Shown: piece by piece, positions 1-64,000 of the stretch
How positions within the stretch are numbered: the first letter of the stretch is position 1
How the letters are laid out: each line of letters opens with the position of its first letter
NCBI GenBank assembly: GCA_965279375.1
Contig: OZ257156.1
Location: forward strand, 1,280,001 to 1,344,000
Source of the DNA: Gemmatimonas sp.
GTDB lineage: Bacteria; Gemmatimonadota; Gemmatimonadetes; Gemmatimonadales; Gemmatimonadaceae
Direction of reading: 5' to 3'
DNA: 64,000 nt
Program-made: the position numbers and the translations under genes
Notes under the pieces: generated by a model
The model's input: only the letters and a program-made list of their open reading frames with translations
Told to the model about the DNA's origin: nothing
Databases searched by the model: none

Positions 1-2
1 CG

Positions 3-497
3 TTCGGCTCGATCGCGCAGTGGCGCGCCCACCTCGAGCAAGAGCGCCCGGCGGTGGTGCATGCCTTCGCGACAGGCCAGCGCCTGGTCGATCAGTCCGC
101 CGGCGCCTTGGAGGCGCTGTGCCAGGAGGCGCGGACGCTCTGGGCGCGCGGCCCGAGCCCGATCCCCGCAGCGGCCGTGCTCCGGTATCGCTTTCATCTC
201 ACCGATGTGGTGCTCGATCTCGCAGCCATGCCGGAGCAGTCGGGGGCGACGGCGCTGCTCGCCAGTGCGGGCATGCGACAGGCCTGCGAGGCGCTGTGTG
301 CCATCGACCGGGCCTGGCTCCCCTCGATGCGACACCTGCTAGCCACGCTCGACGCCACGCATCCCGCGCTCGCGACCCTCGGGCGGCAGTGTGCGGAGGC
401 GGGGTTTCCGGCGACGCCTACGATCCAGTTCGTGGACGCGGTGCTCGCGCGCCTCGGTGGGCGACTCGACGCGTACGACACGACCGGGCCCGAGTAG
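3..497 (+). CDS. Hypothetical protein, 5'-truncated
   Basis: Frame of ORF 54..497 is open back to the window edge; ends before first attC. Confidence 0.6.
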   Translation, partial: FGSIAQWRAHLEQERPAVVHAFATGQRLVDQSAGALEALCQEARTLWARGPSPIPAAAVLRYRFHLTDVVLDLAAMPEQSGATALLASAGMRQACEALCAIDRAWLPSMRHLLATLDATHPALATLGRQCAEAGFPATPTIQFVDAVLARLGGRLDAYDTTGPE

Positions 498-538
498 GTG
501 GCCCGCAGGGCCCGACGGCCCAATCCCCGGGCGTTGGC

Positions 539-649
539 GCCTAACCTTGCGTTGCGCTTGACAGGGCCTTCAAGGAGGGCGGCCTGTTCGCTGGCGCTCA
601 CTGGCCGCAATTTATGGCAGGGCCCTGCAAGCGAACGCGCTCGTTAGAG
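539..649 (+). repeat. attC family A
   Basis: GCCTAAC...GTTAGAG. Confidence 0.92.
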
Positions 650-681
650 AGCCCGCCGCCCCCATATCCAAACATCGGCTC

Positions 682-1386
682 GTGAATCTCGCGGTCTTCG
701 ATATCGACGGCACGCTGCTCAACAATTTGGCCGGCGAAGACGCGTGCTACGCGCAGGCGTTACGCGAGCAGTTGGTGCTCGCCGACCTCGACACCGACTG
801 GGCCAGGTACGAGCACGTGTCCGACGATGGCATCGCGACCGAGGCCTATGCGCGGGCGTATGGATGCGCCCCGACCGCCGTGCTGCGGACCGCGACCATT
901 GATCGCTTCGTGGCGCTCCTGCGCGCGGCGCATGTGTCGTCCACGCCGCTGGTGGCCCTGCGCGGTGCGCATGAGGTGCTCACAGCGCTCCCGACGCGTG
1001 GGTGGGCGGTCGCGATGGCGACCGGGGCGTGGCGCCGCGCCGCGGAGTACAAGCTCGCGGCGGCGGGCCTGCCGGTCGCCGACGTGCCGCTGGCGACGTC
1101 GGAAGATGGTCCGGCCCGCGTCGCGATCGTTCGCAGTGCCATCGCGCGCGCGCAGGCCCAGTGGGGCGTCCCCGGGTTTGGCCGCGTGATCGCGATCGGC
1201 GATGGGGTCTGGGACGTGCGGGCGGCGCAGGCGCTCCACCTGCCGTTTGTTGGGGTAGGCGTCGGGCTATCGGTCGATCGCTTGCGCGGGGCCGGGGCAT
1301 CGCACATCATCGCGGACTACGCGGATCTTGCGGGCACGCTCCGAGTGTTCGACCAGGTGCAAGTTCCTCGCGTGGCGGCTCTCTAA
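682..1386 (+). CDS. HAD-superfamily hydrolase (copy 1)
   Basis: FDIDGTL motif I, IGDGVWD motif IV; stop in attC. Confidence 0.9.
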   Translation: MNLAVFDIDGTLLNNLAGEDACYAQALREQLVLADLDTDWARYEHVSDDGIATEAYARAYGCAPTAVLRTATIDRFVALLRAAHVSSTPLVALRGAHEVLTALPTRGWAVAMATGAWRRAAEYKLAAAGLPVADVPLATSEDGPARVAIVRSAIARAQAQWGVPGFGRVIAIGDGVWDVRAAQALHLPFVGVGVGLSVDRLRGAGASHIIADYADLAGTLRVFDQVQVPRVAAL

Positions 1387-1490
1387 CCCGGCGTTGCGGC
1401 AGACAGAGCCGTCAAGGACTGCTCCCTGTTCGCTGCGCTCACTGGTCGCATCCTATTGAAGGGCCCTGCTGCCGAACGCAATCGTTAGAT
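1381..1490 (+). repeat. attC family A
   Basis: CTCTAAC...GTTAGAT. Confidence 0.92.
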
Positions 1491-1530
1491 GTCAGTACGC
1501 CCAAAACAGCCCGGCGAGGAGGGATTAAGG

Positions 1531-2535
1531 GTGCGCCGCAGCCCAATCTTTTTGGCACTGCTCCTGACGGCGTGCGCCGCCCCAATGCATCGCACCAACG
1601 TGATCATTCCGAGCGGGACGGTCTCGCTCGCCGGGACCATCCTCCGTCCCGCGACTGCGGGCCGCCATCCGGCGGTGTTGCTGCTCCACGGTTCGGGCCC
1701 GGATGGGCGCTCGAATCCGTATTATGCGCAGGTGGCCGAGGCGTTCGTGCGCGGCGGCTTCGTCGTGTTGCTGTACGACAAGCGGGGCAGCGGGCAGTCG
1801 ACCGGCGATTGGCGGCGCGCGCCGTTCGACGCGCTGGTCGACGATGCCGCCGCGGCGACGCAGGTGCTCCGCCGGACGCCCGACGTCGATTCGACGCGCG
1901 TCGGCGTCTGGGGCGCGAGTGAAGGCGGGGCGATCGCCCCCGCCGTCGCGGCGCGTGTCCCGTCGCTGGCGTTCGTGATCATGCAGTCTGCGCCCGGCAG
2001 CTCGTTTGCCGCGCAGAATCTCTACCAGACGGCGGGCGAAGTCGCGGCGCTCACCCCGGACCCCACGATGCGCGAGGCGGCGATGCAGCTCCAGCGCGCG
2101 AAGCATGCGGTCGCGCGGGACGGAGCGGCCGCCTGGGCCGCCTACGCAACCGCGCGGCAGGCGGCGCTGGGTCGTCCGTATGCCGCGCTGGCCGCCCCCG
2201 CCACCCTGGACGATTGGTGGTGGGCGTGGTATCGCACGAAGCTGGACTACAGTCCGCTCCCGGCGCTGGCGCGGATCCGGTGCCCCGTGCTCGCGGTCTG
2301 GGGCGAGGCCGATCCGCTGATTCCCGTCGCCGCCAGCCACGCGGCGGTGGCGGAGGCCCGTCGGACGAGCGGTGCAGTGGGCGACTCGCTCGTGATCCTC
2401 GCCGGGGCCGATCATACGATGCGCGTGCCGGGCCTGCGCGGGTTCGTGCGCGGCGCGGGGCTCCGCCATCGGCCGGTCCACCTCAGGCTGCTGGTGGCGT
2501 GGGCGCGCGCCCGCGTGGCGGCCCCTGACACCTAA
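1531..2535 (+). CDS. Alpha/beta hydrolase, probable lipoprotein
   Basis: LLHGSG, YDKRGSG, GASEGG nucleophile elbow, GEAD, GADH; LTAC lipobox; start could be 1489. Confidence 0.88.
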   Translation: MRRSPIFLALLLTACAAPMHRTNVIIPSGTVSLAGTILRPATAGRHPAVLLLHGSGPDGRSNPYYAQVAEAFVRGGFVVLLYDKRGSGQSTGDWRRAPFDALVDDAAAATQVLRRTPDVDSTRVGVWGASEGGAIAPAVAARVPSLAFVIMQSAPGSSFAAQNLYQTAGEVAALTPDPTMREAAMQLQRAKHAVARDGAAAWAAYATARQAALGRPYAALAAPATLDDWWWAWYRTKLDYSPLPALARIRCPVLAVWGEADPLIPVAASHAAVAEARRTSGAVGDSLVILAGADHTMRVPGLRGFVRGAGLRHRPVHLRLLVAWARARVAAPDT

Positions 2536-2640
2536 CCGTGCGTTGCTGCTGACAGGGCCTTCAAGGATAGTGGCCTTGCTCGCGATGCTCGCTGGCCACA
2601 TCCTATTGAAGGGCCCTGCAGCAGAACGCGAGCGTTAGGT
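2530..2640 (+). repeat. attC family A
   Basis: ACCTAAC...GTTAGGT. Confidence 0.92.
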
Positions 2641-2674
2641 AGCGCTTCGCCGACTCGAGACGCAGACTTTTCCG

Positions 2675-3451
2675 ATGCTCGTTCACACGCGTCGAATCCT
2701 GGTGATCGTACTCGGTGTCTGTCTTTGGGCGGTCGGTCTGCCGACGCGGGCACTCGCGCAGCAGGCGGCCTTGCTCGGGACCGTCTTGGAGGACTCGACC
2801 GAGCGGCCGATCGTGAATGCCGAGATCGCCATCCCCGCGCTGCAGCGTCTGGTGCGCAGCGACTCGGTGGGCAACTTCAGCCTCAGCAGCATTCCGCCCG
2901 GCGTCTACCGCGTGACGGTGCGCGCCGTCGGCCGAGCTCCGCTGCAGGAGACGATCGCGTTTGGGACGGCCGGGCGGATTGAACGCGACTACCTCCTCGC
3001 CCGCGCCACGACGACGCTCGCGCCGGTCGACGTGACCGCCGATGCGTCGGTCGACGATGTACGCTTCGCCGACTTCCACGCGCGGCGGCGCCTCGGCACG
3101 GGGCGCTTCCTCACGCAAGACCTCTTGGCGCAGGCGGACGGCCGGAAGATGGCCGATGTGCTGGCGAGTCGCATTCCCGGATTGCGGAGCGTGTCCCTGG
3201 GCGGCACCCAAGGCGTCATGGTCAGTACGCGGGGCGTCATCAGCTTCCGCAATCAGCGGTGCTATGTGAAGGTCATGGTCGACCGCATGCTCCGATACAA
3301 TGGCAGTCCCGACCCGCTCTTTGACATCAACACCCTCGATCCGGCGACGATCGCGGGGGTGGAGTACTACACCACCGCGCAGGTGCCGGCCGAGTTCAAC
3401 GGCACCGGCACGCCGTGCGGCACGCTCGTCATCTGGACGCGCCTGCGCTAG
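2675..3451 (+). CDS. Secreted carboxypeptidase-regulatory-like domain + TonB plug-like protein (copy 1)
   Basis: Signal peptide, GTV..D...PI..A..G.F.L..G.Y.V pattern, C-terminal GVEYY...CGTLVIWTR. Confidence 0.8.
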   Translation: MLVHTRRILVIVLGVCLWAVGLPTRALAQQAALLGTVLEDSTERPIVNAEIAIPALQRLVRSDSVGNFSLSSIPPGVYRVTVRAVGRAPLQETIAFGTAGRIERDYLLARATTTLAPVDVTADASVDDVRFADFHARRRLGTGRFLTQDLLAQADGRKMADVLASRIPGLRSVSLGGTQGVMVSTRGVISFRNQRCYVKVMVDRMLRYNGSPDPLFDINTLDPATIAGVEYYTTAQVPAEFNGTGTPCGTLVIWTRLR

Positions 3452-3501
3452 TGTCGCGTCCTGTCGGCGCGGCCGCGGCATCACGCGACGCGACGCGCGC
3501 T

Positions 3502-3620
3502 ACCTAACCTCGCGTTGGTGCAGTCGGCCGCGCAACGGTGCGCCGTGTAACTGCGGCGCTGGCGCGCCTCCGTTCACGGCTGCCTATTTGAGCGGCCGCA
3601 GCACAACGCAATCGTTAGAT
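3502..3620 (+). repeat. attC family B
   Basis: ACCTAAC...gccgtgtaac...gttcacggc...GTTAGAT. Confidence 0.92.
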
Positions 3621-4330
3621 AGTCCCACCGCACGACACCGCACACGCAGGCTCCGCTCGGGGTGTCTGTGTTCGCCCGATGCGTCGACGGCGCGCGGTGC
3701 GCGTCGATCGCCCCGCGCCGGCAAGACCGCGCCGCAGCGGTTGGCCATCGTGCGTGGCCCCGTGGGTTGATGGTGGCGCGGGGTTGCGTGCGTGCGCGCT
3801 GACCGCGTCGTCGCGTGGTCGCCGATGTCGGGATCGTGGTGGCACGTCGCGTCGGCGTCGGTCAACGCGAGGGAACGTGCATGTCGCTGCGGCGCGTCCT
3901 CGCGGGCACCACCCCGGCGGAGGTGGCCGATGTACACGTCGGGTGCGCAGGGCTTCCGGCGTGCACGTCGTCGCGTCGGGGCTCGAGTGCGTTTCATGCA
4001 TCGCGTGCGTGCGCGCGCATTGCGTAATCGCGCGAGTGCGCGAGTGCGAGTGCGCGTGGGCGTGATGGCGCGTGGGCGTGATGGCGCGTGGGCGTGATGG
4101 CGCGTGGGCCGGGGACCAGCGGGTTCGGCGAACGGAGCGCCGTCGCCTGCGCGCAACGCCGTGCGCCACGCCAGCGCCGCCAGGCGAGCCCCGCCGGCGC
4201 CGCGTGGGTCCGGGCCGCCTCGTGTCCATGCCGCGCGGCCGTTGTGCGCGTCGCTCGCGCTGGCCCACGGGCGAGGCGCGGGCGACGGCGGACGGCGCGT
4301 CCGCTTACAAACGCCCTGGGACTATCTAAC
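3614..4330. other. Cassette without a convincing ORF
   Basis: Bounded by GTTAGATAGTCCCA / TGGGACTATCTAAC; only low-complexity Arg/Ala-rich ORFs. Confidence 0.6.
4052..4109. repeat. Tandem repeat GCGCGTGGGCGTGATG x3.6
   Basis: Read directly; preceded by GCGAGT-like iterations. Confidence 0.9.
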
Positions 4331-4444
4331 CTTGCGTTGGTGCTGACGGCCGCTCAGCGGTGCGCCGTGTAACGTCGCGGGCTGGCGCCCGCTCGTTCAC
4401 GGCTTCCTATTCTGAGCGGCCGCAGCACAACGCTATCGTTAGGT
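4324..4444 (+). repeat. attC family B
   Basis: ATCTAAC...GTTAGGT. Confidence 0.92.
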
Positions 4445-4476
4445 GGCCCTCCAACCCATTGCTCGGAAGCCTTGAG

Positions 4477-5031
4477 ATGGAAAGCTGGCCTGAGCCACGC
4501 CGCATCTTTCTGCACACATACAACTCACTAGTTCATCTGGCCGAGACAGTTGAGCATGGTCTTGTTGGCGTGCCCGAGAACGGCGCTGGGTCTGCGAGTA
4601 AGGCCAATCGGCTCCAGATTGATGACTGGGTACTGCTCCGCGTGACAGACCCGCTCTATCGCCCCGACCACCTAGTAATCGCGTCCCCTCTCCGAGTAAT
4701 CGGAGCCCCCTTCCGGCAATCGCGGGAACCGCGAGATGCCCCGCGTTGGCCGGACCTCCTGTGGAAAGAGGAGAGGGAAGCAGGTGTCTCTCGCTACGGC
4801 TTTCGGATTCCGGTAACGCATGTTGGCACGCCGTTTCGGCAGCTGCAAATCGCCTTTGAAGATCTCGGGAATAGCGGTATCAAGGGACGGAATCGGAAGC
4901 TTCTAGAAGTCCCGAATCAGTGGGGGATCAAGTTCGTATCCAATGTGCTGGATGCGCGCTTCGAGATCGTACGCGTTCTCGATCTGTTGAGTCGCTTCTC
5001 GAAGGACGCAGCCGGTACCGAGAACGGATGA
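4477..5031 (+). CDS. Hypothetical protein, possible EVE/PUA-like domain
   Basis: GLVGV...LQIDDWVLL...PF...LLW...YGFRI pattern; lower GC. Confidence 0.65.
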   Translation: MESWPEPRRIFLHTYNSLVHLAETVEHGLVGVPENGAGSASKANRLQIDDWVLLRVTDPLYRPDHLVIASPLRVIGAPFRQSREPRDAPRWPDLLWKEEREAGVSRYGFRIPVTHVGTPFRQLQIAFEDLGNSGIKGRNRKLLEVPNQWGIKFVSNVLDARFEIVRVLDLLSRFSKDAAGTENG

Positions 5032-5216
5032 GTGCCCTACGTGTTGTCTGGTCGACCTCGGAGATGAATCAGCTATCGTGATAGGCTCGCCGGCGAGACC
5101 TAGTTCTGCACGCAGGTATTGCTGATCGGGCCCGTGTTCGTAACATCCCTGACGGCGCTGCATTTCCCGTTCGCGCGGGAACAGCTTCATCTGCGATTCC
5201 GTAGCGGGGGAGGGCC

Positions 5217-5326
5217 ACCTAACCTTGCGTTGCGGCAGACAGGGCCTTCACGGATTGCTCCCTGTTCGCTGCGCTCACTGGTCGCATCCTATTGAAGGGC
5301 CCTGCTGCCGAACGCGCTCGTTAGAG
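5217..5326 (+). repeat. attC family A
   Basis: ACCTAAC...GTTAGAG. Confidence 0.92.
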
Positions 5327-5358
5327 AGCCCGCCGCCCCCATATCCAAACATCGGCTC

Positions 5359-6063
5359 GTGAATCTCGCGGTCTTCGATATCGACGGCACGCTGCTCAAC
5401 AATTTGGCCGGCGAAGACGCGTGCTACGCGCAGGCGTTACGCGAGCAGTTGGTGCTCGCCGACCTCGACACCGACTGGGCCAGGTACGAGCACGTGTCCG
5501 ACGATGGCATCGCGACCGAGGCCTATGCGCGGGCGTATGGATGCGCCCCGACCGCCGTGCTGCGGGCCGCGACCATTGATCGCTTCGTGGCGCTCCTGCG
5601 CGCGGCGCATGTGTCGTCCGCGCCGCTGGTAGCCCTGCGCGGTGCGCACGAGGTGCTCGCCGCGCTCCCGGCGCGCGGATGGGCGGTCGCGTTGGCGACC
5701 GGGGCGTGGCGCCGCGCCGCGGAGTACAAGCTCGCGGCGGCGGGCCTGCCGGTCGCCGACGTGCCGCTGGCGACGTCGGAAGATGGTCCGGCCCGCGTCG
5801 CGATCGTTCGCAGTGCCATCGCGCGCGCGCAGGCCCAGTGGGGCGTCCCCGAGTTTGCCCGCGTGGTCGCGATCGGCGATGGGGTCTGGGACGTGCGGGC
5901 GGCACAGGCGCTTCACCTGCCATTTGCTGGGGTGGGCGTCGGGCCATCGGTCGATCGCTTGCGCGGTGCCGGGGCATCGCACATCATCGCGGACTATGCG
6001 GATCTTGCGGGCACGCTCCGAGTGTTCGACCAAGTGCAAGTTCCGCGCACGGCGGCTCTCTAA
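5359..6063 (+). CDS. HAD-superfamily hydrolase (copy 2)
   Basis: Close paralog of 682..1386. Confidence 0.9.
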   Translation: MNLAVFDIDGTLLNNLAGEDACYAQALREQLVLADLDTDWARYEHVSDDGIATEAYARAYGCAPTAVLRAATIDRFVALLRAAHVSSAPLVALRGAHEVLAALPARGWAVALATGAWRRAAEYKLAAAGLPVADVPLATSEDGPARVAIVRSAIARAQAQWGVPEFARVVAIGDGVWDVRAAQALHLPFAGVGVGPSVDRLRGAGASHIIADYADLAGTLRVFDQVQVPRTAAL

Positions 6064-6167
6064 CCTCGCGTTGCGGCAGACAGGGCCTTCAAGGACTGCT
6101 CCCTGTTCGCTGCGCTCACTGGTCGCATCCTATTGAAGGGCCCTGCTGCCGAACGCAATCGTTAGAC
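6058..6167 (+). repeat. attC family A
   Basis: CTCTAAC...GTTAGAC. Confidence 0.92.
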
Positions 6168-6400
6168 GGCCAGCAGCGAGATCGGTGCATGCCGGTGCGC
6201 CCTCGCGCGAGTGACCAGCCGGTGGGCCGGCCAGGCCGATCGATCGGCAGCCCGATCCGCCTCGCCCTCCGTGGAGCGCTGTGGCGTGTGCCGGTGGCGC
6301 GGGAGTCAGGAGGCCGCGGATCGCGGCGGGCCAGACCTGCGATGCCGCCCCATGCTGTCCCAGCGGGAATCCTGGGCCTATCTTTCGTTGATCCCCACCC

Positions 6401-6637
6401 ATGCCCATGACGCCAGCCGACCTCCTCCAGCGTATCACGATCCGCCCCGAGCAATGCGGGGGCCGTCCGTGCATTCGGGGGATGCGGATCCGGGTGATCG
6501 ACGTCCTGGAGCTGTTAGCCGCCGGCGACTCGCAGGCACAAATCCTTGAGGACTATCCGTATCTCGAGGCGGACGATATCGCCGCGTGCCTGCTCTACGC
6601 GGCGCGGCGGTTGAACCATCCGAACGTCGCGGCGTAG
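6401..6637 (+). CDS. DUF433 antitoxin-like protein
   Basis: RITIRPEQCGGRPCIRGMRIRV...ILEDYPYLEADDIAACLLYAA. Confidence 0.92.
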   Translation: MPMTPADLLQRITIRPEQCGGRPCIRGMRIRVIDVLELLAAGDSQAQILEDYPYLEADDIAACLLYAARRLNHPNVAA

Positions 6638-6640
6638 CCG

Positions 6641-7009
6641 GTGATGGCGGACGCGCCGACGTCCGGGATCGTCTGGGTCGACGCGCAATTGCCGCCGGCA
6701 CTGGCCCGGTGGCTTCGGCAGACCCATGGGGTGGCCGCGTGGCACGTCGAGGAGGTCGAGCAGCTCGACGCGGATGATCCGGCGATCTTCGCCGCGGCCC
6801 GGAGTGGCCGGGCCGCGATCGTGGTGACGAAGGATGACGATTTTGTCGAGCTGGTCGAGCGACTCGGTCCCCCGCCACAAGTCGTGTGGGTCACGTGTGG
6901 GAACATCAAGAACGCTGAGTTGCGGGCGATCGTCCTGGAGGCCTGGCCGCGGGTGGCGGAACTGCTCGCGAGTGGCGAGCCGTTGGTGGAACTCGGGCGT
7001 CGCACGTAG
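6641..7009 (+). CDS. DUF5615 PIN-like toxin
   Basis: VDAQLPPALA...D..IF...VVTKDDDF...GN. Confidence 0.9.
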   Translation: MMADAPTSGIVWVDAQLPPALARWLRQTHGVAAWHVEEVEQLDADDPAIFAAARSGRAAIVVTKDDDFVELVERLGPPPQVVWVTCGNIKNAELRAIVLEAWPRVAELLASGEPLVELGRRT

Positions 7010-7024
7010 ATCGCCCGACTGGCC

Positions 7025-7133
7025 GTCTAACCTTGCGTTGCGGCAGACAGGGCCTTCAAGGTAGCGGCCGATTCGCTTCGCTCACTGGCCGCAACCTATT
7101 GAAAGGCCCTGCAGCCGAACGCGAGCGTTAGAT
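7025..7133 (+). repeat. attC family A
   Basis: GTCTAAC...GTTAGAT. Confidence 0.92.
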
Positions 7134-7285
7134 GGCGGCTCAAGAATTGGTGTAATCGCGAGTGCGTCGCGCGATATTGGAGATGGAGTCGTCGTGAGAT
7201 TTCGCGACGGTCGTGCTCGTGGCATCACTTCACGAGTTCTCGCGAACGCGTCCCCAACATCGTGCAGTCCATTGGGAGGTGTGCA

Positions 7286-7582
7286 ATGTCTGAGAAGCCG
7301 GGTTCGCCGCATTGGGCGGCGTCGTCGGAAGGTCGTGTCCTCCGCGTCGTCGGGGCCCTGATCGCGGGGATTGATCTGGCGATCGTGTGGTCCGATCTGC
7401 GCGCGGGACAGGCGGTGCCCTGGACCGCGTGGGCGCGTCCGCTCTGGATGGCGGCGCTCGTCCTCGGTGCGGATCCACGGTTCGCGCGGCGTTGGCCGAC
7501 GCGGCAGCCCGTGACGTGGATGGGGCTCGCCGTCTTTGGGATGCTGTACCTCGTGGTGCGTACGGCGACCCACGGCTCGTAG
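7286..7582 (+). CDS. Small 3-TM membrane protein (family copy 1)
   Basis: GGAGG RBS; three hydrophobic segments; frame conserved in 5 copies. Confidence 0.8.
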   Translation: MSEKPGSPHWAASSEGRVLRVVGALIAGIDLAIVWSDLRAGQAVPWTAWARPLWMAALVLGADPRFARRWPTRQPVTWMGLAVFGMLYLVVRTATHGS

Positions 7583-7725
7583 TCCGTCGGGACGCCGCGT
7601 TCGCCGTCCGCGCATAGCCCCGGTGCCGCGAAGGGCCCCGAGTGACGGTCCCCCGTTCGCATGACCGCGGCGTTGCGTCGCGCGACCGGCTCGCGTGGCC
7701 GCGACACTGCGCCGCACGTGCCGCC

Positions 7726-7845
7726 ATCTAACCTCACGTTGGTGCAGTCAGCCGCTCAGCGGTGCGCCGTGTAACGCGCGCACTGGCGTGCGCTCGTTCA
7801 CGGCTTCCTATTCTGAGCGGCCGCTGCACAACGTAAGCGTTAGAC
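7726..7845 (+). repeat. attC family B
   Basis: ATCTAAC...GTTAGAC. Confidence 0.92.
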
Positions 7846-7855
7846 ATCTTGAACC

Positions 7856-8323
7856 ATGAATAGCACATTCGAAGCAATCATCGCGTCGTTCGAACCGAAG
7901 CTCCAGCAACTCACGGCGATGCCGCTCTGTGATCCGCTTGCGCTGCCTGCCGATGCGCCCATTGCTGGCGTCTACGTTCTGTTCGAGAACGACGAGCCGC
8001 TGTATGTCGGACGCAGCAATCGGCTCCGGAAACGGCTAGGCAATCATTGTCGCGAAGGTGCGACGCACAAGATGGCGGCGTTCGCATTTCGACTGGCCAG
8101 AGTCGAGACAGGCAACCTCAAGGCCACCTACAGGCCCGAGGGGTCTCGGAGTGCGCTAATGAAGGATCCGACCTTCGCCCACGCCTTTGCTGAGGCGAAG
8201 TCGCGTATTCGTCGCATGCGTGTGCGGTACGTGGCCGAAGCCCAGCCAACACATCAAGCATTGCTCGAGATCTACGTTGCGATCGCGATGAGGACGCCGT
8301 TCAATGACTTCGAAACACACTGA
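7856..8323 (+). CDS. GIY-YIG nuclease family protein
   Basis: GVYVLF...LYVGRS..LRKRL..H, C-terminal E and FN. Confidence 0.85.
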   Translation: MNSTFEAIIASFEPKLQQLTAMPLCDPLALPADAPIAGVYVLFENDEPLYVGRSNRLRKRLGNHCREGATHKMAAFAFRLARVETGNLKATYRPEGSRSALMKDPTFAHAFAEAKSRIRRMRVRYVAEAQPTHQALLEIYVAIAMRTPFNDFETH

Positions 8324-8355
8324 GACGTTCTCTACTCCTGAACTCCTGTGGAGCT

Positions 8356-8910
8356 ATGGCAAGTATCCTCCCTCGGCTCGCCGAACTCAGTGAAGCGATC
8401 GACGAGAATCTCGCGAAGCATCGAGTGCTCCCCACGCTTGCCCTCCTTTACACTGCAATCGACGTCCTGGCGTCGCTAGAGCGAAGGGCGAATGAAGGCG
8501 TCCAGTCCGCGTTTGTGCGATGGACCGATGAGTTTCTGATCGCAGGTCAGACGCTCCCGTATTCAGCAATAGATCTCTACGCGGCCCGTTGTGGAATTCT
8601 ACATGCTTACTCGGCTGACTCAGACTTGGCGAGGAGAGGCAAGGCGAAGCCGATCCTGTACGCGTGGGGGCGCGCAAATGCAGATTTCCTCGCACATAGG
8701 ATTGCCGTCTCCGGCACGGCGGCAATCGGAATCCATCTAGATGATCTGGTGTCAGCGTTTCACCGGGCCGTGACCCGAATGCTAGACGTCATGGACGCAG
8801 CGCCCCTCAGGCGGGCCGGAATTGAGCACGCGGCGGACGCCTGGTTCGCCGATGTCGGGATAGGCGCTCTTGAGGCGGAGAAGGAAGATCTCCGTGGAGG
8901 CGATGTCTAA
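8356..8910 (+). CDS. Hypothetical protein with HEPN-like R-x4-H motif
   Basis: AIDVLASL...F..W...DLYAARCGILH; GGAG RBS; stop in attC. Confidence 0.7.
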   Translation: MASILPRLAELSEAIDENLAKHRVLPTLALLYTAIDVLASLERRANEGVQSAFVRWTDEFLIAGQTLPYSAIDLYAARCGILHAYSADSDLARRGKAKPILYAWGRANADFLAHRIAVSGTAAIGIHLDDLVSAFHRAVTRMLDVMDAAPLRRAGIEHAADAWFADVGIGALEAEKEDLRGGDV

Positions 8911-9023
8911 CCTTGCGTTGGTGCAGACAGCCGCTCAGCGGTGCGCCGTGTAACTGCGGCGCTGGCGCGCCTCCGTTCACGGCTTCCTATTTGAGCGGCT
9001 GCTGCACAACGCCATCGTTAGCG
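8905..9023 (+). repeat. attC family B
   Basis: GTCTAAC...GTTAGCG. Confidence 0.92.
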
Positions 9024-9153
9024 AGCCTGCGCTGCTGGCATCACCACGATGACGAGTGCTGGTGCGCGTGGCGTAGATCGGCGGAGTCTGGCACGCTCCG
9101 TTGCGTGGGACCACGCGGTCCCCGCCGATGTGGCCGCCACCGCGGGTGACGGG

Positions 9154-9183
9154 TTGGCGCCGGATTCCGTGAGCCGTTATAAT
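9154..9183 (+). promoter_or_regulatory. Putative sigma70 promoter of higBA
   Basis: TTGGCG-18-TATAAT, 7 nt before GTG. Confidence 0.65.
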
Positions 9184-9190
9184 AGTAGGT

Positions 9191-9484
9191 GTGATACGCA
9201 CCTTTGCCGATCTGGCCACCGAAGACCTGTTCAATGGCGTCGATAGCCGGCGGGCGCGGCAGGCGTGTCCGAACACGCTCTGGGCGGTGGTCGCGCGGAA
9301 GCTGACGCAGCTCAATCGCGTGCGCGAACTCCGAGAGCTGGCCATTCCACCCGGCAACCGGCTGGAAGCGCTCAAGGGATCACGGCGCGGGCAGCACAGT
9401 ATCCGCATCAACGATCAGTACCGGATCTGCTTCCGGTGGGAGGAAGGCCATGCCGACGCGGTCGAAGTCACGGACTACCACTAA
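9191..9484 (+). CDS. higB: HigB-family toxin
   Basis: PPGNRLEALKG.R.GQHSIRINDQYRICFRW...VEVTDYH. Confidence 0.95.
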   Translation: MIRTFADLATEDLFNGVDSRRARQACPNTLWAVVARKLTQLNRVRELRELAIPPGNRLEALKGSRRGQHSIRINDQYRICFRWEEGHADAVEVTDYH

Positions 9485-9497
9485 GTCGACGCCGTTG

Positions 9498-9812
9498 GTG
9501 CAGCGCCGCTTGCCCACGCATCGGCCCCCGACGCATCCCGGCGAGATGCTGCTCGAGGAATTCCTCAAGCCGCTCGGGCTGTCGCAGTCCGCGTTCGCCC
9601 TGCAGCTCGGCGTGTCGTTTCCGCGCCTGAACGAGGTGATCCATGCGAAGCGCAGCGTCACGCCGGATACGGCGTTGCGGCTCGCCCAGGTCACGGGCAT
9701 GAGCGCGGACTTCTGGCTCGGGCTCCAGCAGGACTGGGATCTGTGGCATGCGCTGCGCTCGAAGGAGGCCGCCCAGATCGCGCGCCTCAAGCCTTTGTCG
9801 CGCGCGAGTTAG
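9498..9812 (+). CDS. higA: HigA-family HTH antitoxin
   Basis: THPGEMLLEEFLKPLGLSQ...VTPDTALRLA...FWLGLQ; start approximate. Confidence 0.93.
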   Translation: MQRRLPTHRPPTHPGEMLLEEFLKPLGLSQSAFALQLGVSFPRLNEVIHAKRSVTPDTALRLAQVTGMSADFWLGLQQDWDLWHALRSKEAAQIARLKPLSRAS

Positions 9813-9828
9813 TCGGCCGATGACGGCT

Positions 9829-9938
9829 CGCTAACAGGGCGTTGCGGCAGACAGCGGCGTCATGGAGTGCTCCCTGTTCGCTGCGCTCACTGGTCGCGTC
9901 TTATTGAATGCCGCTGCTGCCGAACGCAATCGTTAGAT
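9829..9938 (+). repeat. attC family A
   Basis: CGCTAAC...GTTAGAT. Confidence 0.9.
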
Positions 9939-10215
9939 GGCGGCACGACGATTCTCGCACGAGGAACTCCCCGCGCAGCATCACTGCATCGACCCAGCTG
10001 CCAATGGTGTCGCGTTGACGAGCTAGTGATTGAACGTGGCCTCACGCTCGCACGCGAAGCAGACCGCGCTCGTCGACGACGCGGGTCCGCGCGCGCCTCG
10101 TCCCGCGATCGCGCCCGGCTGCGGTGTCGCACACGCCCTTGCGAGCGTTCGGGCGCGGTGGCCTATTGGAGAGGCGCGCGTCGCGCGCGCTGTGACAGGA
10201 CTCTTGGATTTCCGC

Positions 10216-10488
10216 ATGAACACTGCCCAGACGCTCGGCTTCGCCGCCACGTGGTTCACCTTCGGGATGGCGCGCATCGTGTTCACGTCCCGAATGGTCG
10301 AACTCCGCACCGACCATCCGGATCCCACCCAAGCGGTCGCGTTCACGCGGGCGGCGGCCAAGCAGCGGGTCAACGCGGCGAACTATGATGCGCGCGGACG
10401 GCGCCTGCTGCCGTGGTATCGGGCCGTCACGACCACCTACTGGTGCCTCGTGGCCGGCGCGTGCTGGGGCGCGGTGCATTTCCGCTAA
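10216..10488 (+). CDS. Small 2-TM hypothetical protein
   Basis: Best ORF in cassette; two hydrophobic segments. Confidence 0.55.
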   Translation: MNTAQTLGFAATWFTFGMARIVFTSRMVELRTDHPDPTQAVAFTRAAAKQRVNAANYDARGRRLLPWYRAVTTTYWCLVAGACWGAVHFR

Positions 10489-10601
10489 GCGTCGGCGTCA
10501 TGGGCCCGCGATGCGCGCGCTGCGTCTGTCTGCCAAGGGCGGGCCATTCCGGTGCCGGGGCCAGTCGGCGCGGCGGCGAGATCACGCCGTCAACCGCCGA
10601 C

Positions 10602-10712
10602 ATCTAACCTTGCGTTGCTGCAGACAGGGCCTTCAAGGAGTGCCACCTTGCTCGCTGCGCTCGCTGGTGGCATCCTGTTGAAGGGCCCTGCAGCAGAACG
10701 CGAGCGTTAGGT
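10602..10712 (+). repeat. attC family A
   Basis: ATCTAAC...GTTAGGT. Confidence 0.92.
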
Positions 10713-10746
10713 AGCGCTTCGACGGCTTGAGACGCAGACTTTTCCG

Positions 10747-11523
10747 ATGCTCGCTCACGCGCGTCGTGTCCTAGTCATCGTACTCGGTGTCTGCCTGTGG
10801 GCGGTCAGTTTGCCGACGCGGGCGCTCGCGCAGCAGGCGGCGTTGCTCGGGACGGTCTTGGAGGACTCGACGGAGCGGCCCATCGTCAACGCTGAGATCG
10901 CCATCCCTGCGCTGCAGCGTCTGGTGCGCAGCGACTCGGCCGGCAACTTCAGCCTCAGCGGCATTCCGTCGGGCGTATACCGGGTGACGGTGCGCGCCGT
11001 CGGCCGTGCCCCGCTGCAGGAGACGATTGCATTTGGGACGGCCGGGCGGATTGAACGCGATTACCTCCTCGCCCGCGCCACGACAACGCTCGAGCAGGTG
11101 GACGTGCGGGCGGACGCGACCGTGGAGGATGTTCGCTTGGCCGAGTTCCATGCGCGCCGACGGTTCGGCACCGGGCGGTTCGTGACGCAGGAGGTGTTGG
11201 CGCAAGCGGACGGGCGGGCACTAGCCGACGTGCTGGCGAGTCGCATTCCCGGGCTGCGCAGCGAGTCGATGGGGGGCAACCAACGCGCGATGGTCAGTGC
11301 CCGGGGGGTGATCAGCTTCCGCAGTCAGCGCTGCTACGTGAAGGTCATGGTCGACCGCATCCTGCGCTACAACGGCACCCCCGACCCCCTGTTCGACATC
11401 AACACGCTCGATCCGGCGACGCTCGTGGGGGTGGAGTACTACACGACCGCGCAAGTGCCCGCCGAGTTCAACGGCACAGGCTCACCGTGTGGCACGCTCG
11501 TGATTTGGACGCGCATGCGCTAA
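10747..11523 (+). CDS. Carboxypeptidase-regulatory-like/plug-like protein (copy 2)
   Basis: Paralog of 2675..3451. Confidence 0.8.
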   Translation: MLAHARRVLVIVLGVCLWAVSLPTRALAQQAALLGTVLEDSTERPIVNAEIAIPALQRLVRSDSAGNFSLSGIPSGVYRVTVRAVGRAPLQETIAFGTAGRIERDYLLARATTTLEQVDVRADATVEDVRLAEFHARRRFGTGRFVTQEVLAQADGRALADVLASRIPGLRSESMGGNQRAMVSARGVISFRSQRCYVKVMVDRILRYNGTPDPLFDINTLDPATLVGVEYYTTAQVPAEFNGTGSPCGTLVIWTRMR

Positions 11524-11573
11524 GGTCGCGTCCTCCTGGTGCGGCCGCGGCATCACGCATCGCGTCACGCGCT

Positions 11574-11692
11574 ACCTAACCTCACGTTGGTGCAGACAGC
11601 CGCTCAGCGGTGCGCCGTGTAACTGCGGCGCTGGCGCGCCTCCGTTCACGGCTTCCTATTGGAGCGGCTGCTGCACAACGTAAGCGTTAGGC
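11574..11692 (+). repeat. attC family B
   Basis: ACCTAAC...GTTAGGC. Confidence 0.92.
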
Positions 11693-11750
11693 ATCTCGCG
11701 GCTAATCCGGCGCAACCCAATACTCGATGCGCTTTCCCGGAGTGCTCCCG

Positions 11751-12098
11751 ATGTCCTACATGCGCTTTCCGACCTACATCTGGCAGGACCACGCGCGCGT
11801 GCACTTCTGGGTGCCGGACGGCGCGGACGGATGGGAGGAGTCTGGCTGGGGCTACGCTGTGCGCGAGTCCACCGACGTCGCGCACGCGACCGACGCTCAC
11901 CCCGGTGGCGTCGGAGTACCCCAAGATGTCGTCGATGCGTTCGTCATGATGCGCGTCGCGGAGCTCGTGCGCGACGGCCACATCGACACGGCGATTGATC
12001 GAGCGCTCGCGCAGGCCGGCAATGGGGGCAGTTTGGCGCTAGTCGAGCATGCCGACACCCTCCGGCAGGCCCTCAAGGGGATCGTCCCCACCCCGTAA
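11751..12098 (+). CDS. Hypothetical protein
   Basis: GGAG RBS; normal amino-acid composition. Confidence 0.7.
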   Translation: MSYMRFPTYIWQDHARVHFWVPDGADGWEESGWGYAVRESTDVAHATDAHPGGVGVPQDVVDAFVMMRVAELVRDGHIDTAIDRALAQAGNGGSLALVEHADTLRQALKGIVPTP

Positions 12099-12099
12099 G

Positions 12100-12128
12100 T
12101 TGACCATCGTATATGCCTGGCATATACT
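12100..12128 (+). promoter_or_regulatory. Promoter with overlapping palindromic operator
   Basis: TTGACC-17-TATACT; GTATATGCC-T-GGCATATAC at 12109-12127. Confidence 0.8.
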
Positions 12129-12134
12129 TCACGG

Positions 12135-12473
12135 GTGACCGACGCGATCGACGCGCTGCTGGCCAGCGCCACCGGGTTCGACTGGGATGCGGGGAACGCC
12201 CCCAAGGTGCAGGCGCGCCACCAAGTGGATCCCGGCGAGTGTGAGCAGGCGTTCTTCGTGGATCCCTTCATTGTGGCCGCCGATGCGACGCACTCGCAGC
12301 GCGAAGCCCGCTGGTACGCGCTCGGCCGGACCTTCGCGAATCGATACCTGTATCTCGTCTTTACGATGCGCGGATCGCTGATTCGAGTGATCAGCGCGCG
12401 TCCCATGAACCGGAAGGAGCGCCGAGTCTATGTCCAAACCCAAGCACGTGAAGAAGGCGATCCCGCGCGCTAA
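12135..12473 (+). CDS. brnT: BrnT-family toxin
   Basis: FDWDAGN..K...H...E.R...LG...VFT.R...IRVISARPM.RKER. Confidence 0.92.
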   Translation: MTDAIDALLASATGFDWDAGNAPKVQARHQVDPGECEQAFFVDPFIVAADATHSQREARWYALGRTFANRYLYLVFTMRGSLIRVISARPMNRKERRVYVQTQAREEGDPAR

Positions 12474-12735
12474 GTCGGAGGAGGCGGAGCGCGAGTTTTG
12501 GGCGACTGCGGACTCCACCGAGTACGTCGACTGGACCGCGGCGCGTGCAGTCAGGTTTCCGCTGCTCAAGCCGTCCACAACGGCGATCTCCGTGCGGTTG
12601 CCGGACACGTTGCTGACGGAGCTCAAGATCCTCGCGAACGAGCGCGACGTGCCGTATCAGAGCTTGCTCAAGGTGTATCTCGCCGACCGTATCGCGACGG
12701 AGCGACGGCAACAGCGGCGCAAGCTCGAAGCCTAA
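12430..12735 (+). CDS. brnA: BrnA/CopG-like antitoxin
   Basis: EREFW...D..EY.DW...ISVRLP...VPYQSLLK. Confidence 0.88.
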   Translation: MSKPKHVKKAIPRAKSEEAEREFWATADSTEYVDWTAARAVRFPLLKPSTTAISVRLPDTLLTELKILANERDVPYQSLLKVYLADRIATERRQQRRKLEA

Positions 12736-12868
12736 CCTTGCGTTGCTGCAGCAAACGCTGCCGGCATCGGCGTGGCGACCGCGGGGCGTTCGCTGTAACC
12801 TCACAGGGCGGTGCGAACGCCCCGCTTGCGTCCGTGTGGGCGTTTGCTGCAGAACGCGAGCGTTAGAG
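12730..12868 (+). repeat. attC, atypical long singleton (139 bp)
   Basis: GCCTAAC...GTTAGAG; inner stem gcggggcgttcgc/gcgaacgccccgc. Confidence 0.88.
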
Positions 12869-13094
12869 AGCGAACCGCGAATCCGTGATTGTTTGAGGGG
12901 CGAGTGCGGCATCGCTGCGTCGGCAAGCGACGTATCCGCGGCCTTCGTGCGTGTCTGGGAGCACCGCGCCAGCCGACCGCCCCAACGGTCACTGGCGCGC
13001 CGGCCCGGGGGGCCGCCGACTTCCCGCGTGTCGACCCGATTCGCCCGAACGAGCCCTGCTGTCGGTCCCCAATCCAGCGCGCTAGGATTCATCC

Positions 13095-13331
13095 ATGCCG
13101 ACCGTGCTGCGGGTGGAGGGGTATCGGTTCTTCTTCTACAGCAATGAGCGGGGCGAGCCCGCCCACATTCATGTAGAACAGGCCGAGCGGTACGCCAAGT
13201 TCTGGCTCGCCGATGTCACCCTGGCCGAATCCCGCGGTCTTCGGAGTGCGGAGCTCTCGGCGCTCCGTCGGCTGGTGTTTGCACATCGCATTCAGCTTCA
13301 GGAGGCGTGGGATGGGCACTTCAGCCGTTAA
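13095..13331 (+). CDS. DUF4160 protein (TA component, copy 1)
   Basis: MPTV....GYRFFFYSNE..EP.HIHV...AKFWL. Confidence 0.92.
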   Translation: MPTVLRVEGYRFFFYSNERGEPAHIHVEQAERYAKFWLADVTLAESRGLRSAELSALRRLVFAHRIQLQEAWDGHFSR

Positions 13332-13554
13332 GATCGAGCCGCTGGTCGTCGCGGTCACCTGCTCGGACGTCGCCCTCCGGGTCGAACTCGCGGATGGGCG
13401 CGAGATCGTCGCCCCCTTAGAGTGGTTCCCGCGCCTGCGCGACGCGACCGCAGCGCAGCGCGCGAATTGGCGCCCGATCGGCGGCGGCGTCGGCATGCAT
13501 TGGCCGGAGCTGGACGAAGATCTCTCGGTCGCCGGGCTCCTCGCGACGCACTGA
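13312..13554 (+). CDS. DUF2442 protein (TA component, copy 1)
   Basis: L.DGR....PL.WFPRL..AT...G.G.HW.ELDEDLSV.GLL. Confidence 0.92.
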   Translation: MGTSAVKIEPLVVAVTCSDVALRVELADGREIVAPLEWFPRLRDATAAQRANWRPIGGGVGMHWPELDEDLSVAGLLATH

Positions 13555-13580
13555 CGCCACTCCGGCGTCGTTTGTTCGCT

Positions 13581-13690
13581 CTCTAACCTTGCGTTGCGGC
13601 TGACAGGGCCTTCACGGAGTGCTCCCTGTTCGCTGCGCTCACTGGTCGCCTCCTGTTGAAGGGCCCTGCAGCCGAACGCGAACGTTAGGC
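13581..13690 (+). repeat. attC family A
   Basis: CTCTAAC...GTTAGGC. Confidence 0.92.
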
Positions 13691-13745
13691 AGCAGTACTG
13701 CGCTTTCACATTCTGATACTTCACGCGCGTCATGGCGGAGTCGGC

Positions 13746-14354
13746 ATGAGTGCTCGCAACGGCGTCTGGCCGCGTCGCGTGGTCACGTGGATCGCTCTCG
13801 GCGGGCTGGTCGCGTGCGGCGGCGATCGTTCTGAAGCGCAGCCGGACGGCCCCGTGGGGCTGTCGCTTCTGGATCGCGTGCCGCTCTCGACCACGCCGGC
13901 ACTCGCGGTGATGACGCCCGCTGTGCAGCGCGGTGTCACGCGGGTTTCCGCGGAGCGCGCGAGTGACTTCGTCACGGTGCAGCAAGGGGCGTCCGCCCCA
14001 GACAGTCTCCAGTTGCCGCGCTTGCGCCGATGGGGGGCAACGCGGTCCGAGCCGGTGCTCACACGCTTTCTCGACGACTCGCTGGTGGCGGTGATTCACG
14101 CGGATGTCGAGGGTGCGCCGCCGCCGTCGCGTAGTGCACACTATCTCTCGCTCGTAAATGTACGAACCGGACAGGTCTGTCTCGACCTCCCGTTGCCGGT
14201 CCGTGCAGTGCGGCCGCCGCACTTTGCCTGGCAGGCCGATACCCTCATCGCCACGGTGCCGACCACCGAAACGAGCGGAGGCGCCGCGGAGCGCGTCCGC
14301 TTCGCGTTGGATGCGGCGAAGTGTCCGTGGAACTACGTGGCCCGCGCGCGATGA
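13746..14354 (+). CDS. Hypothetical lipoprotein
   Basis: GGAG RBS; LVAC lipobox. Confidence 0.75.
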   Translation: MSARNGVWPRRVVTWIALGGLVACGGDRSEAQPDGPVGLSLLDRVPLSTTPALAVMTPAVQRGVTRVSAERASDFVTVQQGASAPDSLQLPRLRRWGATRSEPVLTRFLDDSLVAVIHADVEGAPPPSRSAHYLSLVNVRTGQVCLDLPLPVRAVRPPHFAWQADTLIATVPTTETSGGAAERVRFALDAAKCPWNYVARAR

Positions 14355-14374
14355 GGTCGGCGTGGGGCACTGCT

Positions 14375-14485
14375 GCCTAACACGGCGTTGCGGTTGACAG
14401 GGCCATTAAGGATGGTGGCCTGTTCGCTGTCGCTCACTGGCCACAACTTATGGAAGGGCCCTGCAACCGAACGCAATCGTTAGAT
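14375..14485 (+). repeat. attC family A
   Basis: GCCTAAC...GTTAGAT. Confidence 0.92.
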
Positions 14486-14626
14486 GGCGGCTCAGAGACT
14501 GGTGTGATCGCGAGCGAGTAGTGCGAGATTGTGTGAGTGGTGTTGCGGGAATCCGGCATTGTGGTGTCGGTCGTCTGTCGCTGGTGGCGCCCTACAAGCT
14601 TCGTGACTTCCAATGGGAGGTGTGTA

Positions 14627-14920
14627 ATGGCCGAAACGCAGGACGTGCCGCGTGCAGCGACGTCCCCGGAAGGCCGCGTCCTGCGTCTCGTCGGGGCACT
14701 GATTGCGGGGATTGACCTCGTGCTCGCGTGGTCTGACAAGCGCGCTGGGCACGCCGTGCCGTGGAGCGCGTGGGCGAAGCCGCTCTGGCTGGTGGCCCTG
14801 CTGGTGCTCGCGGAACCGAGCGTCGCGCAGCGCTGGCCGCAACGACAGCGCGTCGGCGTAGTCGTGCTGGGAGTGGTCGGGGTGTGTCTCGTCGTCTTGC
14901 GCCTCGCCACGCGCGACTAG
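14627..14920 (+). CDS. Small 3-TM membrane protein (family copy 2, divergent)
   Basis: Shares EGRVLR.VGALIAGIDL...AVPW.AWA.PLW with 7286. Confidence 0.8.
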   Translation: MAETQDVPRAATSPEGRVLRLVGALIAGIDLVLAWSDKRAGHAVPWSAWAKPLWLVALLVLAEPSVAQRWPQRQRVGVVVLGVVGVCLVVLRLATRD

Positions 14921-15134
14921 TCGCGCAGTCGCGCGCACTTCGGCGAATCCGCAAACCATTGTGCGCCGTGACGCGCTCTCCCGCTCGGGCCGGTCCGACA
15001 ACGCAAGGTCGCACTGACCGACCGGACCTCCCCGCCGATGCCGGGGCCGTGTGACGGTGTCCGGTTCGCGTTCCCGCGAGTTCGCACCGCGCGACGGGCC
15101 CGCGCACGCGCGACATCACGCACGACTTGCCGCC

Positions 15135-15253
15135 ATCTAACCTCGCGTTGTTGCAGCCAGCCGCTCAGCGGTGCGCCGTGTAACTGCGGCGCTGGCGCGC
15201 CTCCGTTCACGGCTTCCTATTTGAGCAGCTGCTGCAAAACGCAATCGTTAGGC
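15135..15253 (+). repeat. attC family B
   Basis: ATCTAAC...GTTAGGC. Confidence 0.92.
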
Positions 15254-15406
15254 AACACGCCAAGATCTCTACCGTACGAATGACCGGTGTGGCCATTCCA
15301 CCACATGGTGAACCCTCTGGGCGGCGACATGGGTATGCGTACCGTGTCTCAGCCTCCCCGAAGCCGCGCTCTGAAGCGCGAATTCACCAGTGAAATCTCC
15401 CCCCCA

Positions 15407-15808
15407 ATGCCACGTTCGCCCGTTCCCTCCGCGCAGGTTCCTCGTCGCCAACTTGCGACGCTCGCTGGCCTTGCCCTTGGCACGCTCTTCGTCTCGGCGT
15501 GCGCCGACAAGGTGGTCGCGGTTTGCACGTCTGATCCGGTACGCCTCAGCGTCACGCCATCGTCTCGAACGCTCGGCGTCGGAGAGACCGTCGTTCCGAC
15601 CGTCGTCGCACGCAAATGCGGTGGCATGGTGGACACGCCGTTCCTCGGCGATTGGGTGGCGCGCGATACCCTCGTGGCAACGGTCGATAGCCGGACGGGG
15701 CGCACGACCGCCCGTCAGGCTGGGCAAACGCAGATCGTGGCGCGGTACTTCGATCGGCCCGACGCACCCACGTTCAGCGCCGATTCCATGGCGCTCATCG
15801 TCCGGTAG
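15407..15808 (+). CDS. Ig-like (Big_2-type) domain lipoprotein
   Basis: VSAC lipobox; VTPSS.TL.VGET...W...D..VATVD...G...G.T.I.A; start uncertain. Confidence 0.75.
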   Translation: MPRSPVPSAQVPRRQLATLAGLALGTLFVSACADKVVAVCTSDPVRLSVTPSSRTLGVGETVVPTVVARKCGGMVDTPFLGDWVARDTLVATVDSRTGRTTARQAGQTQIVARYFDRPDAPTFSADSMALIVR

Positions 15809-15896
15809 GCGTAAATCCTTGGTGGGTGTCCATACAGGATCGTCCGCCACCGGTGCGATGGGGCGAGACCCATGTCGGCGTGGTACCGACCGTGTT

Positions 15897-16006
15897 GCCT
15901 AACAGTGCGTTGCTGCAGTCGGCGGCTTCAAGGATTGCTCCCTGTTCGCTGCGCTCACTGGTCGCAACCTATTGAAAGCCGCCGCTGCAGAACGCAATCG
16001 TTAGAG
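15897..16006 (+). repeat. attC family A
   Basis: GCCTAAC...GTTAGAG. Confidence 0.92.
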
Positions 16007-16038
16007 AGCCCACCGCCCCCACATCCAAACATCGGCTC

Positions 16039-16743
16039 GTGAACCTCGCGGTCTTCGATATCGACGGCGCGCTGCTCAACAATCTGGCCGGGGAAGACGC
16101 GTGCTACGCGCAGGCGCTACGCGAGCAGTTGGCGCTGGAAGACCTCGACACCGACTGGGCCAGTTACGAGCACGTGTCCGACGATGGCATCGCGACCGAG
16201 GCCTACGCGCGGGCGTATGGATGCCCCCCGACCGCCGTGCTGCGTACCGCGACGATTGATCACTTCGTGGCGCTCCTGCGCGCGGCTCATGTGTCGTCCG
16301 CGCCGCTGGTTGCCTTGCGCGGTGCGCACGAGTTGCTCACCGCGCTCCCGGCGCGCCGGTGGGCGGTCGCGTTGGCGACCGGGGCGTGGCGTCGCGCAGC
16401 GGAGTACAAGCTCGCGGCGGCGGGACTGCCGATCGCCGACGTGCCGCTGGCGACGTCGGAAGATGGTCCGGCCCGCGTGGCGATCGTCACCAGCGCCATC
16501 GCACGCGCGCAGGCTCAGTGGGGCGTCCCCGAGTTTGCCCGCGTGATCGCGATCGGCGATGGGGTCTGGGACGTGCGGGCGGCAGAGGCGCTCGCCCTAC
16601 CGTTCGCTGGGGTGGGCGTGGGGCCATCGGTCGCTCGCTTGCGCGGAGCGGGGGCATCGCACATCATCGCGGACTACGCGGATCTGGCGGGCACGCTCCG
16701 AGTGTTCGACGAGGTGCAAGTTCCTCGCAGGGCGGCTCTCTAA
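16039..16743 (+). CDS. HAD-superfamily hydrolase (copy 3; DIDGA variant)
   Basis: Paralog; motif I Thr replaced by Ala. Confidence 0.88.
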   Translation: MNLAVFDIDGALLNNLAGEDACYAQALREQLALEDLDTDWASYEHVSDDGIATEAYARAYGCPPTAVLRTATIDHFVALLRAAHVSSAPLVALRGAHELLTALPARRWAVALATGAWRRAAEYKLAAAGLPIADVPLATSEDGPARVAIVTSAIARAQAQWGVPEFARVIAIGDGVWDVRAAEALALPFAGVGVGPSVARLRGAGASHIIADYADLAGTLRVFDEVQVPRRAAL

Positions 16744-16847
16744 CCCGGCGTTGCGGCAGTCAGGGCCTTCAGGGATGGCTCCCTGTTCGCTGCGCTCACT
16801 GGTCGCATTCTATGGAAGGGCCCTGCAAGCGAACGCGGTCGTTAGAT
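16738..16847 (+). repeat. attC family A (chimeric arms)
   Basis: CTCTAAC...GTTAGAT; left and right L-region arms mismatched. Confidence 0.88.
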
Positions 16848-16856
16848 GGCGCCCTG

Positions 16857-17225
16857 ATGTTGAACCACAACCCGAGCACTCCGATGCGGTTGCACCCGAC
16901 GGCGGTCTTTGCGATGGTCGGGTTGCTGTTCATCGTCATGGCGCTGCCGCTCATCCGGCGCCGCGTCCCGCCGTACGGCCTGTACGGCGTCCGCATTCCC
17001 GCGACCCTCGCCGACGAGGGCGTGTGGTACGCGGTGAACGCGCAGAGTGGGCGCGACCTGCGCCTCCTGGGCGCGGTGGTGGTCGTACTCGCGCTCGCGG
17101 TGTGGGCGCTGGGATGGCCGGTGTCGCGGCAGCTGCTGGTCCTGCTCGCGGCCCTCACCGGTGGCACGCTCGTGGGCGTCGGGCGCGCCTTCCGTCATGC
17201 GAACCGCCTTCCGCGCGAGCGGTAG
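16857..17225 (+). CDS. SdpI-family membrane protein (copy 1)
   Basis: GLYGVRIPATLADEGVWYAVN flanked by TM helices. Confidence 0.85.
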   Translation: MLNHNPSTPMRLHPTAVFAMVGLLFIVMALPLIRRRVPPYGLYGVRIPATLADEGVWYAVNAQSGRDLRLLGAVVVVLALAVWALGWPVSRQLLVLLAALTGGTLVGVGRAFRHANRLPRER

Positions 17226-17363
17226 TGCGACCGTCACCGCCGGCCTAGTGCCTATATGCGCGTGCGTCGAGCGCGGCACATCTGACGCTTGGCCGCGTTC
17301 GGCGTATACCGTACCACCGAGCCGCCGATGGTCAGACAGTCCCCTTGCTGACGGAGTGCCCGC

Positions 17364-17816
17364 ATGCCTCGTGTGACGCTTCGACTCGTGTGTGGCCTCG
17401 CTGGCGTGTTCGCCGCGCCACTGCTCGCCTAGGCCCAGGCACGAGATATGGGGATGTCCTTGGGTGCGGAACTCTTCGCGCCGGCGATACGGCTGCGCCT
17501 CGAGCGGTTCCAAGTCGGGCTCGGCGTGGGCGCGCGAGGGATCACCGCAGACAGTCTGCGCGTCCCTGCGACGGCGGACAGCACCGCGCGCCTGCCCGCA
17601 TTCCGTCGCGCCCGCTCCCCGTACGACACGCCGTCCGTATCCGGGAGCGATGCGCCGACACTCATCGAGTGTCCGATGCCCATCGCCGCGCGGAGTCGAG
17701 GCGAGACGGCGGCGATGCCGGTATGGCGTGCGGACAGTCTCGTCGAACGCCGCAGCGTGCCGTCCGCCCAAGTGCGTGCGTGTACGAACGCACTCGGCCC
17801 AGCTCCCACGCGCTAA
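17364..17816 (+). pseudogene. Secreted hypothetical protein with nonsense codon
   Basis: In-frame TAG at 17430-17432 where paralog 35147..35599 has CAA. Confidence 0.75.
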
Positions 17817-17833
17817 GGGAGCGGCGCGCCGCC

Positions 17834-17944
17834 ATCTAACCGTGCGTTGCGCTTGACAGGGCCGTTAGAGATGGCGGCCTGTTCGCTTGCGCTCACTGGC
17901 CGCAATTCATGGAAGGGCCCTGCAAGCGAACGCGCTCGTTAGCT
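17834..17944 (+). repeat. attC family A
   Basis: ATCTAAC...GTTAGCT. Confidence 0.92.
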
Positions 17945-17970
17945 ATCACATCACCTTTCAGGCTTCGCCA

Positions 17971-18681
17971 GTGTTACCCTCAGCGATCGAGACTGCATTT
18001 CAGCAGGATGGCTACGTCATCACACCGGATGCGGTCGCGCCGGGTGACGTCGATGCGCTGCTCGAGGCGATCGGGCCGATGGCGGCTGCGCGTGAAAGCG
18101 CACGCGGTGGTGTCCGCCACCTGCTGCGCGACGCGCCGGCCGTTCAAGCACTTGCCCGCCATGCGACCGTCCGCGCGATCGCGGAAGCGGCCGTCGGACC
18201 CGGCGCGATCGCCGTTCGCGGCATCCTCTTCGATAAGACGCCTAGCGCCAACTGGAAGGTCATCTGGCATCAGGACCTGACCATCGCCACTCAGGCCCGC
18301 GGAGACGTTGACGGGTTCGGGCCGTGGAGCGAGAAGGAAGGAATACCCCACGTCCAGCCGCCTGCGGCCCTCCTCCGGGAGATGGTCGCAGTGCGCGTTC
18401 ATCTCGACGACTGCACGATCGAGAACGGGCCCGTCCGTGTCATTCCAAGGTCACATCGTCACGGTCGGCTCACGGCGGCCGAAACTGATCAGATCAGGAC
18501 CGAGGGACCCGAGGTCGTCTGCACGGTTCCGCGCGGTGGGATTCTCGCCTTCCACTCACTCTTGCTCCATGCCTCCTCCCAGGCGCTGGTCCCTCACCAT
18601 CGGCGAGTGATCCATTTGGAGTATGTCGCCCGCCGTTGGGCGAATCTGCCGGGCGGCCTCGCTTGGTACGAGCAGCACTAG
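17971..18681 (+). CDS. Phytanoyl-CoA dioxygenase (PhyH)-family 2OG-Fe(II) oxygenase (copy 1)
   Basis: WHQD, HLDD..NGP.RVIP.SH, LLHAS, RR..H. Confidence 0.9.
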   Translation: MLPSAIETAFQQDGYVITPDAVAPGDVDALLEAIGPMAAARESARGGVRHLLRDAPAVQALARHATVRAIAEAAVGPGAIAVRGILFDKTPSANWKVIWHQDLTIATQARGDVDGFGPWSEKEGIPHVQPPAALLREMVAVRVHLDDCTIENGPVRVIPRSHRHGRLTAAETDQIRTEGPEVVCTVPRGGILAFHSLLLHASSQALVPHHRRVIHLEYVARRWANLPGGLAWYEQH

Positions 18682-18711
18682 CACTTGGATGGACAGCTGG
18701 TCCCGTGTGCT

Positions 18712-18822
18712 AGCTAACCTTGCGTTGCTGCTGACAGGGCCTTCAAAGATTGCTCCCTTGCTCGCTCCGCTCGCTGGTCGCAACTTGTTGAAGGGCCCTG
18801 CAGCAGAACGCGATCGTTAGGT
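18712..18822 (+). repeat. attC family A
   Basis: AGCTAAC...GTTAGGT. Confidence 0.92.
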
Positions 18823-18969
18823 GGCTCTCTCAAGCAACGAAACACAGCCAGAGTTCTCGCCAAGACGTCCGCAAAGTGCCTGGCTAAGCCTCTTGAGCTC
18901 TGCAGGAGGCACCAATCTCGGCAAGGTCAGCCTCTTGTCCTCACTCCCCCTCAGCGATCAGGAGCACGC

Positions 18970-19509
18970 TTGGATATCGCATTCGGTACGCGTGATGAGA
19001 TTCGACAGACCGTGGCGACTGGAATCGCAGCGGAGTACGATCGCGTCGAGTCGGTGTGGCGAGCGCTGGAATCGAAGGCCCAGGGTACGATCGCCGTGGC
19101 AGGAGTCTTCGCCGGCTTCGCACTGAACTTCTCCAAGGACATTCCAAAACTTGTTCATCCGGCAGTCAAGCTCACCACTATCGCTACGGTTATCCTCATT
19201 GCCTTAAGCATCTTGTACTCCGCTCTCGCGCTTCGTGTCCGTGGAATGGCGCGTCCTCCATCGGGAATGTATCTCCGCAAGCTCGCTGAGGATTTCGCGC
19301 TATTGGAGTCGGAGCAAGAGCGATGTGAGTATCGACCCGTGCTTCAGAAGATGATCATAGATGAATGGAGTAAAGCTGCCTCGGAGCTCCAGGCCGCCAG
19401 CACGGCGAAGGCCGACTATATCTCGTCCTCGCAAGGACTCCTGTTGTTCGCCATCCTATCCGCTGCCATATTGGCGATGGCATCCGCAACGCTCTCGCCC
19501 ACACCGTAG
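18970..19509 (+). CDS. 3-TM membrane protein, Pycsar-effector-like topology
   Basis: GGAG RBS + TTG; ESKA-TM-TM-loop-K-TM layout. Confidence 0.7.
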   Translation: MDIAFGTRDEIRQTVATGIAAEYDRVESVWRALESKAQGTIAVAGVFAGFALNFSKDIPKLVHPAVKLTTIATVILIALSILYSALALRVRGMARPPSGMYLRKLAEDFALLESEQERCEYRPVLQKMIIDEWSKAASELQAASTAKADYISSSQGLLLFAILSAAILAMASATLSPTP

Positions 19510-19541
19510 ACCGTCGCCCTGTAACACGGAAGGTATGTCTC

Positions 19542-19715
19542 ATGAAATGCATTCAAAGCGGCTGTAAGAATTTGGCAGTCAGCGGAGCGTACTGCTCCGC
19601 ACATCTGCCGGCATCTGGCGAGCACACTCGCGCGAAACGAGAGCCGCTCATCGAGCGCTTCGAGAAGGAGAAGCAAGACCGCTCGGATCGCCAGAAGAAC
19701 CGTTCGGACTGGTAG
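19542..19715 (+). CDS. 57-aa putative CCCH zinc-finger microprotein
   Basis: Hand translation MKCIQSGCKNLAVSGAYCSAH...; GGAAGG RBS; below ORF-track cutoff. Confidence 0.65.
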   Translation: MKCIQSGCKNLAVSGAYCSAHLPASGEHTRAKREPLIERFEKEKQDRSDRQKNRSDW

Positions 19716-19784
19716 CGCCTCTGGAGTGCCCGTGATCGCAGAGCTCGTGAGCGAACTGTGCGATATCATTCTGCGGGGAGAGCC

Positions 19785-19895
19785 ACCTAACCTTGCGTTG
19801 CGCTTGACAGGGCCGCGACGGATGGCGGCCTGTTCGCTGGCGCTCACTGGCCGCAATTTATGGAAGGGCCCTGCAAGCGAACGCGCTCGTTAGGT
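19785..19895 (+). repeat. attC family A
   Basis: ACCTAAC...GTTAGGT. Confidence 0.92.
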
Positions 19896-19995
19896 GGCTC
19901 CACGACGGGCGCGATGGCCCCAGCCAGCGCGATGGCGCCGATCGCGCTGCCGGCGCGTTAGCGTGCCAGTGACGGCCCGCGTACATTTGCGTGCT

Positions 19996-20727
19996 ATGAC
20001 GCCACGCCGATACGGGGACGAGGAGGTGCGCGAGATTTTCCGTCTCGTGACGACCGGCGATCCGAGTGACCCGTCGCTCCCCCGCGACACGGACGGGCTG
20101 AGCCTTGAGGAGCTCCAGCGCATCGGCCAAGAGATCGGCATCGCGCCCGCGCTCGTCGCGCACGCCGCGGCGACGCTCGAGGCACGCGGGCACCCGTCAG
20201 CGGTCCGACGGGCCCTGGGGTTGCCGATCGGTCTGTCGCGCGTGGTGGCGCTGCCACGCGCACCAACGGAACGGGAGTGGGAGCAGTGGATCACGTACTG
20301 CCGGACCACGTTTGGCGTGCAGGGCGTCGCGACCGCGTCCGGCGGGCTGCGCACTTGGTCGCACGGCAACCTGCATGTCGCCGTGGAGCCGACCGCGCAG
20401 GGGGAGCAGCTCCGGCTCAGCGCGCAGAACGACGCCGCCGTCGCGCTGAACGCGCTCGGCATCTTGCTTGGCGGGATGTCGCTGCTGATGAGTGCCGTGG
20501 TCGCCGCCGCTGGCAAGCCCGACAAGGCGCTCGCGGTCCTCGGCCTGTTCGGCGGCATCGCGGTGACGGCCGTCGCGACGAATGTGCTGCGCGCGCCCCG
20601 GTGGGCGCGTGACCGTGAGCGCCAGCTGACGGCCGTGGCGACCCACGCGGTGGAAATGCTGGCGACGGGCGACGCGGCGTCGCCACCCAGCGCGAGGGGC
20701 CCCGATGACTTCGGGGTCGCCACCTAA
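19996..20727 (+). CDS. Hypothetical membrane protein
   Basis: RRY.DEEV..IF...GLSLEELQ.IG.E.GI N-terminus, two C-terminal TMs; stop in attC. Confidence 0.8.
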   Translation: MTPRRYGDEEVREIFRLVTTGDPSDPSLPRDTDGLSLEELQRIGQEIGIAPALVAHAAATLEARGHPSAVRRALGLPIGLSRVVALPRAPTEREWEQWITYCRTTFGVQGVATASGGLRTWSHGNLHVAVEPTAQGEQLRLSAQNDAAVALNALGILLGGMSLLMSAVVAAAGKPDKALAVLGLFGGIAVTAVATNVLRAPRWARDRERQLTAVATHAVEMLATGDAASPPSARGPDDFGVAT

Positions 20728-20832
20728 CCTTGCGTTGCGCCTGACAGGGCCGCGAAGGATGGCGGCCTGTTCGCTGGCGCTCACTGGCCGCAATTTATAG
20801 TAGGGCCCTGCAAGCGAACGCGCTCGTTAGGT
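20722..20832 (+). repeat. attC family A
   Basis: ACCTAAC...GTTAGGT. Confidence 0.92.
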
Positions 20833-20860
20833 CGCAACTTCTCTCTATATGCCGCCGTGC

Positions 20861-21967
20861 CTAGCCTTCTTTTCGCTTGCCATATGCGGTGATCCATTCT
20901 AGAATCGCGGTACGATCCTTCAACTCTAGATCATACCGTGCTGCTTTGAAGGCGTGGGCTCCGGCTGTGAAATTGGACGTGGTCGCGAGCAGAGCGCCGC
21001 CGACTCGGAGATCTGTCTTCACAGCATAGAGTGAGCGTACTACCTCAATCCCCACTGGCCGATCCGCTCGCCACCGTTTGCACTCGACAATCCAAGTGCT
21101 GCGAATGCCTAGAGCATCCGTATAGGCAGCAAATATGTCGTAGCCCCCGTCCTTCGTCTGACGGGTCAGCTCCACATTCCATCCGTTCGCAAAGAGAAGA
21201 TCGCTAACCAGCCGCTCGAAGTCGCGCCAATGAATGTTTCCGAGCTTATGGGGGTGCGCTGCGAAATAGGAGAGCAGACCTCGGTTAAGGGATATCAATA
21301 CCGGCGACGATTCGACAGATGACTCGAATACTTGTTGCAATGCTCTGATTCGCGGGATCGCGGTGGCAAATGCCTCTCGCTCCTCTGCAAGAAGATCATC
21401 GCGATGCCAATAGGCGAAGGCGAAGTCGATGTAGTCCGCCACGGCCTTTTGACTGTCGTCATCGACGGCGTGAAGACCATCGGCAAATGCAAGCTCCAGC
21501 GGGCTATTTTCGGTCTCTTCCCAGCTGTAGCTGGCTATAGCGTGTGTGAATCCTACAAGCCGAGCACCAGTAAATTGCGCATCGTGAGCGCTACGCACGT
21601 CCAGCGATGCTCCGCTAAAATCTGCCTGGCTAAAGTTGCCACCGTGCATCCAAGCGCGATGAAACTCGCATCCGACAAACTTCGCTCCGCTCGCGTCCGC
21701 ACGTTGCCAGCTGCTTTTCGAGAGTTTACAGTGAGAAAAGTTGGCGCCGCGGGCGTCGGCATCTCGGAGGTCAGCAAGTACAAGGTTTGCATTTGCGAAG
21801 TCCGTTTCTCGAAGATTGGCATACCGGAGATTCGCCCTGAAGTACAGATCAAGACATCTCAAATCGGCCCCCGAAAGATCAGGTCGTGTCAACGGATTCT
21901 GACTGCGCCATTTGTTCCACTGCTCTACCCCGCGCTTTATTTCAGTTACGTGCTCATCGTTTGCCAT
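20861..21967 (-). CDS. Pentapeptide-repeat + Mrr-type restriction endonuclease fusion (inverted)
   Basis: WNKWR...DLSGADL/ANL repeats; FE.LV..L...DGGYD...VECKR...TTS.FT. Confidence 0.88.
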   Translation of the reverse strand: MANDEHVTEIKRGVEQWNKWRSQNPLTRPDLSGADLRCLDLYFRANLRYANLRETDFANANLVLADLRDADARGANFSHCKLSKSSWQRADASGAKFVGCEFHRAWMHGGNFSQADFSGASLDVRSAHDAQFTGARLVGFTHAIASYSWEETENSPLELAFADGLHAVDDDSQKAVADYIDFAFAYWHRDDLLAEEREAFATAIPRIRALQQVFESSVESSPVLISLNRGLLSYFAAHPHKLGNIHWRDFERLVSDLLFANGWNVELTRQTKDGGYDIFAAYTDALGIRSTWIVECKRWRADRPVGIEVVRSLYAVKTDLRVGGALLATTSNFTAGAHAFKAARYDLELKDRTAILEWITAYGKRKEG

Positions 21968-22146
21968 TTCGGTGGGCCTCGCGAAGGTTGGAGCAAAATG
22001 ACGCGCGCGCTTTGGCCGTACTTCTGCACCTTGCAGTACTAACGGGTACCCGAGGCTTCGGCTACGATGACACAAGTACGCCTATTCGGACAGTTCTCGC
22101 ATAGACGAGCTTGGGGAATCGCGGATCTGAACTGTCCGCGCCTGCG

Positions 22147-22242
22147 GCATAACGTGCGTTGCAGCAGACAGCGCGGCTATTGATCGAGCGCGCTCCGCGC
22201 GCTTTTTATTGAGTGCCCCGCAGCTAAACATGGGCGTTAGGT
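22147..22242 (+). repeat. attC, divergent short singleton (96 bp)
   Basis: GCATAAC...gagcgcgctccgcgcgct...GTTAGGT. Confidence 0.75.
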
Positions 22243-22319
22243 CGCAGCACTAACCCTGTTGACTAGTCCACGCCGCAATTGTGCGTCTTTGACCAACCGT
22301 CCAACGTATCGAAAGGCCA

Positions 22320-23159
22320 ATGAGCGAACAGGCAAGAGTCTTCCTCAGCTACTCAGTCAGCGATCGCTTGTACGCCGAACTGATATTTGAAGAGCTGCAG
22401 AGCAGTAGTACCCCGGTATTCATTGATCGAGTCAATCTCGGACAAGGGGAACAGCTCTTGTCGGCGATGCGATCGCAAATCGCTGCCTCCGACTTCCTCG
22501 TACTGCTGTTATCGCCCGACGCGTTGGAATCGGCGGTGGTGCGGCGTGAGCTTGAGTATGCCCTGTCGACCGATCTTCGGCAAAGATCTATCACGGTCGT
22601 TCCGATAAAGGTGAAGCCGTGTGAAGTGCCCGCCTACATGGAGCAATGGACGGTCCTTGATGCTACGCGCGATCTCAATCGAGGGATCAAGCGCCTATCT
22701 CAACTACTCAAGGCCGCGCCGAAAGTCCAACTCGACTCTCTAAGTCCGCAGCGGTTCGAGGAGTTGGTCGGAGAACTGCTCCGTTCCTACGGATTTCGAA
22801 ATGTTGAGACGGCGCGTCCGTCGATGGACTTTGGGTACGACTTTTCGGCGCAAAGTGTTCAGCATGATCCATTTGGCCGCCCTGAAGTGGTGGAGTGGAT
22901 TATCCAAGTAAAGTCATCTCGGCTCCAAACTGACACTAGCACGCTACGTGCGTTCCTTGGGGCGCTGAGCTTGCGGAACGAGCGAGGCCTGTTCGTTACC
23001 TCTTCACAGCTGACATCGCCGGCGAAGAGCTGGCTAGACTATGCGACCAAGCCGGGCGCCCCGAGGATCAGCTTTCTCGAGGGCACTGACGTTCGACGCT
23101 TGGTAATGGCAAAACCTCGCCTCATCAAAAGTTTTTTCGGCGGCAAGGGGGCAAAGTAA
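22320..23159 (+). CDS. TIR domain + Mrr-type restriction endonuclease
   Basis: VFLSYS..D...VFID...SP....S..V..EL..A; FEELV..LL...D.GYD...IQVK...VTSS. Confidence 0.88.
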   Translation: MSEQARVFLSYSVSDRLYAELIFEELQSSSTPVFIDRVNLGQGEQLLSAMRSQIAASDFLVLLLSPDALESAVVRRELEYALSTDLRQRSITVVPIKVKPCEVPAYMEQWTVLDATRDLNRGIKRLSQLLKAAPKVQLDSLSPQRFEELVGELLRSYGFRNVETARPSMDFGYDFSAQSVQHDPFGRPEVVEWIIQVKSSRLQTDTSTLRAFLGALSLRNERGLFVTSSQLTSPAKSWLDYATKPGAPRISFLEGTDVRRLVMAKPRLIKSFFGGKGAK

Positions 23160-23696
23160 ATGCCCACGATTGCCGATTTGCTTGGTCAGCTCGACGCGTG
23201 TCCGACAGGCACCGCGGGTTGGCGGGAGTACGAACAGGTCGCCACCAGCATCCTCACGCTCCTCTTTGTGCCGCCGCTGTCTGGTCCGACTGAACAAGCG
23301 CGCTCATTCTCGGGCATCGATCGGCGCGATGCGATCTTCGGAAACCGAAACATGACTCCAGACTCAGTCTGGGGGCAGCTTCGTATAGAGCTCGATGCAC
23401 GGATGCCTTTATTCGAGTTCAAGAACTTCGAAGATGAGGTCGGAAAGGACGAAGTGGACCAGACTAGGAACTATCTTACAAACCCCATTGGACGGTTCGC
23501 CGTAATCTGCAGCAGAAATCCTCCCTCGCATCAAGCCAAGCTGCGTCGCAACCATGCTTACACACAGGAGAAGAAGGTTATCCTGTTCGTGTCTGATGAG
23601 GACCTTCGCGAAATGCTACGCATGAAGGATGCGGGGTCAGATCCTGCCCTATTTTTAATGGATCTGGTAGAGCTATTCTACATCCAGCATGAATAG
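23160..23696 (+). CDS. Putative PD-(D/E)XK nuclease-like protein
   Basis: YE...RRDAIF...FEFKN...Q..NY; start directly follows upstream stop. Confidence 0.75.
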   Translation: MPTIADLLGQLDACPTGTAGWREYEQVATSILTLLFVPPLSGPTEQARSFSGIDRRDAIFGNRNMTPDSVWGQLRIELDARMPLFEFKNFEDEVGKDEVDQTRNYLTNPIGRFAVICSRNPPSHQAKLRRNHAYTQEKKVILFVSDEDLREMLRMKDAGSDPALFLMDLVELFYIQHE

Positions 23697-23715
23697 ATTC
23701 GTGTGGTAGCTTGCG

Positions 23716-23826
23716 ACCTAACCTTGCGTTGCTATTGACAGCGGCCATAAGGTGGCGCCTATTCCTCGCTGCGCTCGGCCGGCGCACCTTATTGGAGGCC
23801 GCTGCAATAGAACGCGAGCGTTAGGC
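23716..23826 (+). repeat. attC family A (variant)
   Basis: ACCTAAC...GTTAGGC. Confidence 0.9.
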
Positions 23827-24074
23827 GGCTCGCGCATACCTTGAGCGACGCATAGCAATTGTCACTCTGCAATGCCAAGCGTTCAGCGAAGCGACGGCCA
23901 GACTACCCACGCCTTAGCGTCTCGGAGCCGGTCGCTCACAGAATGGCACCGCCATGCGTGCTTTGCGGCGATCACGCGAAGTACCTACCTTATGCCAAGA
24001 GCTCATGGTAAGCGACACCGTGCCAGCAACTGCTTCTGCCCTTTAGCGGAAGGTCTCATTGTCCCACGCGAAGA

Positions 24075-24956
24075 ATGACAATCTTTGAACAGCTAGTTGA
24101 GGCATTTAGCGGTAGCGGCGATCGGTTGATGACGACCGCAGCGATTAAGGCAGCACTCGTGGAAAGGTACGGGGCGAATCCGACGAGCATTTTCCCATCC
24201 GACTATTGCTACAATCGCTGGAATCTGGGTGCGTCGAGGCGCACCCCTATTTTCGTTCGTATCGGCTCAGCGGAGTATCGGTACGTTGGACCGGAGCATC
24301 CCTTCACCGGGCTTGTATTCTGGCGCCCCAAGGGCGCAGACGCCGATCAAGTAATCGGAGAGCGAGTCAACGGGATACTGCGACTCTTTGATGCCCCCGA
24401 CGCTTCGGTCGCCTCCGCTGAGGACGCACAGGAGGTATCGAACCCTGTAGGAGGAAGCACGCCTGCTCCACTGCCAACTCCGGCAGCGAAGGAATCCGCT
24501 CAGCGCTCTCGAAACCGTGCAGAGGCGATTCCTCTCAGTCCTGCGCAGCTAGATCGACTGTACGAGGAGTACATGGAGATTCTAGCCCTTGAGATCGGAG
24601 AGTTCGGCTGCAAGGCCACGGAGACTCGCCACCTGATTGGCAGGCTTGGAGAGTTCTACTGTGCACGTAGGACGGGCGGGCAGCTTGCGCGCCGTGTGAA
24701 CCAGGAGGGATTCGACGTCGTAGGCGAGAACGGAAAGCGGATAAGTGTGAAAACAACGGCGCAGCGTACAGGCTTCGTCTCGCTAAACTGCAAGACCGTG
24801 CATCTGGCAGACGAGCTGATGATGCTGCGATACGAAGACGGGGCGTTTGAAGTTGTGTACTTCGGTGAGATCGCCAAGGCAATCGAGGTCGCACGAGAGT
24901 GGAACGGAAGGTACGAGCTCGACATTTCGAAGGCTCAGAGGCTCGCTAAGGGCTGA
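24075..24956 (+). CDS. Two-domain protein with C-terminal PD-(D/E)XK-like domain
   Basis: PSDYCYNRWN N-domain; Pro/Ala linker; GRLGE...GFDV...ISVKTT. Confidence 0.75.
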   Translation: MTIFEQLVEAFSGSGDRLMTTAAIKAALVERYGANPTSIFPSDYCYNRWNLGASRRTPIFVRIGSAEYRYVGPEHPFTGLVFWRPKGADADQVIGERVNGILRLFDAPDASVASAEDAQEVSNPVGGSTPAPLPTPAAKESAQRSRNRAEAIPLSPAQLDRLYEEYMEILALEIGEFGCKATETRHLIGRLGEFYCARRTGGQLARRVNQEGFDVVGENGKRISVKTTAQRTGFVSLNCKTVHLADELMMLRYEDGAFEVVYFGEIAKAIEVAREWNGRYELDISKAQRLAKG

Positions 24957-25026
24957 CATGGCGCGCGCTCTGACCGCCCCAACACCTCTGTCGTCCGGCT
25001 AGGTCTCCCGTCGCAGATCGATCGCC

Positions 25027-25136
25027 GCCTAACCTTGCGTTGCGGCAGACAGGGCCTTCACGGATTGCTCCCTGTTCGCTGCGCTCACTGGTCGCATCCT
25101 GTTGAAGGGCCCTGCTGCCGAACGCGATCGTTAGAC
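25027..25136 (+). repeat. attC family A
   Basis: GCCTAAC...GTTAGAC. Confidence 0.92.
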
Positions 25137-25226
25137 CGCTTGGCAGGCCTCGCGCCCCTTTAGATCGTGGGGCGTCTCCGTGCCCTGAGCCGGTGGACGA
25201 TGACGGGCGCGCCGGACCGGTCGCCC

Positions 25227-25255
25227 TTGCGCCGGTGTATATACGTTTGTAGTCT
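25227..25255 (+). promoter_or_regulatory. Putative promoter of brnTA
   Basis: TTGCGC-17-TAGTCT, 6 nt before GTG. Confidence 0.6.
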
Positions 25256-25261
25256 TCGTGG

Positions 25262-25576
25262 GTGACCTTTGATTGGGATCCCGCGAAGAGCGACCAGAAC
25301 CTCGCCGAGCGTGGCTTCGACTTTGCGTTCGCTGCACTGATCTTCGCGCAGCCGTACGTGGAGTTCGATGATGCCCGTCGTGACTATGGCGAGCGGCGCC
25401 TCGTCGCGCTCGGGCGGGCCGATGGGATTCCACTCACGGTCGTCTTCACCGATCGCCTGTCCCCAACCGGGACCGTCGTCCGCCGCGTGATCAGTGCGCG
25501 GCTCAGCAACCGCAAGGAGCGTCGCCGTTATGCCGAAAGCCTCGAAGCCATCGCCCCGGAAGACGAGCGCCCGTAA
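25262..25576 (+). CDS. brnT: BrnT-family toxin
   Basis: FDWDPAKS..N...RG.DF...DYGE.R...RVISAR..NRKERR. Confidence 0.93.
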   Translation: MTFDWDPAKSDQNLAERGFDFAFAALIFAQPYVEFDDARRDYGERRLVALGRADGIPLTVVFTDRLSPTGTVVRRVISARLSNRKERRRYAESLEAIAPEDERP

Positions 25577-25889
25577 GCGCTCGGCTGTGCCCATCGTGCC
25601 GACGCAGGGGCGCGCGGATCTTGCGCGGCTGCGTCGCACGACGGATGCCGAGATTGCGCGGACCGCGCCGGACGAGTTGCGCGATCTGCCGGACGATTTC
25701 TGGCAGGGCGCGCGGGTCGTCACGCCCGTCGCGAAGGAGGCGATCTCCATTCGCTTGGATCACGATGTGATTGCGTGGTTCCGGGCGAGTGGACCGCGGT
25801 ATCAGTCGCGCATCAACGCGGTGCTGCGCAGCTACGTCGAACAGGTGGCCGCGCCGGTTCCCACCGCGAAGCGGAAGCGGGCGGTCTAA
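25530..25889 (+). CDS. brnA: BrnA-family antitoxin
   Basis: K..ISIRLD.DV..WFR..G..YQSRINAVLR. Confidence 0.93.
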   Translation: MPKASKPSPRKTSARKRSAVPIVPTQGRADLARLRRTTDAEIARTAPDELRDLPDDFWQGARVVTPVAKEAISIRLDHDVIAWFRASGPRYQSRINAVLRSYVEQVAAPVPTAKRKRAV

Positions 25890-25993
25890 CATAGCATTGC
25901 TGCAGACAGGGCCTGCACGGAGTGCGCCCCGTTCGCTGCGCTCACTGGTCGCATCCTATTGCAGGGCCCTGCTGCAGAATGCAATCGTTAGGC
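25884..25993 (+). repeat. attC family A
   Basis: GTCTAAC...GTTAGGC. Confidence 0.92.
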
Positions 25994-26079
25994 GCCACTC
26001 CACCCTTCGTGGCTCCTGCTTCGAACGTAGATGCTCCGGTCGTCGTACGCGCTGCGATTTCACGCCAGCCAGAGATCCG

Positions 26080-26868
26080 ATGTCCGCTACGCCAACCGGT
26101 TCTCAGGCCGCGATCCCGGCGCCGCCCACCACGACGCGGCCGACGGGGCGCGACGCGCACTATCTGTGGACCACGCTCGCCCTCGCGCTCGCGACCTTCG
26201 GCGGCTTCTGGTTCACGTACTTCGGCCCGCGCCTTGAGGGGACGTATCCGACGACCGCGGTCGCCGTGCATGTCCACGGCTGGAGCTTCTTCGGCTGGTA
26301 TCTGCTGCTGCCGCTCCAGGCCGCGTTCATGCACACGCGGCGGGTGCAGCTGCATCGCACCCTCGGGTGGGCGAGCGTCGGGCTCGCGACCCTGATGGTC
26401 ACCACGGGGCTCCTCGTCATCGGGGTGCAAATGCAGGCGGCGGCGTCGGCGGCGGAGCCCACGTTCTTCGCGCTCTTTGGCCCGATGATCTTCGCCACGC
26501 TCCTGCTGTTCGCCGGGTTCTACGGGGCGGCGCTGCGGCTGCGGCGCAACGGGGCCTACCATAAACGCTTCATGCTGGTCGCCAGCGCCGCGGGCATGGG
26601 CGCCGCGATGTTTCGCTTGGTCGGCGCGCTGGTCGGCCAAGTCCTCTGGGCTGCGCCGGTCGGGATCCTCGCGACGAACCTGTTCCTGGTCTGGGGCATC
26701 GCCCACGATTATCGCCGCGACCAGCGCGTGCACCCGGCGTATCAGATCGGGTTCGCGGTCTGTATCGCGCTAGAAGCGGGGGCGTGGTTGCTGACGCCGA
26801 CGCCGGTCGGCGCGGCGCTCGCGCGGGCCTTGGCGTGGGTGGGGCGCATCGGCGCGGGCTGGTACTAG
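26080..26868 (+). CDS. Polytopic membrane protein with His motifs
   Basis: About 7 TMs; HVHG, LHR.LG, HKRFML, VHP. Confidence 0.82.
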   Translation: MSATPTGSQAAIPAPPTTTRPTGRDAHYLWTTLALALATFGGFWFTYFGPRLEGTYPTTAVAVHVHGWSFFGWYLLLPLQAAFMHTRRVQLHRTLGWASVGLATLMVTTGLLVIGVQMQAAASAAEPTFFALFGPMIFATLLLFAGFYGAALRLRRNGAYHKRFMLVASAAGMGAAMFRLVGALVGQVLWAAPVGILATNLFLVWGIAHDYRRDQRVHPAYQIGFAVCIALEAGAWLLTPTPVGAALARALAWVGRIGAGWY

Positions 26869-26949
26869 GGTCGCGACACCGCCCGCGTGCGCCGGCCGCG
26901 CGCGGACTATCAACACCCCCGCGTGGTGGGAGCGTGTCCTAGTCGTGGC

Positions 26950-27060
26950 GCCTAACCTTGCGTTGCGCATGACAGGGCCGCGTCGGATGGCGGCCTGTTC
27001 GCTGGCGCTCACTGGCCGCAATTTATGGAAGGGCCCTGCAAGCGAACGCGCTCGTTAGCT
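26950..27060 (+). repeat. attC family A
   Basis: GCCTAAC...GTTAGCT. Confidence 0.92.
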
Positions 27061-27086
27061 AGCACATCAACTTTCAGGTTTTGCGA

Positions 27087-27797
27087 GTGTTGCCTTCAGC
27101 CATCGAGACTACGTTTCAACAGGACGGCTACATCATCACACCGGATGCAGTCGCGCCGGGAGATATCGATTCGCTGATCGAGGCGATCGGGCCGATGGCC
27201 GCCGCGCTTGGGGGTTCACGCGGTGGTATCCGCCACCTTCTACGCGACGCGCCCGCAGTTCAAGAACTTGCCCGCCATCTGACGGTCCGCGCCATCGCGG
27301 AAGCGGCCGTCGGCCCCGGCGCGATCGCCGTTCGCGGCATCCTCTTCGATAAGACGCCAGGCGCAAACTGGAAGGTCATCTGGCATCAAGACCTGACGAT
27401 CGCCACCCAGGCACGCGCCGACGTTGACGGGTTTGGTCCGTGGACCGAGAAGCAAGGGATACCCCATGTACAGCCGCCGGTGGACCTCCTCCGCGAGATG
27501 GTCGCGGTGCGCGTTCATCTCGACGACTGCACGACCGAAAACGGGCCGGTCCGGGTCATTCTAGGGTCACATCGTCGAGGCAGGCTCACGGCGGCCGAGA
27601 CGGATCAGATCAGGAAGGAGGGACCCGAGGTCGTCTGCACGGTGCCGCGAGGCGGCATTCTCGCCTTCCACTCGCTCTTGCTTCATGCATCATCTCAGGC
27701 GCTGCTCCCTCAACATCGGAGAGTGGTCCACTTGGAGTATGTCGCCCGCCGTTGGGCGAACCTGCCGGGCGGTCTCGCTTGGCACGAGCGGTACTAG
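27087..27797 (+). CDS. PhyH-family dioxygenase (copy 2)
   Basis: Paralog of 17971..18681. Confidence 0.9.
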   Translation: MLPSAIETTFQQDGYIITPDAVAPGDIDSLIEAIGPMAAALGGSRGGIRHLLRDAPAVQELARHLTVRAIAEAAVGPGAIAVRGILFDKTPGANWKVIWHQDLTIATQARADVDGFGPWTEKQGIPHVQPPVDLLREMVAVRVHLDDCTTENGPVRVILGSHRRGRLTAAETDQIRKEGPEVVCTVPRGGILAFHSLLLHASSQALLPQHRRVVHLEYVARRWANLPGGLAWHERY

Positions 27798-27827
27798 ACC
27801 TCGCAGGGACAGTGGCTCGCGCGTGCT

Positions 27828-27938
27828 AGCTAACCTTGCGTTGCGCTTGACAGGGCCGATAAGGAGGGCGGCCTGTTCGCTGGCGCTCACTGGCCGCAAT
27901 TTATGGAAGGGCCCTGCAAGCGAACGCGCTCGTTAGAC
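27828..27938 (+). repeat. attC family A
   Basis: AGCTAAC...GTTAGAC. Confidence 0.92.
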
Positions 27939-28119
27939 CGCACTAGAGTCGACGTAACGACTATTGGCACGTGAGCAATTGACCAGATTCGGTCCGAGGC
28001 CCTTACCGATGAGAACCGAAGTCACCGTACGAGCTGCCGCTATTTCGCGCGGCATCATCCGCGAAGATGCTCCCCGCACCACCACATCACGGGGTGTCCC
28101 ACGCCGCGCGAGGTGGCAC

Positions 28120-28473
28120 ATGCTGGTGTGGCTGGCCTGCGCGAGCTGTTCGTCCTCCGGATCGACGGAGCCCACCCTGCCCGCGGTCCAGCGCATCGTC
28201 ATCGAGACCGGGATGTTGAGCGCTGTCGAGATGCCGCTGCGCGGTCGGACGCAGGTCGTGGTCTTCGCGCGGGCCGCCGATGGCACCATCGTGCGGGATG
28301 TGCCCGTCCCCGAATTGATCAGCCGCGATACCACGCGCTTCGTGGTCGAGCCCGGCTTGTGGGTCCGCTCAGTCGGCACGGGCGGCTCGACGACCCTCAT
28401 GGCGCGGTTGGTGCTCGGCGGGCGCACGTTCCTCGACAGTGCCCGCGTGGGGACGGTGATCCCGCTCAACTGA
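28120..28473 (+). CDS. Hypothetical lipoprotein, Ig-like
   Basis: ACASC-SS..STEP; beta-rich; start uncertain. Confidence 0.6.
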   Translation: MLVWLACASCSSSGSTEPTLPAVQRIVIETGMLSAVEMPLRGRTQVVVFARAADGTIVRDVPVPELISRDTTRFVVEPGLWVRSVGTGGSTTLMARLVLGGRTFLDSARVGTVIPLN

Positions 28474-28661
28474 GCGTGGCCGCTGGTCGGCGTCCGCTCG
28501 CACAGGAAGCACGGTGCCGCGTGGTGGACACGAGGCGTTCGTCCCGACGGGCGCGAGTGCGCACGAGGCACGGCCGGGCGCCGCCGGGGCCGCGCTGCCC
28601 GTGACGGTCGCGACGGCGCCGCGCCCGTGCTATCACCCCAATCCCGCCGGCCGCCCGTGCG

Positions 28662-28772
28662 GTCTAACCTCGCGTTGCGCTTGACAGGGCCGTCAAGGAT
28701 TGTGGCCTGTTCGCTGGCGCTCACTGGCCACAACTTATGGAAGGGCCCTGCAAGCGAACGCAATCGTTAGAC
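28662..28772 (+). repeat. attC family A
   Basis: GTCTAAC...GTTAGAC. Confidence 0.92.
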
Positions 28773-29001
28773 GGCCTCGCGAACGTCGTCGTCGACGCGT
28801 GTCCGTCGCGACGCGGACACAACGATATTTGGCATTGCTGAGTACGGCGCGCCCGAATTTCAGACGAGCGCGCGCAGCGCCCGGCGTTGCCTTCGCTGGG
28901 GCGCCCTGCCAAGTTGCCGAACGGCCGACGCGGCGTCACGCGCCGCCCACGCTTTCGTCGCCACCGCGGGTCCGCGCACCGCATTGGACTGGAGTTGGGA
29001 T

Positions 29002-29430
29002 ATGAGGGGGCGTCTCTTCCGCCGGATGGTCGCGCTAGCCGTGCTGCTCGCGGCCTGTCGCACGTCCGAACTGACGAGTGTCTCCCCGGCGCCGATCCAA
29101 CTCCGTGTCGTCGCCGGCACGGTGGTGACCGCCGGCGCGGGGCTGAACCTGACGCTCCTCAATGGCAGCGCGGACGCCGTCGGCTACAACTGGTGCGCAA
29201 GCACCCACTTCGAGCAGCAGCGTGCGGGGCAGTGGACCCGCGTGAGTTTCAGCGACCGGGTCTGCACTCTCTCGTTGACGGTGTTGTCGGCCGGCGGCCG
29301 ACAGGACGGCCTCGTCTTCCTTCCGCAGACCCTCGGCGCCGGGACCTATCGGGTGGTGATCGTCGTGACTCCAGAGCGGGAGGGCGCGGCCCCGATGCGC
29401 GCGGAGAGCGACGCCTTCACCGTGCGCTAG
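29002..29430 (+). CDS. Ig-like lipoprotein
   Basis: GGAG RBS; LAAC lipobox; L.N...GYN.C...W...C...GTYRV...S..FTV. Confidence 0.78.
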   Translation: MRGRLFRRMVALAVLLAACRTSELTSVSPAPIQLRVVAGTVVTAGAGLNLTLLNGSADAVGYNWCASTHFEQQRAGQWTRVSFSDRVCTLSLTVLSAGGRQDGLVFLPQTLGAGTYRVVIVVTPEREGAAPMRAESDAFTVR

Positions 29431-29493
29431 CGTGTCGGTGTACTCCGAGCGCGGCGGGGGTCTGCCGTCGCTCGGATGGTGCGCTGGTCGGCC

Positions 29494-29613
29494 GTCTAAC
29501 CTTGCGTTGGTGCAGTCAGCCGCTCAGCGGTGCGCCGTGTAACTCCGGCGCTGGCGCGCCTGCGTTCACGGCTTCCTATTCTGAGCGGCTGCTGCACAAC
29601 GCTATCGTTAGAT
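29494..29613 (+). repeat. attC family B
   Basis: GTCTAAC...GTTAGAT. Confidence 0.92.
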
Positions 29614-29765
29614 GGCGGCTCAAGAATTGGTGTAATCGCGAGTGCGTCGCGCGATATTGGAGATGGAGTCGTCGTGAGATTTCGCGACGGTCGTGCTCGT
29701 GGCATCACTTCACGAGTTCTCGCGAACGCGTCCCCAACATCGTGCAGTCCATTGGGAGGTGTGCA

Positions 29766-30062
29766 ATGTCTGAGAAGCCGGGTTCGCCGCATTGGGCGGC
29801 GTCGTCGGAAGGTCGTGTCCTCCGCGTCGTCGGGGCCCTGATCGCGGGGATTGATCTGGCGATCGTGTGGTCCGATCTGCGCGCGGGACAGGCGGTGCCC
29901 TGGACCGCGTGGGCGCGTCCGCTCTGGATGGCGGCGCTCGTCCTCGGTGCGGATCCACGGTTCGCGCGGCGTTGGCCGACGCGGCAGCCCGTGACGTGGA
30001 TGGGGCTCGCCGTCTTTGGGATGCTGTACCTCGTGGTGCGTACGGCGACCCACGGCTCGTAG
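29766..30062 (+). CDS. Small 3-TM membrane protein (copy 3, appears identical to 7286)
   Basis: Cassette duplicate of 7127-7845. Confidence 0.8.
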   Translation: MSEKPGSPHWAASSEGRVLRVVGALIAGIDLAIVWSDLRAGQAVPWTAWARPLWMAALVLGADPRFARRWPTRQPVTWMGLAVFGMLYLVVRTATHGS

Positions 30063-30205
30063 TCCGTCGGGACGCCGCGTTCGCCGTCCGCGCATAGCCC
30101 CGGTGCCGCGAAGGGCCCCGAGTGACGGTCCCCCGTTCGCATGACCGCGGCGTTGCGTCGCGCGACCGGCTCGCGTGGCCGCGACACTGCGCCGCACGTG
30201 CCGCC

Positions 30206-30325
30206 ATCTAACCTCACGTTGGTGCAGTCAGCCGCTCAGCGGTGCGCCGTGTAACGCGCGCACTGGCGTGCGCTCGTTCACGGCTTCCTATTCTGAGCGG
30301 CCGCTGCACAACGTAAGCGTTAGAC
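30206..30325 (+). repeat. attC family B
   Basis: ATCTAAC...GTTAGAC. Confidence 0.92.
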
Positions 30326-30360
30326 CGCTTTCCACCATTGACCATTCCGCGAGACTACTA

Positions 30361-31026
30361 GTGAACTGGGATCTTGTTCGGTCAACCGCGTTGTCTCTTC
30401 TCCTCGGAGGAGGCGCCGGGCTTGCGATTGCAGCCTTCGTGTCAAAGCGTCTGGTAGAGCAAGCACTGACGGCAAGGATGGAGAGGTACAAGGCGGAGCT
30501 GACGCAGCGTACGGAGGCTCTCAAGACTGAGATGTCGATCTATGCACACGAGCATACGGTTGCACTCTCGCGGGTCGATGCGCAGCGTGCTCAGGCGGTT
30601 GAACTCGTATACGCAGCCATGCGCGCCTGGACTAGGCCGGCAATTGCACTCGTGTCGGGCTCGCCACTAGCAGATCCCGACGACGGGGATATCTGGAAGC
30701 ACTCCTGCGAGCAGGCAGAAAGTGCGCATAGTGCAGGGCTGCGACTATCGGACGTTCTCGACGAACAGGCGATCTACCTAGACTCTGTGACGTATGAGAA
30801 ACTCGCGGAGACTACGTTGCACAGCATGCGAATGATCGCGAAGTTCCTCCGCATAATTCGAGAAGCTCAGGCTTGCGCTCAGGAGGAAGAAACGGCACCA
30901 GCGCTAGAGGTCGAGCGAAGGAAGCTGGCAGTACAGTTCCAAAAGCATATCATGCCGCTTCATCAGGATGTGGTTGGCGAATTCCGGAGACTACTCGGCG
31001 TTGAACGGGCGCGAGAAGCGGTCTAA
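30361..31026 (+). CDS. Hypothetical protein, N-terminal TM + helical domain
   Basis: Fills cassette; stop in attC. Confidence 0.8.
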   Translation: MNWDLVRSTALSLLLGGGAGLAIAAFVSKRLVEQALTARMERYKAELTQRTEALKTEMSIYAHEHTVALSRVDAQRAQAVELVYAAMRAWTRPAIALVSGSPLADPDDGDIWKHSCEQAESAHSAGLRLSDVLDEQAIYLDSVTYEKLAETTLHSMRMIAKFLRIIREAQACAQEEETAPALEVERRKLAVQFQKHIMPLHQDVVGEFRRLLGVERAREAV

Positions 31027-31130
31027 CCTTGCGTTGCGCTTGACAGGGCCTTCATGGATTGCTCCCTGTTCGCTGCGCTCACTGGTCGCATCCTGTTGAA
31101 GGGCCCTGCAAGCGAACGCGATCGTTAGGC
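31021..31130 (+). repeat. attC family A
   Basis: GTCTAAC...GTTAGGC. Confidence 0.92.
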
Positions 31131-31231
31131 GTCACCCCAGCGACACCGCTCAACGGATGAGCGCTGCTCATATTCCGCCGACGTGAGCGCGCATCTGCAG
31201 TGTCCAGCGAAAGCTTCCCCATTCGGCCGCC

Positions 31232-31654
31232 ATGCCAAACTACTTCGCACCCAGGACGCTCGAGGAATGGCGTGGACGATCGATCTACGAGCGGGTGGGC
31301 GTACGCTTCTTCAAACGCGTTCTCCTGCCCGATGCGTTCTTGCGCTTCCGCCTGCGTCGCAAGAAGGCGAGGACAAGCGGTCGAGGAGGTATCGAGGCAG
31401 AACTGAGACGCCTTGAGTGGGAGACGAGGCGGAACGAAGCGATTCACGTGCTGGCCCTGCTTCTTACCGGGTGCCTTCTTGTTCTTCGGCGTCCGCACAT
31501 ATCCATTGGACAGTGGTTTGTCATCCTCGCCATAAACCTCTACGTCAACGTGTACCCCATCTTTGTCCAGCGCTACAATCGCTTTCGACTACTGCGGCTG
31601 ATGCGCGCGTGCCAGTCACGCCAGGCCGAAGATGACCTTGCCCGAGCAACGTGA
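31232..31654 (+). CDS. CrtO-like (glycosyl-diaponeurosporenoate acyltransferase family) membrane protein
   Basis: YE..GVR.FK...ETRR.E..H...N.YPI..QRYNR.RL. Confidence 0.75.
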   Translation: MPNYFAPRTLEEWRGRSIYERVGVRFFKRVLLPDAFLRFRLRRKKARTSGRGGIEAELRRLEWETRRNEAIHVLALLLTGCLLVLRRPHISIGQWFVILAINLYVNVYPIFVQRYNRFRLLRLMRACQSRQAEDDLARAT

Positions 31655-32063
31655 CGCCTCTCGCGCTTTGCGGCAAACGTGCGGACGGGGGTACTGTAAG
31701 CAGGCGGCGCGTGGTGCGGGCGACGTCCGAGGCCGGTATAGGATAGGCAGCCCACGCCCGCGGCGTTGCTTGATGCGGCATACAGCTGACCCGATTATGA
31801 CCCGGTCGGCGAACCAGTGGCCGCCAACGGCATCTGACGATGCCGAATTCACCACTCGGCCGACGATGCGAACATTCGTGGCATCGATCCTGATGCCGTC
31901 GCGCACGTCCGCGAGGACCTCCTTGAGGCCGTCGGTGGCCGAGTGCTGAAACACGGACTGCGGGCCGTGGCCGGCTGGCGCCTATTTCTCCGGCGGCCCT
32001 CTGCTCAGCGGCCACGCCGTGATTTTCCCGCGGAGCGCTACAGCCGGTTCCGTGCGATGTGCC

Positions 32064-32182
32064 GCCTAACCTTGCGTTGGTGCAGACAGCCGCTCCGCGG
32101 TGCGCCGTGTAACTGCGGCGCTAGCGCGCCTCCGTTCACGGCTTCCTATTTGATCGGCTGCAGCACAACGCCATCGTTAGCT
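32064..32182 (+). repeat. attC family B
   Basis: GCCTAAC...GTTAGCT. Confidence 0.92.
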
Positions 32183-32335
32183 CGCACTGCTGCGGTGTCG
32201 TGGCAATCACGGTAAACCCAGACGGAGGACCGGGGCGATGGTGGTTTGGAGAGGGCTCACGGCCGCCGTGGTGGAACGCGCGTGGCCGCGACATCTGCCT
32301 CATCGCAGTTGGCCGGCCGCCGCATTCGGAGTGAC

Positions 32336-32875
32336 GTGAGCGCTACTACCCGTCCTGCCCTGTCGCCTCGCCTATCGGCGGACGAGTTTGCGCGCTGGTA
32401 CTGGCGCAAGGATGAACTCCTTCCCTTCTGTCGCCAGCTCGGTCTGCGCACCGGGGGCTCGAAGCCCGAGGTGGCCGCGCGAATTCTCGCGCACTTAGCC
32501 GGGTCTCCCCCTGCGCCGGTGGTCGCGCGTCCGCGCACGGGGCCGATGCCGACGACGTTTTCGCTCGACACCACAATCGGTCCGGGCTGGCGCTGCAATC
32601 CGGCGCTGGGCGCGTTCCTGCGCGGAGAGTGCGGCGCGGGCTTTCGCTTCAACTTGGCCGTCCGCACGTTCATCCATACGGCCGTGGGTCACTCGCTACG
32701 CGACGCAGTCGCCTGCTATCGCGCGAGTGTCGCGCCCGGCGCGCCCGCCCAGCCGATGCTTCCGCAGAACGAGTACAATGCGCATATGCGCGCGTACTTT
32801 CGGGCGAACCCGGGTGCGACAGCGAGCGCCGCGCGCGCGGCCTGGCATGCGCGTCGGCAGCACCGTGCGAGCTAA
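32336..32875 (+). CDS. SAP-like domain protein
   Basis: F..WYW.K.EL..FCR.LGL...GSK.E...RI; QNEYN..MR.YF. Confidence 0.8.
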   Translation: MSATTRPALSPRLSADEFARWYWRKDELLPFCRQLGLRTGGSKPEVAARILAHLAGSPPAPVVARPRTGPMPTTFSLDTTIGPGWRCNPALGAFLRGECGAGFRFNLAVRTFIHTAVGHSLRDAVACYRASVAPGAPAQPMLPQNEYNAHMRAYFRANPGATASAARAAWHARRQHRAS

Positions 32876-32980
32876 CCTTGCGTTGCGCTTGACAGGGCCT
32901 CCAAAGATTGCGGCCTGTTCGCTGACGCTCACGGGCCGCAACTTATGGGAAGGCCCTGCAAGCGAACGCTATCGTTAGAG
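32870..32980 (+). repeat. attC family A
   Basis: AGCTAAC...GTTAGAG. Confidence 0.92.
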
Positions 32981-33206
32981 AGCGAACCGCGAATCCGTGA
33001 TTGTTTGAGGGGCGAGTGCGGCATCGCTGCGTCGGCAAGCGACGTATCCGCGGCCTTCGTGCGTGTCTGGGAGCACCGCGCCAGCCGACCGCCCCAACGG
33101 TCACTGGCGCGCCGGCCCGGGGGGCCGCCGACTTCCCGCGTGTCGACCCGATTCGCCCGAACGAGCCCTGCTGTCGGTCCCCAATCCAGCGCGCTAGGAT
33201 TCATCC

Positions 33207-33443
33207 ATGCCGACCGTGCTGCGGGTGGAGGGGTATCGGTTCTTCTTCTACAGCAATGAGCGGGGCGAGCCCGCCCACATTCATGTAGAACAGGCCGAGC
33301 GGTACGCCAAGTTCTGGCTCGCCGATGTCACCCTGGCCGAATCCCGCGGTCTTCGGAGTGCGGAGCTCTCGGCGCTCCGTCGGCTGGTGTTTGCACATCG
33401 CATTCAGCTTCAGGAGGCGTGGGATGGGCACTTCAGCCGTTAA
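33207..33443 (+). CDS. DUF4160 protein (copy 2)
   Basis: Identical protein to 13095..13331. Confidence 0.92.
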   Translation: MPTVLRVEGYRFFFYSNERGEPAHIHVEQAERYAKFWLADVTLAESRGLRSAELSALRRLVFAHRIQLQEAWDGHFSR

Positions 33444-33666
33444 GATCGAGCCGCTGGTCGTCGCGGTCACCTGCTCGGACGTCGCCCTCCGGGTCGAACT
33501 CGCGGATGGGCGCGAGATCGTCGCCCCCTTAGAGTGGTTCCCGCGCCTGCGCGACGCGACCGCAGCGCAGCGCGCGAATTGGCGCCCGATCGGCGGCGGC
33601 GTCGGCATGCATTGGCCGGAGCTGGACGAAGATCTCTCGGTCGCCGGGCTCCTCGCGACGCACTGA
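33424..33666 (+). CDS. DUF2442 protein (copy 2)
   Basis: Identical protein to 13312..13554. Confidence 0.92.
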   Translation: MGTSAVKIEPLVVAVTCSDVALRVELADGREIVAPLEWFPRLRDATAAQRANWRPIGGGVGMHWPELDEDLSVAGLLATH

Positions 33667-33692
33667 CGCCACTCCGGCGTCGTTTGTTCGCT

Positions 33693-33802
33693 CTCTAACC
33701 TTGCGTTGCGGCTGACAGGGCCTTCACGGAGTGCTCCCTGTTCGCTGCGCTCACTGGTCGCCTCCTGTTGAAGGGCCCTGCAGCCGAACGCGAACGTTAG
33801 AC
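33693..33802 (+). repeat. attC family A
   Basis: CTCTAAC...GTTAGAC. Confidence 0.92.
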
Positions 33803-33978
33803 CGTGGTGGCCACGTGGTCGCATCCGGCGACATGCCCGCTGGGCCAAGGTGGGTCTTGGAGGGTCTGCGCGTGTGTTCGTGTGCGCCAAGAGCGGCGGG
33901 CCCAAGCGCTCCGGGGTAGTCGCGAGGGACCTGCGGCCGAGCATAGATTTCGGTTCGCCCTCCTCCGGATGCTGTCCT

Positions 33979-34212
33979 ATGGTTGATCGGAACGCCGAAT
34001 CTCTCGCTGAGCAGCTGTTGACTTGGCCGACCGCCGATCGCGCGCGGCTTGCCGCGTTGTTGCTGGCGAGTCTGGAGCCGCCGGAAGCGGAGGTCGCCGC
34101 GGCGTGGGACGTCGAACTCGCGTCGCGCGCGGCCGCGCTGGATGCGGGACAGGTGCAGAGCATCCCCGCCGCGGACGTGTTCGCCGAGCTCGACCGCCGT
34201 CTGCGCGCGTGA
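33979..34212 (+). CDS. Addiction-module antitoxin
   Basis: P..DRA.LA..LL.SL......AW..E...R......G....IP...V. Confidence 0.88.
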   Translation: MVDRNAESLAEQLLTWPTADRARLAALLLASLEPPEAEVAAAWDVELASRAAALDAGQVQSIPAADVFAELDRRLRA

Positions 34213-34496
34213 TCGCGCGGTTCCATCCCGAGGCGCAAGCGGAGCTGATCGAGTCCGCGCTCTACTACGAGGCGGCCCGCCCGGGGCTCGGGCACCAGTT
34301 TCGCGACGCGGTGAAGAGCGGCCTCGACCGTGCACTGGCGCAGCCCGAGAGCGGGAGTCTCCGCGCCGGTCTGCGCCGGCAACTCGTCGCGGGCTTTCCC
34401 TACGACGTGGTCTATCGCGTCGTGGCCGGGGAGCTCGAGGTGCTGGCCCTGGCGCATCACCGTCGGCGCCCGGGCTACTGGCAACGGCGCGCCTGA
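34209..34496 (+). CDS. RelE/ParE-family toxin
   Basis: FHPEA..EL.....YYE...GLG..F...FPY...Y...LA.AH.RR.PGYW; GTGA overlap. Confidence 0.9.
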   Translation: MIARFHPEAQAELIESALYYEAARPGLGHQFRDAVKSGLDRALAQPESGSLRAGLRRQLVAGFPYDVVYRVVAGELEVLALAHHRRRPGYWQRRA

Positions 34497-34520
34497 CCGG
34501 GAGTCGGTTCGAGCACCACG

Positions 34521-34631
34521 GTCTAACCTCGCGTTGCGGTTGACAGGGCCTTCAAAGATTGTGGCCTGTTCGCTGTCGCTCACTGGCCACAACTGATTGA
34601 AGGGCCCTGCAACCGAACGCAATCGTTAGAT
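34521..34631 (+). repeat. attC family A
   Basis: GTCTAAC...GTTAGAT. Confidence 0.92.
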
Positions 34632-34640
34632 GGCGCCCTG

Positions 34641-35009
34641 ATGTTGAACCACAACCCGAGCACTCCGATGCGGTTGCACCCGACGGCGGTCTTTGCGATG
34701 ATCGGGCTGCTGTTCATCGTCCTGGCGCTGCCGCTCATCCGGCGCCGCGTCCCGCCGAACGGCCTGTACGGCGTCCGCATTCCCGCGACCCTTGCCGACG
34801 AGGGCGTGTGGTACGCCGTGAACGCGCAGAGTGGGCGCGACCTGCGCCTCCTAGGCGCGGTGGTGGTCGTGCTCGCGGTCGCGGTGTGGGCGCTGGCCTG
34901 GCCGGTGTCACGGCAACTGCTGGTCCTGTTCGCGGCCCTCACCGGTGGCACGCTCGTGGTCGTCGTACGCGCGTTCCGTCACGCGAACCGCCTCCGGCGC
35001 GAGCGGTAA
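34641..35009 (+). CDS. SdpI-family membrane protein (copy 2)
   Basis: PPNGLYGVRIPATL...W...N. Confidence 0.85.
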   Translation: MLNHNPSTPMRLHPTAVFAMIGLLFIVLALPLIRRRVPPNGLYGVRIPATLADEGVWYAVNAQSGRDLRLLGAVVVVLAVAVWALAWPVSRQLLVLFAALTGGTLVVVVRAFRHANRLRRER

Positions 35010-35146
35010 TACGCCCGCCACCGCCGGCCTGGTGCCGGTCTGCGCGTGAGTCGAGCGCGCACAGCTAGCGCCTGGCCGCGTTCGGCGTATACCGTAGCAC
35101 CATGCCGCCGATGGTCAGACATTCCCCTTGCTGACGGAGTGCCCGC

Positions 35147-35599
35147 ATGCCTCGTGTGACGCTTCGACTGCTGAGTGGCCTCGCCGGCGTGTTCGCTGCG
35201 CCACTGCTCGCCCAAGCCCAGGGACGAGACATGAAGGCGCCCTTTGCTGGGGAACTCGCCGCGCCGGCGATGCGGCTGCGCCTCGAGCGGTTTCAAGTCG
35301 GGCTCGGCGTAGGCGCGCGGGGGATCACCGCAGACAGTCTGCGCGTCCTGGCGGCGGCGGAACGCACCGCGCGACTCCTCGCCGTCCGTCGCGCCCTCGC
35401 CCCGCACGACACGCCGTCCGTGTCCGGGAGCGATGCGCCGACGCACCTCGAGTGTCCGATGCCCATCGCCTCGCGGAGTCCAGGCGCGACGGCGGAGATG
35501 CCGGTGTGGCGTGCGGACAGTCTCGTCGAACGCCGCAGCGTCCCGTCCGCCCAAGTGCGTGCGTGTACGAACGCGCTCGGTCCAGCGCCCACGCGCTAA
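35147..35599 (+). CDS. Secreted hypothetical protein
   Basis: GGAG RBS; signal peptide ending AQA; CPMP...MPV...C.N. Confidence 0.72.
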   Translation: MPRVTLRLLSGLAGVFAAPLLAQAQGRDMKAPFAGELAAPAMRLRLERFQVGLGVGARGITADSLRVLAAAERTARLLAVRRALAPHDTPSVSGSDAPTHLECPMPIASRSPGATAEMPVWRADSLVERRSVPSAQVRACTNALGPAPTR

Positions 35600-35616
35600 G
35601 GGAGCGGCGCGCCGCC

Positions 35617-35727
35617 ATCTAACCTTGCGTTGCGCTTGACAGGGCCTTCAAGGAGTGCCACCTTGCTCGCTGCGCTCGCTGGTGGCATCCTGTTGAAGGG
35701 CCCTGCAGCAGAACGCGAGCGTTAGGT
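35617..35727 (+). repeat. attC family A (chimeric)
   Basis: ATCTAAC...GTTAGGT; right ~85 bp match attC 10602. Confidence 0.88.
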
Positions 35728-35761
35728 AGCGCTTCGACGGCTTGAGACGCAGACTTTTCCG

Positions 35762-36538
35762 ATGCTCGCTCACGCGCGTCGTGTCCTAGTCATCGTACTC
35801 GGTGTCTGCCTGTGGGCGGTCAGTTTGCCGACGCGGGCGCTCGCGCAGCAGGCGGCGTTGCTCGGGACGGTCTTGGAGGACTCGACGGAGCGGCCCATCG
35901 TCAACGCTGAGATCGCCATCCCTGCGCTGCAGCGTCTGGTGCGCAGCGACTCGGCCGGCAACTTCAGCCTCAGCGGCATTCCGTCGGGCGTATACCGGGT
36001 GACGGTGCGCGCCGTCGGCCGTGCCCCGCTGCAGGAGACGATTGCATTTGGGACGGCCGGGCGGATTGAACGCGATTACCTCCTCGCCCGCGCCACGACA
36101 ACGCTCGAGCAGGTGGACGTGCGGGCGGACGCGACCGTGGAGGATGTTCGCTTGGCCGAGTTCCATGCGCGCCGACGGTTCGGCACCGGGCGGTTCGTGA
36201 CGCAGGAGGTGTTGGCGCAAGCGGACGGGCGGGCACTAGCCGACGTGCTGGCGAGTCGCATTCCCGGGCTGCGCAGCGAGTCGATGGGGGGCAACCAACG
36301 CGCGATGGTCAGTGCCCGGGGGGTGATCAGCTTCCGCAGTCAGCGCTGCTACGTGAAGGTCATGGTCGACCGCATCCTGCGCTACAACGGCACCCCCGAC
36401 CCCCTGTTCGACATCAACACGCTCGATCCGGCGACGCTCGTGGGGGTGGAGTACTACACGACCGCGCAAGTGCCCGCCGAGTTCAACGGCACAGGCTCAC
36501 CGTGTGGCACGCTCGTGATTTGGACGCGCATGCGCTAA
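35762..36538 (+). CDS. Carboxypeptidase-regulatory-like/plug-like protein (copy 3)
   Basis: Identical protein to 10747..11523. Confidence 0.8.
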   Translation: MLAHARRVLVIVLGVCLWAVSLPTRALAQQAALLGTVLEDSTERPIVNAEIAIPALQRLVRSDSAGNFSLSGIPSGVYRVTVRAVGRAPLQETIAFGTAGRIERDYLLARATTTLEQVDVRADATVEDVRLAEFHARRRFGTGRFVTQEVLAQADGRALADVLASRIPGLRSESMGGNQRAMVSARGVISFRSQRCYVKVMVDRILRYNGTPDPLFDINTLDPATLVGVEYYTTAQVPAEFNGTGSPCGTLVIWTRMR

Positions 36539-36588
36539 GGTCGCGTCCTCCTGGTGCGGCCGCGGCATCACGCATCGCGTCACGCGCT

Positions 36589-36707
36589 ACCTAACCTCAC
36601 GTTGGTGCAGACAGCCGCTCAGCGGTGCGCCGTGTAACTGCGGCGCTGGCGCGCCTCCGTTCACGGCTTCCTATTGGAGCGGCCGCTGCACAACGTAAGC
36701 GTTAGGA
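36589..36707 (+). repeat. attC family B
   Basis: ACCTAAC...GTTAGGA. Confidence 0.92.
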
Positions 36708-36726
36708 AGCGCACCTACATTCACTC

Positions 36727-37389
36727 ATGCCAACAGACTGGGCGACATTCTTAAGCGGGGCTGCAGGCGCTTTCGGGGCTGCATGGCTAGGGGCGTACGC
36801 TGGCTTCCGTCGAAGTCGGATGGAGCGGGCCCTCGATCGTCGCATTGCCTGGCATGAGTCGACCATTCAGGTTCTCGCTCAGTATGAGGAGGCCCTAGAA
36901 CGACTGCGATCACACTCGCTCAACGTTCTGATCGTGCAGAGGACAGCGCCAGCTACGCAATCTTCCGGTGAATCCGCAGCAGACTTGCCAGAGCGAGTCA
37001 AAGTCCCCGCAGCACTGTGGAACGAGCTACGACAGGTTGAGGTCAGGGCAAGGGCAGCACTCCGACTTGGAGACCTCTACACAGAAGGGCGAACCCAAGT
37101 CGATTGCTCGGTGGCTCTCACGCGCTCCGTAAACATCGTGTCCAGCCACTGGCTTGATCTTAGCGATGAGCCTGAGATTCCGTGGGTCCACCTTGCCGCA
37201 GGCTACTCGGTCGCCGAAGTTCGCAACAGCCTTCAGGAATCGATGCGGGTTGTGCTTGAGTTGGATGGCTTCGTCGCCAGTTTGCTCGGCAAGCGATATC
37301 GGAGATGGAGACGGCTAAGGGTTGTTCGTGAGCTTCAAGCGGACCACGATCGTTTGCAGCAGCTGATCGCAGAATCTCAGGGCGCGTAG
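36727..37389 (+). CDS. Hypothetical protein with N-terminal TM
   Basis: First gene of a two-gene cassette. Confidence 0.8.
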   Translation: MPTDWATFLSGAAGAFGAAWLGAYAGFRRSRMERALDRRIAWHESTIQVLAQYEEALERLRSHSLNVLIVQRTAPATQSSGESAADLPERVKVPAALWNELRQVEVRARAALRLGDLYTEGRTQVDCSVALTRSVNIVSSHWLDLSDEPEIPWVHLAAGYSVAEVRNSLQESMRVVLELDGFVASLLGKRYRRWRRLRVVRELQADHDRLQQLIAESQGA

Positions 37390-37419
37390 AATGCCTTCAC
37401 TTGAGCCAGGCGGAGCAAT

Positions 37420-38922
37420 ATGAGTGTTGAGAATATGGAGAAGGCCAAGGAGAATCGACTTCTCTGGCCGCCGATATCCGACGCTGTGGACACTTACTTG
37501 CGGCGCCGCGCCTCTAATGCCGATGGATACGAACTGACTTGGCGCCTGGTTCACGTATGGGAGGCGATAGCCGCCACGCTTTCCGCGGCGGCAGTGACCC
37601 GTTTGCGAGAAGAGCCGAAGTTTGAACCTCTCTATCGCCGCGCCCGTGAGTACTACCACGGAAGATTCTGGGATCCGATAGCACAAGGCTTCAACCGTTC
37701 GCAAAGTGGGCTCGACGGCAGCGCGACGCGCAGAATCGACGTCCTGTGGGACATCAGCAATGGCGATGTTTCCTCCTCACGCTTCCTCACGAGTCTGCAG
37801 AGCTTTCTTCTCGCCAAAGAAATCGACCTCTCTCCGCTGGTGAAGGAGTGGGAACGAATCTGTGAGGTTCCTGATGAGACGAAGGCTTCCGGAAAATTCG
37901 CCGTTCGCGAGGCTTTGAGGCACGTCAACACGTTCCGAAATCGCTTTGCGCACGTTCCATTTCCGTACGACGTCCTGAGGGACGTTTCGGACGCCTATGC
38001 TCGCGTGACGGAGCAGCTGTTCAGCTTCGCCCCCGCACCTTTTAGCTCGTTTACGCAGGACGAGTCATTGGAAAGTCCGCTCTGCGGATCAATCCTGTGG
38101 AAGGATCGCGCGATGCGTGGTGGGGAGAACTTTCGCACTGTAAGTGAATGGCCGGCAGGTTATGGCTTCTCCTATCCGCCGATCGCAAAGAAGTCGTCGC
38201 CAGCTGAGAGTTGGAGCGCATCTCCATTCGTACATGTTGACTCGATGCTTCGACCGTACGTAATGACACGTCTTACGTCGATAACGAGCGGAACCTGGGA
38301 GTTTACGAGATTCAGAGCGGAGGCAAGTTCGGTAATTGCTATTCAGAATGCCGAAGCAGTCGCCGACCTTCCGGCACCAACACAAGCGGAGTACTCGACC
38401 CCACAGGACGCGGCGGATAGGGCTGAAGCAAAGGAGATCGAAGAGACGGTCCAAGCGCAGGCGCCGTCGTCTGCCACTCTGGCTCAGGATGAGCCATCTT
38501 CGTTTGACGAAGCGCTTCGGTTCGTGAGAAACGAGGACTTCGAGCCCGCAATTCGATACTTCCAGCGGTACGTCGAAGCTCGCCCCGCATACCATATCGG
38601 CTGGCTTCGCCTAGGGCACGCACAGCGAGAGCTCGCGATGCGCCGCCGTTTCGCGGACCCCGAAGGTGCAGCAACGCTGTTTGACAGCGCTATTGAATCG
38701 CTGTCTCAGGCGACGGGTCATGTTGAGAGGAATCGCAAGGCGCAGGCGCTCTACGAACGTTCTAAGGCGTACTATCACAGGGGGAACTTTCTCTCACAGC
38801 ACGAGGATCTGGGGAGTGCCTCAAAGGATGCAAGTGAAGCGTGCGATCTCTCTCCTGATACTTCGTACGAGAGTTGGCGAGAGTACGTAACGAACCATGC
38901 AGTCGCGCTGGACGCTTCCTAA
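37420..38922 (+). CDS. HEPN-like (RNRFAH) + C-terminal TPR protein
   Basis: FRNRFAH motif; TPR-like AIRYF...W.RLG.A...A..LF..AI; GGAG RBS; stop in attC. Confidence 0.8.
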   Translation: MSVENMEKAKENRLLWPPISDAVDTYLRRRASNADGYELTWRLVHVWEAIAATLSAAAVTRLREEPKFEPLYRRAREYYHGRFWDPIAQGFNRSQSGLDGSATRRIDVLWDISNGDVSSSRFLTSLQSFLLAKEIDLSPLVKEWERICEVPDETKASGKFAVREALRHVNTFRNRFAHVPFPYDVLRDVSDAYARVTEQLFSFAPAPFSSFTQDESLESPLCGSILWKDRAMRGGENFRTVSEWPAGYGFSYPPIAKKSSPAESWSASPFVHVDSMLRPYVMTRLTSITSGTWEFTRFRAEASSVIAIQNAEAVADLPAPTQAEYSTPQDAADRAEAKEIEETVQAQAPSSATLAQDEPSSFDEALRFVRNEDFEPAIRYFQRYVEARPAYHIGWLRLGHAQRELAMRRRFADPEGAATLFDSAIESLSQATGHVERNRKAQALYERSKAYYHRGNFLSQHEDLGSASKDASEACDLSPDTSYESWREYVTNHAVALDAS

Positions 38923-39027
38923 CAGTGCGTTGCTGCTGGCAGGGCCTTCAAGGATTGCGGCCTTGTTCGCTGCGCTCACTGGCCGCAACCTATTGAAGGG
39001 CCCTGCAGCAGAACGCGAGCGTTAGGC
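38917..39027 (+). repeat. attC family A
   Basis: TCCTAAC...GTTAGGC. Confidence 0.92.
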
Positions 39028-39075
39028 GCCTCGCTGCATTGAATCCACACACCACTTACTCTTGAACTAGCGCAA

Positions 39076-41169
39076 ATGAAGATTGACTCGCTCCGCATCG
39101 CAAACTTTCGAGGCATCGGAGACGTGACCCTCGAGTCGCTTGGCACAATGGTGATCATCGCCGGGCCAAACGGGTCCGGAAAGTCTTGCATCTTCGATGC
39201 AGTTCGCCTGCTGAAGTCGATCTACGGCGGCTATCAGGCCAATGAGTGGCAGCAATGGATGGGAGAGTTCCATGTCAACCTCGCGAGCCGCGCGACGGAC
39301 TATTTCCCGATCTTCAACGACCGGACGAAGGAGCTCCGCATCTCTTGTGGCTTCAGATTGGCGGAAGACGAACGCCGCTATATCTCAGCGAACGCGGACG
39401 AGCTCTTACGCGAACACATCTGGCGTACGCTCATGCCGGAGGCCTACGCATGGGGTGGTCTACGCCTTCCGATGTTCGCGACGCAGTTCCGGGAACGCGA
39501 GCCCGAAGTCGGAGAGCGCGTCTCCGTCGAGCGGCCGCTCCTCGCTGAGGAGCTGAGTCGTCCGACGATTCAAGGTGAAATCGTCATTCGACCAGGCGAT
39601 GTCCCCGAGGTGCGGAAATCGGTTGCGCTCTCGGTCGCATTCAGCACGTTCAGACCGCAGCAGCTTGGCGTGATTGACTACCACGGAGCACAGCGACACT
39701 ACGGTCGCGAGAACGTGCAGGGAATCAATCTTAGTCTCGATGCGAGCCAGCAGAATCAGAGCCAACACGCCTTGTACAACTACGCCAACAAGTACAACAA
39801 TGTGAAAAGCGAGATGGCGGCTTCGTACGTGAAGGAGATTCTGGCCGAACAGGCAGGCCTTCCCAAGGCATCTCAATCGACTCTAACGAATACCCTGAAG
39901 GAACTCTTCGAGACATTCTTCCCGGAGAAGACATTCTCTGGTCCCGTGCCTACGACGGACGGCACTCTGACCTTTCCGGTCCGTACAGCAAGCGGCGGGC
40001 AGCACGACCTAGATGATCTTAGTTCCGGTGAGAAGGAGATTCTCTACGGCTACCTCCGCATCCGGAATTCGGCTCCGCGGTATTCAATCATCTTGGTCGA
40101 TGAGCCCGAGCTACACCTTAATCCAAAACTCATTCGAGGCCTTCCGCAGTTCTATCGTCGGAATCTCGCGGAGTCACTAGAGAACCAGATTTGGCTCGTT
40201 ACTCACTCGGACGCCTTGTTGCGAGAAGTTGTGGGCCGAGACTCCTACAATGTTTTTCATATGCTTCCGCAAACACAGGTCAGGGACGGCGGCAGTCAGC
40301 TTCGCGCTTTATCCGTCACCGCCGATCTGGACTTGGCGTTGGCCGATTTGGTTGGAGATCTCGCGACGTTTCGACCGGGCGGAAAGGTGGTAATTGTCGA
40401 GGGGGGCGGAGATTCGGATTTTGATCTTCGGGCCGTATCGCGTCTGGTGCCGGAGATGGCTGAGCAAGTGAATTTGCTCTCGGGTACGAACAAAACTCGC
40501 GTTCGGAGTCTACTGGAGCTTCTCACGCGCGCCGAACATGCTGGAATTGTCCCGTTCAAGTGTTTCTCAATTACAGACCGCGACTCAGACTCGGCCGTAG
40601 TTGCGCCGAATGCTGCGAATGCGCTTTCGTGGGATGTCTACCATATCGAGAACTACTTCCTTGAGCCCAAGTACATCTCACGCGTCCTGTCTGCGCTCCA
40701 CCTCGGAGGGAATTGGACTGACGAGCAGATCTGGGATGAGCTTCGCGAGTGCGCAACGTTGACCATTCCTTCCTTAGTGCGACACGAACTCTCCTTTTTT
40801 GCGAATGGGCTGCTTATCAATGCTCTCGAAGTCAAGTCGGACCCTAAACAGGAGCTGCAGGCATCGGCGATTAGGTCGTCGGTCGAGAACGCGCTGAGGC
40901 GCATCACAGCAATTGAAAGCACTCAACTGTCCGACTCAGAATTGACGCGCAGGGAGCAGGAGATTCGCGCCCGATTGACAGCGAGTATCGCAGACGGTTC
41001 TTGGACGAGCTCATTCCGCGGCCGAGATGTGCTCAAACGCTTTGTCGCGCGCTCAAAGACGACGGTTTCATATGAGGTTTTCCGCAACTTGATTCTCTCT
41101 CATATGGCCGACGATGGATACTGTCCTCCCGGACTACGGGCTGTAGTGCAGACGGTTCTTGATGGGTGA
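39076..41169 (+). CDS. ABC/AAA ATPase + TOPRIM (OLD-like) protein
   Basis: NFRGI, GPNGSGKS, LSSGEK, LVDEPELHL, VTHS; IVEG..D, DRD, IENY. Confidence 0.9.
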   Translation: MKIDSLRIANFRGIGDVTLESLGTMVIIAGPNGSGKSCIFDAVRLLKSIYGGYQANEWQQWMGEFHVNLASRATDYFPIFNDRTKELRISCGFRLAEDERRYISANADELLREHIWRTLMPEAYAWGGLRLPMFATQFREREPEVGERVSVERPLLAEELSRPTIQGEIVIRPGDVPEVRKSVALSVAFSTFRPQQLGVIDYHGAQRHYGRENVQGINLSLDASQQNQSQHALYNYANKYNNVKSEMAASYVKEILAEQAGLPKASQSTLTNTLKELFETFFPEKTFSGPVPTTDGTLTFPVRTASGGQHDLDDLSSGEKEILYGYLRIRNSAPRYSIILVDEPELHLNPKLIRGLPQFYRRNLAESLENQIWLVTHSDALLREVVGRDSYNVFHMLPQTQVRDGGSQLRALSVTADLDLALADLVGDLATFRPGGKVVIVEGGGDSDFDLRAVSRLVPEMAEQVNLLSGTNKTRVRSLLELLTRAEHAGIVPFKCFSITDRDSDSAVVAPNAANALSWDVYHIENYFLEPKYISRVLSALHLGGNWTDEQIWDELRECATLTIPSLVRHELSFFANGLLINALEVKSDPKQELQASAIRSSVENALRRITAIESTQLSDSELTRREQEIRARLTASIADGSWTSSFRGRDVLKRFVARSKTTVSYEVFRNLILSHMADDGYCPPGLRAVVQTVLDG

Positions 41170-41290
41170 CTTGCTTGCACAGGCATCGACGTCGCCACAT
41201 CGAGAACTACTCGCCTCCACCACTTAGCCCCGTCGCCTATTCGACGCCGTCGTCCGCGCCTGAGCGGTGCTGGGCATCGAGATGTAAGGC

Positions 41291-41400
41291 GCCTAACAGC
41301 GCGTTGCTGCAGTCGGCGGGTTCAAGGATGGCTCCCTGTTCGCTGCGCTCACTGGTCGCAACCTATTGAAAGCCGCCGCTGCAGAACGCAATCGTTAGAG
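41291..41400 (+). repeat. attC family A
   Basis: GCCTAAC...GTTAGAG. Confidence 0.92.
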
Positions 41401-41432
41401 AGCCCGCCGCCCCCATATCCAAACATCGGCTC

Positions 41433-42137
41433 GTGAATCTCGCGGTCTTCGATATCGACGGCACGCTGCTCAACAATTTGGCCGGCGAAGACGCGTGCTA
41501 CGCGCAGGCGTTACGCGAGCAGTTGGTGCTCGCCGACCTCGACACCGACTGGGCCAGGTACGAGCACGTGTCCGACGATGGCATCGCGACCGAGGCCTAT
41601 GCGCGGGCGTATGGATGCGCCCCGACCGCCGTGCTGCGGACCGCGACCATTGATCGCTTCGTGGCGCTCCTGCGCGCGGCGCATGTGTCGTCCACGCCGC
41701 TGGTGGCCCTGCGCGGTGCGCATGAGGTGCTCACAGCGCTCCCGACGCGTGGGTGGGCGGTCGCGATGGCGACCGGGGCGTGGCGCCGCGCCGCGGAGTA
41801 CAAGCTCGCGGCGGCGGGCCTGCCGGTCGCCGACGTGCCGCTGGCGACGTCGGAAGATGGTCCGGCCCGCGTCGCGATCGTTCGCAGTGCCATCGCGCGC
41901 GCGCAGGCCCAGTGGGGCGTCCCCGAGTTTGCCCGCGTGGTCGCGATCGGCGATGGGGTCTGGGACGTGCGGGCGGCACAGGCGCTTCACCTGCCATTTG
42001 CTGGGGTGGGCGTCGGGCCATCGGTCGATCGCTTGCGCGGTGCCGGGGCATCGCACATCATCGCGGACTATGCGGATCTTGCGGGCACGCTCCGAGTGTT
42101 CGACCAAGTGCAAGTTCCGCGCACGGCGGCTCTCTAA
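41433..42137 (+). CDS. HAD-superfamily hydrolase (copy 4, mosaic of copies 1 and 2)
   Basis: N-half variants match 682, C-half variants match 5359. Confidence 0.9.
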   Translation: MNLAVFDIDGTLLNNLAGEDACYAQALREQLVLADLDTDWARYEHVSDDGIATEAYARAYGCAPTAVLRTATIDRFVALLRAAHVSSTPLVALRGAHEVLTALPTRGWAVAMATGAWRRAAEYKLAAAGLPVADVPLATSEDGPARVAIVRSAIARAQAQWGVPEFARVVAIGDGVWDVRAAQALHLPFAGVGVGPSVDRLRGAGASHIIADYADLAGTLRVFDQVQVPRTAAL

Positions 42138-42241
42138 CCTGGCGTTGCGGCAGACAGGGCCTTCAAGGATTGCTCCCTGTTCGCTGCGCTCACTGGTCGC
42201 ATCCTATTGAAGGGCCCTGCTACCGAACGCTATCGTTAGAC
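42132..42241 (+). repeat. attC family A
   Basis: CTCTAAC...GTTAGAC. Confidence 0.92.
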
Positions 42242-42390
42242 GGCGAATGACGAACGGTGTGCCAACGTCAGATCTGGTGTGCGATTCCGCACCGCGCGGT
42301 ACCGCGCGCCGGCTATCCTTCACCCGATCGCGCGCGGTGGGCCTCCGGCCTATCGGCTGTCCGCGCGGGTTCAATGGACGGAGTCTTCCG

Positions 42391-42804
42391 ATGCAGCCAA
42401 TGCGATGCGCCCGATTCGTGGGTGTGAGTGCGACCCTCTTTCTCGCGGCCTGCGGCTGCAACGCCATGGGGTATCCGGCCATCGATGGCCTCGTGCAGGA
42501 CCGCGTGACGGGTCGGCCCGTCGCGATGGCGGGCGCCACGGTGCGCTACAGCAACGAATTGCAGGCCGCAGTCGAGCGGGTCGTCCCGGCGGCCGACACG
42601 GGGAATCGGCTGTGGCTTTGTTGCACGCCCGGCCGCTGGCGCGTGCAGATCGACCAAGCGGGCTACGTCCCCTTCGATACGTCGCTCCGCGTGCGCGCGG
42701 AGGGGCGCTGCGACCGGCCCGTCTTGGTTCGCCTGATTGCCCGCTTGCAGCCGCGGCCGGTCGCCGCGTCGCGTCGCGCGCCCGTGGGTCGGACGACGGG
42801 CTAG
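42391..42804 (+). CDS. Lipoprotein, carboxypeptidase-regulatory-like fold
   Basis: LAAC lipobox; V.D..TG.P...A.V...G.W.V.I...GY. Confidence 0.72.
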   Translation: MQPMRCARFVGVSATLFLAACGCNAMGYPAIDGLVQDRVTGRPVAMAGATVRYSNELQAAVERVVPAADTGNRLWLCCTPGRWRVQIDQAGYVPFDTSLRVRAEGRCDRPVLVRLIARLQPRPVAASRRAPVGRTTG

Positions 42805-42987
42805 GTCGCGGTCACGGCGCGTGTCGGTGCGCGATGTCGGTGGTGTGCCCGGGGGCTGGCGAACCGCGTCCAAGCGCGCGCGTCGCGCCGGATTGCCGCA
42901 CATTTCCCGGCGTGATGGGTAGCAGCGCCGGCGCCCGCCGAGGGGTGGCGCGCACGAACTCGACCAGGCGCGATCGCGCCGGAGCCA

Positions 42988-43365
42988 ATGCCAATGTCCC
43001 AGGTGCTGTCGCCCATAGCCGCGCCGCGGAGTCCGGCCGAAGCAACGCTCTTCGCGCGGGAGCACGACGCGTTGGAGCGTCTCTACATTCTCCGTGGACA
43101 GCTCGACTTTCTCCGCGCGCGCCAGAACATGTCGGCGTCGCCAAGCAACGAGGCGGCGTATCCGGGGGCACTCTCCCGTCTTGAGCGCTCGTATGGAACG
43201 GCGGTGCGGGAGTACGAAGCGGTGCATGCGGCGCGGCTGACGTCGGCGTCCGTCGCGGTCCCGTCAAGCCCGGTGATGGCGTGGGATCCGCTCGTCGGCC
43301 GCCTCCTCTTCCTCGGAATGACGACCGCGGTGCTGCTGCTGATCGTGGGGCGGCGGCGAATCTAG
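42988..43365 (+). CDS. Hypothetical protein with C-terminal TM
   Basis: GGAG RBS; hydrophobic tail followed by RRR. Confidence 0.6.
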   Translation: MPMSQVLSPIAAPRSPAEATLFAREHDALERLYILRGQLDFLRARQNMSASPSNEAAYPGALSRLERSYGTAVREYEAVHAARLTSASVAVPSSPVMAWDPLVGRLLFLGMTTAVLLLIVGRRRI

Positions 43366-43412
43366 CGCGGCGCATCGGCGCCTACCTCAGGATGGTCGGT
43401 GCGGGATTCGCC

Positions 43413-43525
43413 GTCTAACAGTGCGTTGCTGTTGACAACGGCTTCAAGGATTGCGGCCCATTGCTCGCTGCGCTCGCTGGCCGCAACCTATTGAAAGCCG
43501 TTGCAACAGAACGCGAACGTTAGAC
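43413..43525 (+). repeat. attC family A
   Basis: GTCTAAC...GTTAGAC. Confidence 0.92.
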
Positions 43526-43549
43526 CGCGGTACATGAGGTTGTGTTCGA

Positions 43550-46150
43550 TCAGCTTGAGCGAACGGACCGATACGAAATCGTTCGCTTGCGCCGCAACCA
43601 AGGAGCACTTTCCCATAATTCGGTGCTTTCGCCGCGCGCCTCTGCCGCCAGTTCAACAATAGTTCGAAGAAGTGTCGCTTCCTCGTAGTCGACAATTCGA
43701 CTGTTCGCCCCGAAGTGCTCCCTCAAACCGCATTCAAAGGTCTCGTCGTCGTCTCGATAGCTGCCGACGTCAGGCTGACCCGCACTCGATATCGGGACAA
43801 GCAATGCTTCTCGCGACGAATCGGGATACCGACTTCGGGAAATGCCCGGTATCGTCCATGGCCCTGCTCTTTCGCCATACGCCAGGACGAGCTCACTAGA
43901 AGATTCGACAACAGCCTTGAACTCGGCGGCACTAACAAGTCTGCTCGCCCCAGGACGAGTGACAATTGTAATCCACTCTAAACTGGTCTCTTTTAGTACA
44001 TCGCATCCATAGTGCCCGGCAACCTCACTGAGGAATGCGTACCGACTGGAAATGAAGTCAGACTCTCCGATACGATCGACTGCTCGAACTATGAATGGCT
44101 TCAAGTCCTGGAGGATCCGGCCTCTAAACGCCTCCGAATCCCATTCAAGCGGAGTGGATCTTGAGGCGTCAAGATCTACGTCTCCGATATTGATCACTCC
44201 GAACAAACCGGAAGTCGGAAGCGTCTTGATCGCGAAGCCTTTGGAGCAGAGGACGAGGCCGCTACGCTCAGGAACAGCCACGACGCGCATGTCTGGAGTG
44301 ACAAGCTCGGGTTGAGAACCAGGCCACCTATCTGCCGGAAGGCCCTCGTCATCGCGTGTCCGCGCTATCCGGGCGGACGATCGCACTGTCGCGTCCTTCG
44401 ATTCGCGAATGCGACGTGCGGAAGTCGTCGCTACCGTCGCACGGCTAGCCACAAACGTTGCCAAATCAGCTTGGGAAACGGTTTGCCACCAATTCGGCTC
44501 AATCACCGAATCTTCGCCTAGCTCAGATACTTTGATCGGAATCGGTAGCATAGGCGCTCTCGCCCGAACAATGCGAGCCAATGACTCGAAATCGCCAACG
44601 CGATCCTTGGCGAGAATCACTGACACAGATGTTCCCGTACGTAAGCCGGGTGCACCCTTCGATAACGCTCCTCGGCGTCCAACACCGTGGAGCACGAGCG
44701 TCAATCCGGGCCCACTGACTCGCTGACTCCGGACTTCGACATCTTCACCAAGCATGAAGACTGACAAGAATCCGATTCCGAATCGACCTACTGGAGAGAA
44801 GGTCGATTCAGCTAGGCGCGGAAAATCTGAGAAAAGGTCCGCTGATTTCCAGTAATTCGAAGCTATACCAAGCAGATAGCTAGAGATCACCTTCTCGCTC
44901 ATTCCCACACCGTTGTCCGAGACGGAAAGCGTAGCCCGTTCGTCACTCGCGTCGAGGGATACCGTGATCTCTCCCACGGTTGGAGTCGCGCCATCCAGTG
45001 ATTCGCGAGCGGTGCGGAGGAAAATCGCGTCACGAGCGTTTTGAAGGAGCTCACGAATCGGTGCGAACTGATCATTTCGATAAAGTGTGCGTCCGCCTAA
45101 AAGATCGACGAGCCGCTCTACAGAGTCTGAGCGAAATCGAACATCCACGGGAGCGAAGCCACTGGGAGCTACGAGCGCCGCAAAAGCCTGCGGGCTGCGA
45201 ATTGACTTCACTCCTTCTAGTGAAAATCGACCAATCGATGCCGTCCGCCCACGAAGATAGTCTCCGACTGCAGCGATCTCCTTATCCAAGCCGCTGCACA
45301 TCTCGTAGTAGATCCACCAGGCGTCAACATCGTCGATCGGTTGAAGCGAGGCGTATACAAGCAGTGATCCTTCACGATGCGGACCAACAATCCGCTCCTG
45401 AGCGAGCCAGTGCTTCACACTGTCCTCGCCGACGCTGCTTCGGAGAGCACGCTCAAGGCTCGGCGCGCGCTCGCAGTTGATGTGAGCGAAATCGACAACT
45501 CGAAGGAGGCTGGCCAGATATCCCAAATCGATGGTAGATCCGAGAGGCGACGGAATTGCTCCGCGCCGGCCGATCTCGTCGTCTAGTCGACGCAGTGACC
45601 AGTGATGGCTGGCGGCAACCGTGCCGATCATGTAGGCCCATCTATCGCGGACGGCCATTGTCTCGATCAGAAAGCGGTCAAGTCCAGGAAGTGCTTCAGT
45701 TGCTAGGGCCAATGCGTTCGACGCGTGCAACTCCCTTGCACTTACTCGCAAAGCGGTGCGTTTCGCTTCCGCCGGAGAGCAGCCATCAACACTTTCGAGT
45801 CGCGATGCGGTTGTACGAAATGTCTCCGTTGCCTCGAGCTTTGCACGTCCATCGGCAGTTGCCGCGAGCGCCATACCAAGATCATGAACATAGAAGCTTG
45901 CCCCCAATACAAACGCTTCTCCTGCATTCAGCTGCGAAGACTCATCTGGAGTAAGGACTTGATCCAGTACGGTCCACAACGCGTCCATGTGCGTGACCGA
46001 GTGATCCGTGAAGTCCGGTATCAACTCTTGCACTTTGGCGCTAATGGCCGCAGCAACGGTACGAATGCCCGTCAGGGCCTGCGCAAGCTCAGGATCGGTC
46101 TCGAGGATGCTCCACAAGCGTGACTTTGTGACAACCGGAGGAACTGGCAT
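43550..46150 (-). CDS. HD-domain + HSP90-like GHKL ATPase fusion (inverted)
   Basis: FTDH...H, HDLGM, SHH, LLR..D; IRELLQNARDA, DNGVGM, GRFGIGFLS, GT. Confidence 0.9.
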   Translation of the reverse strand: MPVPPVVTKSRLWSILETDPELAQALTGIRTVAAAISAKVQELIPDFTDHSVTHMDALWTVLDQVLTPDESSQLNAGEAFVLGASFYVHDLGMALAATADGRAKLEATETFRTTASRLESVDGCSPAEAKRTALRVSARELHASNALALATEALPGLDRFLIETMAVRDRWAYMIGTVAASHHWSLRRLDDEIGRRGAIPSPLGSTIDLGYLASLLRVVDFAHINCERAPSLERALRSSVGEDSVKHWLAQERIVGPHREGSLLVYASLQPIDDVDAWWIYYEMCSGLDKEIAAVGDYLRGRTASIGRFSLEGVKSIRSPQAFAALVAPSGFAPVDVRFRSDSVERLVDLLGGRTLYRNDQFAPIRELLQNARDAIFLRTARESLDGATPTVGEITVSLDASDERATLSVSDNGVGMSEKVISSYLLGIASNYWKSADLFSDFPRLAESTFSPVGRFGIGFLSVFMLGEDVEVRSQRVSGPGLTLVLHGVGRRGALSKGAPGLRTGTSVSVILAKDRVGDFESLARIVRARAPMLPIPIKVSELGEDSVIEPNWWQTVSQADLATFVASRATVATTSARRIRESKDATVRSSARIARTRDDEGLPADRWPGSQPELVTPDMRVVAVPERSGLVLCSKGFAIKTLPTSGLFGVINIGDVDLDASRSTPLEWDSEAFRGRILQDLKPFIVRAVDRIGESDFISSRYAFLSEVAGHYGCDVLKETSLEWITIVTRPGASRLVSAAEFKAVVESSSELVLAYGERAGPWTIPGISRSRYPDSSREALLVPISSAGQPDVGSYRDDDETFECGLREHFGANSRIVDYEEATLLRTIVELAAEARGESTELWESAPWLRRKRTISYRSVRSS

Positions 46151-46379
46151 AGATTGGCTGCGCAATGAGGTGGCTCAGGCGTGCTATTGGACAACGAATA
46201 GTGGAGCCAACTCTCAGAAGTGGCCAGTAGATTGACCGGTCGCCTTAGCGAAACACAGCGCTACCGCACAGGGTGGCTTGGATTCCCTACAGGATTACTC
46301 GTCTGGTGTTCGTCCCTTCGGAGATCTCAGTCTCGGGCCAGATGCGCATTCGGGGGGAGCCAGCACGTCGCCGCCCGCG

Positions 46380-46489
46380 GTCTAACCTTGCGTTGCTGCT
46401 GACAGGGCCTTCAAAGTAGCGGCCTTGCTCGCTGCGCTCGCTGGCCGCAACTTGTTGAAGGGCCCTGCAGCAGAACGCGAGCGTTAGGT
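46380..46489 (+). repeat. attC family A
   Basis: GTCTAAC...GTTAGGT. Confidence 0.92.
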
Positions 46490-46525
46490 GGCACTCAGAT
46501 CGTCAATTCAATCTGCGACGACTCC

Positions 46526-47902
46526 TCATCTCGCAATGTGCTGTCCGTCGTCGCTACCGCTCAGAAGCTCTCGGAGGTTTGATGCGGGCACAAATGCGTG
46601 AGCTTTCCCGATCTTGCGCTGACTAAGCAGGCCCTGCGCGACCAGCTTCATCAAGTCACTTCTCGCAGTTTCGTAGCTTACCCCGTGCGAGATCTTGTGT
46701 GATTCCACCGAGTATCGCGATAGAGGCTTCTTCAGTGCATGATTGATCAGCGCAAGCTGTCGCTGGTTGAGCTCTGCGTTCACAGCCGATGCTCGCCGTA
46801 CTATTTCCTCTGCTTCATGAATCTCCGCCGCCTTTCGCGCTAGGTACTCGTGCAAATCTCCTATCGCCCGGAGGAGTACCCGCATCTGGTAAAGTAAGAA
46901 GTACGTAGCATCATTTTCGTCGCTCTCCGTATACAGGTATGCCCTCGCGTACTGAGCACGTGCCTTTCGAAGAATGCGTGAGATCGACACGTACTCGCAG
47001 AGCCAGTATCCTTGCCGCGCCATTGACCAGTAGAAGAGCGCGCGGGCCGTTCGTCCGTTCCCATCAACGAACGGATGATCGTATGCAAGCCAAAAGTGCA
47101 GAAGGATTGCTCGTACGGCCGGCGGCACGAACTCGGTCGGCTCAGCTCCATTCGCGAACTCGCACATCTTCTGCATCCGCTCCTCGAGCTCATGCGCAGG
47201 AGGCGGCGTATGTAAGCGTGTTCCAGTTTCGTCCTCGACTACAATGTCTTCCTCGGCGCGCCTAAACCTTCCAGCCGCGTCCGGGTCATCCAATGCGCCG
47301 TCGGTTAGCTTCCTCTGAAGTTCCTTGACGATCTCAGGCGTGAGAGGGCTTCCGATGAACTGCCGCACGTACAGCATGCCCTGAAAGTTGTTCAGGATCA
47401 TTCGTTCGCTTCGATTTCGTGGTGCGCGACCCTCCTGAATCATTGCTTTGGCGACCTTTCTGGTCGTTGAAGCACCTTCGAGCTGACTTGAGGTAATCGC
47501 TTCCTCGACAATCGACTTGAACAGGTACGTATCTCGCGTTGCAGGGTTCGTGACCTGCTCACTACCCTGAATGTTCCCTCCCGCATTGCGGTCGATCTGA
47601 TGCAGCATTTCTAGTGCGGGATTCGGAAGCGCGTACTGGAACGGTCTACCCTGCACGTCCTTCAGCGGGAGTCGGCGATACAGTGCCCGCCTCGCCAGCT
47701 TTACTGCGATCCACTGTTCCTCGGCAGTGAACTGCTTTGATGGGGGCGCGTGCCTGAATGTGTCCCAGTGGCGGTATTTCCCGCCTGGCGCCGCTCCGAA
47801 CCCCTCTCGCATTAGATCGTCGAATCGGTCGGTTCCATGCGTGCCAGAGAGCAGGTCGCTCAGCAGCTTTCCGAACGTCGGCGGTGGAACGGGCAACTTC
47901 AT
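46526..47902 (-). CDS. Fic-family protein with C-terminal wHTH (inverted)
   Basis: HPFVDGNGRTAR; SSQLEG inhibitory helix; VSYETARSDL..L. Confidence 0.93.
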   Translation of the reverse strand: MKLPVPPPTFGKLLSDLLSGTHGTDRFDDLMREGFGAAPGGKYRHWDTFRHAPPSKQFTAEEQWIAVKLARRALYRRLPLKDVQGRPFQYALPNPALEMLHQIDRNAGGNIQGSEQVTNPATRDTYLFKSIVEEAITSSQLEGASTTRKVAKAMIQEGRAPRNRSERMILNNFQGMLYVRQFIGSPLTPEIVKELQRKLTDGALDDPDAAGRFRRAEEDIVVEDETGTRLHTPPPAHELEERMQKMCEFANGAEPTEFVPPAVRAILLHFWLAYDHPFVDGNGRTARALFYWSMARQGYWLCEYVSISRILRKARAQYARAYLYTESDENDATYFLLYQMRVLLRAIGDLHEYLARKAAEIHEAEEIVRRASAVNAELNQRQLALINHALKKPLSRYSVESHKISHGVSYETARSDLMKLVAQGLLSQRKIGKAHAFVPASNLRELLSGSDDGQHIAR

Positions 47903-47959
47903 TGTGGCAGGCCCTGAGGTAAGCGGACGGCAAACTACCAGTTGCTACTAATTGGTACG

Positions 47960-47988
47960 ATATTAGGAGTTGTTTAGGCCAGCCGCAA
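47960..47988 (-). promoter_or_regulatory. Putative fic promoter
   Basis: Minus strand TTGCGG-17-TAATAT in an AT-rich patch. Confidence 0.55.
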
Positions 47989-48271
47989 TGCCAAGTACTA
48001 AGTTTGGACAAACTAGTAGTAAACTTGGAGTGATCCGATGTAGAGTCAAGCTAAAGCATTTGCTCATAATGCTTTACGGATCTTTCGATGATTCGCGCTC
48101 TCGCCCTCCTTGCCCGAGATGTGACAGTACCCGCTCGCACAGAAACAGGAGTGGCAGGGAAGACCAGCCGAGAAGACACTCCGCCGCGAGAGAATCACGA
48201 CAGAATGCCGAAGCGAGCAGAACACAGGACGCGTAGGCGGAATCTGAGAAAGTTCGATACACCGCCGCGCC

Positions 48272-48382
48272 ACCTAACCTTGCGTTGCTGCTGACAGGGC
48301 CTTCCGGACTGCCGCCATTGCTCGCTCCGCTCGCTGGCGGCATCCTATGGAAGGGCCCTGCAGCAGAACGCGGTCGTTAGGT
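48272..48382 (+). repeat. attC family A
   Basis: ACCTAAC...GTTAGGT. Confidence 0.92.
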
Positions 48383-48438
48383 GGTGCGCAGGCATTGGTT
48401 GATTCTTGGTGTCTTCTACGTCTCTCACTGAGGCATTC

Positions 48439-49443
48439 GTGCCAGCATTCTGGATGGTTCGTGCAGGCGAAGCCGGTCGGATCGTGGCGGACTTCGAGCG
48501 TCTGAATCTCGTCGCGGTCGGCTGGTCTGCCGTGGGCGATCTGTCGCCATTTGCCTCGGTCGATGCGATGCGCGCGGCTGTTGCGCGCGCATATCCTGAG
48601 TCGAAGCCCGGCAACGTTGTCATCTCCGGAAGCACGCTCATGAAGTTCCGGAGCGTCTTTGCGCAGGGCGACCGCGTCGTCACGTACGATCCACCAGCAC
48701 GTGAATACCTGCTGGGCACCGTGAGCGGTGACTACGCCTTCCGACCTGGACTCATCCCGGACTATCCGCACACCCGCTCCGTTCGATGGAGCGGACGCGT
48801 GAGTCGCGATAGGCTGTCCGCGAGTGCCAAGAACACTCTCGGCAGTATCGTCACGCTGTTCCAGCCCAGCGACGAAGCCTTAGCTGAGCTCGAAGCACTG
48901 CTGAGCGGGAAGCCAGCACCGGTTGCGCCGCTCGTGATCGAAGAGGAGGAGAGCGCCGAGCTAAACGAGGTCCGACTGGACGCGGTCGCTAAGGCCCAGG
49001 AATTCCTGAAGGATCGACTGCTGCGGCTGTCTCCTGAGGAAATGGAGTCGTTGGTCGCGTCGCTACTGCGCGCGATGGGATACAAGGCCAGAGTCACTCA
49101 GAAGGGTCCGGATGGTGGCCGCGATGTCATCGCGTCACCCGACGGCCTCGGTTTTCAATCGCCGCGCATCATCGCGGAGGTGAAGCACCGCCCGCGGGAA
49201 CGGATGGGGCCTGAGCAGATCCGTAGCTTCCTAGGAGGGCTCCGCAGTGGTGACTGCGGGCTGTACGTCAGTATCGGCGGCTATACGCGCGAGGCGCGCT
49301 ACGAGGCAGACCGTGCGACCGTGCCCTTAACTCTCGTCACGCTCGACGATCTGGCGAATCTGATCGTGGAACACTACGAGTCGTTCGATGCCGAGGGCCG
49401 GACGCTCGTGCCTCTCGTCAAGGTGTACTGGCCGGTGTCGTAG
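48439..49443 (+). CDS. Mrr-like restriction endonuclease
   Basis: WMVRAG..VGW..GD N-domain; E.LVA.LL.AMGY...DGGRD...EVKH...GLYVS.GG. Confidence 0.9.
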   Translation: MPAFWMVRAGEAGRIVADFERLNLVAVGWSAVGDLSPFASVDAMRAAVARAYPESKPGNVVISGSTLMKFRSVFAQGDRVVTYDPPAREYLLGTVSGDYAFRPGLIPDYPHTRSVRWSGRVSRDRLSASAKNTLGSIVTLFQPSDEALAELEALLSGKPAPVAPLVIEEEESAELNEVRLDAVAKAQEFLKDRLLRLSPEEMESLVASLLRAMGYKARVTQKGPDGGRDVIASPDGLGFQSPRIIAEVKHRPRERMGPEQIRSFLGGLRSGDCGLYVSIGGYTREARYEADRATVPLTLVTLDDLANLIVEHYESFDAEGRTLVPLVKVYWPVS

Positions 49444-49451
49444 CGGGCACC

Positions 49452-49571
49452 ACCTAACCTTGCGTTGGTGCAGACAGCCGCTCAGCGGTGCGCCGTGTAA
49501 CTGCGGCGCTGGCGCGCCTGCGTTCACGGCTTCCTATTCTGAGCGGCCGCAGCACAACGCAATCGTTAGGC
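49452..49571 (+). repeat. attC family B
   Basis: ACCTAAC...GTTAGGC. Confidence 0.92.
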
Positions 49572-49608
49572 AGTCCCAACGTAACTACACTCCACACAGG
49601 ATACGCAC

Positions 49609-50154
49609 GTGCGGAAGATTCTACTTCTTGTAGCAGTGCTAACTCCAGCTATATCGGCATGTAGCCGCGACGCCGACGAAGCGCGAGAACTCGCTGTACT
49701 GAGAGCGAGGTTGGACTCCCTTCAACTAGTAGTGAAGAAGATCGAATTCGACGCGAAGTATGCCGATTTCTTCTCCAAGGTCGATGGGATCGCCTACCTT
49801 ACGCCAGGATCGTCAGGATACTCTCTCATCCAAAGCGATTTGGGCAAGCTCGCGGTCTCGCTTGAAGATGTTCGTCCGTATGCAAATGGAACCCGAATCG
49901 TCTTAAGCATTGGCAACCTTACCTCTGCCACAATCAACGGCGCAAAGGCGAGTATCGAGTGGGGGAGCGTGGACTCGGCTGGGTCTCCGAGGAATGAGGC
50001 GGCGAAGTCTCGCGATGCAACCTTCGCGGAACATCTCCCCGCGGGCGCCTGGACGCAGGTCCCTTTGGTACTCGACGGTGTCCTGCCGGCTGAGTTCGGC
50101 TTCGTTCGAATCAAGGATGTAACTCACACGGGTATCGGACTCCGAAAGCCGTAG
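49609..50154 (+). CDS. Lipoprotein, DUF3251/YajI-like
   Basis: ISAC lipobox; YLTPG...S.LG.L.VSL....YANG.R..L...WG. Confidence 0.75.
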   Translation: MRKILLLVAVLTPAISACSRDADEARELAVLRARLDSLQLVVKKIEFDAKYADFFSKVDGIAYLTPGSSGYSLIQSDLGKLAVSLEDVRPYANGTRIVLSIGNLTSATINGAKASIEWGSVDSAGSPRNEAAKSRDATFAEHLPAGAWTQVPLVLDGVLPAEFGFVRIKDVTHTGIGLRKP

Positions 50155-50254
50155 TCCGGCTGCCGACTAGTCCACGAGTCGCAACGCACTTCAAGTGTGC
50201 GAACAGCTGCACCTCGTAGAGTCTGTTTCTATCACAAGCAAGTACTCAATCTCA

Positions 50255-50860
50255 ATGAACGCTCAACTCACTCTCGAGTACGCAAAGCTTCTGCTTGGAT
50301 GGCCAATCGTGACGCTCGTCATCTCGACCATTTTCGTACGCACATTCCGCCCTCAGATCGCCTCGCTGCTCGAGCGCCCATTGAAGCTGGAGTGGCCAGG
50401 GGGAGGCGCTTCGTTCGGATCGCAGGATCGTGCGTCAAGAGCGGAGCTACAGGCGACTACCTCTGTACCAACTGTCCCATCGGCAGGCGTGGAGGTGAAG
50501 CTCCCTGATAGCATCTCAGCCACGTCGACAGGAGGTCAAGATGTGGTCCACCTGATTCAGTCGGAAAGAGCGAACGCCGCACTTTGGGAGTACCGCTACC
50601 TAAACCAGTTTCTGGTTAGATCAACTCAACTTGTTCTAGACTGGATCGCAGGGCTTCCGAATGGTATCTCGACAGCATTCTTCGACTCTCAACTTCAGGC
50701 GCACATTTCGCTCGCCAATGAGAGATTCGCGATTCTGAATGCACTGCAACGCCATCATCTGATCTCTGTTCGCGACGGGCTAATCCAAGTGACTGACAAA
50801 GGGAGAGAATACTTAAGCTGGCGTGGTCCGATGCCACCCATTCCGCCGGGGACTGCCTAA
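50255..50860 (+). CDS. Hypothetical protein, N-terminal TM and C-terminal wHTH-like segment
   Basis: WP-TM; LI......VTDKGREYL; stop in attC. Confidence 0.75.
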   Translation: MNAQLTLEYAKLLLGWPIVTLVISTIFVRTFRPQIASLLERPLKLEWPGGGASFGSQDRASRAELQATTSVPTVPSAGVEVKLPDSISATSTGGQDVVHLIQSERANAALWEYRYLNQFLVRSTQLVLDWIAGLPNGISTAFFDSQLQAHISLANERFAILNALQRHHLISVRDGLIQVTDKGREYLSWRGPMPPIPPGTA

Positions 50861-50973
50861 CCTTGCGTTGGTGCAGACAGCCGCTCAGCGGTGCGCCGTG
50901 TAACTGCGGCGCTGCCGCGCCTCCGTTCACGGCTTCCTATTTGAGCGGCTGCAGCACAACGCCATCGTTAGAC
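50855..50973 (+). repeat. attC family B
   Basis: GCCTAAC...GTTAGAC. Confidence 0.92.
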
Positions 50974-51127
50974 CGTGGCAACAGTCGGTGGCGTGTCCGC
51001 CAGCGCTCGCACGACATGGTCTCTGGAGTAATGGTTCGCCGGTCCCCACCCGCGACCGGATGGATCGGTCGGCAGCGGCAGCCGAGCGGGGCATGCCCGG
51101 CGCGCGGTTCGCAGGTAGATTTGGGCC

Positions 51128-51445
51128 ATGACGCCCTCGATCCTCACCCGCGCCGACGTGGAAGCCCGCGTGGCCGCCGCCCGCCCGGAGATTCTCCGGT
51201 TGGGCGTGCAGCGTCTGGCGCTTTTCGGCTCCGTGCAGCGGAACGAAGCGCGCGGCGATAGCGACGTGGACGTGTTGGTCGAGTTCGCCGCCGGCCAGAA
51301 GACCTTCGACCATCTCTTGGCGTTGGGGGAGCTGTTGGAAGGAGCGCTGGGCCACCGGGTGGAACTCGTCACAGCCGAATCGCTCTCCCCGTACCTGCGT
51401 CCCTACATCCTCACCGAAGCCCAGGATGTCCTTCGCGCCGCGTGA
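51128..51445 (+). CDS. MNT nucleotidyltransferase antitoxin
   Basis: LFGS..R......SDVD.LVEF. Confidence 0.93.
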
Positions 51446-51764
51446 GTATCTGCGGCATATCGCGGACGAAGCGGCCTATCTCGAGCAGGCGACGAGTGGG
51501 GTGAGTCGGGACGCGTTCCTCGAGGATCCGACGCTGCAGCGCGCGTGCGTGCGCAGCTTCGAGATCATCGGCGAGGCGACCAAGAAGGTGCCCGCGGAGC
51601 TGCGGGCGGCGCACCCCGACGTGGCGTGGCGCGCGATGGCGGGCATGCGAGATCGCTTGATTCACGACTACTTCGGCGTGGATCTCGACCTCGTGTGGGA
51701 CGTGATTCAAGAGAAGATCCCGACGCTCCGCCGCCAGATCGAGCGGATTCTCGCCACGGTCTAA
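51426..51764 (+). CDS. HEPN (DUF86) toxin
   Basis: EIIGEA.K...W....[14 protein letters not shown]...VW. Confidence 0.93.
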
Positions 51765-51868
51765 CATCGCATTGCTGCAGACAGGGCCTGCACGGAGTGC
51801 GCCCTGTTCGCTGCGCTCACTGGTCGCATCCTATTGCAGGGCCCTGCTGCAGAATGCAATCGTTAGAC
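51759..51868 (+). repeat. attC family A
   Basis: GTCTAAC...GTTAGAC. Confidence 0.92.
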
Positions 51869-51887
51869 CGCACTCAATCCTAACTGC

Positions 51888-52799
51888 ATGATTCAGAAGT
51901 CCACTGTATTCGTCCTCGGTGCGGGCGCTTCACGCGCCTTTGGCTACCCAAGCGGATTGGAGCTGTGCGAGCTGCTCGCCGCGCCGGATCTCCAGGGAGG
52001 GCGCACCGGGCCGCTGCAGACGCTCCTGCAATCTGGATACGCTGAGCCTGACGTGCGGGCGTTTGCCGAAGCCTTACGCCTATCTGGCCGACTATCTGTT
52101 GATGCATTCCTAGAGCATCGCTCGGAGTTCCTTGCGATTGGAAAGGCGGCGATCGCGGCCGCTCTAATTCCATCCGAGGATCGCCTCAAGCTCTTTCAGC
52201 GAACAAACGGTCGGCAGTCGCTCTACGACTATATATGGGCAAAACTAAACGCGAAGCCTGAAGACTTTCATCGCAACCAAGTGGCGTTCGTGACATTCAA
52301 CTATGACCGCTCCTTGGAGGAGTACCTGACTATCGCGATTCAGAACTCGTATGGGTTGACGGCCGAGGATGCTGCGCACCTCTTGACCGCGATACCGATA
52401 CTCCACGTTCACGGTACTCTTGGCGCGCACCCGGCCTTCTCAAAGGAACGCACGAGGCCATACCAACCTATCGCGGACAGCGCTGCGCTCGAGCTCGCGA
52501 CGAGAACTGTCCGCATCATTCACGAGCCGGAGGATGTAAGTGCAGGCTTTCAGGACGCGCGCAACGCAATGAGTATGTGCGAACAGGTTGTTTTTCTTGG
52601 TTTTGGCTACGATCCGACCAATCTCGGTCGGCTGAAGGTTCGTGAGATACCCCAACGCGTAGCGAACTATGGCACGTCTTTGGGACTCACACAGCTTGAA
52701 CGTTCCGCCGTCGCACAAGCGTTTGATCACCGAATCACGCTAGGTGCAGAGGATGAGGACGCGCTCGGGTTTCTTCGCAGGGCCGTCCCGCTCCAATAG
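51888..52799 (+). CDS. SIR2-like protein
   Basis: VLGAGAS...P, TFNYD, HVHG, FLGFGY...N. Confidence 0.87.
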   Translation: MIQKSTVFVLGAGASRAFGYPSGLELCELLAAPDLQGGRTGPLQTLLQSGYAEPDVRAFAEALRLSGRLSVDAFLEHRSEFLAIGKAAIAAALIPSEDRLKLFQRTNGRQSLYDYIWAKLNAKPEDFHRNQVAFVTFNYDRSLEEYLTIAIQNSYGLTAEDAAHLLTAIPILHVHGTLGAHPAFSKERTRPYQPIADSAALELATRTVRIIHEPEDVSAGFQDARNAMSMCEQVVFLGFGYDPTNLGRLKVREIPQRVANYGTSLGLTQLERSAVAQAFDHRITLGAEDEDALGFLRRAVPLQ

Positions 52800-52807
52800 G
52801 TCGTGCG

Positions 52808-52920
52808 GTCTAACCTTGCGTTGCGCTCGACAGGGCCTTCAAGGAGTGCGGCCTATTGCTCGCTGCGCTCGCTGGCCGCATCCTATTGAAGGGCCCTGCA
52901 AGCGAACGCGATCGTTAGGC
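52808..52920 (+). repeat. attC family A
   Basis: GTCTAAC...GTTAGGC. Confidence 0.92.
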
Positions 52921-52942
52921 GGCGGGCGGCACACCATTGATC

Positions 52943-53398
52943 ATGACCCCGTCAATCCTCGATCCGTCGACGCTGCTCCCCCATCGCTTTCCGTTCCTGT
53001 TGGTGGATCGGATTGACGCCGTTGATCCAGGGAAATCCGCGCATGGGACGAAACTGATAACCGGGGCGGAATGGCTGATCGGGCACACGCGCGCGACCGG
53101 TGGGCTGCGGGCGATGCCCCATCTGCTCATCGTCGAAGCATTAGCTCAGCTATCGGGGGCGGTCCTGGCTGGCCTGCTGCCGGAGAGTGCGGGGGCCATC
53201 GGCTACTTCCTCGGAATCAACGCCGCCCACTTTCGCGGGGAGGCGCGGCCGGGCGACGTGCTCGCGCTCCACGTCGAACTGCGCGCGTTTCGCCGCGGCC
53301 TCTGTCGTACCTACGGCGTGGCGCGGGTTGGCACGCAGCGCGTCGTGCGCGCGGAGCTGACGTCCGTGCTGCGCCCTGCCGACGGGCTGGCGCGCTAG
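52943..53398 (+). CDS. FabZ-like 3-hydroxyacyl-ACP dehydratase (copy 1)
   Basis: LPHRFPFLLVDRI...GH...MP..LIVEALAQ...PGD.L. Confidence 0.88.
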   Translation: MTPSILDPSTLLPHRFPFLLVDRIDAVDPGKSAHGTKLITGAEWLIGHTRATGGLRAMPHLLIVEALAQLSGAVLAGLLPESAGAIGYFLGINAAHFRGEARPGDVLALHVELRAFRRGLCRTYGVARVGTQRVVRAELTSVLRPADGLAR

Positions 53399-53538
53399 CG
53401 CTTCGCGGACTTCCATGTCATCGTGCCCGCGTGGGGCGCATTGCAGATCGTATCGCGGTCAGACGGCGGGTAACCGGCTCGTCTGGGAGCTTCGTCCACC
53501 GCCGGTGCGCGTGACCGGGAATCGGCGCGGGCCCGACC

Positions 53539-53649
53539 GCCTAACATCGCATTGCTGCAGACAGGGCCTCCACGGATTGCACGCTTGCTCGCTGTGCTCA
53601 CCGCGTGCAACCTATGGGAGGGCCCTGCTGCAGAATGCAATCGTTAGAT
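53539..53649 (+). repeat. attC family A
   Basis: GCCTAAC...GTTAGAT. Confidence 0.92.
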
Positions 53650-54027
53650 TGCCTCGCGCCCGTTCCAGGGGAGGTGGACGCCGTTCGCGGGCTCTGCACG
53701 GTGCGGTGGCGGTGATGTCGGGGCGCGACGCGTGAGGATTGCGTACGGGTCGCGCCCACGGTCGCATCAGGTGAGGGCGCCATCGGTATCGTGCTGGATC
53801 TGCTGGCAGCGACCACCCCAGGCTTGCGCGGTGCGGCCGACTGTGCGTGGTGCGCGTTCCACTGGCGAAGGGTGCCCCCGACTGGCAAACCGCCGTCGAT
53901 GATCCTTGAGCGACCGCGCACCGAATGGCGGAGGCGTAGGCCAGAGTCGATCACCTACACAGCGCGGACGACGGGGGCGACGTCACGCTCGGCTGGCCGC
54001 CCCTCGGCGCGACGCACTCGTTCGGCG

Positions 54028-55251
54028 TTATCGGGTTTCCCACCGCGTCCACGCTCGACGCTCTGAGCCGTCCGGCGCGCGCACGACGATGTGCCGGTGC
54101 TCTAGGCCGTGGCTGTGGTCGATCAATCCAGTTTCGAAAACCCGCAACCTCTGCTCGCGGATGTCGCGTGGGTACAAGGATTCCCAAATGAAGTCACCGG
54201 GGGCCTTGTATAGGCGCACCTCTTCCGTTGGGAAAAACTCTCGTTCGCTGACCTGACGCTCCGTGAAATCGGCTTGGAGCAGAATCACCGAGTCGGTGGC
54301 GGCCACGCGGCGCATGTCGATCTTCCGTATACCCGTGACCTGATCGATGCCGCGCCCCACCAGCGTCGAATCATCCTGAAGGGGCGCGACATAGAATGGG
54401 GCATCGAAGTTCTTGCTGTCATCCCACGCATCGCCCGTGCGCTGGATTGGCGTTAGCAGCACTGCCGTCGAGCCGCCACCTCCTTTGACCGGTACGAGTT
54501 CCCCGTGATAGACGATTTGCGCGTACCCGACGCTCAGAATCGCATGGTAGGCTCCCCCGTCTTTCGTCACAAGCATGTACGCGTCCTTGGTCTCAAAGCG
54601 CCCAGCCCACGTCCCCACCACGGCGCGCGCAATCCGGCGCCCTTCGATCACGCGTTGCTGCGCGGCGAGGCGATTCTGCTCGGCCTGCTCTGCCCTGACC
54701 GCCTCCTCAGCGCGCTGCCGCTGGTCATCGGTCACCCGCTGCTGTTCCGCCGCCATCGCGGCGCTCTGCTGCTGGTTGTAAATAAACGTGCTCGCGAGAA
54801 GCAGCGAGAAAGAGCACACCGGAATCCAAATATCTCGATGCCGGTTGCTGCCACGCACCACCATCGCCACGATGGCGACGCCGCTCGCGATGGCGATGAT
54901 GTAGGCCGCCACGAGCACCGCAGCGGCAATGGTATCCCGCAGCGCGTCAAGCGCGGCGCCGAGGAAAACGAGCACCACAAACACGGCCAAGAGCCCGCCG
55001 GCGGCGTTCCCGCTATCGGAGGACTCGCCACCCCCCGAAGAATTCCTCCCCGCGCCTTCCGACGAGCTGGTGGAGGACGGGCGGTGCGCCACGCCATAGT
55101 CGAAGCCTTTGTTGTAGATGTCGTTCTCGCGAGGGTTCGTGGTGTACCCCTTGGTGAGCGAGTGCATGACCTGCTCACCAACGTCCGCTTCTTGGCCCGC
55201 GCGAACGCCCGCCTCGTAGACCTCATCGTCTCGACCTTTTCCGGCACTCAT
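54028..55251 (-). CDS. Membrane protein: 3 TM, coiled coil, beta-rich C-domain (inverted)
   Basis: GGAGGA RBS; only plausible ORF in cassette. Confidence 0.75.
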   Translation of the reverse strand: MSAGKGRDDEVYEAGVRAGQEADVGEQVMHSLTKGYTTNPRENDIYNKGFDYGVAHRPSSTSSSEGAGRNSSGGGESSDSGNAAGGLLAVFVVLVFLGAALDALRDTIAAAVLVAAYIIAIASGVAIVAMVVRGSNRHRDIWIPVCSFSLLLASTFIYNQQQSAAMAAEQQRVTDDQRQRAEEAVRAEQAEQNRLAAQQRVIEGRRIARAVVGTWAGRFETKDAYMLVTKDGGAYHAILSVGYAQIVYHGELVPVKGGGGSTAVLLTPIQRTGDAWDDSKNFDAPFYVAPLQDDSTLVGRGIDQVTGIRKIDMRRVAATDSVILLQADFTERQVSEREFFPTEEVRLYKAPGDFIWESLYPRDIREQRLRVFETGLIDHSHGLEHRHIVVRAPDGSERRAWTRWETR

Positions 55252-55691
55252 TGTCCTCCCCCCCATGCTCGACACGGTGGCTCATTGACCGCACAGTGAT
55301 TCAGTCGGCGGCGCCCTGCGCGCCACGCAGCCGTGTGGACGCGTTCGCCGTGTCAGCACCGCCGGCCCAGAATTGAACGGGGCCGACGCGTCCCCGCTAG
55401 GCGTGAGCTTCGCAAATAGCAACCGCCTAGCCCGCTCGAACATCCGGTCGCAGGCGCGGCATGCGGATTCGCTCTTGGTTTGGAATTCTTCACCGGTGCG
55501 CGCCGATGGCGCTGCACTAATATCGGCACGCGCGTCATCGTGGTGATCCCCCGGAGTGCGCCGGATCCGAGTTCGTACAACGGCCGCCGTTCGCGGTCGC
55601 CGAGACGGTCTTTGACGAGTATGATTTCGGTGGCTGCAGTCTGGCTTCGATGGAGGTCACCTATCCGCTAGCGTCCTCGAACGAGTCGGCA

Positions 55692-55804
55692 ATCTAACCT
55701 TGCGTTGCTGCTGACAGGGCCTTCAAAGATTGCGGCCTGTTGCTCGCTGCGCTCGCTGGCCGCAACTTATAGAAGGGCCCTGCAGCAGAACGCGAGCGTT
55801 AGAT
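55692..55804 (+). repeat. attC family A
   Basis: ATCTAAC...GTTAGAT. Confidence 0.92.
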
Positions 55805-55945
55805 GGCGGCTCAGAGACTGGTGTGATCGCGAGCGAGTAGTGCGAGATTGTGTGAGTGGTGTTGCGGGAATCCGGCATTGTGGTGTCGGTCGTCTGTCGC
55901 TGGTGGCGCCCTACAAGCTTCGTGACTTCCAATGGGAGGTGTGTA

Positions 55946-56239
55946 ATGGCCGAAACGCAGGACGTGCCGCGTGCAGCGACGTCCCCGGAAGGCCGCGTCC
56001 TGCGTCTCGTCGGGGCACTGATTGCGGGGATTGACCTCGTGCTCGCGTGGTCTGACAAGCGCGCTGGGCACGCCGTGCCGTGGAGCGCGTGGGCGAAGCC
56101 GCTCTGGCTGGTGGCCCTGCTGGTGCTCGCGGAACCGAGCGTCGCGCAGCGCTGGCCGCAACGACAGCGCGTCGGCGTAGTCGTGCTGGGAGTGGTCGGG
56201 GTGTGTCTCGTCGTCTTGCGCCTCGCCACGCGCGACTAG
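55946..56239 (+). CDS. Small 3-TM membrane protein (copy 4, identical protein to 14627)
   Basis: Cassette duplicate of 14479-15253. Confidence 0.8.
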   Translation: MAETQDVPRAATSPEGRVLRLVGALIAGIDLVLAWSDKRAGHAVPWSAWAKPLWLVALLVLAEPSVAQRWPQRQRVGVVVLGVVGVCLVVLRLATRD

Positions 56240-56453
56240 TCGCGCAGTCGCGCGCACTTCGGCGAATCCGCAAACCATTGTGCGCCGTGACGCGCTCTCC
56301 CGCTCGGGCCGGTCCGACAACGCAAGGTCGCACTGACCGACCGGACCTCCCCGCCGATGCCGGGGCCGTGTGACGGTGTCCGGTTCGCGTTCCCGCGAGT
56401 TCGCACCGCGCGACGGGCCCGCGCACGCGCGACATCACGCACGACTTGCCGCC

Positions 56454-56572
56454 ATCTAACCTCGCGTTGTTGCAGCCAGCCGCTCAGCGGTGCGCCGTGT
56501 AACTGCGGCGCTGGCGCGCCTCCGTTCACGGCTTCCTATTTGAGCAGCTGCTGCAAAACGCAATCGTTAGAG
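56454..56572 (+). repeat. attC family B
   Basis: ATCTAAC...GTTAGAG. Confidence 0.92.
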
Positions 56573-56604
56573 AGCCCACCGCCCCCACATCCAAACATCG
56601 GCTC

Positions 56605-57309
56605 GTGAACCTCGCGGTCTTCGATATCGACGGCACGCTGCTCAACAATCTGGCCGGGGAAGACGCGTGCTACGCGCAGGCGCTACGCGAGCAGTTGGCG
56701 CTGGAAGACCTCGACACCGACTGGGCCAGTTACGAGCACGTGTCCGACGATGGCATCGCGACCGAGGCCTACGCGCGGGCGTATGGATGCCCCCCGACCG
56801 CCGTGCTGCGTACCGCGACGATTGATCACTTCGTGGCGCTCCTGCGCGCGGCTCATGTGTCGTCCGCGCCGCTGGTTGCCTTGCGCGGTGCGCACGAGTT
56901 GCTCACCGCGCTCCCGGCGCGCCGGTGGGCGGTCGCGTTGGCGACCGGGGCGTGGCGTCGCGCAGCGGAGTACAAGCTCGCGGCGGCGGGACTGCCGATC
57001 GCCGACGTGCCGCTGGCGACGTCGGAAGATGGTCCGGCCCGCGTGGCGATCGTCACCAGCGCCATCGCACGCGCGCAGGCTCAGTGGGGCGTCCCCGAGT
57101 TTGCCCGCGTGATCGCGATCGGCGATGGGGTCTGGGACGTGCGGGCGGCAGAGGCGCTCGCCCTACCGTTCGCTGGGGTGGGCGTGGGGCCATCGGTCGC
57201 TCGCTTGCGCGGAGCGGGGGCATCGCACATCATCGCGGACTACGCGGATCTGGCGGGCACGCTCCGAGTGTTCGACGAGGTGCAAGTTCCTCGCAGGGCG
57301 GCTCTCTAA
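56605..57309 (+). CDS. HAD-superfamily hydrolase (copy 5)
   Basis: Matches copy 3 except intact DIDGT. Confidence 0.9.
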   Translation: MNLAVFDIDGTLLNNLAGEDACYAQALREQLALEDLDTDWASYEHVSDDGIATEAYARAYGCPPTAVLRTATIDHFVALLRAAHVSSAPLVALRGAHELLTALPARRWAVALATGAWRRAAEYKLAAAGLPIADVPLATSEDGPARVAIVTSAIARAQAQWGVPEFARVIAIGDGVWDVRAAEALALPFAGVGVGPSVARLRGAGASHIIADYADLAGTLRVFDEVQVPRRAAL

Positions 57310-57413
57310 CCCGGCGTTGCGGCAGTCAGGGCCTTCAGGGATGGCTCCCTGTTCGCTGCGCTCACTGGTCGCATCCTATTGAAGGGCCCTGCTGCCGAAC
57401 GCAATCGTTAGGC
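57304..57413 (+). repeat. attC family A
   Basis: CTCTAAC...GTTAGGC. Confidence 0.92.
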
Positions 57414-57426
57414 GGCATCTCCACCG

Positions 57427-58056
57427 ATGGACTCATCTCAAATCCTGACAATGAAGAATCTTCGACAGCAAGAGTTGCTCGACCTCTCCAAGTGTCCACA
57501 CTGCAGAGTCGCGTCTCCCCTGATGCAGCGAATTCACACGTTCTACTTCAAGGGTATGGTCGCGACTGAGACGAAGGACTGGACGCTCTACATGTGTCGA
57601 TCTTGCGGTCAGCCAACGATGGCTGGCGGCACTCATGGTACAGGAGGGACGGTTGACACTCTTATTCCGCAGCCAAGAGAGATCGATGATCAAATTCCAG
57701 AACGTCCTCGGACCTATCTTCAGCAAGCCATGGACACGATCCATTCGCCGGCGGCATCGGTCATGGTCTCGGCGAGTGCAATAGACTCAATGCTCAAGAC
57801 GAAAGGTCTTGTGAAAGGCAGTCTTTACACACGCATTGATGAGGCCGCCACCCAGCACCTTATTACAAGAGAGATGGCGGCTTGGGCTCATGACATTCGA
57901 CTCGACGCCAACGATGAGCGCCATGCTGATACTGAGGCAGTGACGAGTACGTCAGACGACGCGCATCGGTGTTTAGCATTCGCTATCGCGCTTGCAGAGT
58001 ATCTGTTTGTGTTGCCAGCGCGAGTAGAGCGCGGACGAGGCGGGAATTCTGCGTAG
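57427..58056 (+). CDS. Zn-ribbon + DUF4145 (HEPN-related) protein
   Basis: CPHC...CRSC; L..RI......I......AH.IR..AN...H. Confidence 0.85.
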   Translation: MDSSQILTMKNLRQQELLDLSKCPHCRVASPLMQRIHTFYFKGMVATETKDWTLYMCRSCGQPTMAGGTHGTGGTVDTLIPQPREIDDQIPERPRTYLQQAMDTIHSPAASVMVSASAIDSMLKTKGLVKGSLYTRIDEAATQHLITREMAAWAHDIRLDANDERHADTEAVTSTSDDAHRCLAFAIALAEYLFVLPARVERGRGGNSA

Positions 58057-58119
58057 CTGCCACGATGTGCCGCCAGTTGGCTTGTCGCTTCGAATCAAGA
58101 GCCGCGCGAACGACATGCC

Positions 58120-58229
58120 GCCTAACAGTGCGTTGCTCTTGACAGGGCCGCTATTGATTGCTCCCTGTTCGCTGCGCTCACTGGTCGCATTTTGTTGAAC
58201 GGCCCTGCAAGAGAACGCGAGCGTTAGGC
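58120..58229 (+). repeat. attC family A
   Basis: GCCTAAC...GTTAGGC. Confidence 0.92.
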
Positions 58230-58251
58230 GGCGGGCGGCAAATCACTGATC

Positions 58252-58707
58252 ATGACCCCATCGATCCTCGATCCCACGACGCTGCTGCCGCATCGCTTTC
58301 CGTTCCTCTTGGTGGATCGGATTGTCGACGTGGATCCCGGGAAGTCCGCGCAGGGCACGAAACTGGTGACCGGCTCGGAATGGCTGATCGGGCACACGTG
58401 CGCGACCGGGGGGCTGCGGGCGATGCCGCATCTCCTCATCGTCGAAGCGTTGGCGCAGCTCTCGGGGGCGGTCCTGGCCGGCCTGCTGCCGGCGAGCGCG
58501 GGGGCGATCGGCTACTTCCTCGGGATCAACGCGGCGCACTTTCGCGGGGAGGCGCGGCCGGGGGACGTCCTCGCGCTCCACGTCGAACTGCGCGCGTTTC
58601 GCCGGGGCCTGTGTCGCACCTACGGCGTGGCGCGGGTTGGCACGCAGCGCGTCGTGCGCGCGGAGCTGACATCCGTGCTGCGCCCGGCCGACGGGCCGGC
58701 GCGCTAG
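58252..58707 (+). CDS. FabZ-like dehydratase (copy 2)
   Basis: Paralog of 52943..53398. Confidence 0.88.
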   Translation: MTPSILDPTTLLPHRFPFLLVDRIVDVDPGKSAQGTKLVTGSEWLIGHTCATGGLRAMPHLLIVEALAQLSGAVLAGLLPASAGAIGYFLGINAAHFRGEARPGDVLALHVELRAFRRGLCRTYGVARVGTQRVVRAELTSVLRPADGPAR

Positions 58708-58847
58708 CGCTCCGCGGACTTCCGCGGCATCGTGCCCGCGTGGGGCGTGTCGCCGATCGTGTCGCGGTCGGACGGCGGGTGACCGGTTCGTCTGGGAGCT
58801 TCGTCCACCGGCTGCGCGCGTGACCGGGAGTCGGCGCAGGCCCGACC

Positions 58848-58958
58848 GCCTAACATCGCATTGCTGCAGTCAGGGCCTTCAAGGACTGCCGCCTTGTTCG
58901 CTGCGCTCACCGGCGGCGTCTTATTGCAGGGCCCTGCTGCAGAATGCAATCGTTAGGC
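58848..58958 (+). repeat. attC family A
   Basis: GCCTAAC...GTTAGGC. Confidence 0.92.
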
Positions 58959-59015
58959 TGCTAGGTGGTTCAACTTTAGCAAGGTTCCGAAGTGAACTCC
59001 CATTCGTGAGGCGTT

Positions 59016-60677
59016 ATGAAGATTCTCAGTGCGCTCTTGCTGACTTCACTCATTGTCTTATCGTCGCCGTCCGGTGCGCAGCAACCACCTAGTCGTACGT
59101 GTCAGTTCAACGCTGGACCACGCGCGGGACAGAGACAGTCGTACCCCCAAGCGCAGCCGATCCCGGTCGGCTCGCCGTGCCAGGATGGTCAGGGCAGCAC
59201 GGGACTCGCCATCGCGGAGCAAGGTCCAAACCCGATCCCTGGCGGCGGTTCAGGCCAGCTGACCCGGACATGTCAGTTCAATGCTGGACCACGCACGGGA
59301 CAGCGACAGTCGTACCCACAAGCGCAGCCGATCCCGGTCGGCTCGCCGTGCCAAGATGGTCAGGGCAGCACGGGACTCACCGTTGCGGAGCAAGGTCCGC
59401 CCCCCGTCCCCGGCGGCGGTTCAGGCCAGCTGACCCGGACATGTCAGTTCAATGCTGGACCACGCGCGGGACAGCGACAGTCGTACCCACAAGCGCAGCC
59501 GATCCCGGTCGGCTCGCCGTGCCAAGATGGTCAGGGCAGCACGGGACTCACCGTTGCGGAGCAAGGTCCGCCCCCCATCCCCGGCGGCGGTTCGGGCCAG
59601 CTGACCCGGACGTGTCAGTTCAACGCTGGACCACGCGCGGGGCAAACGCAGTCGTACCCAGAAGCGCAGCCGATCCCGGTCGGATCGCCGTGTCAGGATG
59701 GTCAGGGCAGCACGGGACTCGCCATCGCGGAGCAAGGTCCAACCCCGATCCCCGGCGGCGGTTCGGGCCAGCTGACCCGGACGTGTCAGTTCAACGCTGG
59801 ACCACGCGCGGGGCAAACGCAGTCGTACCCAGAAGCGCAGCCGATCCCGGTCGGATCGCCGTGTCAGGATGGTCAGGGCAGCACGGGACTCGCCATCGCG
59901 GAGCAAGGTCCAACCCCGATCCCCGGCGGTGGTTCAGGCCAGCTGACCCGGACGTGTCAGTTCAGTACTGGACCGCGCGCGGGGCAGACGCAGACGTACC
60001 CCCAAGCACAGCCGATCCCAGTCGGGTCTCCATGCCAAGATGGTCAAGGCAGCACGGGGACAGCCGTGCCAGACAAGCAACTGACGTCCGCAACACAAAC
60101 CGCGACCTGTCCGGCGGGATTTAGCTGTGCATTCATTCCCGCCACGCAGCTACCCCAGATCAAACCACAACTTACCATGGTCTGGTGCTGGGTCGCATCC
60201 GCCCAAGCGATTTTTCAATACTATGGTCACGATGTAGACCAAGCGACGATCGTATCGCAGGTGCTCGGCCAACCGATTGTCACCGCAGCAAACGCGCAGA
60301 TGATGGTGTCAATGCTTAATCGGCAGTACGTCGATAAGCAGGGCGTTCCGTTTGCTGTTCGCACTCCTTTGCTATGGGACTCCTTCTCCTGGCTCTCGGC
60401 GAACCCGGCCTTTATGGCTAACATCGGCGCGCAACCGCTAAACAATCGCGGAGTTCGTGACGCAATAGCTGCAGGGCGCCCGCTTCTTATTGGCACGAAG
60501 AATCACGCAATGGTGCTCGTCGGCATGATCTACTCAGATGTGAACGGCAACATCATCCCTCGAGCAGGCTACGTACTCGATCCAGCGCCAACCGCCTTCG
60601 GGGGCGCAGTCGGCCTAAGGCAACTTAGCGCAGGAGAAATGACCGCGTACTTTGCCGCAGACGTCACCGTTCAGTAG
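59016..60677 (+). CDS. Secreted protein: 6 Cys-containing repeats + papain-like cysteine peptidase domain
   Basis: Signal peptide; 57-aa repeats; Q....WCWVAS, HAMVLVG, VLDP. Confidence 0.85.
   Translation: MKILSALLLTSLIVLSSPSGAQQPPSRTCQFNAGPRAGQRQSYPQAQPIPVGSPCQDGQGSTGLAIAEQGPNPIPGGGSGQLTRTCQFNAGPRTGQRQSYPQAQPIPVGSPCQDGQGSTGLTVAEQGPPPVPGGGSGQLTRTCQFNAGPRAGQRQSYPQAQPIPVGSPCQDGQGSTGLTVAEQGPPPIPGGGSGQLTRTCQFNAGPRAGQTQSYPEAQPIPVGSPCQDGQGSTGLAIAEQGPTPIPGGGSGQLTRTCQFNAGPRAGQTQSYPEAQPIPVGSPCQDGQGSTGLAIAEQGPTPIPGGGSGQLTRTCQFSTGPRAGQTQTYPQAQPIPVGSPCQDGQGSTGTAVPDKQLTSATQTATCPAGFSCAFIPATQLPQIKPQLTMVWCWVASAQAIFQYYGHDVDQATIVSQVLGQPIVTAANAQMMVSMLNRQYVDKQGVPFAVRTPLLWDSFSWLSANPAFMANIGAQPLNNRGVRDAIAAGRPLLIGTKNHAMVLVGMIYSDVNGNIIPRAGYVLDPAPTAFGGAVGLRQLSAGEMTAYFAADVTVQ
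59097..60060 (+). repeat. Intragenic 171-bp tandem repeat, 5 full + 1 partial
   Basis: TGTCAGTTCA recurs at 171-bp period (59100, 59271, ...). Confidence 0.93.
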
Positions 60678-60757
60678 TAGCGGTCTACAGCAAAGACAGC
60701 CGATCGAACTGCGAAGCTTTGGTTGGTTGCCATGAGCACTCAGACTCGCGCATAGCA

Positions 60758-60876
60758 GCCTAACCTTGCGTTGGTGCAGACAGCCGCTCAGCGGTGCGCC
60801 GTGTAACTGCGGCGCTGGCGCGCCTCCGTTCACGGCTTCCTATTTGAGCGGCTGCAGCACAACGCCATCGTTAGAC
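60758..60876 (+). repeat. attC family B
   Basis: GCCTAAC...GTTAGAC. Confidence 0.92.
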
Positions 60877-61001
60877 AGCCGCATCGTATGTTGATGTCAA
60901 GGCAGCGTCCGGTCGGATCTTTGGTGTTTGTCCGACGCGAGCCGCGCGTCCGGTGTGCAGCGGCCCAAAGCGTATCCGTCGAGATTCGTGAGGCCTCGCG
61001 C

Positions 61002-61029
61002 TTGCCGGGATGTACGGTGTATGTACATT
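61002..61029 (+). promoter_or_regulatory. Putative brnTA promoter/operator
   Basis: TTGCCG-16-TACATT; ATGTAC-N7-GTACAT palindrome. Confidence 0.65.
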
Positions 61030-61035
61030 CCGAAT

Positions 61036-61326
61036 ATGACCGCGCCGGACTTTACGTGGGACCCGAAGAAGGATGCCGCGAACCAGCGCAAGCATGGGGT
61101 CGCCTTTGAGGAGGCGCGCACGGTCTTCGAGGATGATGAGGCGTTGCTCATCCCGGACCCGGCGCATTCGACCGGGGAAGAGCGCTTCGTCCTGCTTGGC
61201 CTGAGTGCGGCGCTGCGCGTGCTCGTGGTGGTGCACTGCGAGCCCGTCGCGGACCAGATCCGGATCATCTCGGCTCGGAAAGCCGATCCCAGCGAACGTC
61301 GGACCTATGCCCGGAGACGCGCCTGA
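61036..61326 (+). CDS. brnT: BrnT-family toxin
   Basis: FTWDPKK...N.RKHGV.FEEA..VF.D...D..HS..EERF...IRIISARKA. Confidence 0.93.
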   Translation: MTAPDFTWDPKKDAANQRKHGVAFEEARTVFEDDEALLIPDPAHSTGEERFVLLGLSAALRVLVVVHCEPVADQIRIISARKADPSERRTYARRRA

Positions 61327-61556
61327 TGAAAGCCCGCTATGACTTCACCGCCGCCACGAAGAACCCGTACGCGAAACGGCTCAAGCAGTCGGTCACGATC
61401 CGCCTCGATGTGTCCACGGTCGCTTACTTCAAGGCGCTGGCCGAGGAGACCGAGCTCCCGTATCAGAGTCTCATCAATCTGTATCTGCGGGATTGCGCGG
61501 CGTCGGGCCGTCGGCCGGCACTGACGTGGCGTCCCACGCGGGCCCGCGCGAGCTGA
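61326..61556 (+). CDS. brnA: BrnA-family antitoxin
   Basis: MK..YDF....KNPY...LK..VTIRLD....YFK.....PYQSLINLYL; TGATG coupling. Confidence 0.9.
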   Translation: MKARYDFTAATKNPYAKRLKQSVTIRLDVSTVAYFKALAEETELPYQSLINLYLRDCAASGRRPALTWRPTRARAS

Positions 61557-61608
61557 CGCGCGCGTGAGTACGGTCGTCCGCGCGCGAGACAACAACGGTA
61601 TTGCGGCT

Positions 61609-61719
61609 GTCTAACATAGCGTTGCTGTTGACAACTGCTTCAAGGATTGTGGCCGTGCTCGCGTCGCTCGCTGGCCACAACCTATTGAAGGCCGTTGCAA
61701 CAGAACGCAATCGTTAGCG
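61609..61719 (+). repeat. attC family A
   Basis: GTCTAAC...GTTAGCG. Confidence 0.92.
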
Positions 61720-61868
61720 AGCCTCGCACGTTTCTGGTCGGATGGATGATCGCTTGATCGCACATCCGCGTTCTCTTTGCAGGGCCGCGTTGGCTAGCCC
61801 GCGTCGGCTGGCGTACCATTGCTCAGTGCCGCGGACATCGCGGCTCGGTCCTTCTCTTCGGGGTGCTG

Positions 61869-62603
61869 ATGTTCGACTCCATTGGTGGCTCCACAAATCG
61901 CCGTGACTTCCTCCGACAGGGCGGCGTCGCCGGTGCCCTGGCGATGTTTCCGGCGGGACAGGCGAGTGCCGCGGAATCGCTAACGTCCGATCCCGGCATG
62001 ACGTCGCGGGCGCTGCGGCCCGACGCGCCCGACGAGCACGGCCCCGCGGCTGGGACGCTCTCCGCCGCGGACCGCACGTGGGACCTGTCGTGGGTCAAGT
62101 CCGTGGGCCGGGCGAAGGACAAGGCCCTCATCGACGCGCCCGGCGTCGACGGCTGGGCGCTCGACATTGCCCAGCGCTACCTCGACGGGTGCGATGCGGT
62201 GTACGGCCGTGAGAAGCACGACGCGCGGGTCGTGCTCAACATTCGCACGCGGGCGATTCCGATTGCGATGTCGGATGCGCTCTGGGCGCGGTTCGCGCTG
62301 GGCGCCGAGTACGAGGTCAAGGATTCGCGCACAAACGAGAACGCCACGCGTAACCCGTTCCTCGCGCGGACGGATGCCGGGTCGTTGCCGTACCTGCTGG
62401 GGCGCGGTGCCATCGTGCTCGTGTGCGACTTCGCAATGGGCCATCTGGCGACCCGACTCGCCACCAAACGCGGCGTCACCGCCGACGCGGTGCACGAGGA
62501 GCTGCTGGCCGGACTCATCCCCGGGGCGATCCCCATGCCGTCTGGCATGTTCGGGCTGGCGAAGGCGCAGAACGCGGGGTGCGCCTTCATCAGCACGACG
62601 TAG
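61869..62603 (+). CDS. Tat-exported protein, DsrE-like C-terminus
   Basis: NRRDFL twin-Arg; RG...LVC..A...LIPG....PSG......AQ..G. Confidence 0.8.
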   Translation: MFDSIGGSTNRRDFLRQGGVAGALAMFPAGQASAAESLTSDPGMTSRALRPDAPDEHGPAAGTLSAADRTWDLSWVKSVGRAKDKALIDAPGVDGWALDIAQRYLDGCDAVYGREKHDARVVLNIRTRAIPIAMSDALWARFALGAEYEVKDSRTNENATRNPFLARTDAGSLPYLLGRGAIVLVCDFAMGHLATRLATKRGVTADAVHEELLAGLIPGAIPMPSGMFGLAKAQNAGCAFISTT

Positions 62604-62689
62604 GTCTCTAGACGCTGTGCATTCGGACGCGCTCGACTACGAGGCGACGCGGGACGCGCCCGTGCGTTGGGATCGTGCGCAGAACGGCT

Positions 62690-62800
62690 CGCTAACCGTG
62701 CGTTGCGCTTGACAGGGCCGCTAGGGATGGCGGCCTGTTCGCTGGCGCTCACTGGCCGCAATTTGTGGAAGGGCACTGCAAGCGAACGCAATCGTTAGAT
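62690..62800 (+). repeat. attC family A
   Basis: CGCTAAC...GTTAGAT. Confidence 0.92.
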
Positions 62801-62952
62801 GGCGGCTCAGAGCGTGGTGTGATCGCGAGCACGTCGAGCGAGATTGGTGTTGGAGTCGTCGCGAGATTTCGCACGGGTCGTGCTCGACAAATCGCGCTAG
62901 AGTGTTTCGCGAACGCGTTCCCAACATCGTGCGGTCCATTGGGAGGTGTGCA

Positions 62953-63249
62953 ATGTCTGAGATGCCGGGTTCGCCGCATTGGGCGGCGTCGTCGGAAGGT
63001 CGGGTCCTCCGCGTCGTCGGGGCCCTGATCGCGGGGATTGATCTGGTGATCGTGTGGTCAGAGCTGCGCGCGGGACAGGCGGTGCCCTGGACCGCGTGGG
63101 CGCGTCCGCTCTGGATGGTGGCGCTCGTCGTGGGCGCGGATCCACGGTTCGCGCGGCGGTGGCCGACGCGACAGCCCGTCACGTGGATGGGGCTCGCCAT
63201 CTTCGGGATGCTGTACCTCGTGGCACGCGTAGCGACGCGCGGCTCGTAG
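62953..63249 (+). CDS. Small 3-TM membrane protein (copy 5)
   Basis: Close paralog of 7286. Confidence 0.8.
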   Translation: MSEMPGSPHWAASSEGRVLRVVGALIAGIDLVIVWSELRAGQAVPWTAWARPLWMVALVVGADPRFARRWPTRQPVTWMGLAIFGMLYLVARVATRGS

Positions 63250-63393
63250 TCCGTCGGGACGCACCGTCGGCCTTCCGCGAATACTCGCCCGTACCGCGAT
63301 GGGATCCGTGTGACGGTATCCAGTTCGCGTTCCCGCGGCCTCGCGTCGCACAACCGGCCCGTGTGGCCGCGAGACCGCGCGCCGCATGCCGCC

Positions 63394-63512
63394 ATCTAAC
63401 CTCGCGTTGGTGCAGTCGGCCGCTCAGCGGTGCGCCGTGTAACTGCGGCGCTGGCGCGCCTCCGTTCACGGCTTCCTATTTGAGCGGCCGCAGCACAACG
63501 CAATCGTTAGGC
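63394..63512 (+). repeat. attC family B
   Basis: ATCTAAC...GTTAGGC. Confidence 0.92.
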
Positions 63513-63541
63513 CGAACTCAGACATTGCCAAGGAGGACAAT

Positions 63542-64000
63542 CTGATTGAGATCAAGCTGTCGGGCGCATCGTGGCGCTATGACCCGGAGGCACCCTTAGG
63601 AAAGGCTGGTGGATTTGGCGCAGTCTTTAGAGGACTATCAGAGTCCGGCGAAACGGTCGCCGTCAAGCGCCTGCACCTTAGCGCAAACGAGGCTGCGCAT
63701 CGCGAATTGAGCATCGCGCGCGACCTCGCCAATCGAGCTCTTGAGAACGTCGTGCCAGTCCTAGACTCAGGCCAAGATGCAGAGTCGGATGCATACTTCA
63801 TTGTTATGCCACTCGCCGAGTGCAACCTCGCCGAGTTTGTCGCGATTCACGGCAAACTCGAGGAATCCGAGGCGATCAGCATTCTGCTTCAGATCGTTAG
63901 AGGTCTGGAGTCCGTGTCGCATATCGTGCATAGGGATCTCAAGCCTGCAAACGTTCTACTTCGCGAGGGTCGCTGGAACGTAGCCGACTTCGGCATCGCG
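63542..64000 (+). CDS. Hanks-type Ser/Thr protein kinase, 3'-truncated
   Basis: Hand translation: GKAGGFGAVF, VAVK, HRDLKPANV, DFGIA; AAGGAGG RBS then CTG. Confidence 0.9.
   Translation, partial: MIEIKLSGASWRYDPEAPLGKAGGFGAVFRGLSESGETVAVKRLHLSANEAAHRELSIARDLANRALENVVPVLDSGQDAESDAYFIVMPLAECNLAEFVAIHGKLEESEAISILLQIVRGLESVSHIVHRDLKPANVLLREGRWNVADFGIA

Follow-up and report, generated by a model that had tools for sequence, protein, structure and literature searches.

A 125-site chromosomal integron in Gemmatimonadaceae with a same-strand integrase and a start near the predicted origin

Gemmatimonadota are a distant, abundant and little-studied phylum, and what is known of super-integrons has come, to our knowledge, almost wholly from Vibrio and Xanthomonas. 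A stretch of Gemmatimonas sp. DNA packed with attC sites from edge to edge (the window, 64,000 nucleotides) raises the question of whether it belongs to a complete, resident integron, to a decayed or imported array, or to repeats of another kind. Our analysis indicates that the window very probably forms the middle part of a chromosomal integron that is complete, with 125 attC sites, an intact intI on the same strand and an attI-like site, in a Gemmatimonadaceae host, and that the array likely serves as a low-turnover cassette library.

The window holds 59 attC sites, all on the forward strand, at one per 1.08 kb; a motif scan recovered 58, and the 96-nt outlier was picked up by an HMM trained on the array. 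The sites fall into family A (42 sites, 109–113 nt), family B (15 sites, 119–121 nt) and two outliers (139 and 96 nt). Of its 348 raw ORFs, mostly overlapping shadow frames, 63 and a few more were scanned against Pfam, with no transposase and no housekeeping operon among them; an IS481-family ORF does lie inside the array about 20 kb past the window's right edge. These results agree with the original prediction of 59 co-oriented attC sites at roughly 1.1-kb spacing, in two conserved families, and free of transposases and housekeeping operons. The whole array spans 148 kb (positions 1247265–1395551 of the host genome, to which all coordinates outside Table 1 refer) on a single 5.31-Mb contig, the main chromosome. 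Genome-wide, the left-end attC motif has 125 forward-strand matches, 111 of them within 1.20–1.40 Mb, and only seven on the reverse strand, a bias of strand and position that argues against a chance array.

Upstream of the window we found the expected integrase gene: an intact intI on the forward strand (1245997–1246980), 33–34 kb left of window position 1. Its product has no stops, scores 384 bits on TIGR02249 (cut-off 265, with control genomes below it), retains catalytic residues R141, K166, H272, R275, H298 and Y307, and can be aligned over its full length with VchIntIA (2A3V), I2 region included. About 285 nt behind its 3' end lies a candidate attI, recognised from sequence, with a predicted crossover G|TTAGGT at 1247265; its GTT 7-mer equals the R'' of cassette 1, and its AAT-N4-GTT arrangement is common to nine relatives. 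In contigs from four runs of one sample, intI, attI and cassettes 1–2 lie together on one contig (20.6 kb long in two of the runs) with zero differences; the four runs share that sample and so are not independent. An intact intI and an attI near the array make this a complete integron and not a CALIN. By analogy with known integrons, IntI would bind the folded bottom strand of attC, cut between G and TT, and free a cassette as a circle that is reinserted at attI just behind intI; insertion there would push older cassettes outward, and erosion of distal attC sites would freeze old genes in place. Cassettes are probably expressed by read-through from upstream and from their own promoters.

An unlikely alternative is that the integron is real but frozen, with intI intact yet silent or attI worn, and recent change due to homologous recombination between near-identical attC sites. 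The attI L box deviates from the family consensus, the site lacks the upstream palindrome kept by Gemmatimonas-clade relatives, and the upstream motifs are degenerate compared with those of relatives, all of which would fit a worn platform. No Pc was found near the platform, neither a consensus nor a sense-strand sigma70-like site, the sole promoter-like match being antisense and no better than chance; nor did a weak test reveal a LexA-like or SOS box upstream of intI or a box shared with relatives. Mismatched or chimeric attC arms in cassettes 48, 67 and 96 and in many distal ones also suggest that the array changes by a second means, homologous exchange. Against a frozen state stand the intact IntI frame and catalytic residues, the ends of cassette 1, which still match over 12 nt at attI, and the attC stems, with at most one mismatch in 89 of 96 proximal sites. 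Moreover, in five cassette pairs the two copies, attC included, are 100% identical; these single-cassette duplicates end exactly at G|TT and have different, new neighbours, which fits recent IntI action. A lone cassette with a 13-nt own-end match, at about 924–925 kb, is likewise an indirect sign of excision and integration. Joints seen in public contigs were not counted as excision events, as their sides are at most 30 nt and fit repeats.

The integron, which we continue to read as complete, appears to be resident in its lineage. Host DnaA is 94% identical to its counterpart in a named Gemmatimonadetes MAG; against a named Gemmatimonas MAG the figure is 95% (partial). IntI falls within a Gemmatimonas-containing clade (SH-aLRT 97, in a quick tree whose root is not trusted). 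By these markers the host belongs to Gemmatimonadaceae and probably to Gemmatimonas, bearing out the guess, first made from the cargo, of a Gemmatimonadota host. Integrons are widespread in the family: IntI scores above the cut-off in 141 of 251 genomes, and attC-model matches occur in 83 of 120, the per-genome attC counts covering at most 31 scored candidates each and not being array sizes. It is very improbable that the array is instead a recently acquired mobile island that brought ready-made cassettes from another lineage. Such an origin would account for flanks that are not syntenic with relatives and for the few close paralogues of cassette genes outside the array (two at 72%, the rest at 41% or less). 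The flanking genes are common to no relative tested, many of which have little upstream DNA, so synteny does not support fixation of the locus across species. However, IntI clusters with IntIs of the same genus, the best matches of the attC family lie within the host family, the best Atlas clusters of one cargo protein are mostly Gemmatimonadota, and no mobility genes flank the array, the one internal IS481 apart. In addition, the distal end fades gradually into the chromosome, attC erosion proceeding outward from about cassette 96 (an intact GTTA is kept by 96 of the first 97 sites versus 12 of the last 28), and eroded attC copies occur elsewhere in the genome. This intact-to-eroded gradient shows how cassettes turn into fixed genes.

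The bottom strands of the sites fold, as anticipated, into attC hairpins with two extrahelical bases, an unpaired spacer and the R''/L''/L'/R' architecture. Across 70 aligned sites, 97.2% of cells are paired, versus 81.9% in shuffled and 23–41% in slid controls, and two-sided changes occur in 239 cells versus 69.7, a figure inflated by kinship of the sequences. Cassette boundaries lie at G|TT and follow an own-end rule, R'' matching the 5' end of its own cassette in 98 of 104 cases and that of the next cassette in 18 of 104. We give practically no credence to REP/BIME-like palindromes or an assembly artefact: high GC does ease hairpin formation, and bottom- and top-strand folding energies are similar in many family A sites, but the AAC/GTT triplets, 5- and 6-nt spacers, two same-arm bulges and covarying stem, with contig support from the same sample, speak against both, and the own-end rule and adjacent IntI already refute them. 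Pairing between cassette ends averages 11.25 nt over 108 cassettes, with shuffled pairs at about 0.28 per position past position 10. Such long pairing is not special to this array, as four distinct class 1 cassettes give 11–12 nt in a best-pair search and the medians of 14 other arrays run from 6 to 12 nt. Vaisvila is said to have written of 'variable inverted repeats' in 2001. More than 100 cassettes with ends matched over about 12 nt bear on the open question of cassette genesis.

The array starts 8–47 kb from the predicted origin: about 1,237,600 is where the GC, keto and oligomer skews turn (the skew minimum, the maximum being at 3,772,688), and dnaA lies at 1,198,767. With the origin predicted from skew, the attC bottom strands lie on the leading-strand template, a placement that limits excision in Vibrio and that was seen in 25 of 30 SCIs, with larger arrays (Loot 2017). 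Another genome, G185 (three contigs), appears opposite in replication orientation.

In all 96 sites scored, the first extrahelical base is C. A G here has been described as almost exclusive, though not required for activity (PMC2727003), and a G-to-C change has minor effects (PMC2727003, PMC3053210), so the C does not exclude integron membership. The tyrosine that contacts this base has been lost in 23 of 28 Gemmatimonadota IntIs, and in the host IntI the residue equivalent to VchIntIA Y210 is Asp. C is also found beside IntIs that retain the tyrosine. A link between the flipped-out C and the co-oriented layout was rejected, since the divergent arrays L066, L093 and L025 have C too. A natural IntI/attC pair with neither the conserved G nor the tyrosine contact offers useful test material.

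The cargo of the window (Table 1) includes nine TA-like cassettes, one an identical copy of another; along the array, TA-like cassettes make up 12 of the first 95 versus none of the 30 distal ones, a difference that is not significant (p = 0.07). The 35 low-GC cassettes hold 17 of the 18 defence-like cassettes. Since the attC sites of these low-GC defence-like genes belong to the same local families as those of host-like genes, packaging within this lineage is likely. The array likely stockpiles anti-phage and toxin–antitoxin genes as the Vibrio super-integron does, and the roughly 18 low-GC cassettes with no defence label are candidates for new anti-phage systems. Cassettes 5, 9 and 34 have no recognisable gene, although 5 and 9 retain a long open frame of doubtful meaning. 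A structured RNA family was not supported (no Rfam match in the window, folding z = -2.5, an unfavourable covariation term over three sequences, no full-length counterpart among 300 family genomes and, in metagenomes, no matching motif). As proteins they have no Pfam match, 40% protein versus 68% DNA identity and low Atlas recognition.

Table 1. Position of the window in the array, example and outlier attC sites, and selected cassettes, in window coordinates.
Feature	Position	Strand	Remarks
Window (cassettes 30–89)	1..64000	+	Array continues 51 kb beyond right edge
attC, family A example	539..649	-	Folding strand is the bottom strand, with C and mostly T as extrahelical bases, 6 bp apart
HAD-hydrolase cassette	644..1484	+	Five copies, 92–99.9%: also 5321–6161, 16001–16841, 41395–42235, 56567–57407
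Carboxypeptidase-regulatory + TonB plug protein	2675..3451	+	Copies 10747–11523, 35762–36538
attC, family B example	3502..3620	-	R/L boxes as family A, terminal structure different
Cassette with no recognisable gene, possibly gene-less	3615..4438	+	Related to cassettes 5 and 9; terminal complementarity 14 nt
TA-like pair DUF433 + DUF5615/PIN	6401..7009	+	
GIY-YIG nuclease-like gene + unknown partner	7856..8910	+	Low GC
HigB-like toxin + HTH antitoxin	9191..9812	+	
BrnT toxin + CopG antitoxin	12135..12735	+	
attC, outlier	12730..12868	-	139 nt
DUF4160 + DUF2442 TA-like pair	13095..13554	+	Identical copy 33207–33666
Unnamed protein	19894..20727	+	Three best Atlas clusters mostly Gemmatimonadota
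Pentapeptide-repeat + Mrr nuclease	20861..22075	-	Antisense, low GC
attC, outlier	22147..22242	-	96 nt
TIR-Mrr gene + PDC-M36A-like partner	22320..23696	+	Low GC
BrnT + BrnA	25262..25889	+	
Addiction-module antitoxin + ParE	33850..34496	+	
PARIS-type fused AriAB	39076..41169	+	632 bits, full-length match; low GC
HD-CE + HSP90-like ATPase protein	43550..46165	-	Antisense, low GC
Fic protein	46526..47902	-	Best match SoFic (142 bits); antisense, low GC
Mrr-family nuclease	48406..49443	+	PDC-S02, 289 bits
Minimal nucleotidyltransferase + HepT pair	51128..51764	+	
Protein with signal-peptide-like start and six 57-aa Cys-containing repeats	59016..60677	+	Weak C39/papain-like C-terminal match
BrnT + BrnA/CopG	60928..61556	+	
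Protein with twin-arginine-like motif	61863..62603	+	No Pfam family

A Vibrio-sized array in a distant phylum follows the same design rules (replication orientation, TA cassettes, defence cargo), which suggests that these rules are general. A bolder view, which we hold only tentatively and think rather doubtful, is that Gemmatimonadaceae match Vibrionaceae as a second family in which large resident integrons run through the whole lineage, here with a recognition code of their own (a flipped-out C for the textbook G, the base-gripping IntI tyrosine lost). The cassette pool would then be insulated in part from clinical integrons, the low-GC cassettes that lack annotation would be an untapped anti-phage library, and the array-specific 9–12-nt end pairing would be a record of cassette making.

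The original prediction likened the array to sedentary chromosomal integrons such as those of Vibrio and Xanthomonas; the published threshold for this class is a chromosomal location and more than 10 homogeneous attC sites (PMC9024848). With 125 attC sites on the chromosome and TA cassettes the likeness stands, but the layout is not that of Vibrio, as intI is co-oriented with the cassettes and attI sits at its 3' end. As far as the available parts of the sources go, the Vibrio cholerae integron (VchIntIA, VCR attC) is alike in having over 100 cassettes, attC sites that are long and homogeneous, TA cassettes along its length, cargo for defence and bottom strands on the leading-strand template (PMC5371416, PMC12614218). 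Unlike it, the Gemmatimonas array also has C as first extrahelical base, Asp at the Y210 equivalent, two attC families, a position adjoining the predicted origin and no SOS box seen. Cassettes 5, 9 and 34 resemble gene-less cassettes of Vibrionaceae superintegrons, as portrayed in the available part of 10.1101/2023.11.21.568050, in having no recognisable gene.

The same arrangement, with intI in the orientation of attC and attI at its 3' end, defines the inverted integron–integrase group of Treponema and others (PMC4889954, PMC3575428), which was found paraphyletic (PMC4889954) and so denotes a layout rather than a clade. The accessible portions of these papers do not name Gemmatimonadota, and here the layout spans a whole family, with same-strand intI in 16 of 16 relatives that have sufficient DNA downstream. 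The suggestion that large arrays are not well characterised in the phylum needs correcting in that they are not unseen: the element of Gemmatirosa kalamazoonensis is mentioned in the text of Neron 2022 and listed with 79 attC in its Table S3 (PMC9024848), although we found no paper characterising that element. That integron, from the same family, is also a large array; its intI is co-oriented and 58% identical, all 51 of 51 sites have C as first extrahelical base, and the tyrosine is lost. It differs in lying on a secondary 1.1-Mb replicon, in its shorter attC sites (about 96 nt) and in its end pairing, which breaks off abruptly at 11 nt, whereas the Gemmatimonas array is larger and on the main chromosome. 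Same-strand integrases were already known, and the 79-attC Gemmatirosa integron was already in a 2022 supplement. New here are a same-strand intI shared with the relatives, a start near the predicted origin in the excision-limiting orientation, a C as first extrahelical base with loss of the tyrosine, low-GC defence-like cassettes and distal attC erosion. Set beside these systems, the Gemmatimonas array is a large integron with lineage-specific quirks.

The window spans positions 1280001-1344000 of the one contig, 5,309,734 nt long, into which this genome is assembled (65.4% GC, 99.95% complete). It contains 59 attC sites, every one on the + strand: family A has 42 (109-113 nt) and family B 15 (119-121 nt), and the remaining two measure 139 nt and 96 nt. 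An HMM built from the genome's own sites returned 137 matches at E up to 1, 125 of which form a single + strand array that, together with intI, makes up 2.8% of the genome. Public contigs carry the array head with few differences, in four runs of one sample that is probably the source sample and not independent. Recombination at G|TT predicts that R'' matches the start of its own cassette and not that of its neighbour; 98 of 104 matched their own start vs 18 of 104 for the neighbour's, and this own-end rule is the strongest test of attC identity. Across 70 aligned attC bottom strands, 97.2% of cells were paired vs 81.9% when shuffled and 23-41% when slid, and 16 of 26 stem pairs had two-sided changes, a contrast inflated by kinship. 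To the left of the window, where the original prediction had advised looking for intI and attI, lies the sole IntI over the cut-off in this genome, with all six catalytic residues and full-length alignment to VchIntIA. It is encoded on the cassette strand, with a candidate attI crossover, placed by sequence, 285 nt behind its stop; genes for an ArsC-like protein and a dicarboxylate symporter lie 5' of intI, also on this strand. The prediction had also read the co-oriented sites, integron type and Gemmatimonadota host correctly, had seen no transposase and had named interspersed toxin-antitoxin (TA) cassettes as typical of such integrons: nine TA-like cassettes are present, and none of the scanned window ORFs is a transposase. 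Judged by these sequence features, the element is a large new sedentary chromosomal integron (SCI) with a known layout, integrases on the same strand as their cassettes having been described already (PMC4889954, PMC3575428).

In a DnaA comparison covering 5 of 5 genomes, identity to this genome's protein is 94% for a named Gemmatimonadetes MAG, 95% (across 351 residues) for a named Gemmatimonas MAG, 84% for a Gemmatimonadales MAG and 68-70% for two other Gemmatimonadaceae. The nearest IntIs are from Gemmatimonadota (63-70%), a quick tree of 103 rows groups the IntI with two same-genus IntIs in one clade (support 97), and the three best Atlas clusters for one cargo protein are mostly Gemmatimonadota. 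Within the family, 141 of 251 genomes have an IntI over the cut-off and 83 of 120 have attC model matches; two unpublished genomes (G034 and G007) count towards these figures, and no single claim depends on them. With mostly the DNA behind intI examined, co-oriented attC sites follow intI in 16 of 17 genomes, the remaining one having too little DNA; nine of the 17 were picked blind to attC location, and eight of these show the layout. Several of the 17 reach at least 20 sites per 20 kb. Integrons have been listed for Gemmatimonadota (PMC8618304), and Neron 2022 names a Gemmatirosa element with 79 attC and lists three attC for G. aurantiaca, none for G. phototrophica, and one plus a three-site CALIN (attC cluster without nearby intI) for strain TET16 (PMC9024848). 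We found no paper that by its title dealt with attC and IntI of Gemmatimonas or gemmatimonad integrons, in a search for which most subscription journals were out of reach. In the IntI tree, co-oriented IntIs branch closer to the Xer outgroup, with the divergent IntIs nested, under biased sampling and an unreliable root. Five Gemmatimonas-clade relatives (loci L098, L161, L017, L029, L014) carry a palindrome ~150 nt before attI, in the intI-attI gap, plus a related motif closer in, at ~45 nt; both resemble attI half-sites and are possible accessory IntI sites, present in our genome only as degenerate traces.

A clear gradient, from defence-rich and intact to eroded, runs along the array. The GC content of the cassettes is bimodal (n=125: 35 below 0.60, none at 0.60-0.62, 90 above), the high-GC cassettes averaging 68% vs 65% for the host and having an A-poor top strand (14%). 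Both attC families occur in both GC classes, and foreign-looking genes therefore bear local sites. Defence-like cassettes, by our own labels from Pfam and PADLOC, some of them weak, are low-GC in 17 of 18 cases; besides the systems in the table they include Shedu-like, TIR, GmrSD+HEPN, HD-CE and SRA-HNH domains. Low-GC cassettes number 33 of 97 proximally vs 2 of 28 distally, with an intact GTTA at 96 of 97 proximal vs 12 of 28 distal sites. The last of the array's 12 TA-like cassettes is number 95, right before erosion starts, a proximal-distal contrast that is not significant when taken alone (p = 0.07). Distal cargo comprises hydrolases, serine beta-lactamase-fold proteins, regulators and one IS481. 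Fourteen families comprise 35 cassettes, five cassette pairs are identical including attC with differing neighbours, and for only two cassette proteins does the genome hold a paralogue above 70% beyond the array. SCIs are known as defence biobanks in which TA cassettes are stabilising (PMC12614218).

Several further cassettes are listed in the table. The low-/mid-GC cassettes with long ORFs are candidates for unknown defence systems, and the distal array also contains a BlaI/M56 pair and more genes of the serine beta-lactamase fold. Three related cassettes without a recognisable gene have conserved terminal motifs, possible long-range pairing and ends matched over 14 nt; no relatives of them were found. 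Sites with arms of differing subtypes suggest homologous exchange within attC. Outside the array, the lone cassette looks like an insertion at a secondary site, and its product has a serine-hydrolase-like motif, read by eye.

Features of the array and attC copies elsewhere (G000, this genome; C1, its contig; L-handles, loci)
Feature	Location	Details
intI	G000 1245997-1246980	384 bits, no stops
Single array	G000 1248091-1395551	+ strand
Fused PARIS AriAB		632 bits, strong match
PD-Lambda-2-like three-gene cassette	L010:16669-19368	HigB-like toxin, B 437 bits, C; B and C strong matches
PDC-S02 Mrr		289 bits, strong match
SoFic		142 bits, strong match
IS481-family transposase	G000:C1 1363602-1364834	inside distal cassette 102
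Repeat-bearing cassette protein	window 59016-60677	signal-peptide-like start; weak C39/papain-like C-terminal domain; six near-identical 57-aa Cys-containing repeats (171-nt DNA repeat)
Antisense cassette gene	L009:14534-15550 (-)	Pfam Beta-lactamase2 match, 180 bits
Low-/mid-GC cassettes, long ORFs	window 36727-38922, 49609-50860, 54028-55275; L009:10259-12223; L011:2486-4974	no informative family match
Cassettes without a recognisable gene	window 3615-4438; L009:12357-13141, 16854-17633	
attC arms of differing subtypes	window 16738-16847, 35617-35727; many sites past G000 1355000	
attC pair outside array	G000 near 317-318 kb (316903-318423)	
Lone cassette, array's attC family	G000:C1 about 923740-925040 (L193)	own 5' end matches over 13 nt
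Other scattered attC	G000:C1 109649, 673929, 904839-911824, 2289095, 3703112-3705220	intact and eroded

The position of the element beside the predicted origin is unusual. GC, keto and oligomer skews share a turning point at about 1,237,600, and searches with motifs that we take to be those of parS and the DnaA box gave parS-like sites at 1,238,116 and 1,238,264 and a perfect DnaA box at 1,198,653, next to dnaA at 1,198,767; intI therefore lies 8-47 kb from the predicted origin. Relative to this origin, cassettes are co-directional with the fork and attC bottom strands are on the leading-strand template, the orientation reported for 25 of 30 SCIs, where it limits excision and accompanies larger arrays (Loot 2017, PMC5371416). 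Two relatives (G050 and G151) share this orientation, provided that the origin is at dnaA, at a distance of 0.4-0.5 Mb; a third (G185) appears opposite. Because the flanking genes are common to none of the relatives tested, proximity to the origin is so far peculiar to this genome.

The two ends of each cassette are complementary over a median of ~12 nt, well beyond the 7-nt R box; averaged over 95 cassettes, this pairing makes the circular form 8.6 kcal/mol more stable by predicted folding energy. Vaisvila in 2001 reportedly spoke of "variable inverted repeats". The available parts of two sources give the R box as 7-nt, with no longer end pairing seen there (PMC7439510, PMC5027507). The class 1 cassettes aadB, qacL and aac(6')-Ib have an end pairing of 12. 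In the Gemmatirosa array (L181; 56 attC-model matches across 31 kb), 32 of 55 cassettes pair over 11 nt precisely, and pairing at position 12 is below chance. Since class 1 cassettes give 12 and other arrays have characteristic lengths, long end pairing is general. Two possible explanations are selection for a full recombinase arm and a copying step when cassettes are formed.

At the first extrahelical bottom-strand base, described as almost exclusively G (Bouvier 2009, PMC2727003), 96 of 96 intact proximal sites here have C. The same holds for 51 of 51 sites in the Gemmatirosa record and for three further relatives (27 of 27, 15 of 15 and 15 of 15), vs G in class 1 controls. C is also frequent in Acidobacteriota, in Myxococcota and at other loci, some of them divergent, and is therefore not unique to this lineage. 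Exchanging G for C had mild effects (integration 2.7-fold down, deletion 1.2-fold up; Bouvier 2009, PMC2727003), and C raised excision by three IntIs, with few natural cases known (Larouche and Roy 2011, PMC3053210). As judged from sequence comparison, the change at this base and at its IntI contact is lineage-wide: Y210, one of five VchIntIA residues contacting the first extrahelical base, is replaced by Asp in our IntI, and Tyr is missing from this position in 23 of 28 Gemmatimonadota IntIs vs 6 of 74 others, by our own count in which kin are not independent.

Follow-up and report, generated by a model that had tools for sequence, protein, structure and literature searches.

The cassettes of this integron array carry ends that are complementary to each other beyond the 7-bp core sites, and the match is maintained after the birth of a cassette and is not just a birth scar. 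We favour as its probable cause that selection keeps the two halves of the R arm complementary over 11-14 bases, the duplex covered by the cutting integrase monomer. The observation is real, yet it concerns a long-known property of integron cassettes, which is slightly longer in this array.

The window, by which we mean the whole stretch of 64,000 nucleotides that was analysed, belongs to a chromosomal integron of the sedentary type, with an integrase and same-strand cassettes ending in attC. The 58 cassettes that the sequence-only reading had counted from 643 to 63400 are borne out by the 59 attC sites that bound them, and its identification of their ends as R' and R'' of integron cassettes stands. 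They are part of a larger array (G000:C1 1,247,265 to ~1,393,500) with 121 attC hits, all on the + strand, which covers ~145 kb of a single-contig genome; cassette copies recur at several array positions, and one cassette-like unit sits outside the array. The intI gene is intact and without stops, scores 383.9 bits against TIGR02249 (cut-off 265), and its product aligns end to end with IntI4 of PDB 2a3v (E 2.8e-76), including a region that we take to be the IntI-specific insertion. The G|TT at G000 1,247,265 opens a cassette whose end matches it over 12 bp; no attC-like site was found upstream of this G|TT, and we infer attI there.

543..63508, + strand: integron cassette array, comprising the window's 59 attC sites and the 58 complete cassettes that they bound
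543..645, + strand: representative attC, running from the AAC in R'' as far as G|TT in R'
G000:C1 1,246,027-1,246,965, + strand: intI, ~33 kb upstream of the window
Beside intI, at about the same distance from the window: putative attI, with the G|TT that opens the first cassette

A structure-based finder that ignores the flanks recovered 56/59 of the window's attC sites, with 0 false hits and 0 on the reverse strand, and every recovered site (56/56) has an extrahelical G in L'' along with spacers of 5 and 6 nt. Set against the R' consensus GTTRRRY, GTTAG is present in 58/58 cases, a purine at position 6 in 53/58 and a pyrimidine at position 7 in 48/58. Recombination by IntI takes place at the R box of the attC bottom strand in its folded form. 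A circle that inserts at attI is opened at G|TT, so that R' with its extension comes to lie at the cassette start and R'' with its extension at the cassette end. The arms referred to below are the following.

643..653, + strand: 5' arm of the HAD-hydrolase cassette, 11 bp
1377..1387, + strand: 3' arm of the HAD-hydrolase cassette, made up of the final codons (Ala-Leu-stop) and the C that completes TAAC
3614..3627, + strand: 5' arm, 14 bp
4317..4330, + strand: 3' arm complementary to the arm at 3614
4438..4452, + strand: 5' arm, 15 bp, the longest in the window
5209..5223, + strand: 3' arm complementary to the arm at 4438
12862..12875, + strand: 5' arm, 14 bp, partner at 13574-13587
36701..36711, + strand: 5' arm, 11 bp, paired with 38913-38923, where a 500-aa ORF ends (DAS-stop)
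42235..42248, + strand: 5' arm, 14 bp, partner at 43406-43419
49565..49577, + strand: 5' arm, 13 bp, partner at 50849-50861 (GTA-stop)
50967..50979, + strand: 5' arm, 13 bp, of a cassette ending in a HepT-like gene
51753..51765, + strand: 3' arm of the same cassette, formed by the final codons of its HepT-like gene
60870..60883, + strand: 5' arm, 14 bp, partner at 61602-61615

Counting the perfect run from the G of GTT, the cognate start and end of the 58 window cassettes match over a median of 12 bp (range 4-15), with more than 7 bp in 55/58 and at least 10 bp in 50/58, in keeping with the earlier description of 10-15 bp in most cassettes. The six pairs quoted in that description are exact matches of 14, 15, 14, 14, 13 and 14 bp where it had placed them, and the DAS and GTA stop codons do lie on the TAA of TAAC. 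Non-cognate start/end pairs have a median run of 5, reaching at least 10 bp in 4.7% of 3306, so that the proposed comparison of cognate with shuffled ends over all 58 cassettes comes out at 12 versus 5. Pairs across array junctions, that is, a cassette end and the start of the next cassette, likewise have a median of 5; only 2/57 reach at least 10 bp, and this lack of excess led us to reject template switching within the array. Resolved by position, the cognate match is at least 0.95 up to position 10, falls to 0.86 (11), 0.66 (12), 0.47 (13) and 0.41 (14), and is at background at 15. Since positions 9-10 share a common GC consensus (non-cognate match 0.76 and 0.81), the match is truly cassette-specific at positions 6-8 and 11-14 only; at position 8, for example, cognate ends match at 0.98 and non-cognate ends at 0.33. 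Chance combined with a shared end consensus in GC-rich DNA would account for what most cassettes have in common at positions 1-5 and 9-10, but at positions 8-15 we observe 323/464 matches against a permutation mean of 198.5 and a maximum of 236 (20,000 permutations), and no permutation out of 20,000 reaches the observed match, be it for the window or for the 84 de-duplicated families. Permutation and family de-duplication together rule this explanation out, and we give it practically no weight.

Across the whole array, a match of at least 12 bp is found in 52/98 exact-unique cassettes. The distal, degenerate end of the array has a median match of 6.5 (n=10) versus 11-12 elsewhere, and a few of the distal spans may be composite. 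By mechanical ORF calls, the longest + ORF ends on the TAA of TAAC in 29/104 cassettes. Coding overlap was rejected as the cause of the match, with a median run of 11 where the ORF stop lies on TAAC (n=21) versus 12 elsewhere (n=63).

Comparison with the literature and with other integrons does not support the extension as something new. According to Bouvier 2009 (PMC2727003), R'/R'' pairing beyond the 7-nt R boxes reaches 9-11 consecutive complementary nucleotides in most cassettes, with Rowe-Magnus 2003 and Sundstrom 1991 cited for the extended pairing. This is the same feature; our array differs in its median of 12, 1 bp past the printed range, and in the GC that its cassettes have in common at positions 9-10. 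The passage on the extension comes without counts, cause or test, and a search of the literature, largely confined to the main texts of openly accessible papers, turned up none in which the extension is measured or compensatory change within it described. In Vibrio-genus cassettes (n=636) the cognate median is 9, with at least 9 in 504/636, and the non-cognate median is 4. The sedentary chromosomal integrons of Vibrio resemble ours in their large array, homogeneous attC and matched cognate ends; they differ in that the match is shorter, a mismatch at position 10 is frequent, there is no GC consensus, and intI is divergent from the cassettes, whereas it is co-oriented here. Co-orientation is shared with the chromosomal integrons of Treponema, a different lineage, in which the orientation of cassette genes with intI has been termed an atypical structure (PMC3607928); a search of the text of that paper returned no mention of complementarity. 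Two arrays of the same family have a median match of 11, and in genome G039 49/72 cassettes reach 10 and 1 reaches 12. Class 1 mobile integrons, whose attC sites are heterogeneous, unlike those of our array, have a median match of 8 over 15 distinct intact cassettes (26 rows minus 4 repeats and minus 7 composite or disrupted spans), and individual cassettes match over 12 bp (aadA2, qacL, aac(6')-Il) or 11 (blaVIM). Relatives of the same genus offered few usable cassettes from fragmented assemblies, and 49 mixed-taxa spans with a median of 8 contain composites from missed attC and were left out of further analysis. The matches in Vibrio, same-family and class 1 cassettes rule out a peculiarity of our array; the other arrays tested normally have such an extension too, ours being just 1-3 bp longer, and this is the outcome that the sequence-only reading had itself named as a refutation.

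The match is judged to be maintained because positions 8-11 are conserved and both arms change together. Among 13 homologous cassette pairs of our array, unfiltered and not fully independent (three share one member and two another), positions 8-11 had changed at 2/52 sites in the 5' arm and 1/52 in the 3' arm, versus 47/195 at flank positions 16-30 on each arm (Fisher p 6.5e-4 and 1.0e-4, respectively). At positions 12-15, changes were seen at 1/32 sites that are paired in the reference and at 12/72 that are unpaired. In 59 Vibrio families, 1-5% of sites had changed at positions 8-11 versus 10-11% at 16-30, in a set that kept only cassettes with at least 5/8 matches at positions 4-11 (583/636) and is therefore biased upward in conservation. 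Position 8 supplies two double changes: in the cassette at 3614 both arms have A there, against G on both in two homologous cassettes upstream of the window, and in the HAD-hydrolase cassette it differs on both arms from the colinear homologue in G083 (L203, 63% nt), a synonymous change of an Ala codon being mirrored in the non-coding 5' arm. Double changes occur in 5/59 Vibrio families and in 1/16 families of our array and its relatives. In Vibrio families with several copies, intermediates that carry a mismatch might instead have arisen by recombination between those copies.

Mechanistically, the matched ends are the halves into which the outer (R) arm of the cassette's own attC hairpin is split; they would pair only in the excised circle and not in the array, and the 11-14 paired bases probably correspond to the duplex under the integrase monomer cutting at G|TT. 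Cassettes with mismatched arms may re-insert or spread less well and so be lost, and the outer limit of the match may reflect the integrase footprint. The arms of XerC/D and Cre sites are 11-13 bp long. The limit varies by lineage and can be sharp, lying at 9-11 in Vibrio, sharply at 11 in G039 and at 12-14 in our array. Folding predictions agree with the sequence-only reading that the extension makes for a longer attC stem in the circle but leaves the stem in the array as it is (median -7.9 kcal/mol by prediction; circle stabler in 56/58). The crossover pair is predicted to form at 0.92 with the 7-bp core matched, 0.94 with the full extension and 0.81 in the array; being nearly as good with the core alone, it indicates that most of the circle/array asymmetry, which that reading proposed might favour re-integration over excision, comes from the core. 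Array junctions that pair over ~5 bases still excise, and a full duplex is thus not strictly required. The observation itself is ordinary integron anatomy, and the small advance lies in a functional R arm that would measure 11-14 bp, not the usual 7 bp, and is conserved, co-changing and of lineage-dependent length; a longer R arm could refine attC models, the calling of cassette boundaries and the design of synthetic attC sites.

Selection for the integrase-covered duplex does not explain how a newborn cassette first acquires its match. One could speculate that, at cassette birth or at each copying of the single-stranded circle, the new top strand forms a fold-back at attC, and that 10-14 nt from the gene's 3' end are thereby written into the 5' arm, with selection then only preserving the match. 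Such fold-back copying would proceed by quasi-palindrome template switching, and we regard it as possible, though rather unlikely, as the source of the match. It would fit the perfect runs of variable length that stop abruptly in background; immediately beyond a first mismatch at positions 11-13, matching in our array is down to background, as a copied tract of variable length would also predict. It would also fit the diversity of the first 11-mers, of which 84 cassette families have 57, nearly all of them matched, the rarity of double changes, and a 3' arm that is often coding (29/104). The 3' arm of the HepT-like cassette shares 10/13 nt with the end of a non-cassette gene of 94% identity (L228), upstream of which the 5' arm has no counterpart, and in cassette-like copies of the HepT module (L232, L233, L234, L246, L248) the 5' arms differ, each matching its own gene end at 9-12/12. 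L228 was the one informative pair for the suggestion that non-cassette homologues might reveal which arm is native, but its non-cassette gene may descend from a cassette, 11/17 inner branches of the 20-sequence HepT tree being open. The C-termini of non-cassette HAD homologues were too distant to inform on the native arm. Copying alone, however, predicts neutral change in the donor arm, and the 3' arm is ~10-fold more conserved than its flank. In Vibrio, moreover, ends with their first mismatch at position 8 match again at position 9 in 10/14, and those with it at position 10 match again in 48/106 (background 0.34), and no newborn cassette was found among those compared. The stronger form of this idea, that fold-back copying writes the ends as a signature of cassette creation, with the lineage limits recording either tract length or integrase footprint, we consider doubtful. 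The original proposal of a footprint of how cassettes are made is insufficient alone, the arms being conserved and co-changing after birth, though templating at birth may still have occurred. If true, templated copying would bear on cassette genesis, which passages in published papers describe as unexplained.

Alternatively, new genes might enter an existing cassette frame and reuse its old matched ends. Identical 13-14 bp ends persist on cassettes whose interiors are down to 60-73% nt, a small set of triplets prevails at positions 6-8 (ACC 15, GCG 12 and GTG 9 of 84), and GC at 9-10 is shared, all as inherited ends would have it; against this, the 3' arm can run on from a native coding end, as in the HepT-like gene, the same gene module bears different arms in different genomes, and the 84 families hold as many as 57 distinct 11-mers. 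We consider this origin improbable.

The quality of pairing also bears on the favoured reading of selection, which the weaker match at the distal end of the array and the lineage-dependent outer limit support as well. Among mismatches at positions 10-11 in 369 Vibrio families, G.T is found on the bottom strand, the one that recombines, in 53 cases and on the top strand in 8, where composition alone predicts ~2:1. The raw Vibrio excess of G.T at positions 5-10 (67 vs 12) shrinks after de-duplication to 9 vs 7 at 5-9 and remains only at 10-11. No such bottom-strand bias was seen at positions 5-10 of our array, where mismatches are too few (3 vs 3), and an A/G pair at position 12 in G039 and G031 (47/96) was set aside as near the composition prediction of 41.7. 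The extension is about as wobble-poor as the L box, which is the second site bound by the integrase, with 646/665 pairs Watson-Crick, and 568/582 at positions 5-10.

The sequence-only reading held that in most cassettes start and end match beyond the 7-bp core, and the six end pairs it quoted are all exact. The comparison of cognate with shuffled pairs that it proposed also came out in its favour: with positions counted from the G of GTT, the perfect run of complementarity between the two ends of one cassette has a median of 12 over the 58 window cassettes (more than 7 in 55/58, at least 10 in 50/58), against a median of 5 for non-cognate start/end pairs (at least 10 in 4.7% of 3306). Pairs facing each other across array junctions also have a median of 5, with at least 10 in 2/57. 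At positions 8-15, 323 of 464 sites match, compared with 198.5 on average and at most 236 under permutation, and a chance origin of the match is hardly credible, far weaker than the reading of selection over a footprint set out below.

The window spans G000:C1 1,280,001-1,344,000. Genome-wide, an attC profile built from the window sites has 129 matches, 121 of them in one array:
G000:C1 1,248,094 to about 1,393,500, + strand, attC array of the Gemmatimonas genome under study
An intact intI lies at G000:C1 1,246,027-1,246,965 (+ strand; TIGR02249, 383.9 bits); its product matches PDB 2a3v over the full length, and the nearest named integrase by score, in a plasmid collection, is that of Gemmatirosa (58% identity). 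Since the first cassette starts at a G/TT downstream of intI, about 300 bp 3' of it, intI points the same way as the cassettes and these begin beyond its 3' end (G000:C1:1246027-1247265; L001:1486-2739 in the extracted locus). The relatives G050, G039 and G031 show the identical co-orientation, possibly a family-wide trait, and PMC3607928 already describes it for Treponema integrons.

In the whole array we retained 104 spans, leaving out composite spans and all beyond window position 96,000; 9 degenerate attC candidates without a parse lie outside this set. One cassette from each of its 84 DNA families gives a median run of 12, with at least 10 in 71/84. Positions 9-10 hold a GC consensus common to cassettes, and the cassette-specific signal therefore lies at 6-8 and 11-14. 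In the 3' arms along the array, this GC gives an Ala-X-stop ending when read in the TAA frame; since it is equally common where the ORF stops upstream (47/63) and where it stops at TAA (15/21), the GC is probably a DNA-level preference. A divergent short attC, apparently of a foreign type, lies at window 22150-22238 (85 bp), and the cassette ending there has a perfect run of just 4 bases.

The extended end match is already known. In Bouvier 2009 (PMC2727003) most cassettes self-pair past the 7-nt R'/R'', to 9-11 consecutive complementary nt, and Loot 2017 states that within arrays the variable part of R' is not required to complement R''. Vibrio chromosomal integrons have the same cognate excess, but shorter than the median of 12 in the window. 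A structure-based finder whose score depends solely on the interior of attC (recovering 56/59 window sites, 0 false) yielded 636 cassettes from 13 of 16 Vibrio-genus genomes, and none in G140 and G128; the median run of the 636 is 9 (at least 9 in 504, at least 10 in 304), against 4 for non-cognate pairs, and filtering (583 kept) followed by de-duplication leaves 369 families with a median of 10. The 15 class 1 plasmid cassettes that are distinct and intact (from 26 rows) have the same match, again shorter (median 8, four at 11-12), and the same-family arrays of G039 (n=72) and G031 (n=31) have a median of 11, with a sharp stop after position 11 in G039. Given these occurrences, the feature is general, with the window array at its upper end in length. 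Among the publications listed by the literature searches, none quantified the extension or its compensatory change.

Cassette genesis is termed unexplained in PMC5371416 and PMC4792948. Templated copying, at cassette birth or during circle copying, may write the match; we consider this rather unlikely as the main explanation, and it is compatible with later selection on the ends. The longest + strand ORF ends on the TAA of TAAC in 29/104 cassettes. Three cassette genes, likely toxin-antitoxin or anti-phage defence modules judging from their domains, are:
window 25494-25889, BrnA-antitoxin domain gene
window 39076-41169, AAA_21 ATPase domain gene
window 51426-51764, HepT-like domain gene
A homology search with the HepT-like cassette (50967-51765) gave 21 loci. 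The closest homologue, L228 (94% aa), has no attC; it has 10/13 nt of the cassette's 3' arm in common and nothing of the 5' arm, which favours templated copying and agrees with the sequence-only proposal, in which the 5' arm would derive from the end of the gene, in a single informative pair and with a tree that gives no order for the cassette and non-cassette states. Five other HepT-like loci are cassette-like with differing arms, each fitting its own gene end. That cassette ends are instead old frames, reused by incoming genes, appears improbable and weaker than selection over a footprint.

We consider it fairly probable that the ends constitute the outer R arm of attC, split between the two ends of the cassette, whose complementarity selection would maintain over a length that is likely the integrase footprint. 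In 13 homologous pairs from the array, some with members in common, positions 8-11 are altered at 2/52 sites on the 5' arm and 1/52 on the 3' arm, against 47/195 on each arm at flank positions 16-30. Protein constraint does not explain this, because the non-coding 5' arm is conserved too, and cassettes with 60-70% interior identity retain 13-14 matched end bases. Joint changes are also seen: cassette 3614 has two upstream homologues that align with it at either end (blastn E 6e-18, 3' end) and differ from it at position 8 on both arms. The HAD cassette likewise differs at position 8 on both arms from its colinear homologue in G083, synonymously in the gene. In Vibrio, 5/59 families changed jointly, two also having a singly changed form, and mismatches at positions 10-11 are G.T on the bottom strand 53 vs 8, where composition predicts about 2:1. 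Where the array degenerates distally, the match has decayed to a median of 6.5. These sequence comparisons argue that matched ends are maintained after cassette birth. Against maintenance, however, the array itself has no measurable wobble bias, its matching drops directly to background after a first mismatch at 11-13, and the Vibrio family filter (583 of 636 kept) inflates apparent conservation.

A longer attC stem in the excised circle than in the array had been anticipated, and folding predicted with DNA parameters concurs: in 56/58 cassettes the circle has the stabler bottom-strand hairpin (median -7.9 kcal/mol), and the extension past position 7 is predicted to contribute -5.3 kcal/mol. 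For the crossover pair, the predicted mean probability goes from 0.94 in the circle to 0.92 when the match is cut to 7 bases, and to 0.81 in the array, so the extension would mainly add duplex at positions 8-12 and would not be decisive for R box folding. Such added duplex would be more in keeping with a requirement of protein contact than with one of folding. On the outer side of the cut, XerC/D, Cre and like tyrosine recombinases cover 11-13 bp; the passages searched gave no figure for the reach of IntI on the R arm.

Distal attC sites at G000:C1 1,356,000-1,393,500, past the window, are degenerate, and several cassettes there are probably no longer mobile, since the GTT of R' is lost. Two multi-copy families (window 3614-4330; 7127, 14479, 29607, 55798, 62794) have no convincing conserved ORF; their copies share 40-63% aa, have blocks of conserved sequence and ends matched over 13-14 bp, and are possibly gene-less or RNA-encoding cassettes. 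The HAD-hydrolase cassette has five window copies (92-98% nt) at 643, 5320, 16000, 41394 and 56566. Window 59094-60077 holds tandem repeats of 171 bp within a 553-aa ORF without Pfam match. Solo attC matches lie elsewhere in G000:C1 at 109,651, 316,905, 318,317, 673,931, 904,951, 911,824 and 3,705,121. A cassette-like unit outside the array (G000:C1 about 923,842-925,050, - strand), with no attC profile match at its start, has ends matching at 12/12 scored positions and looks like an insertion at a secondary site.
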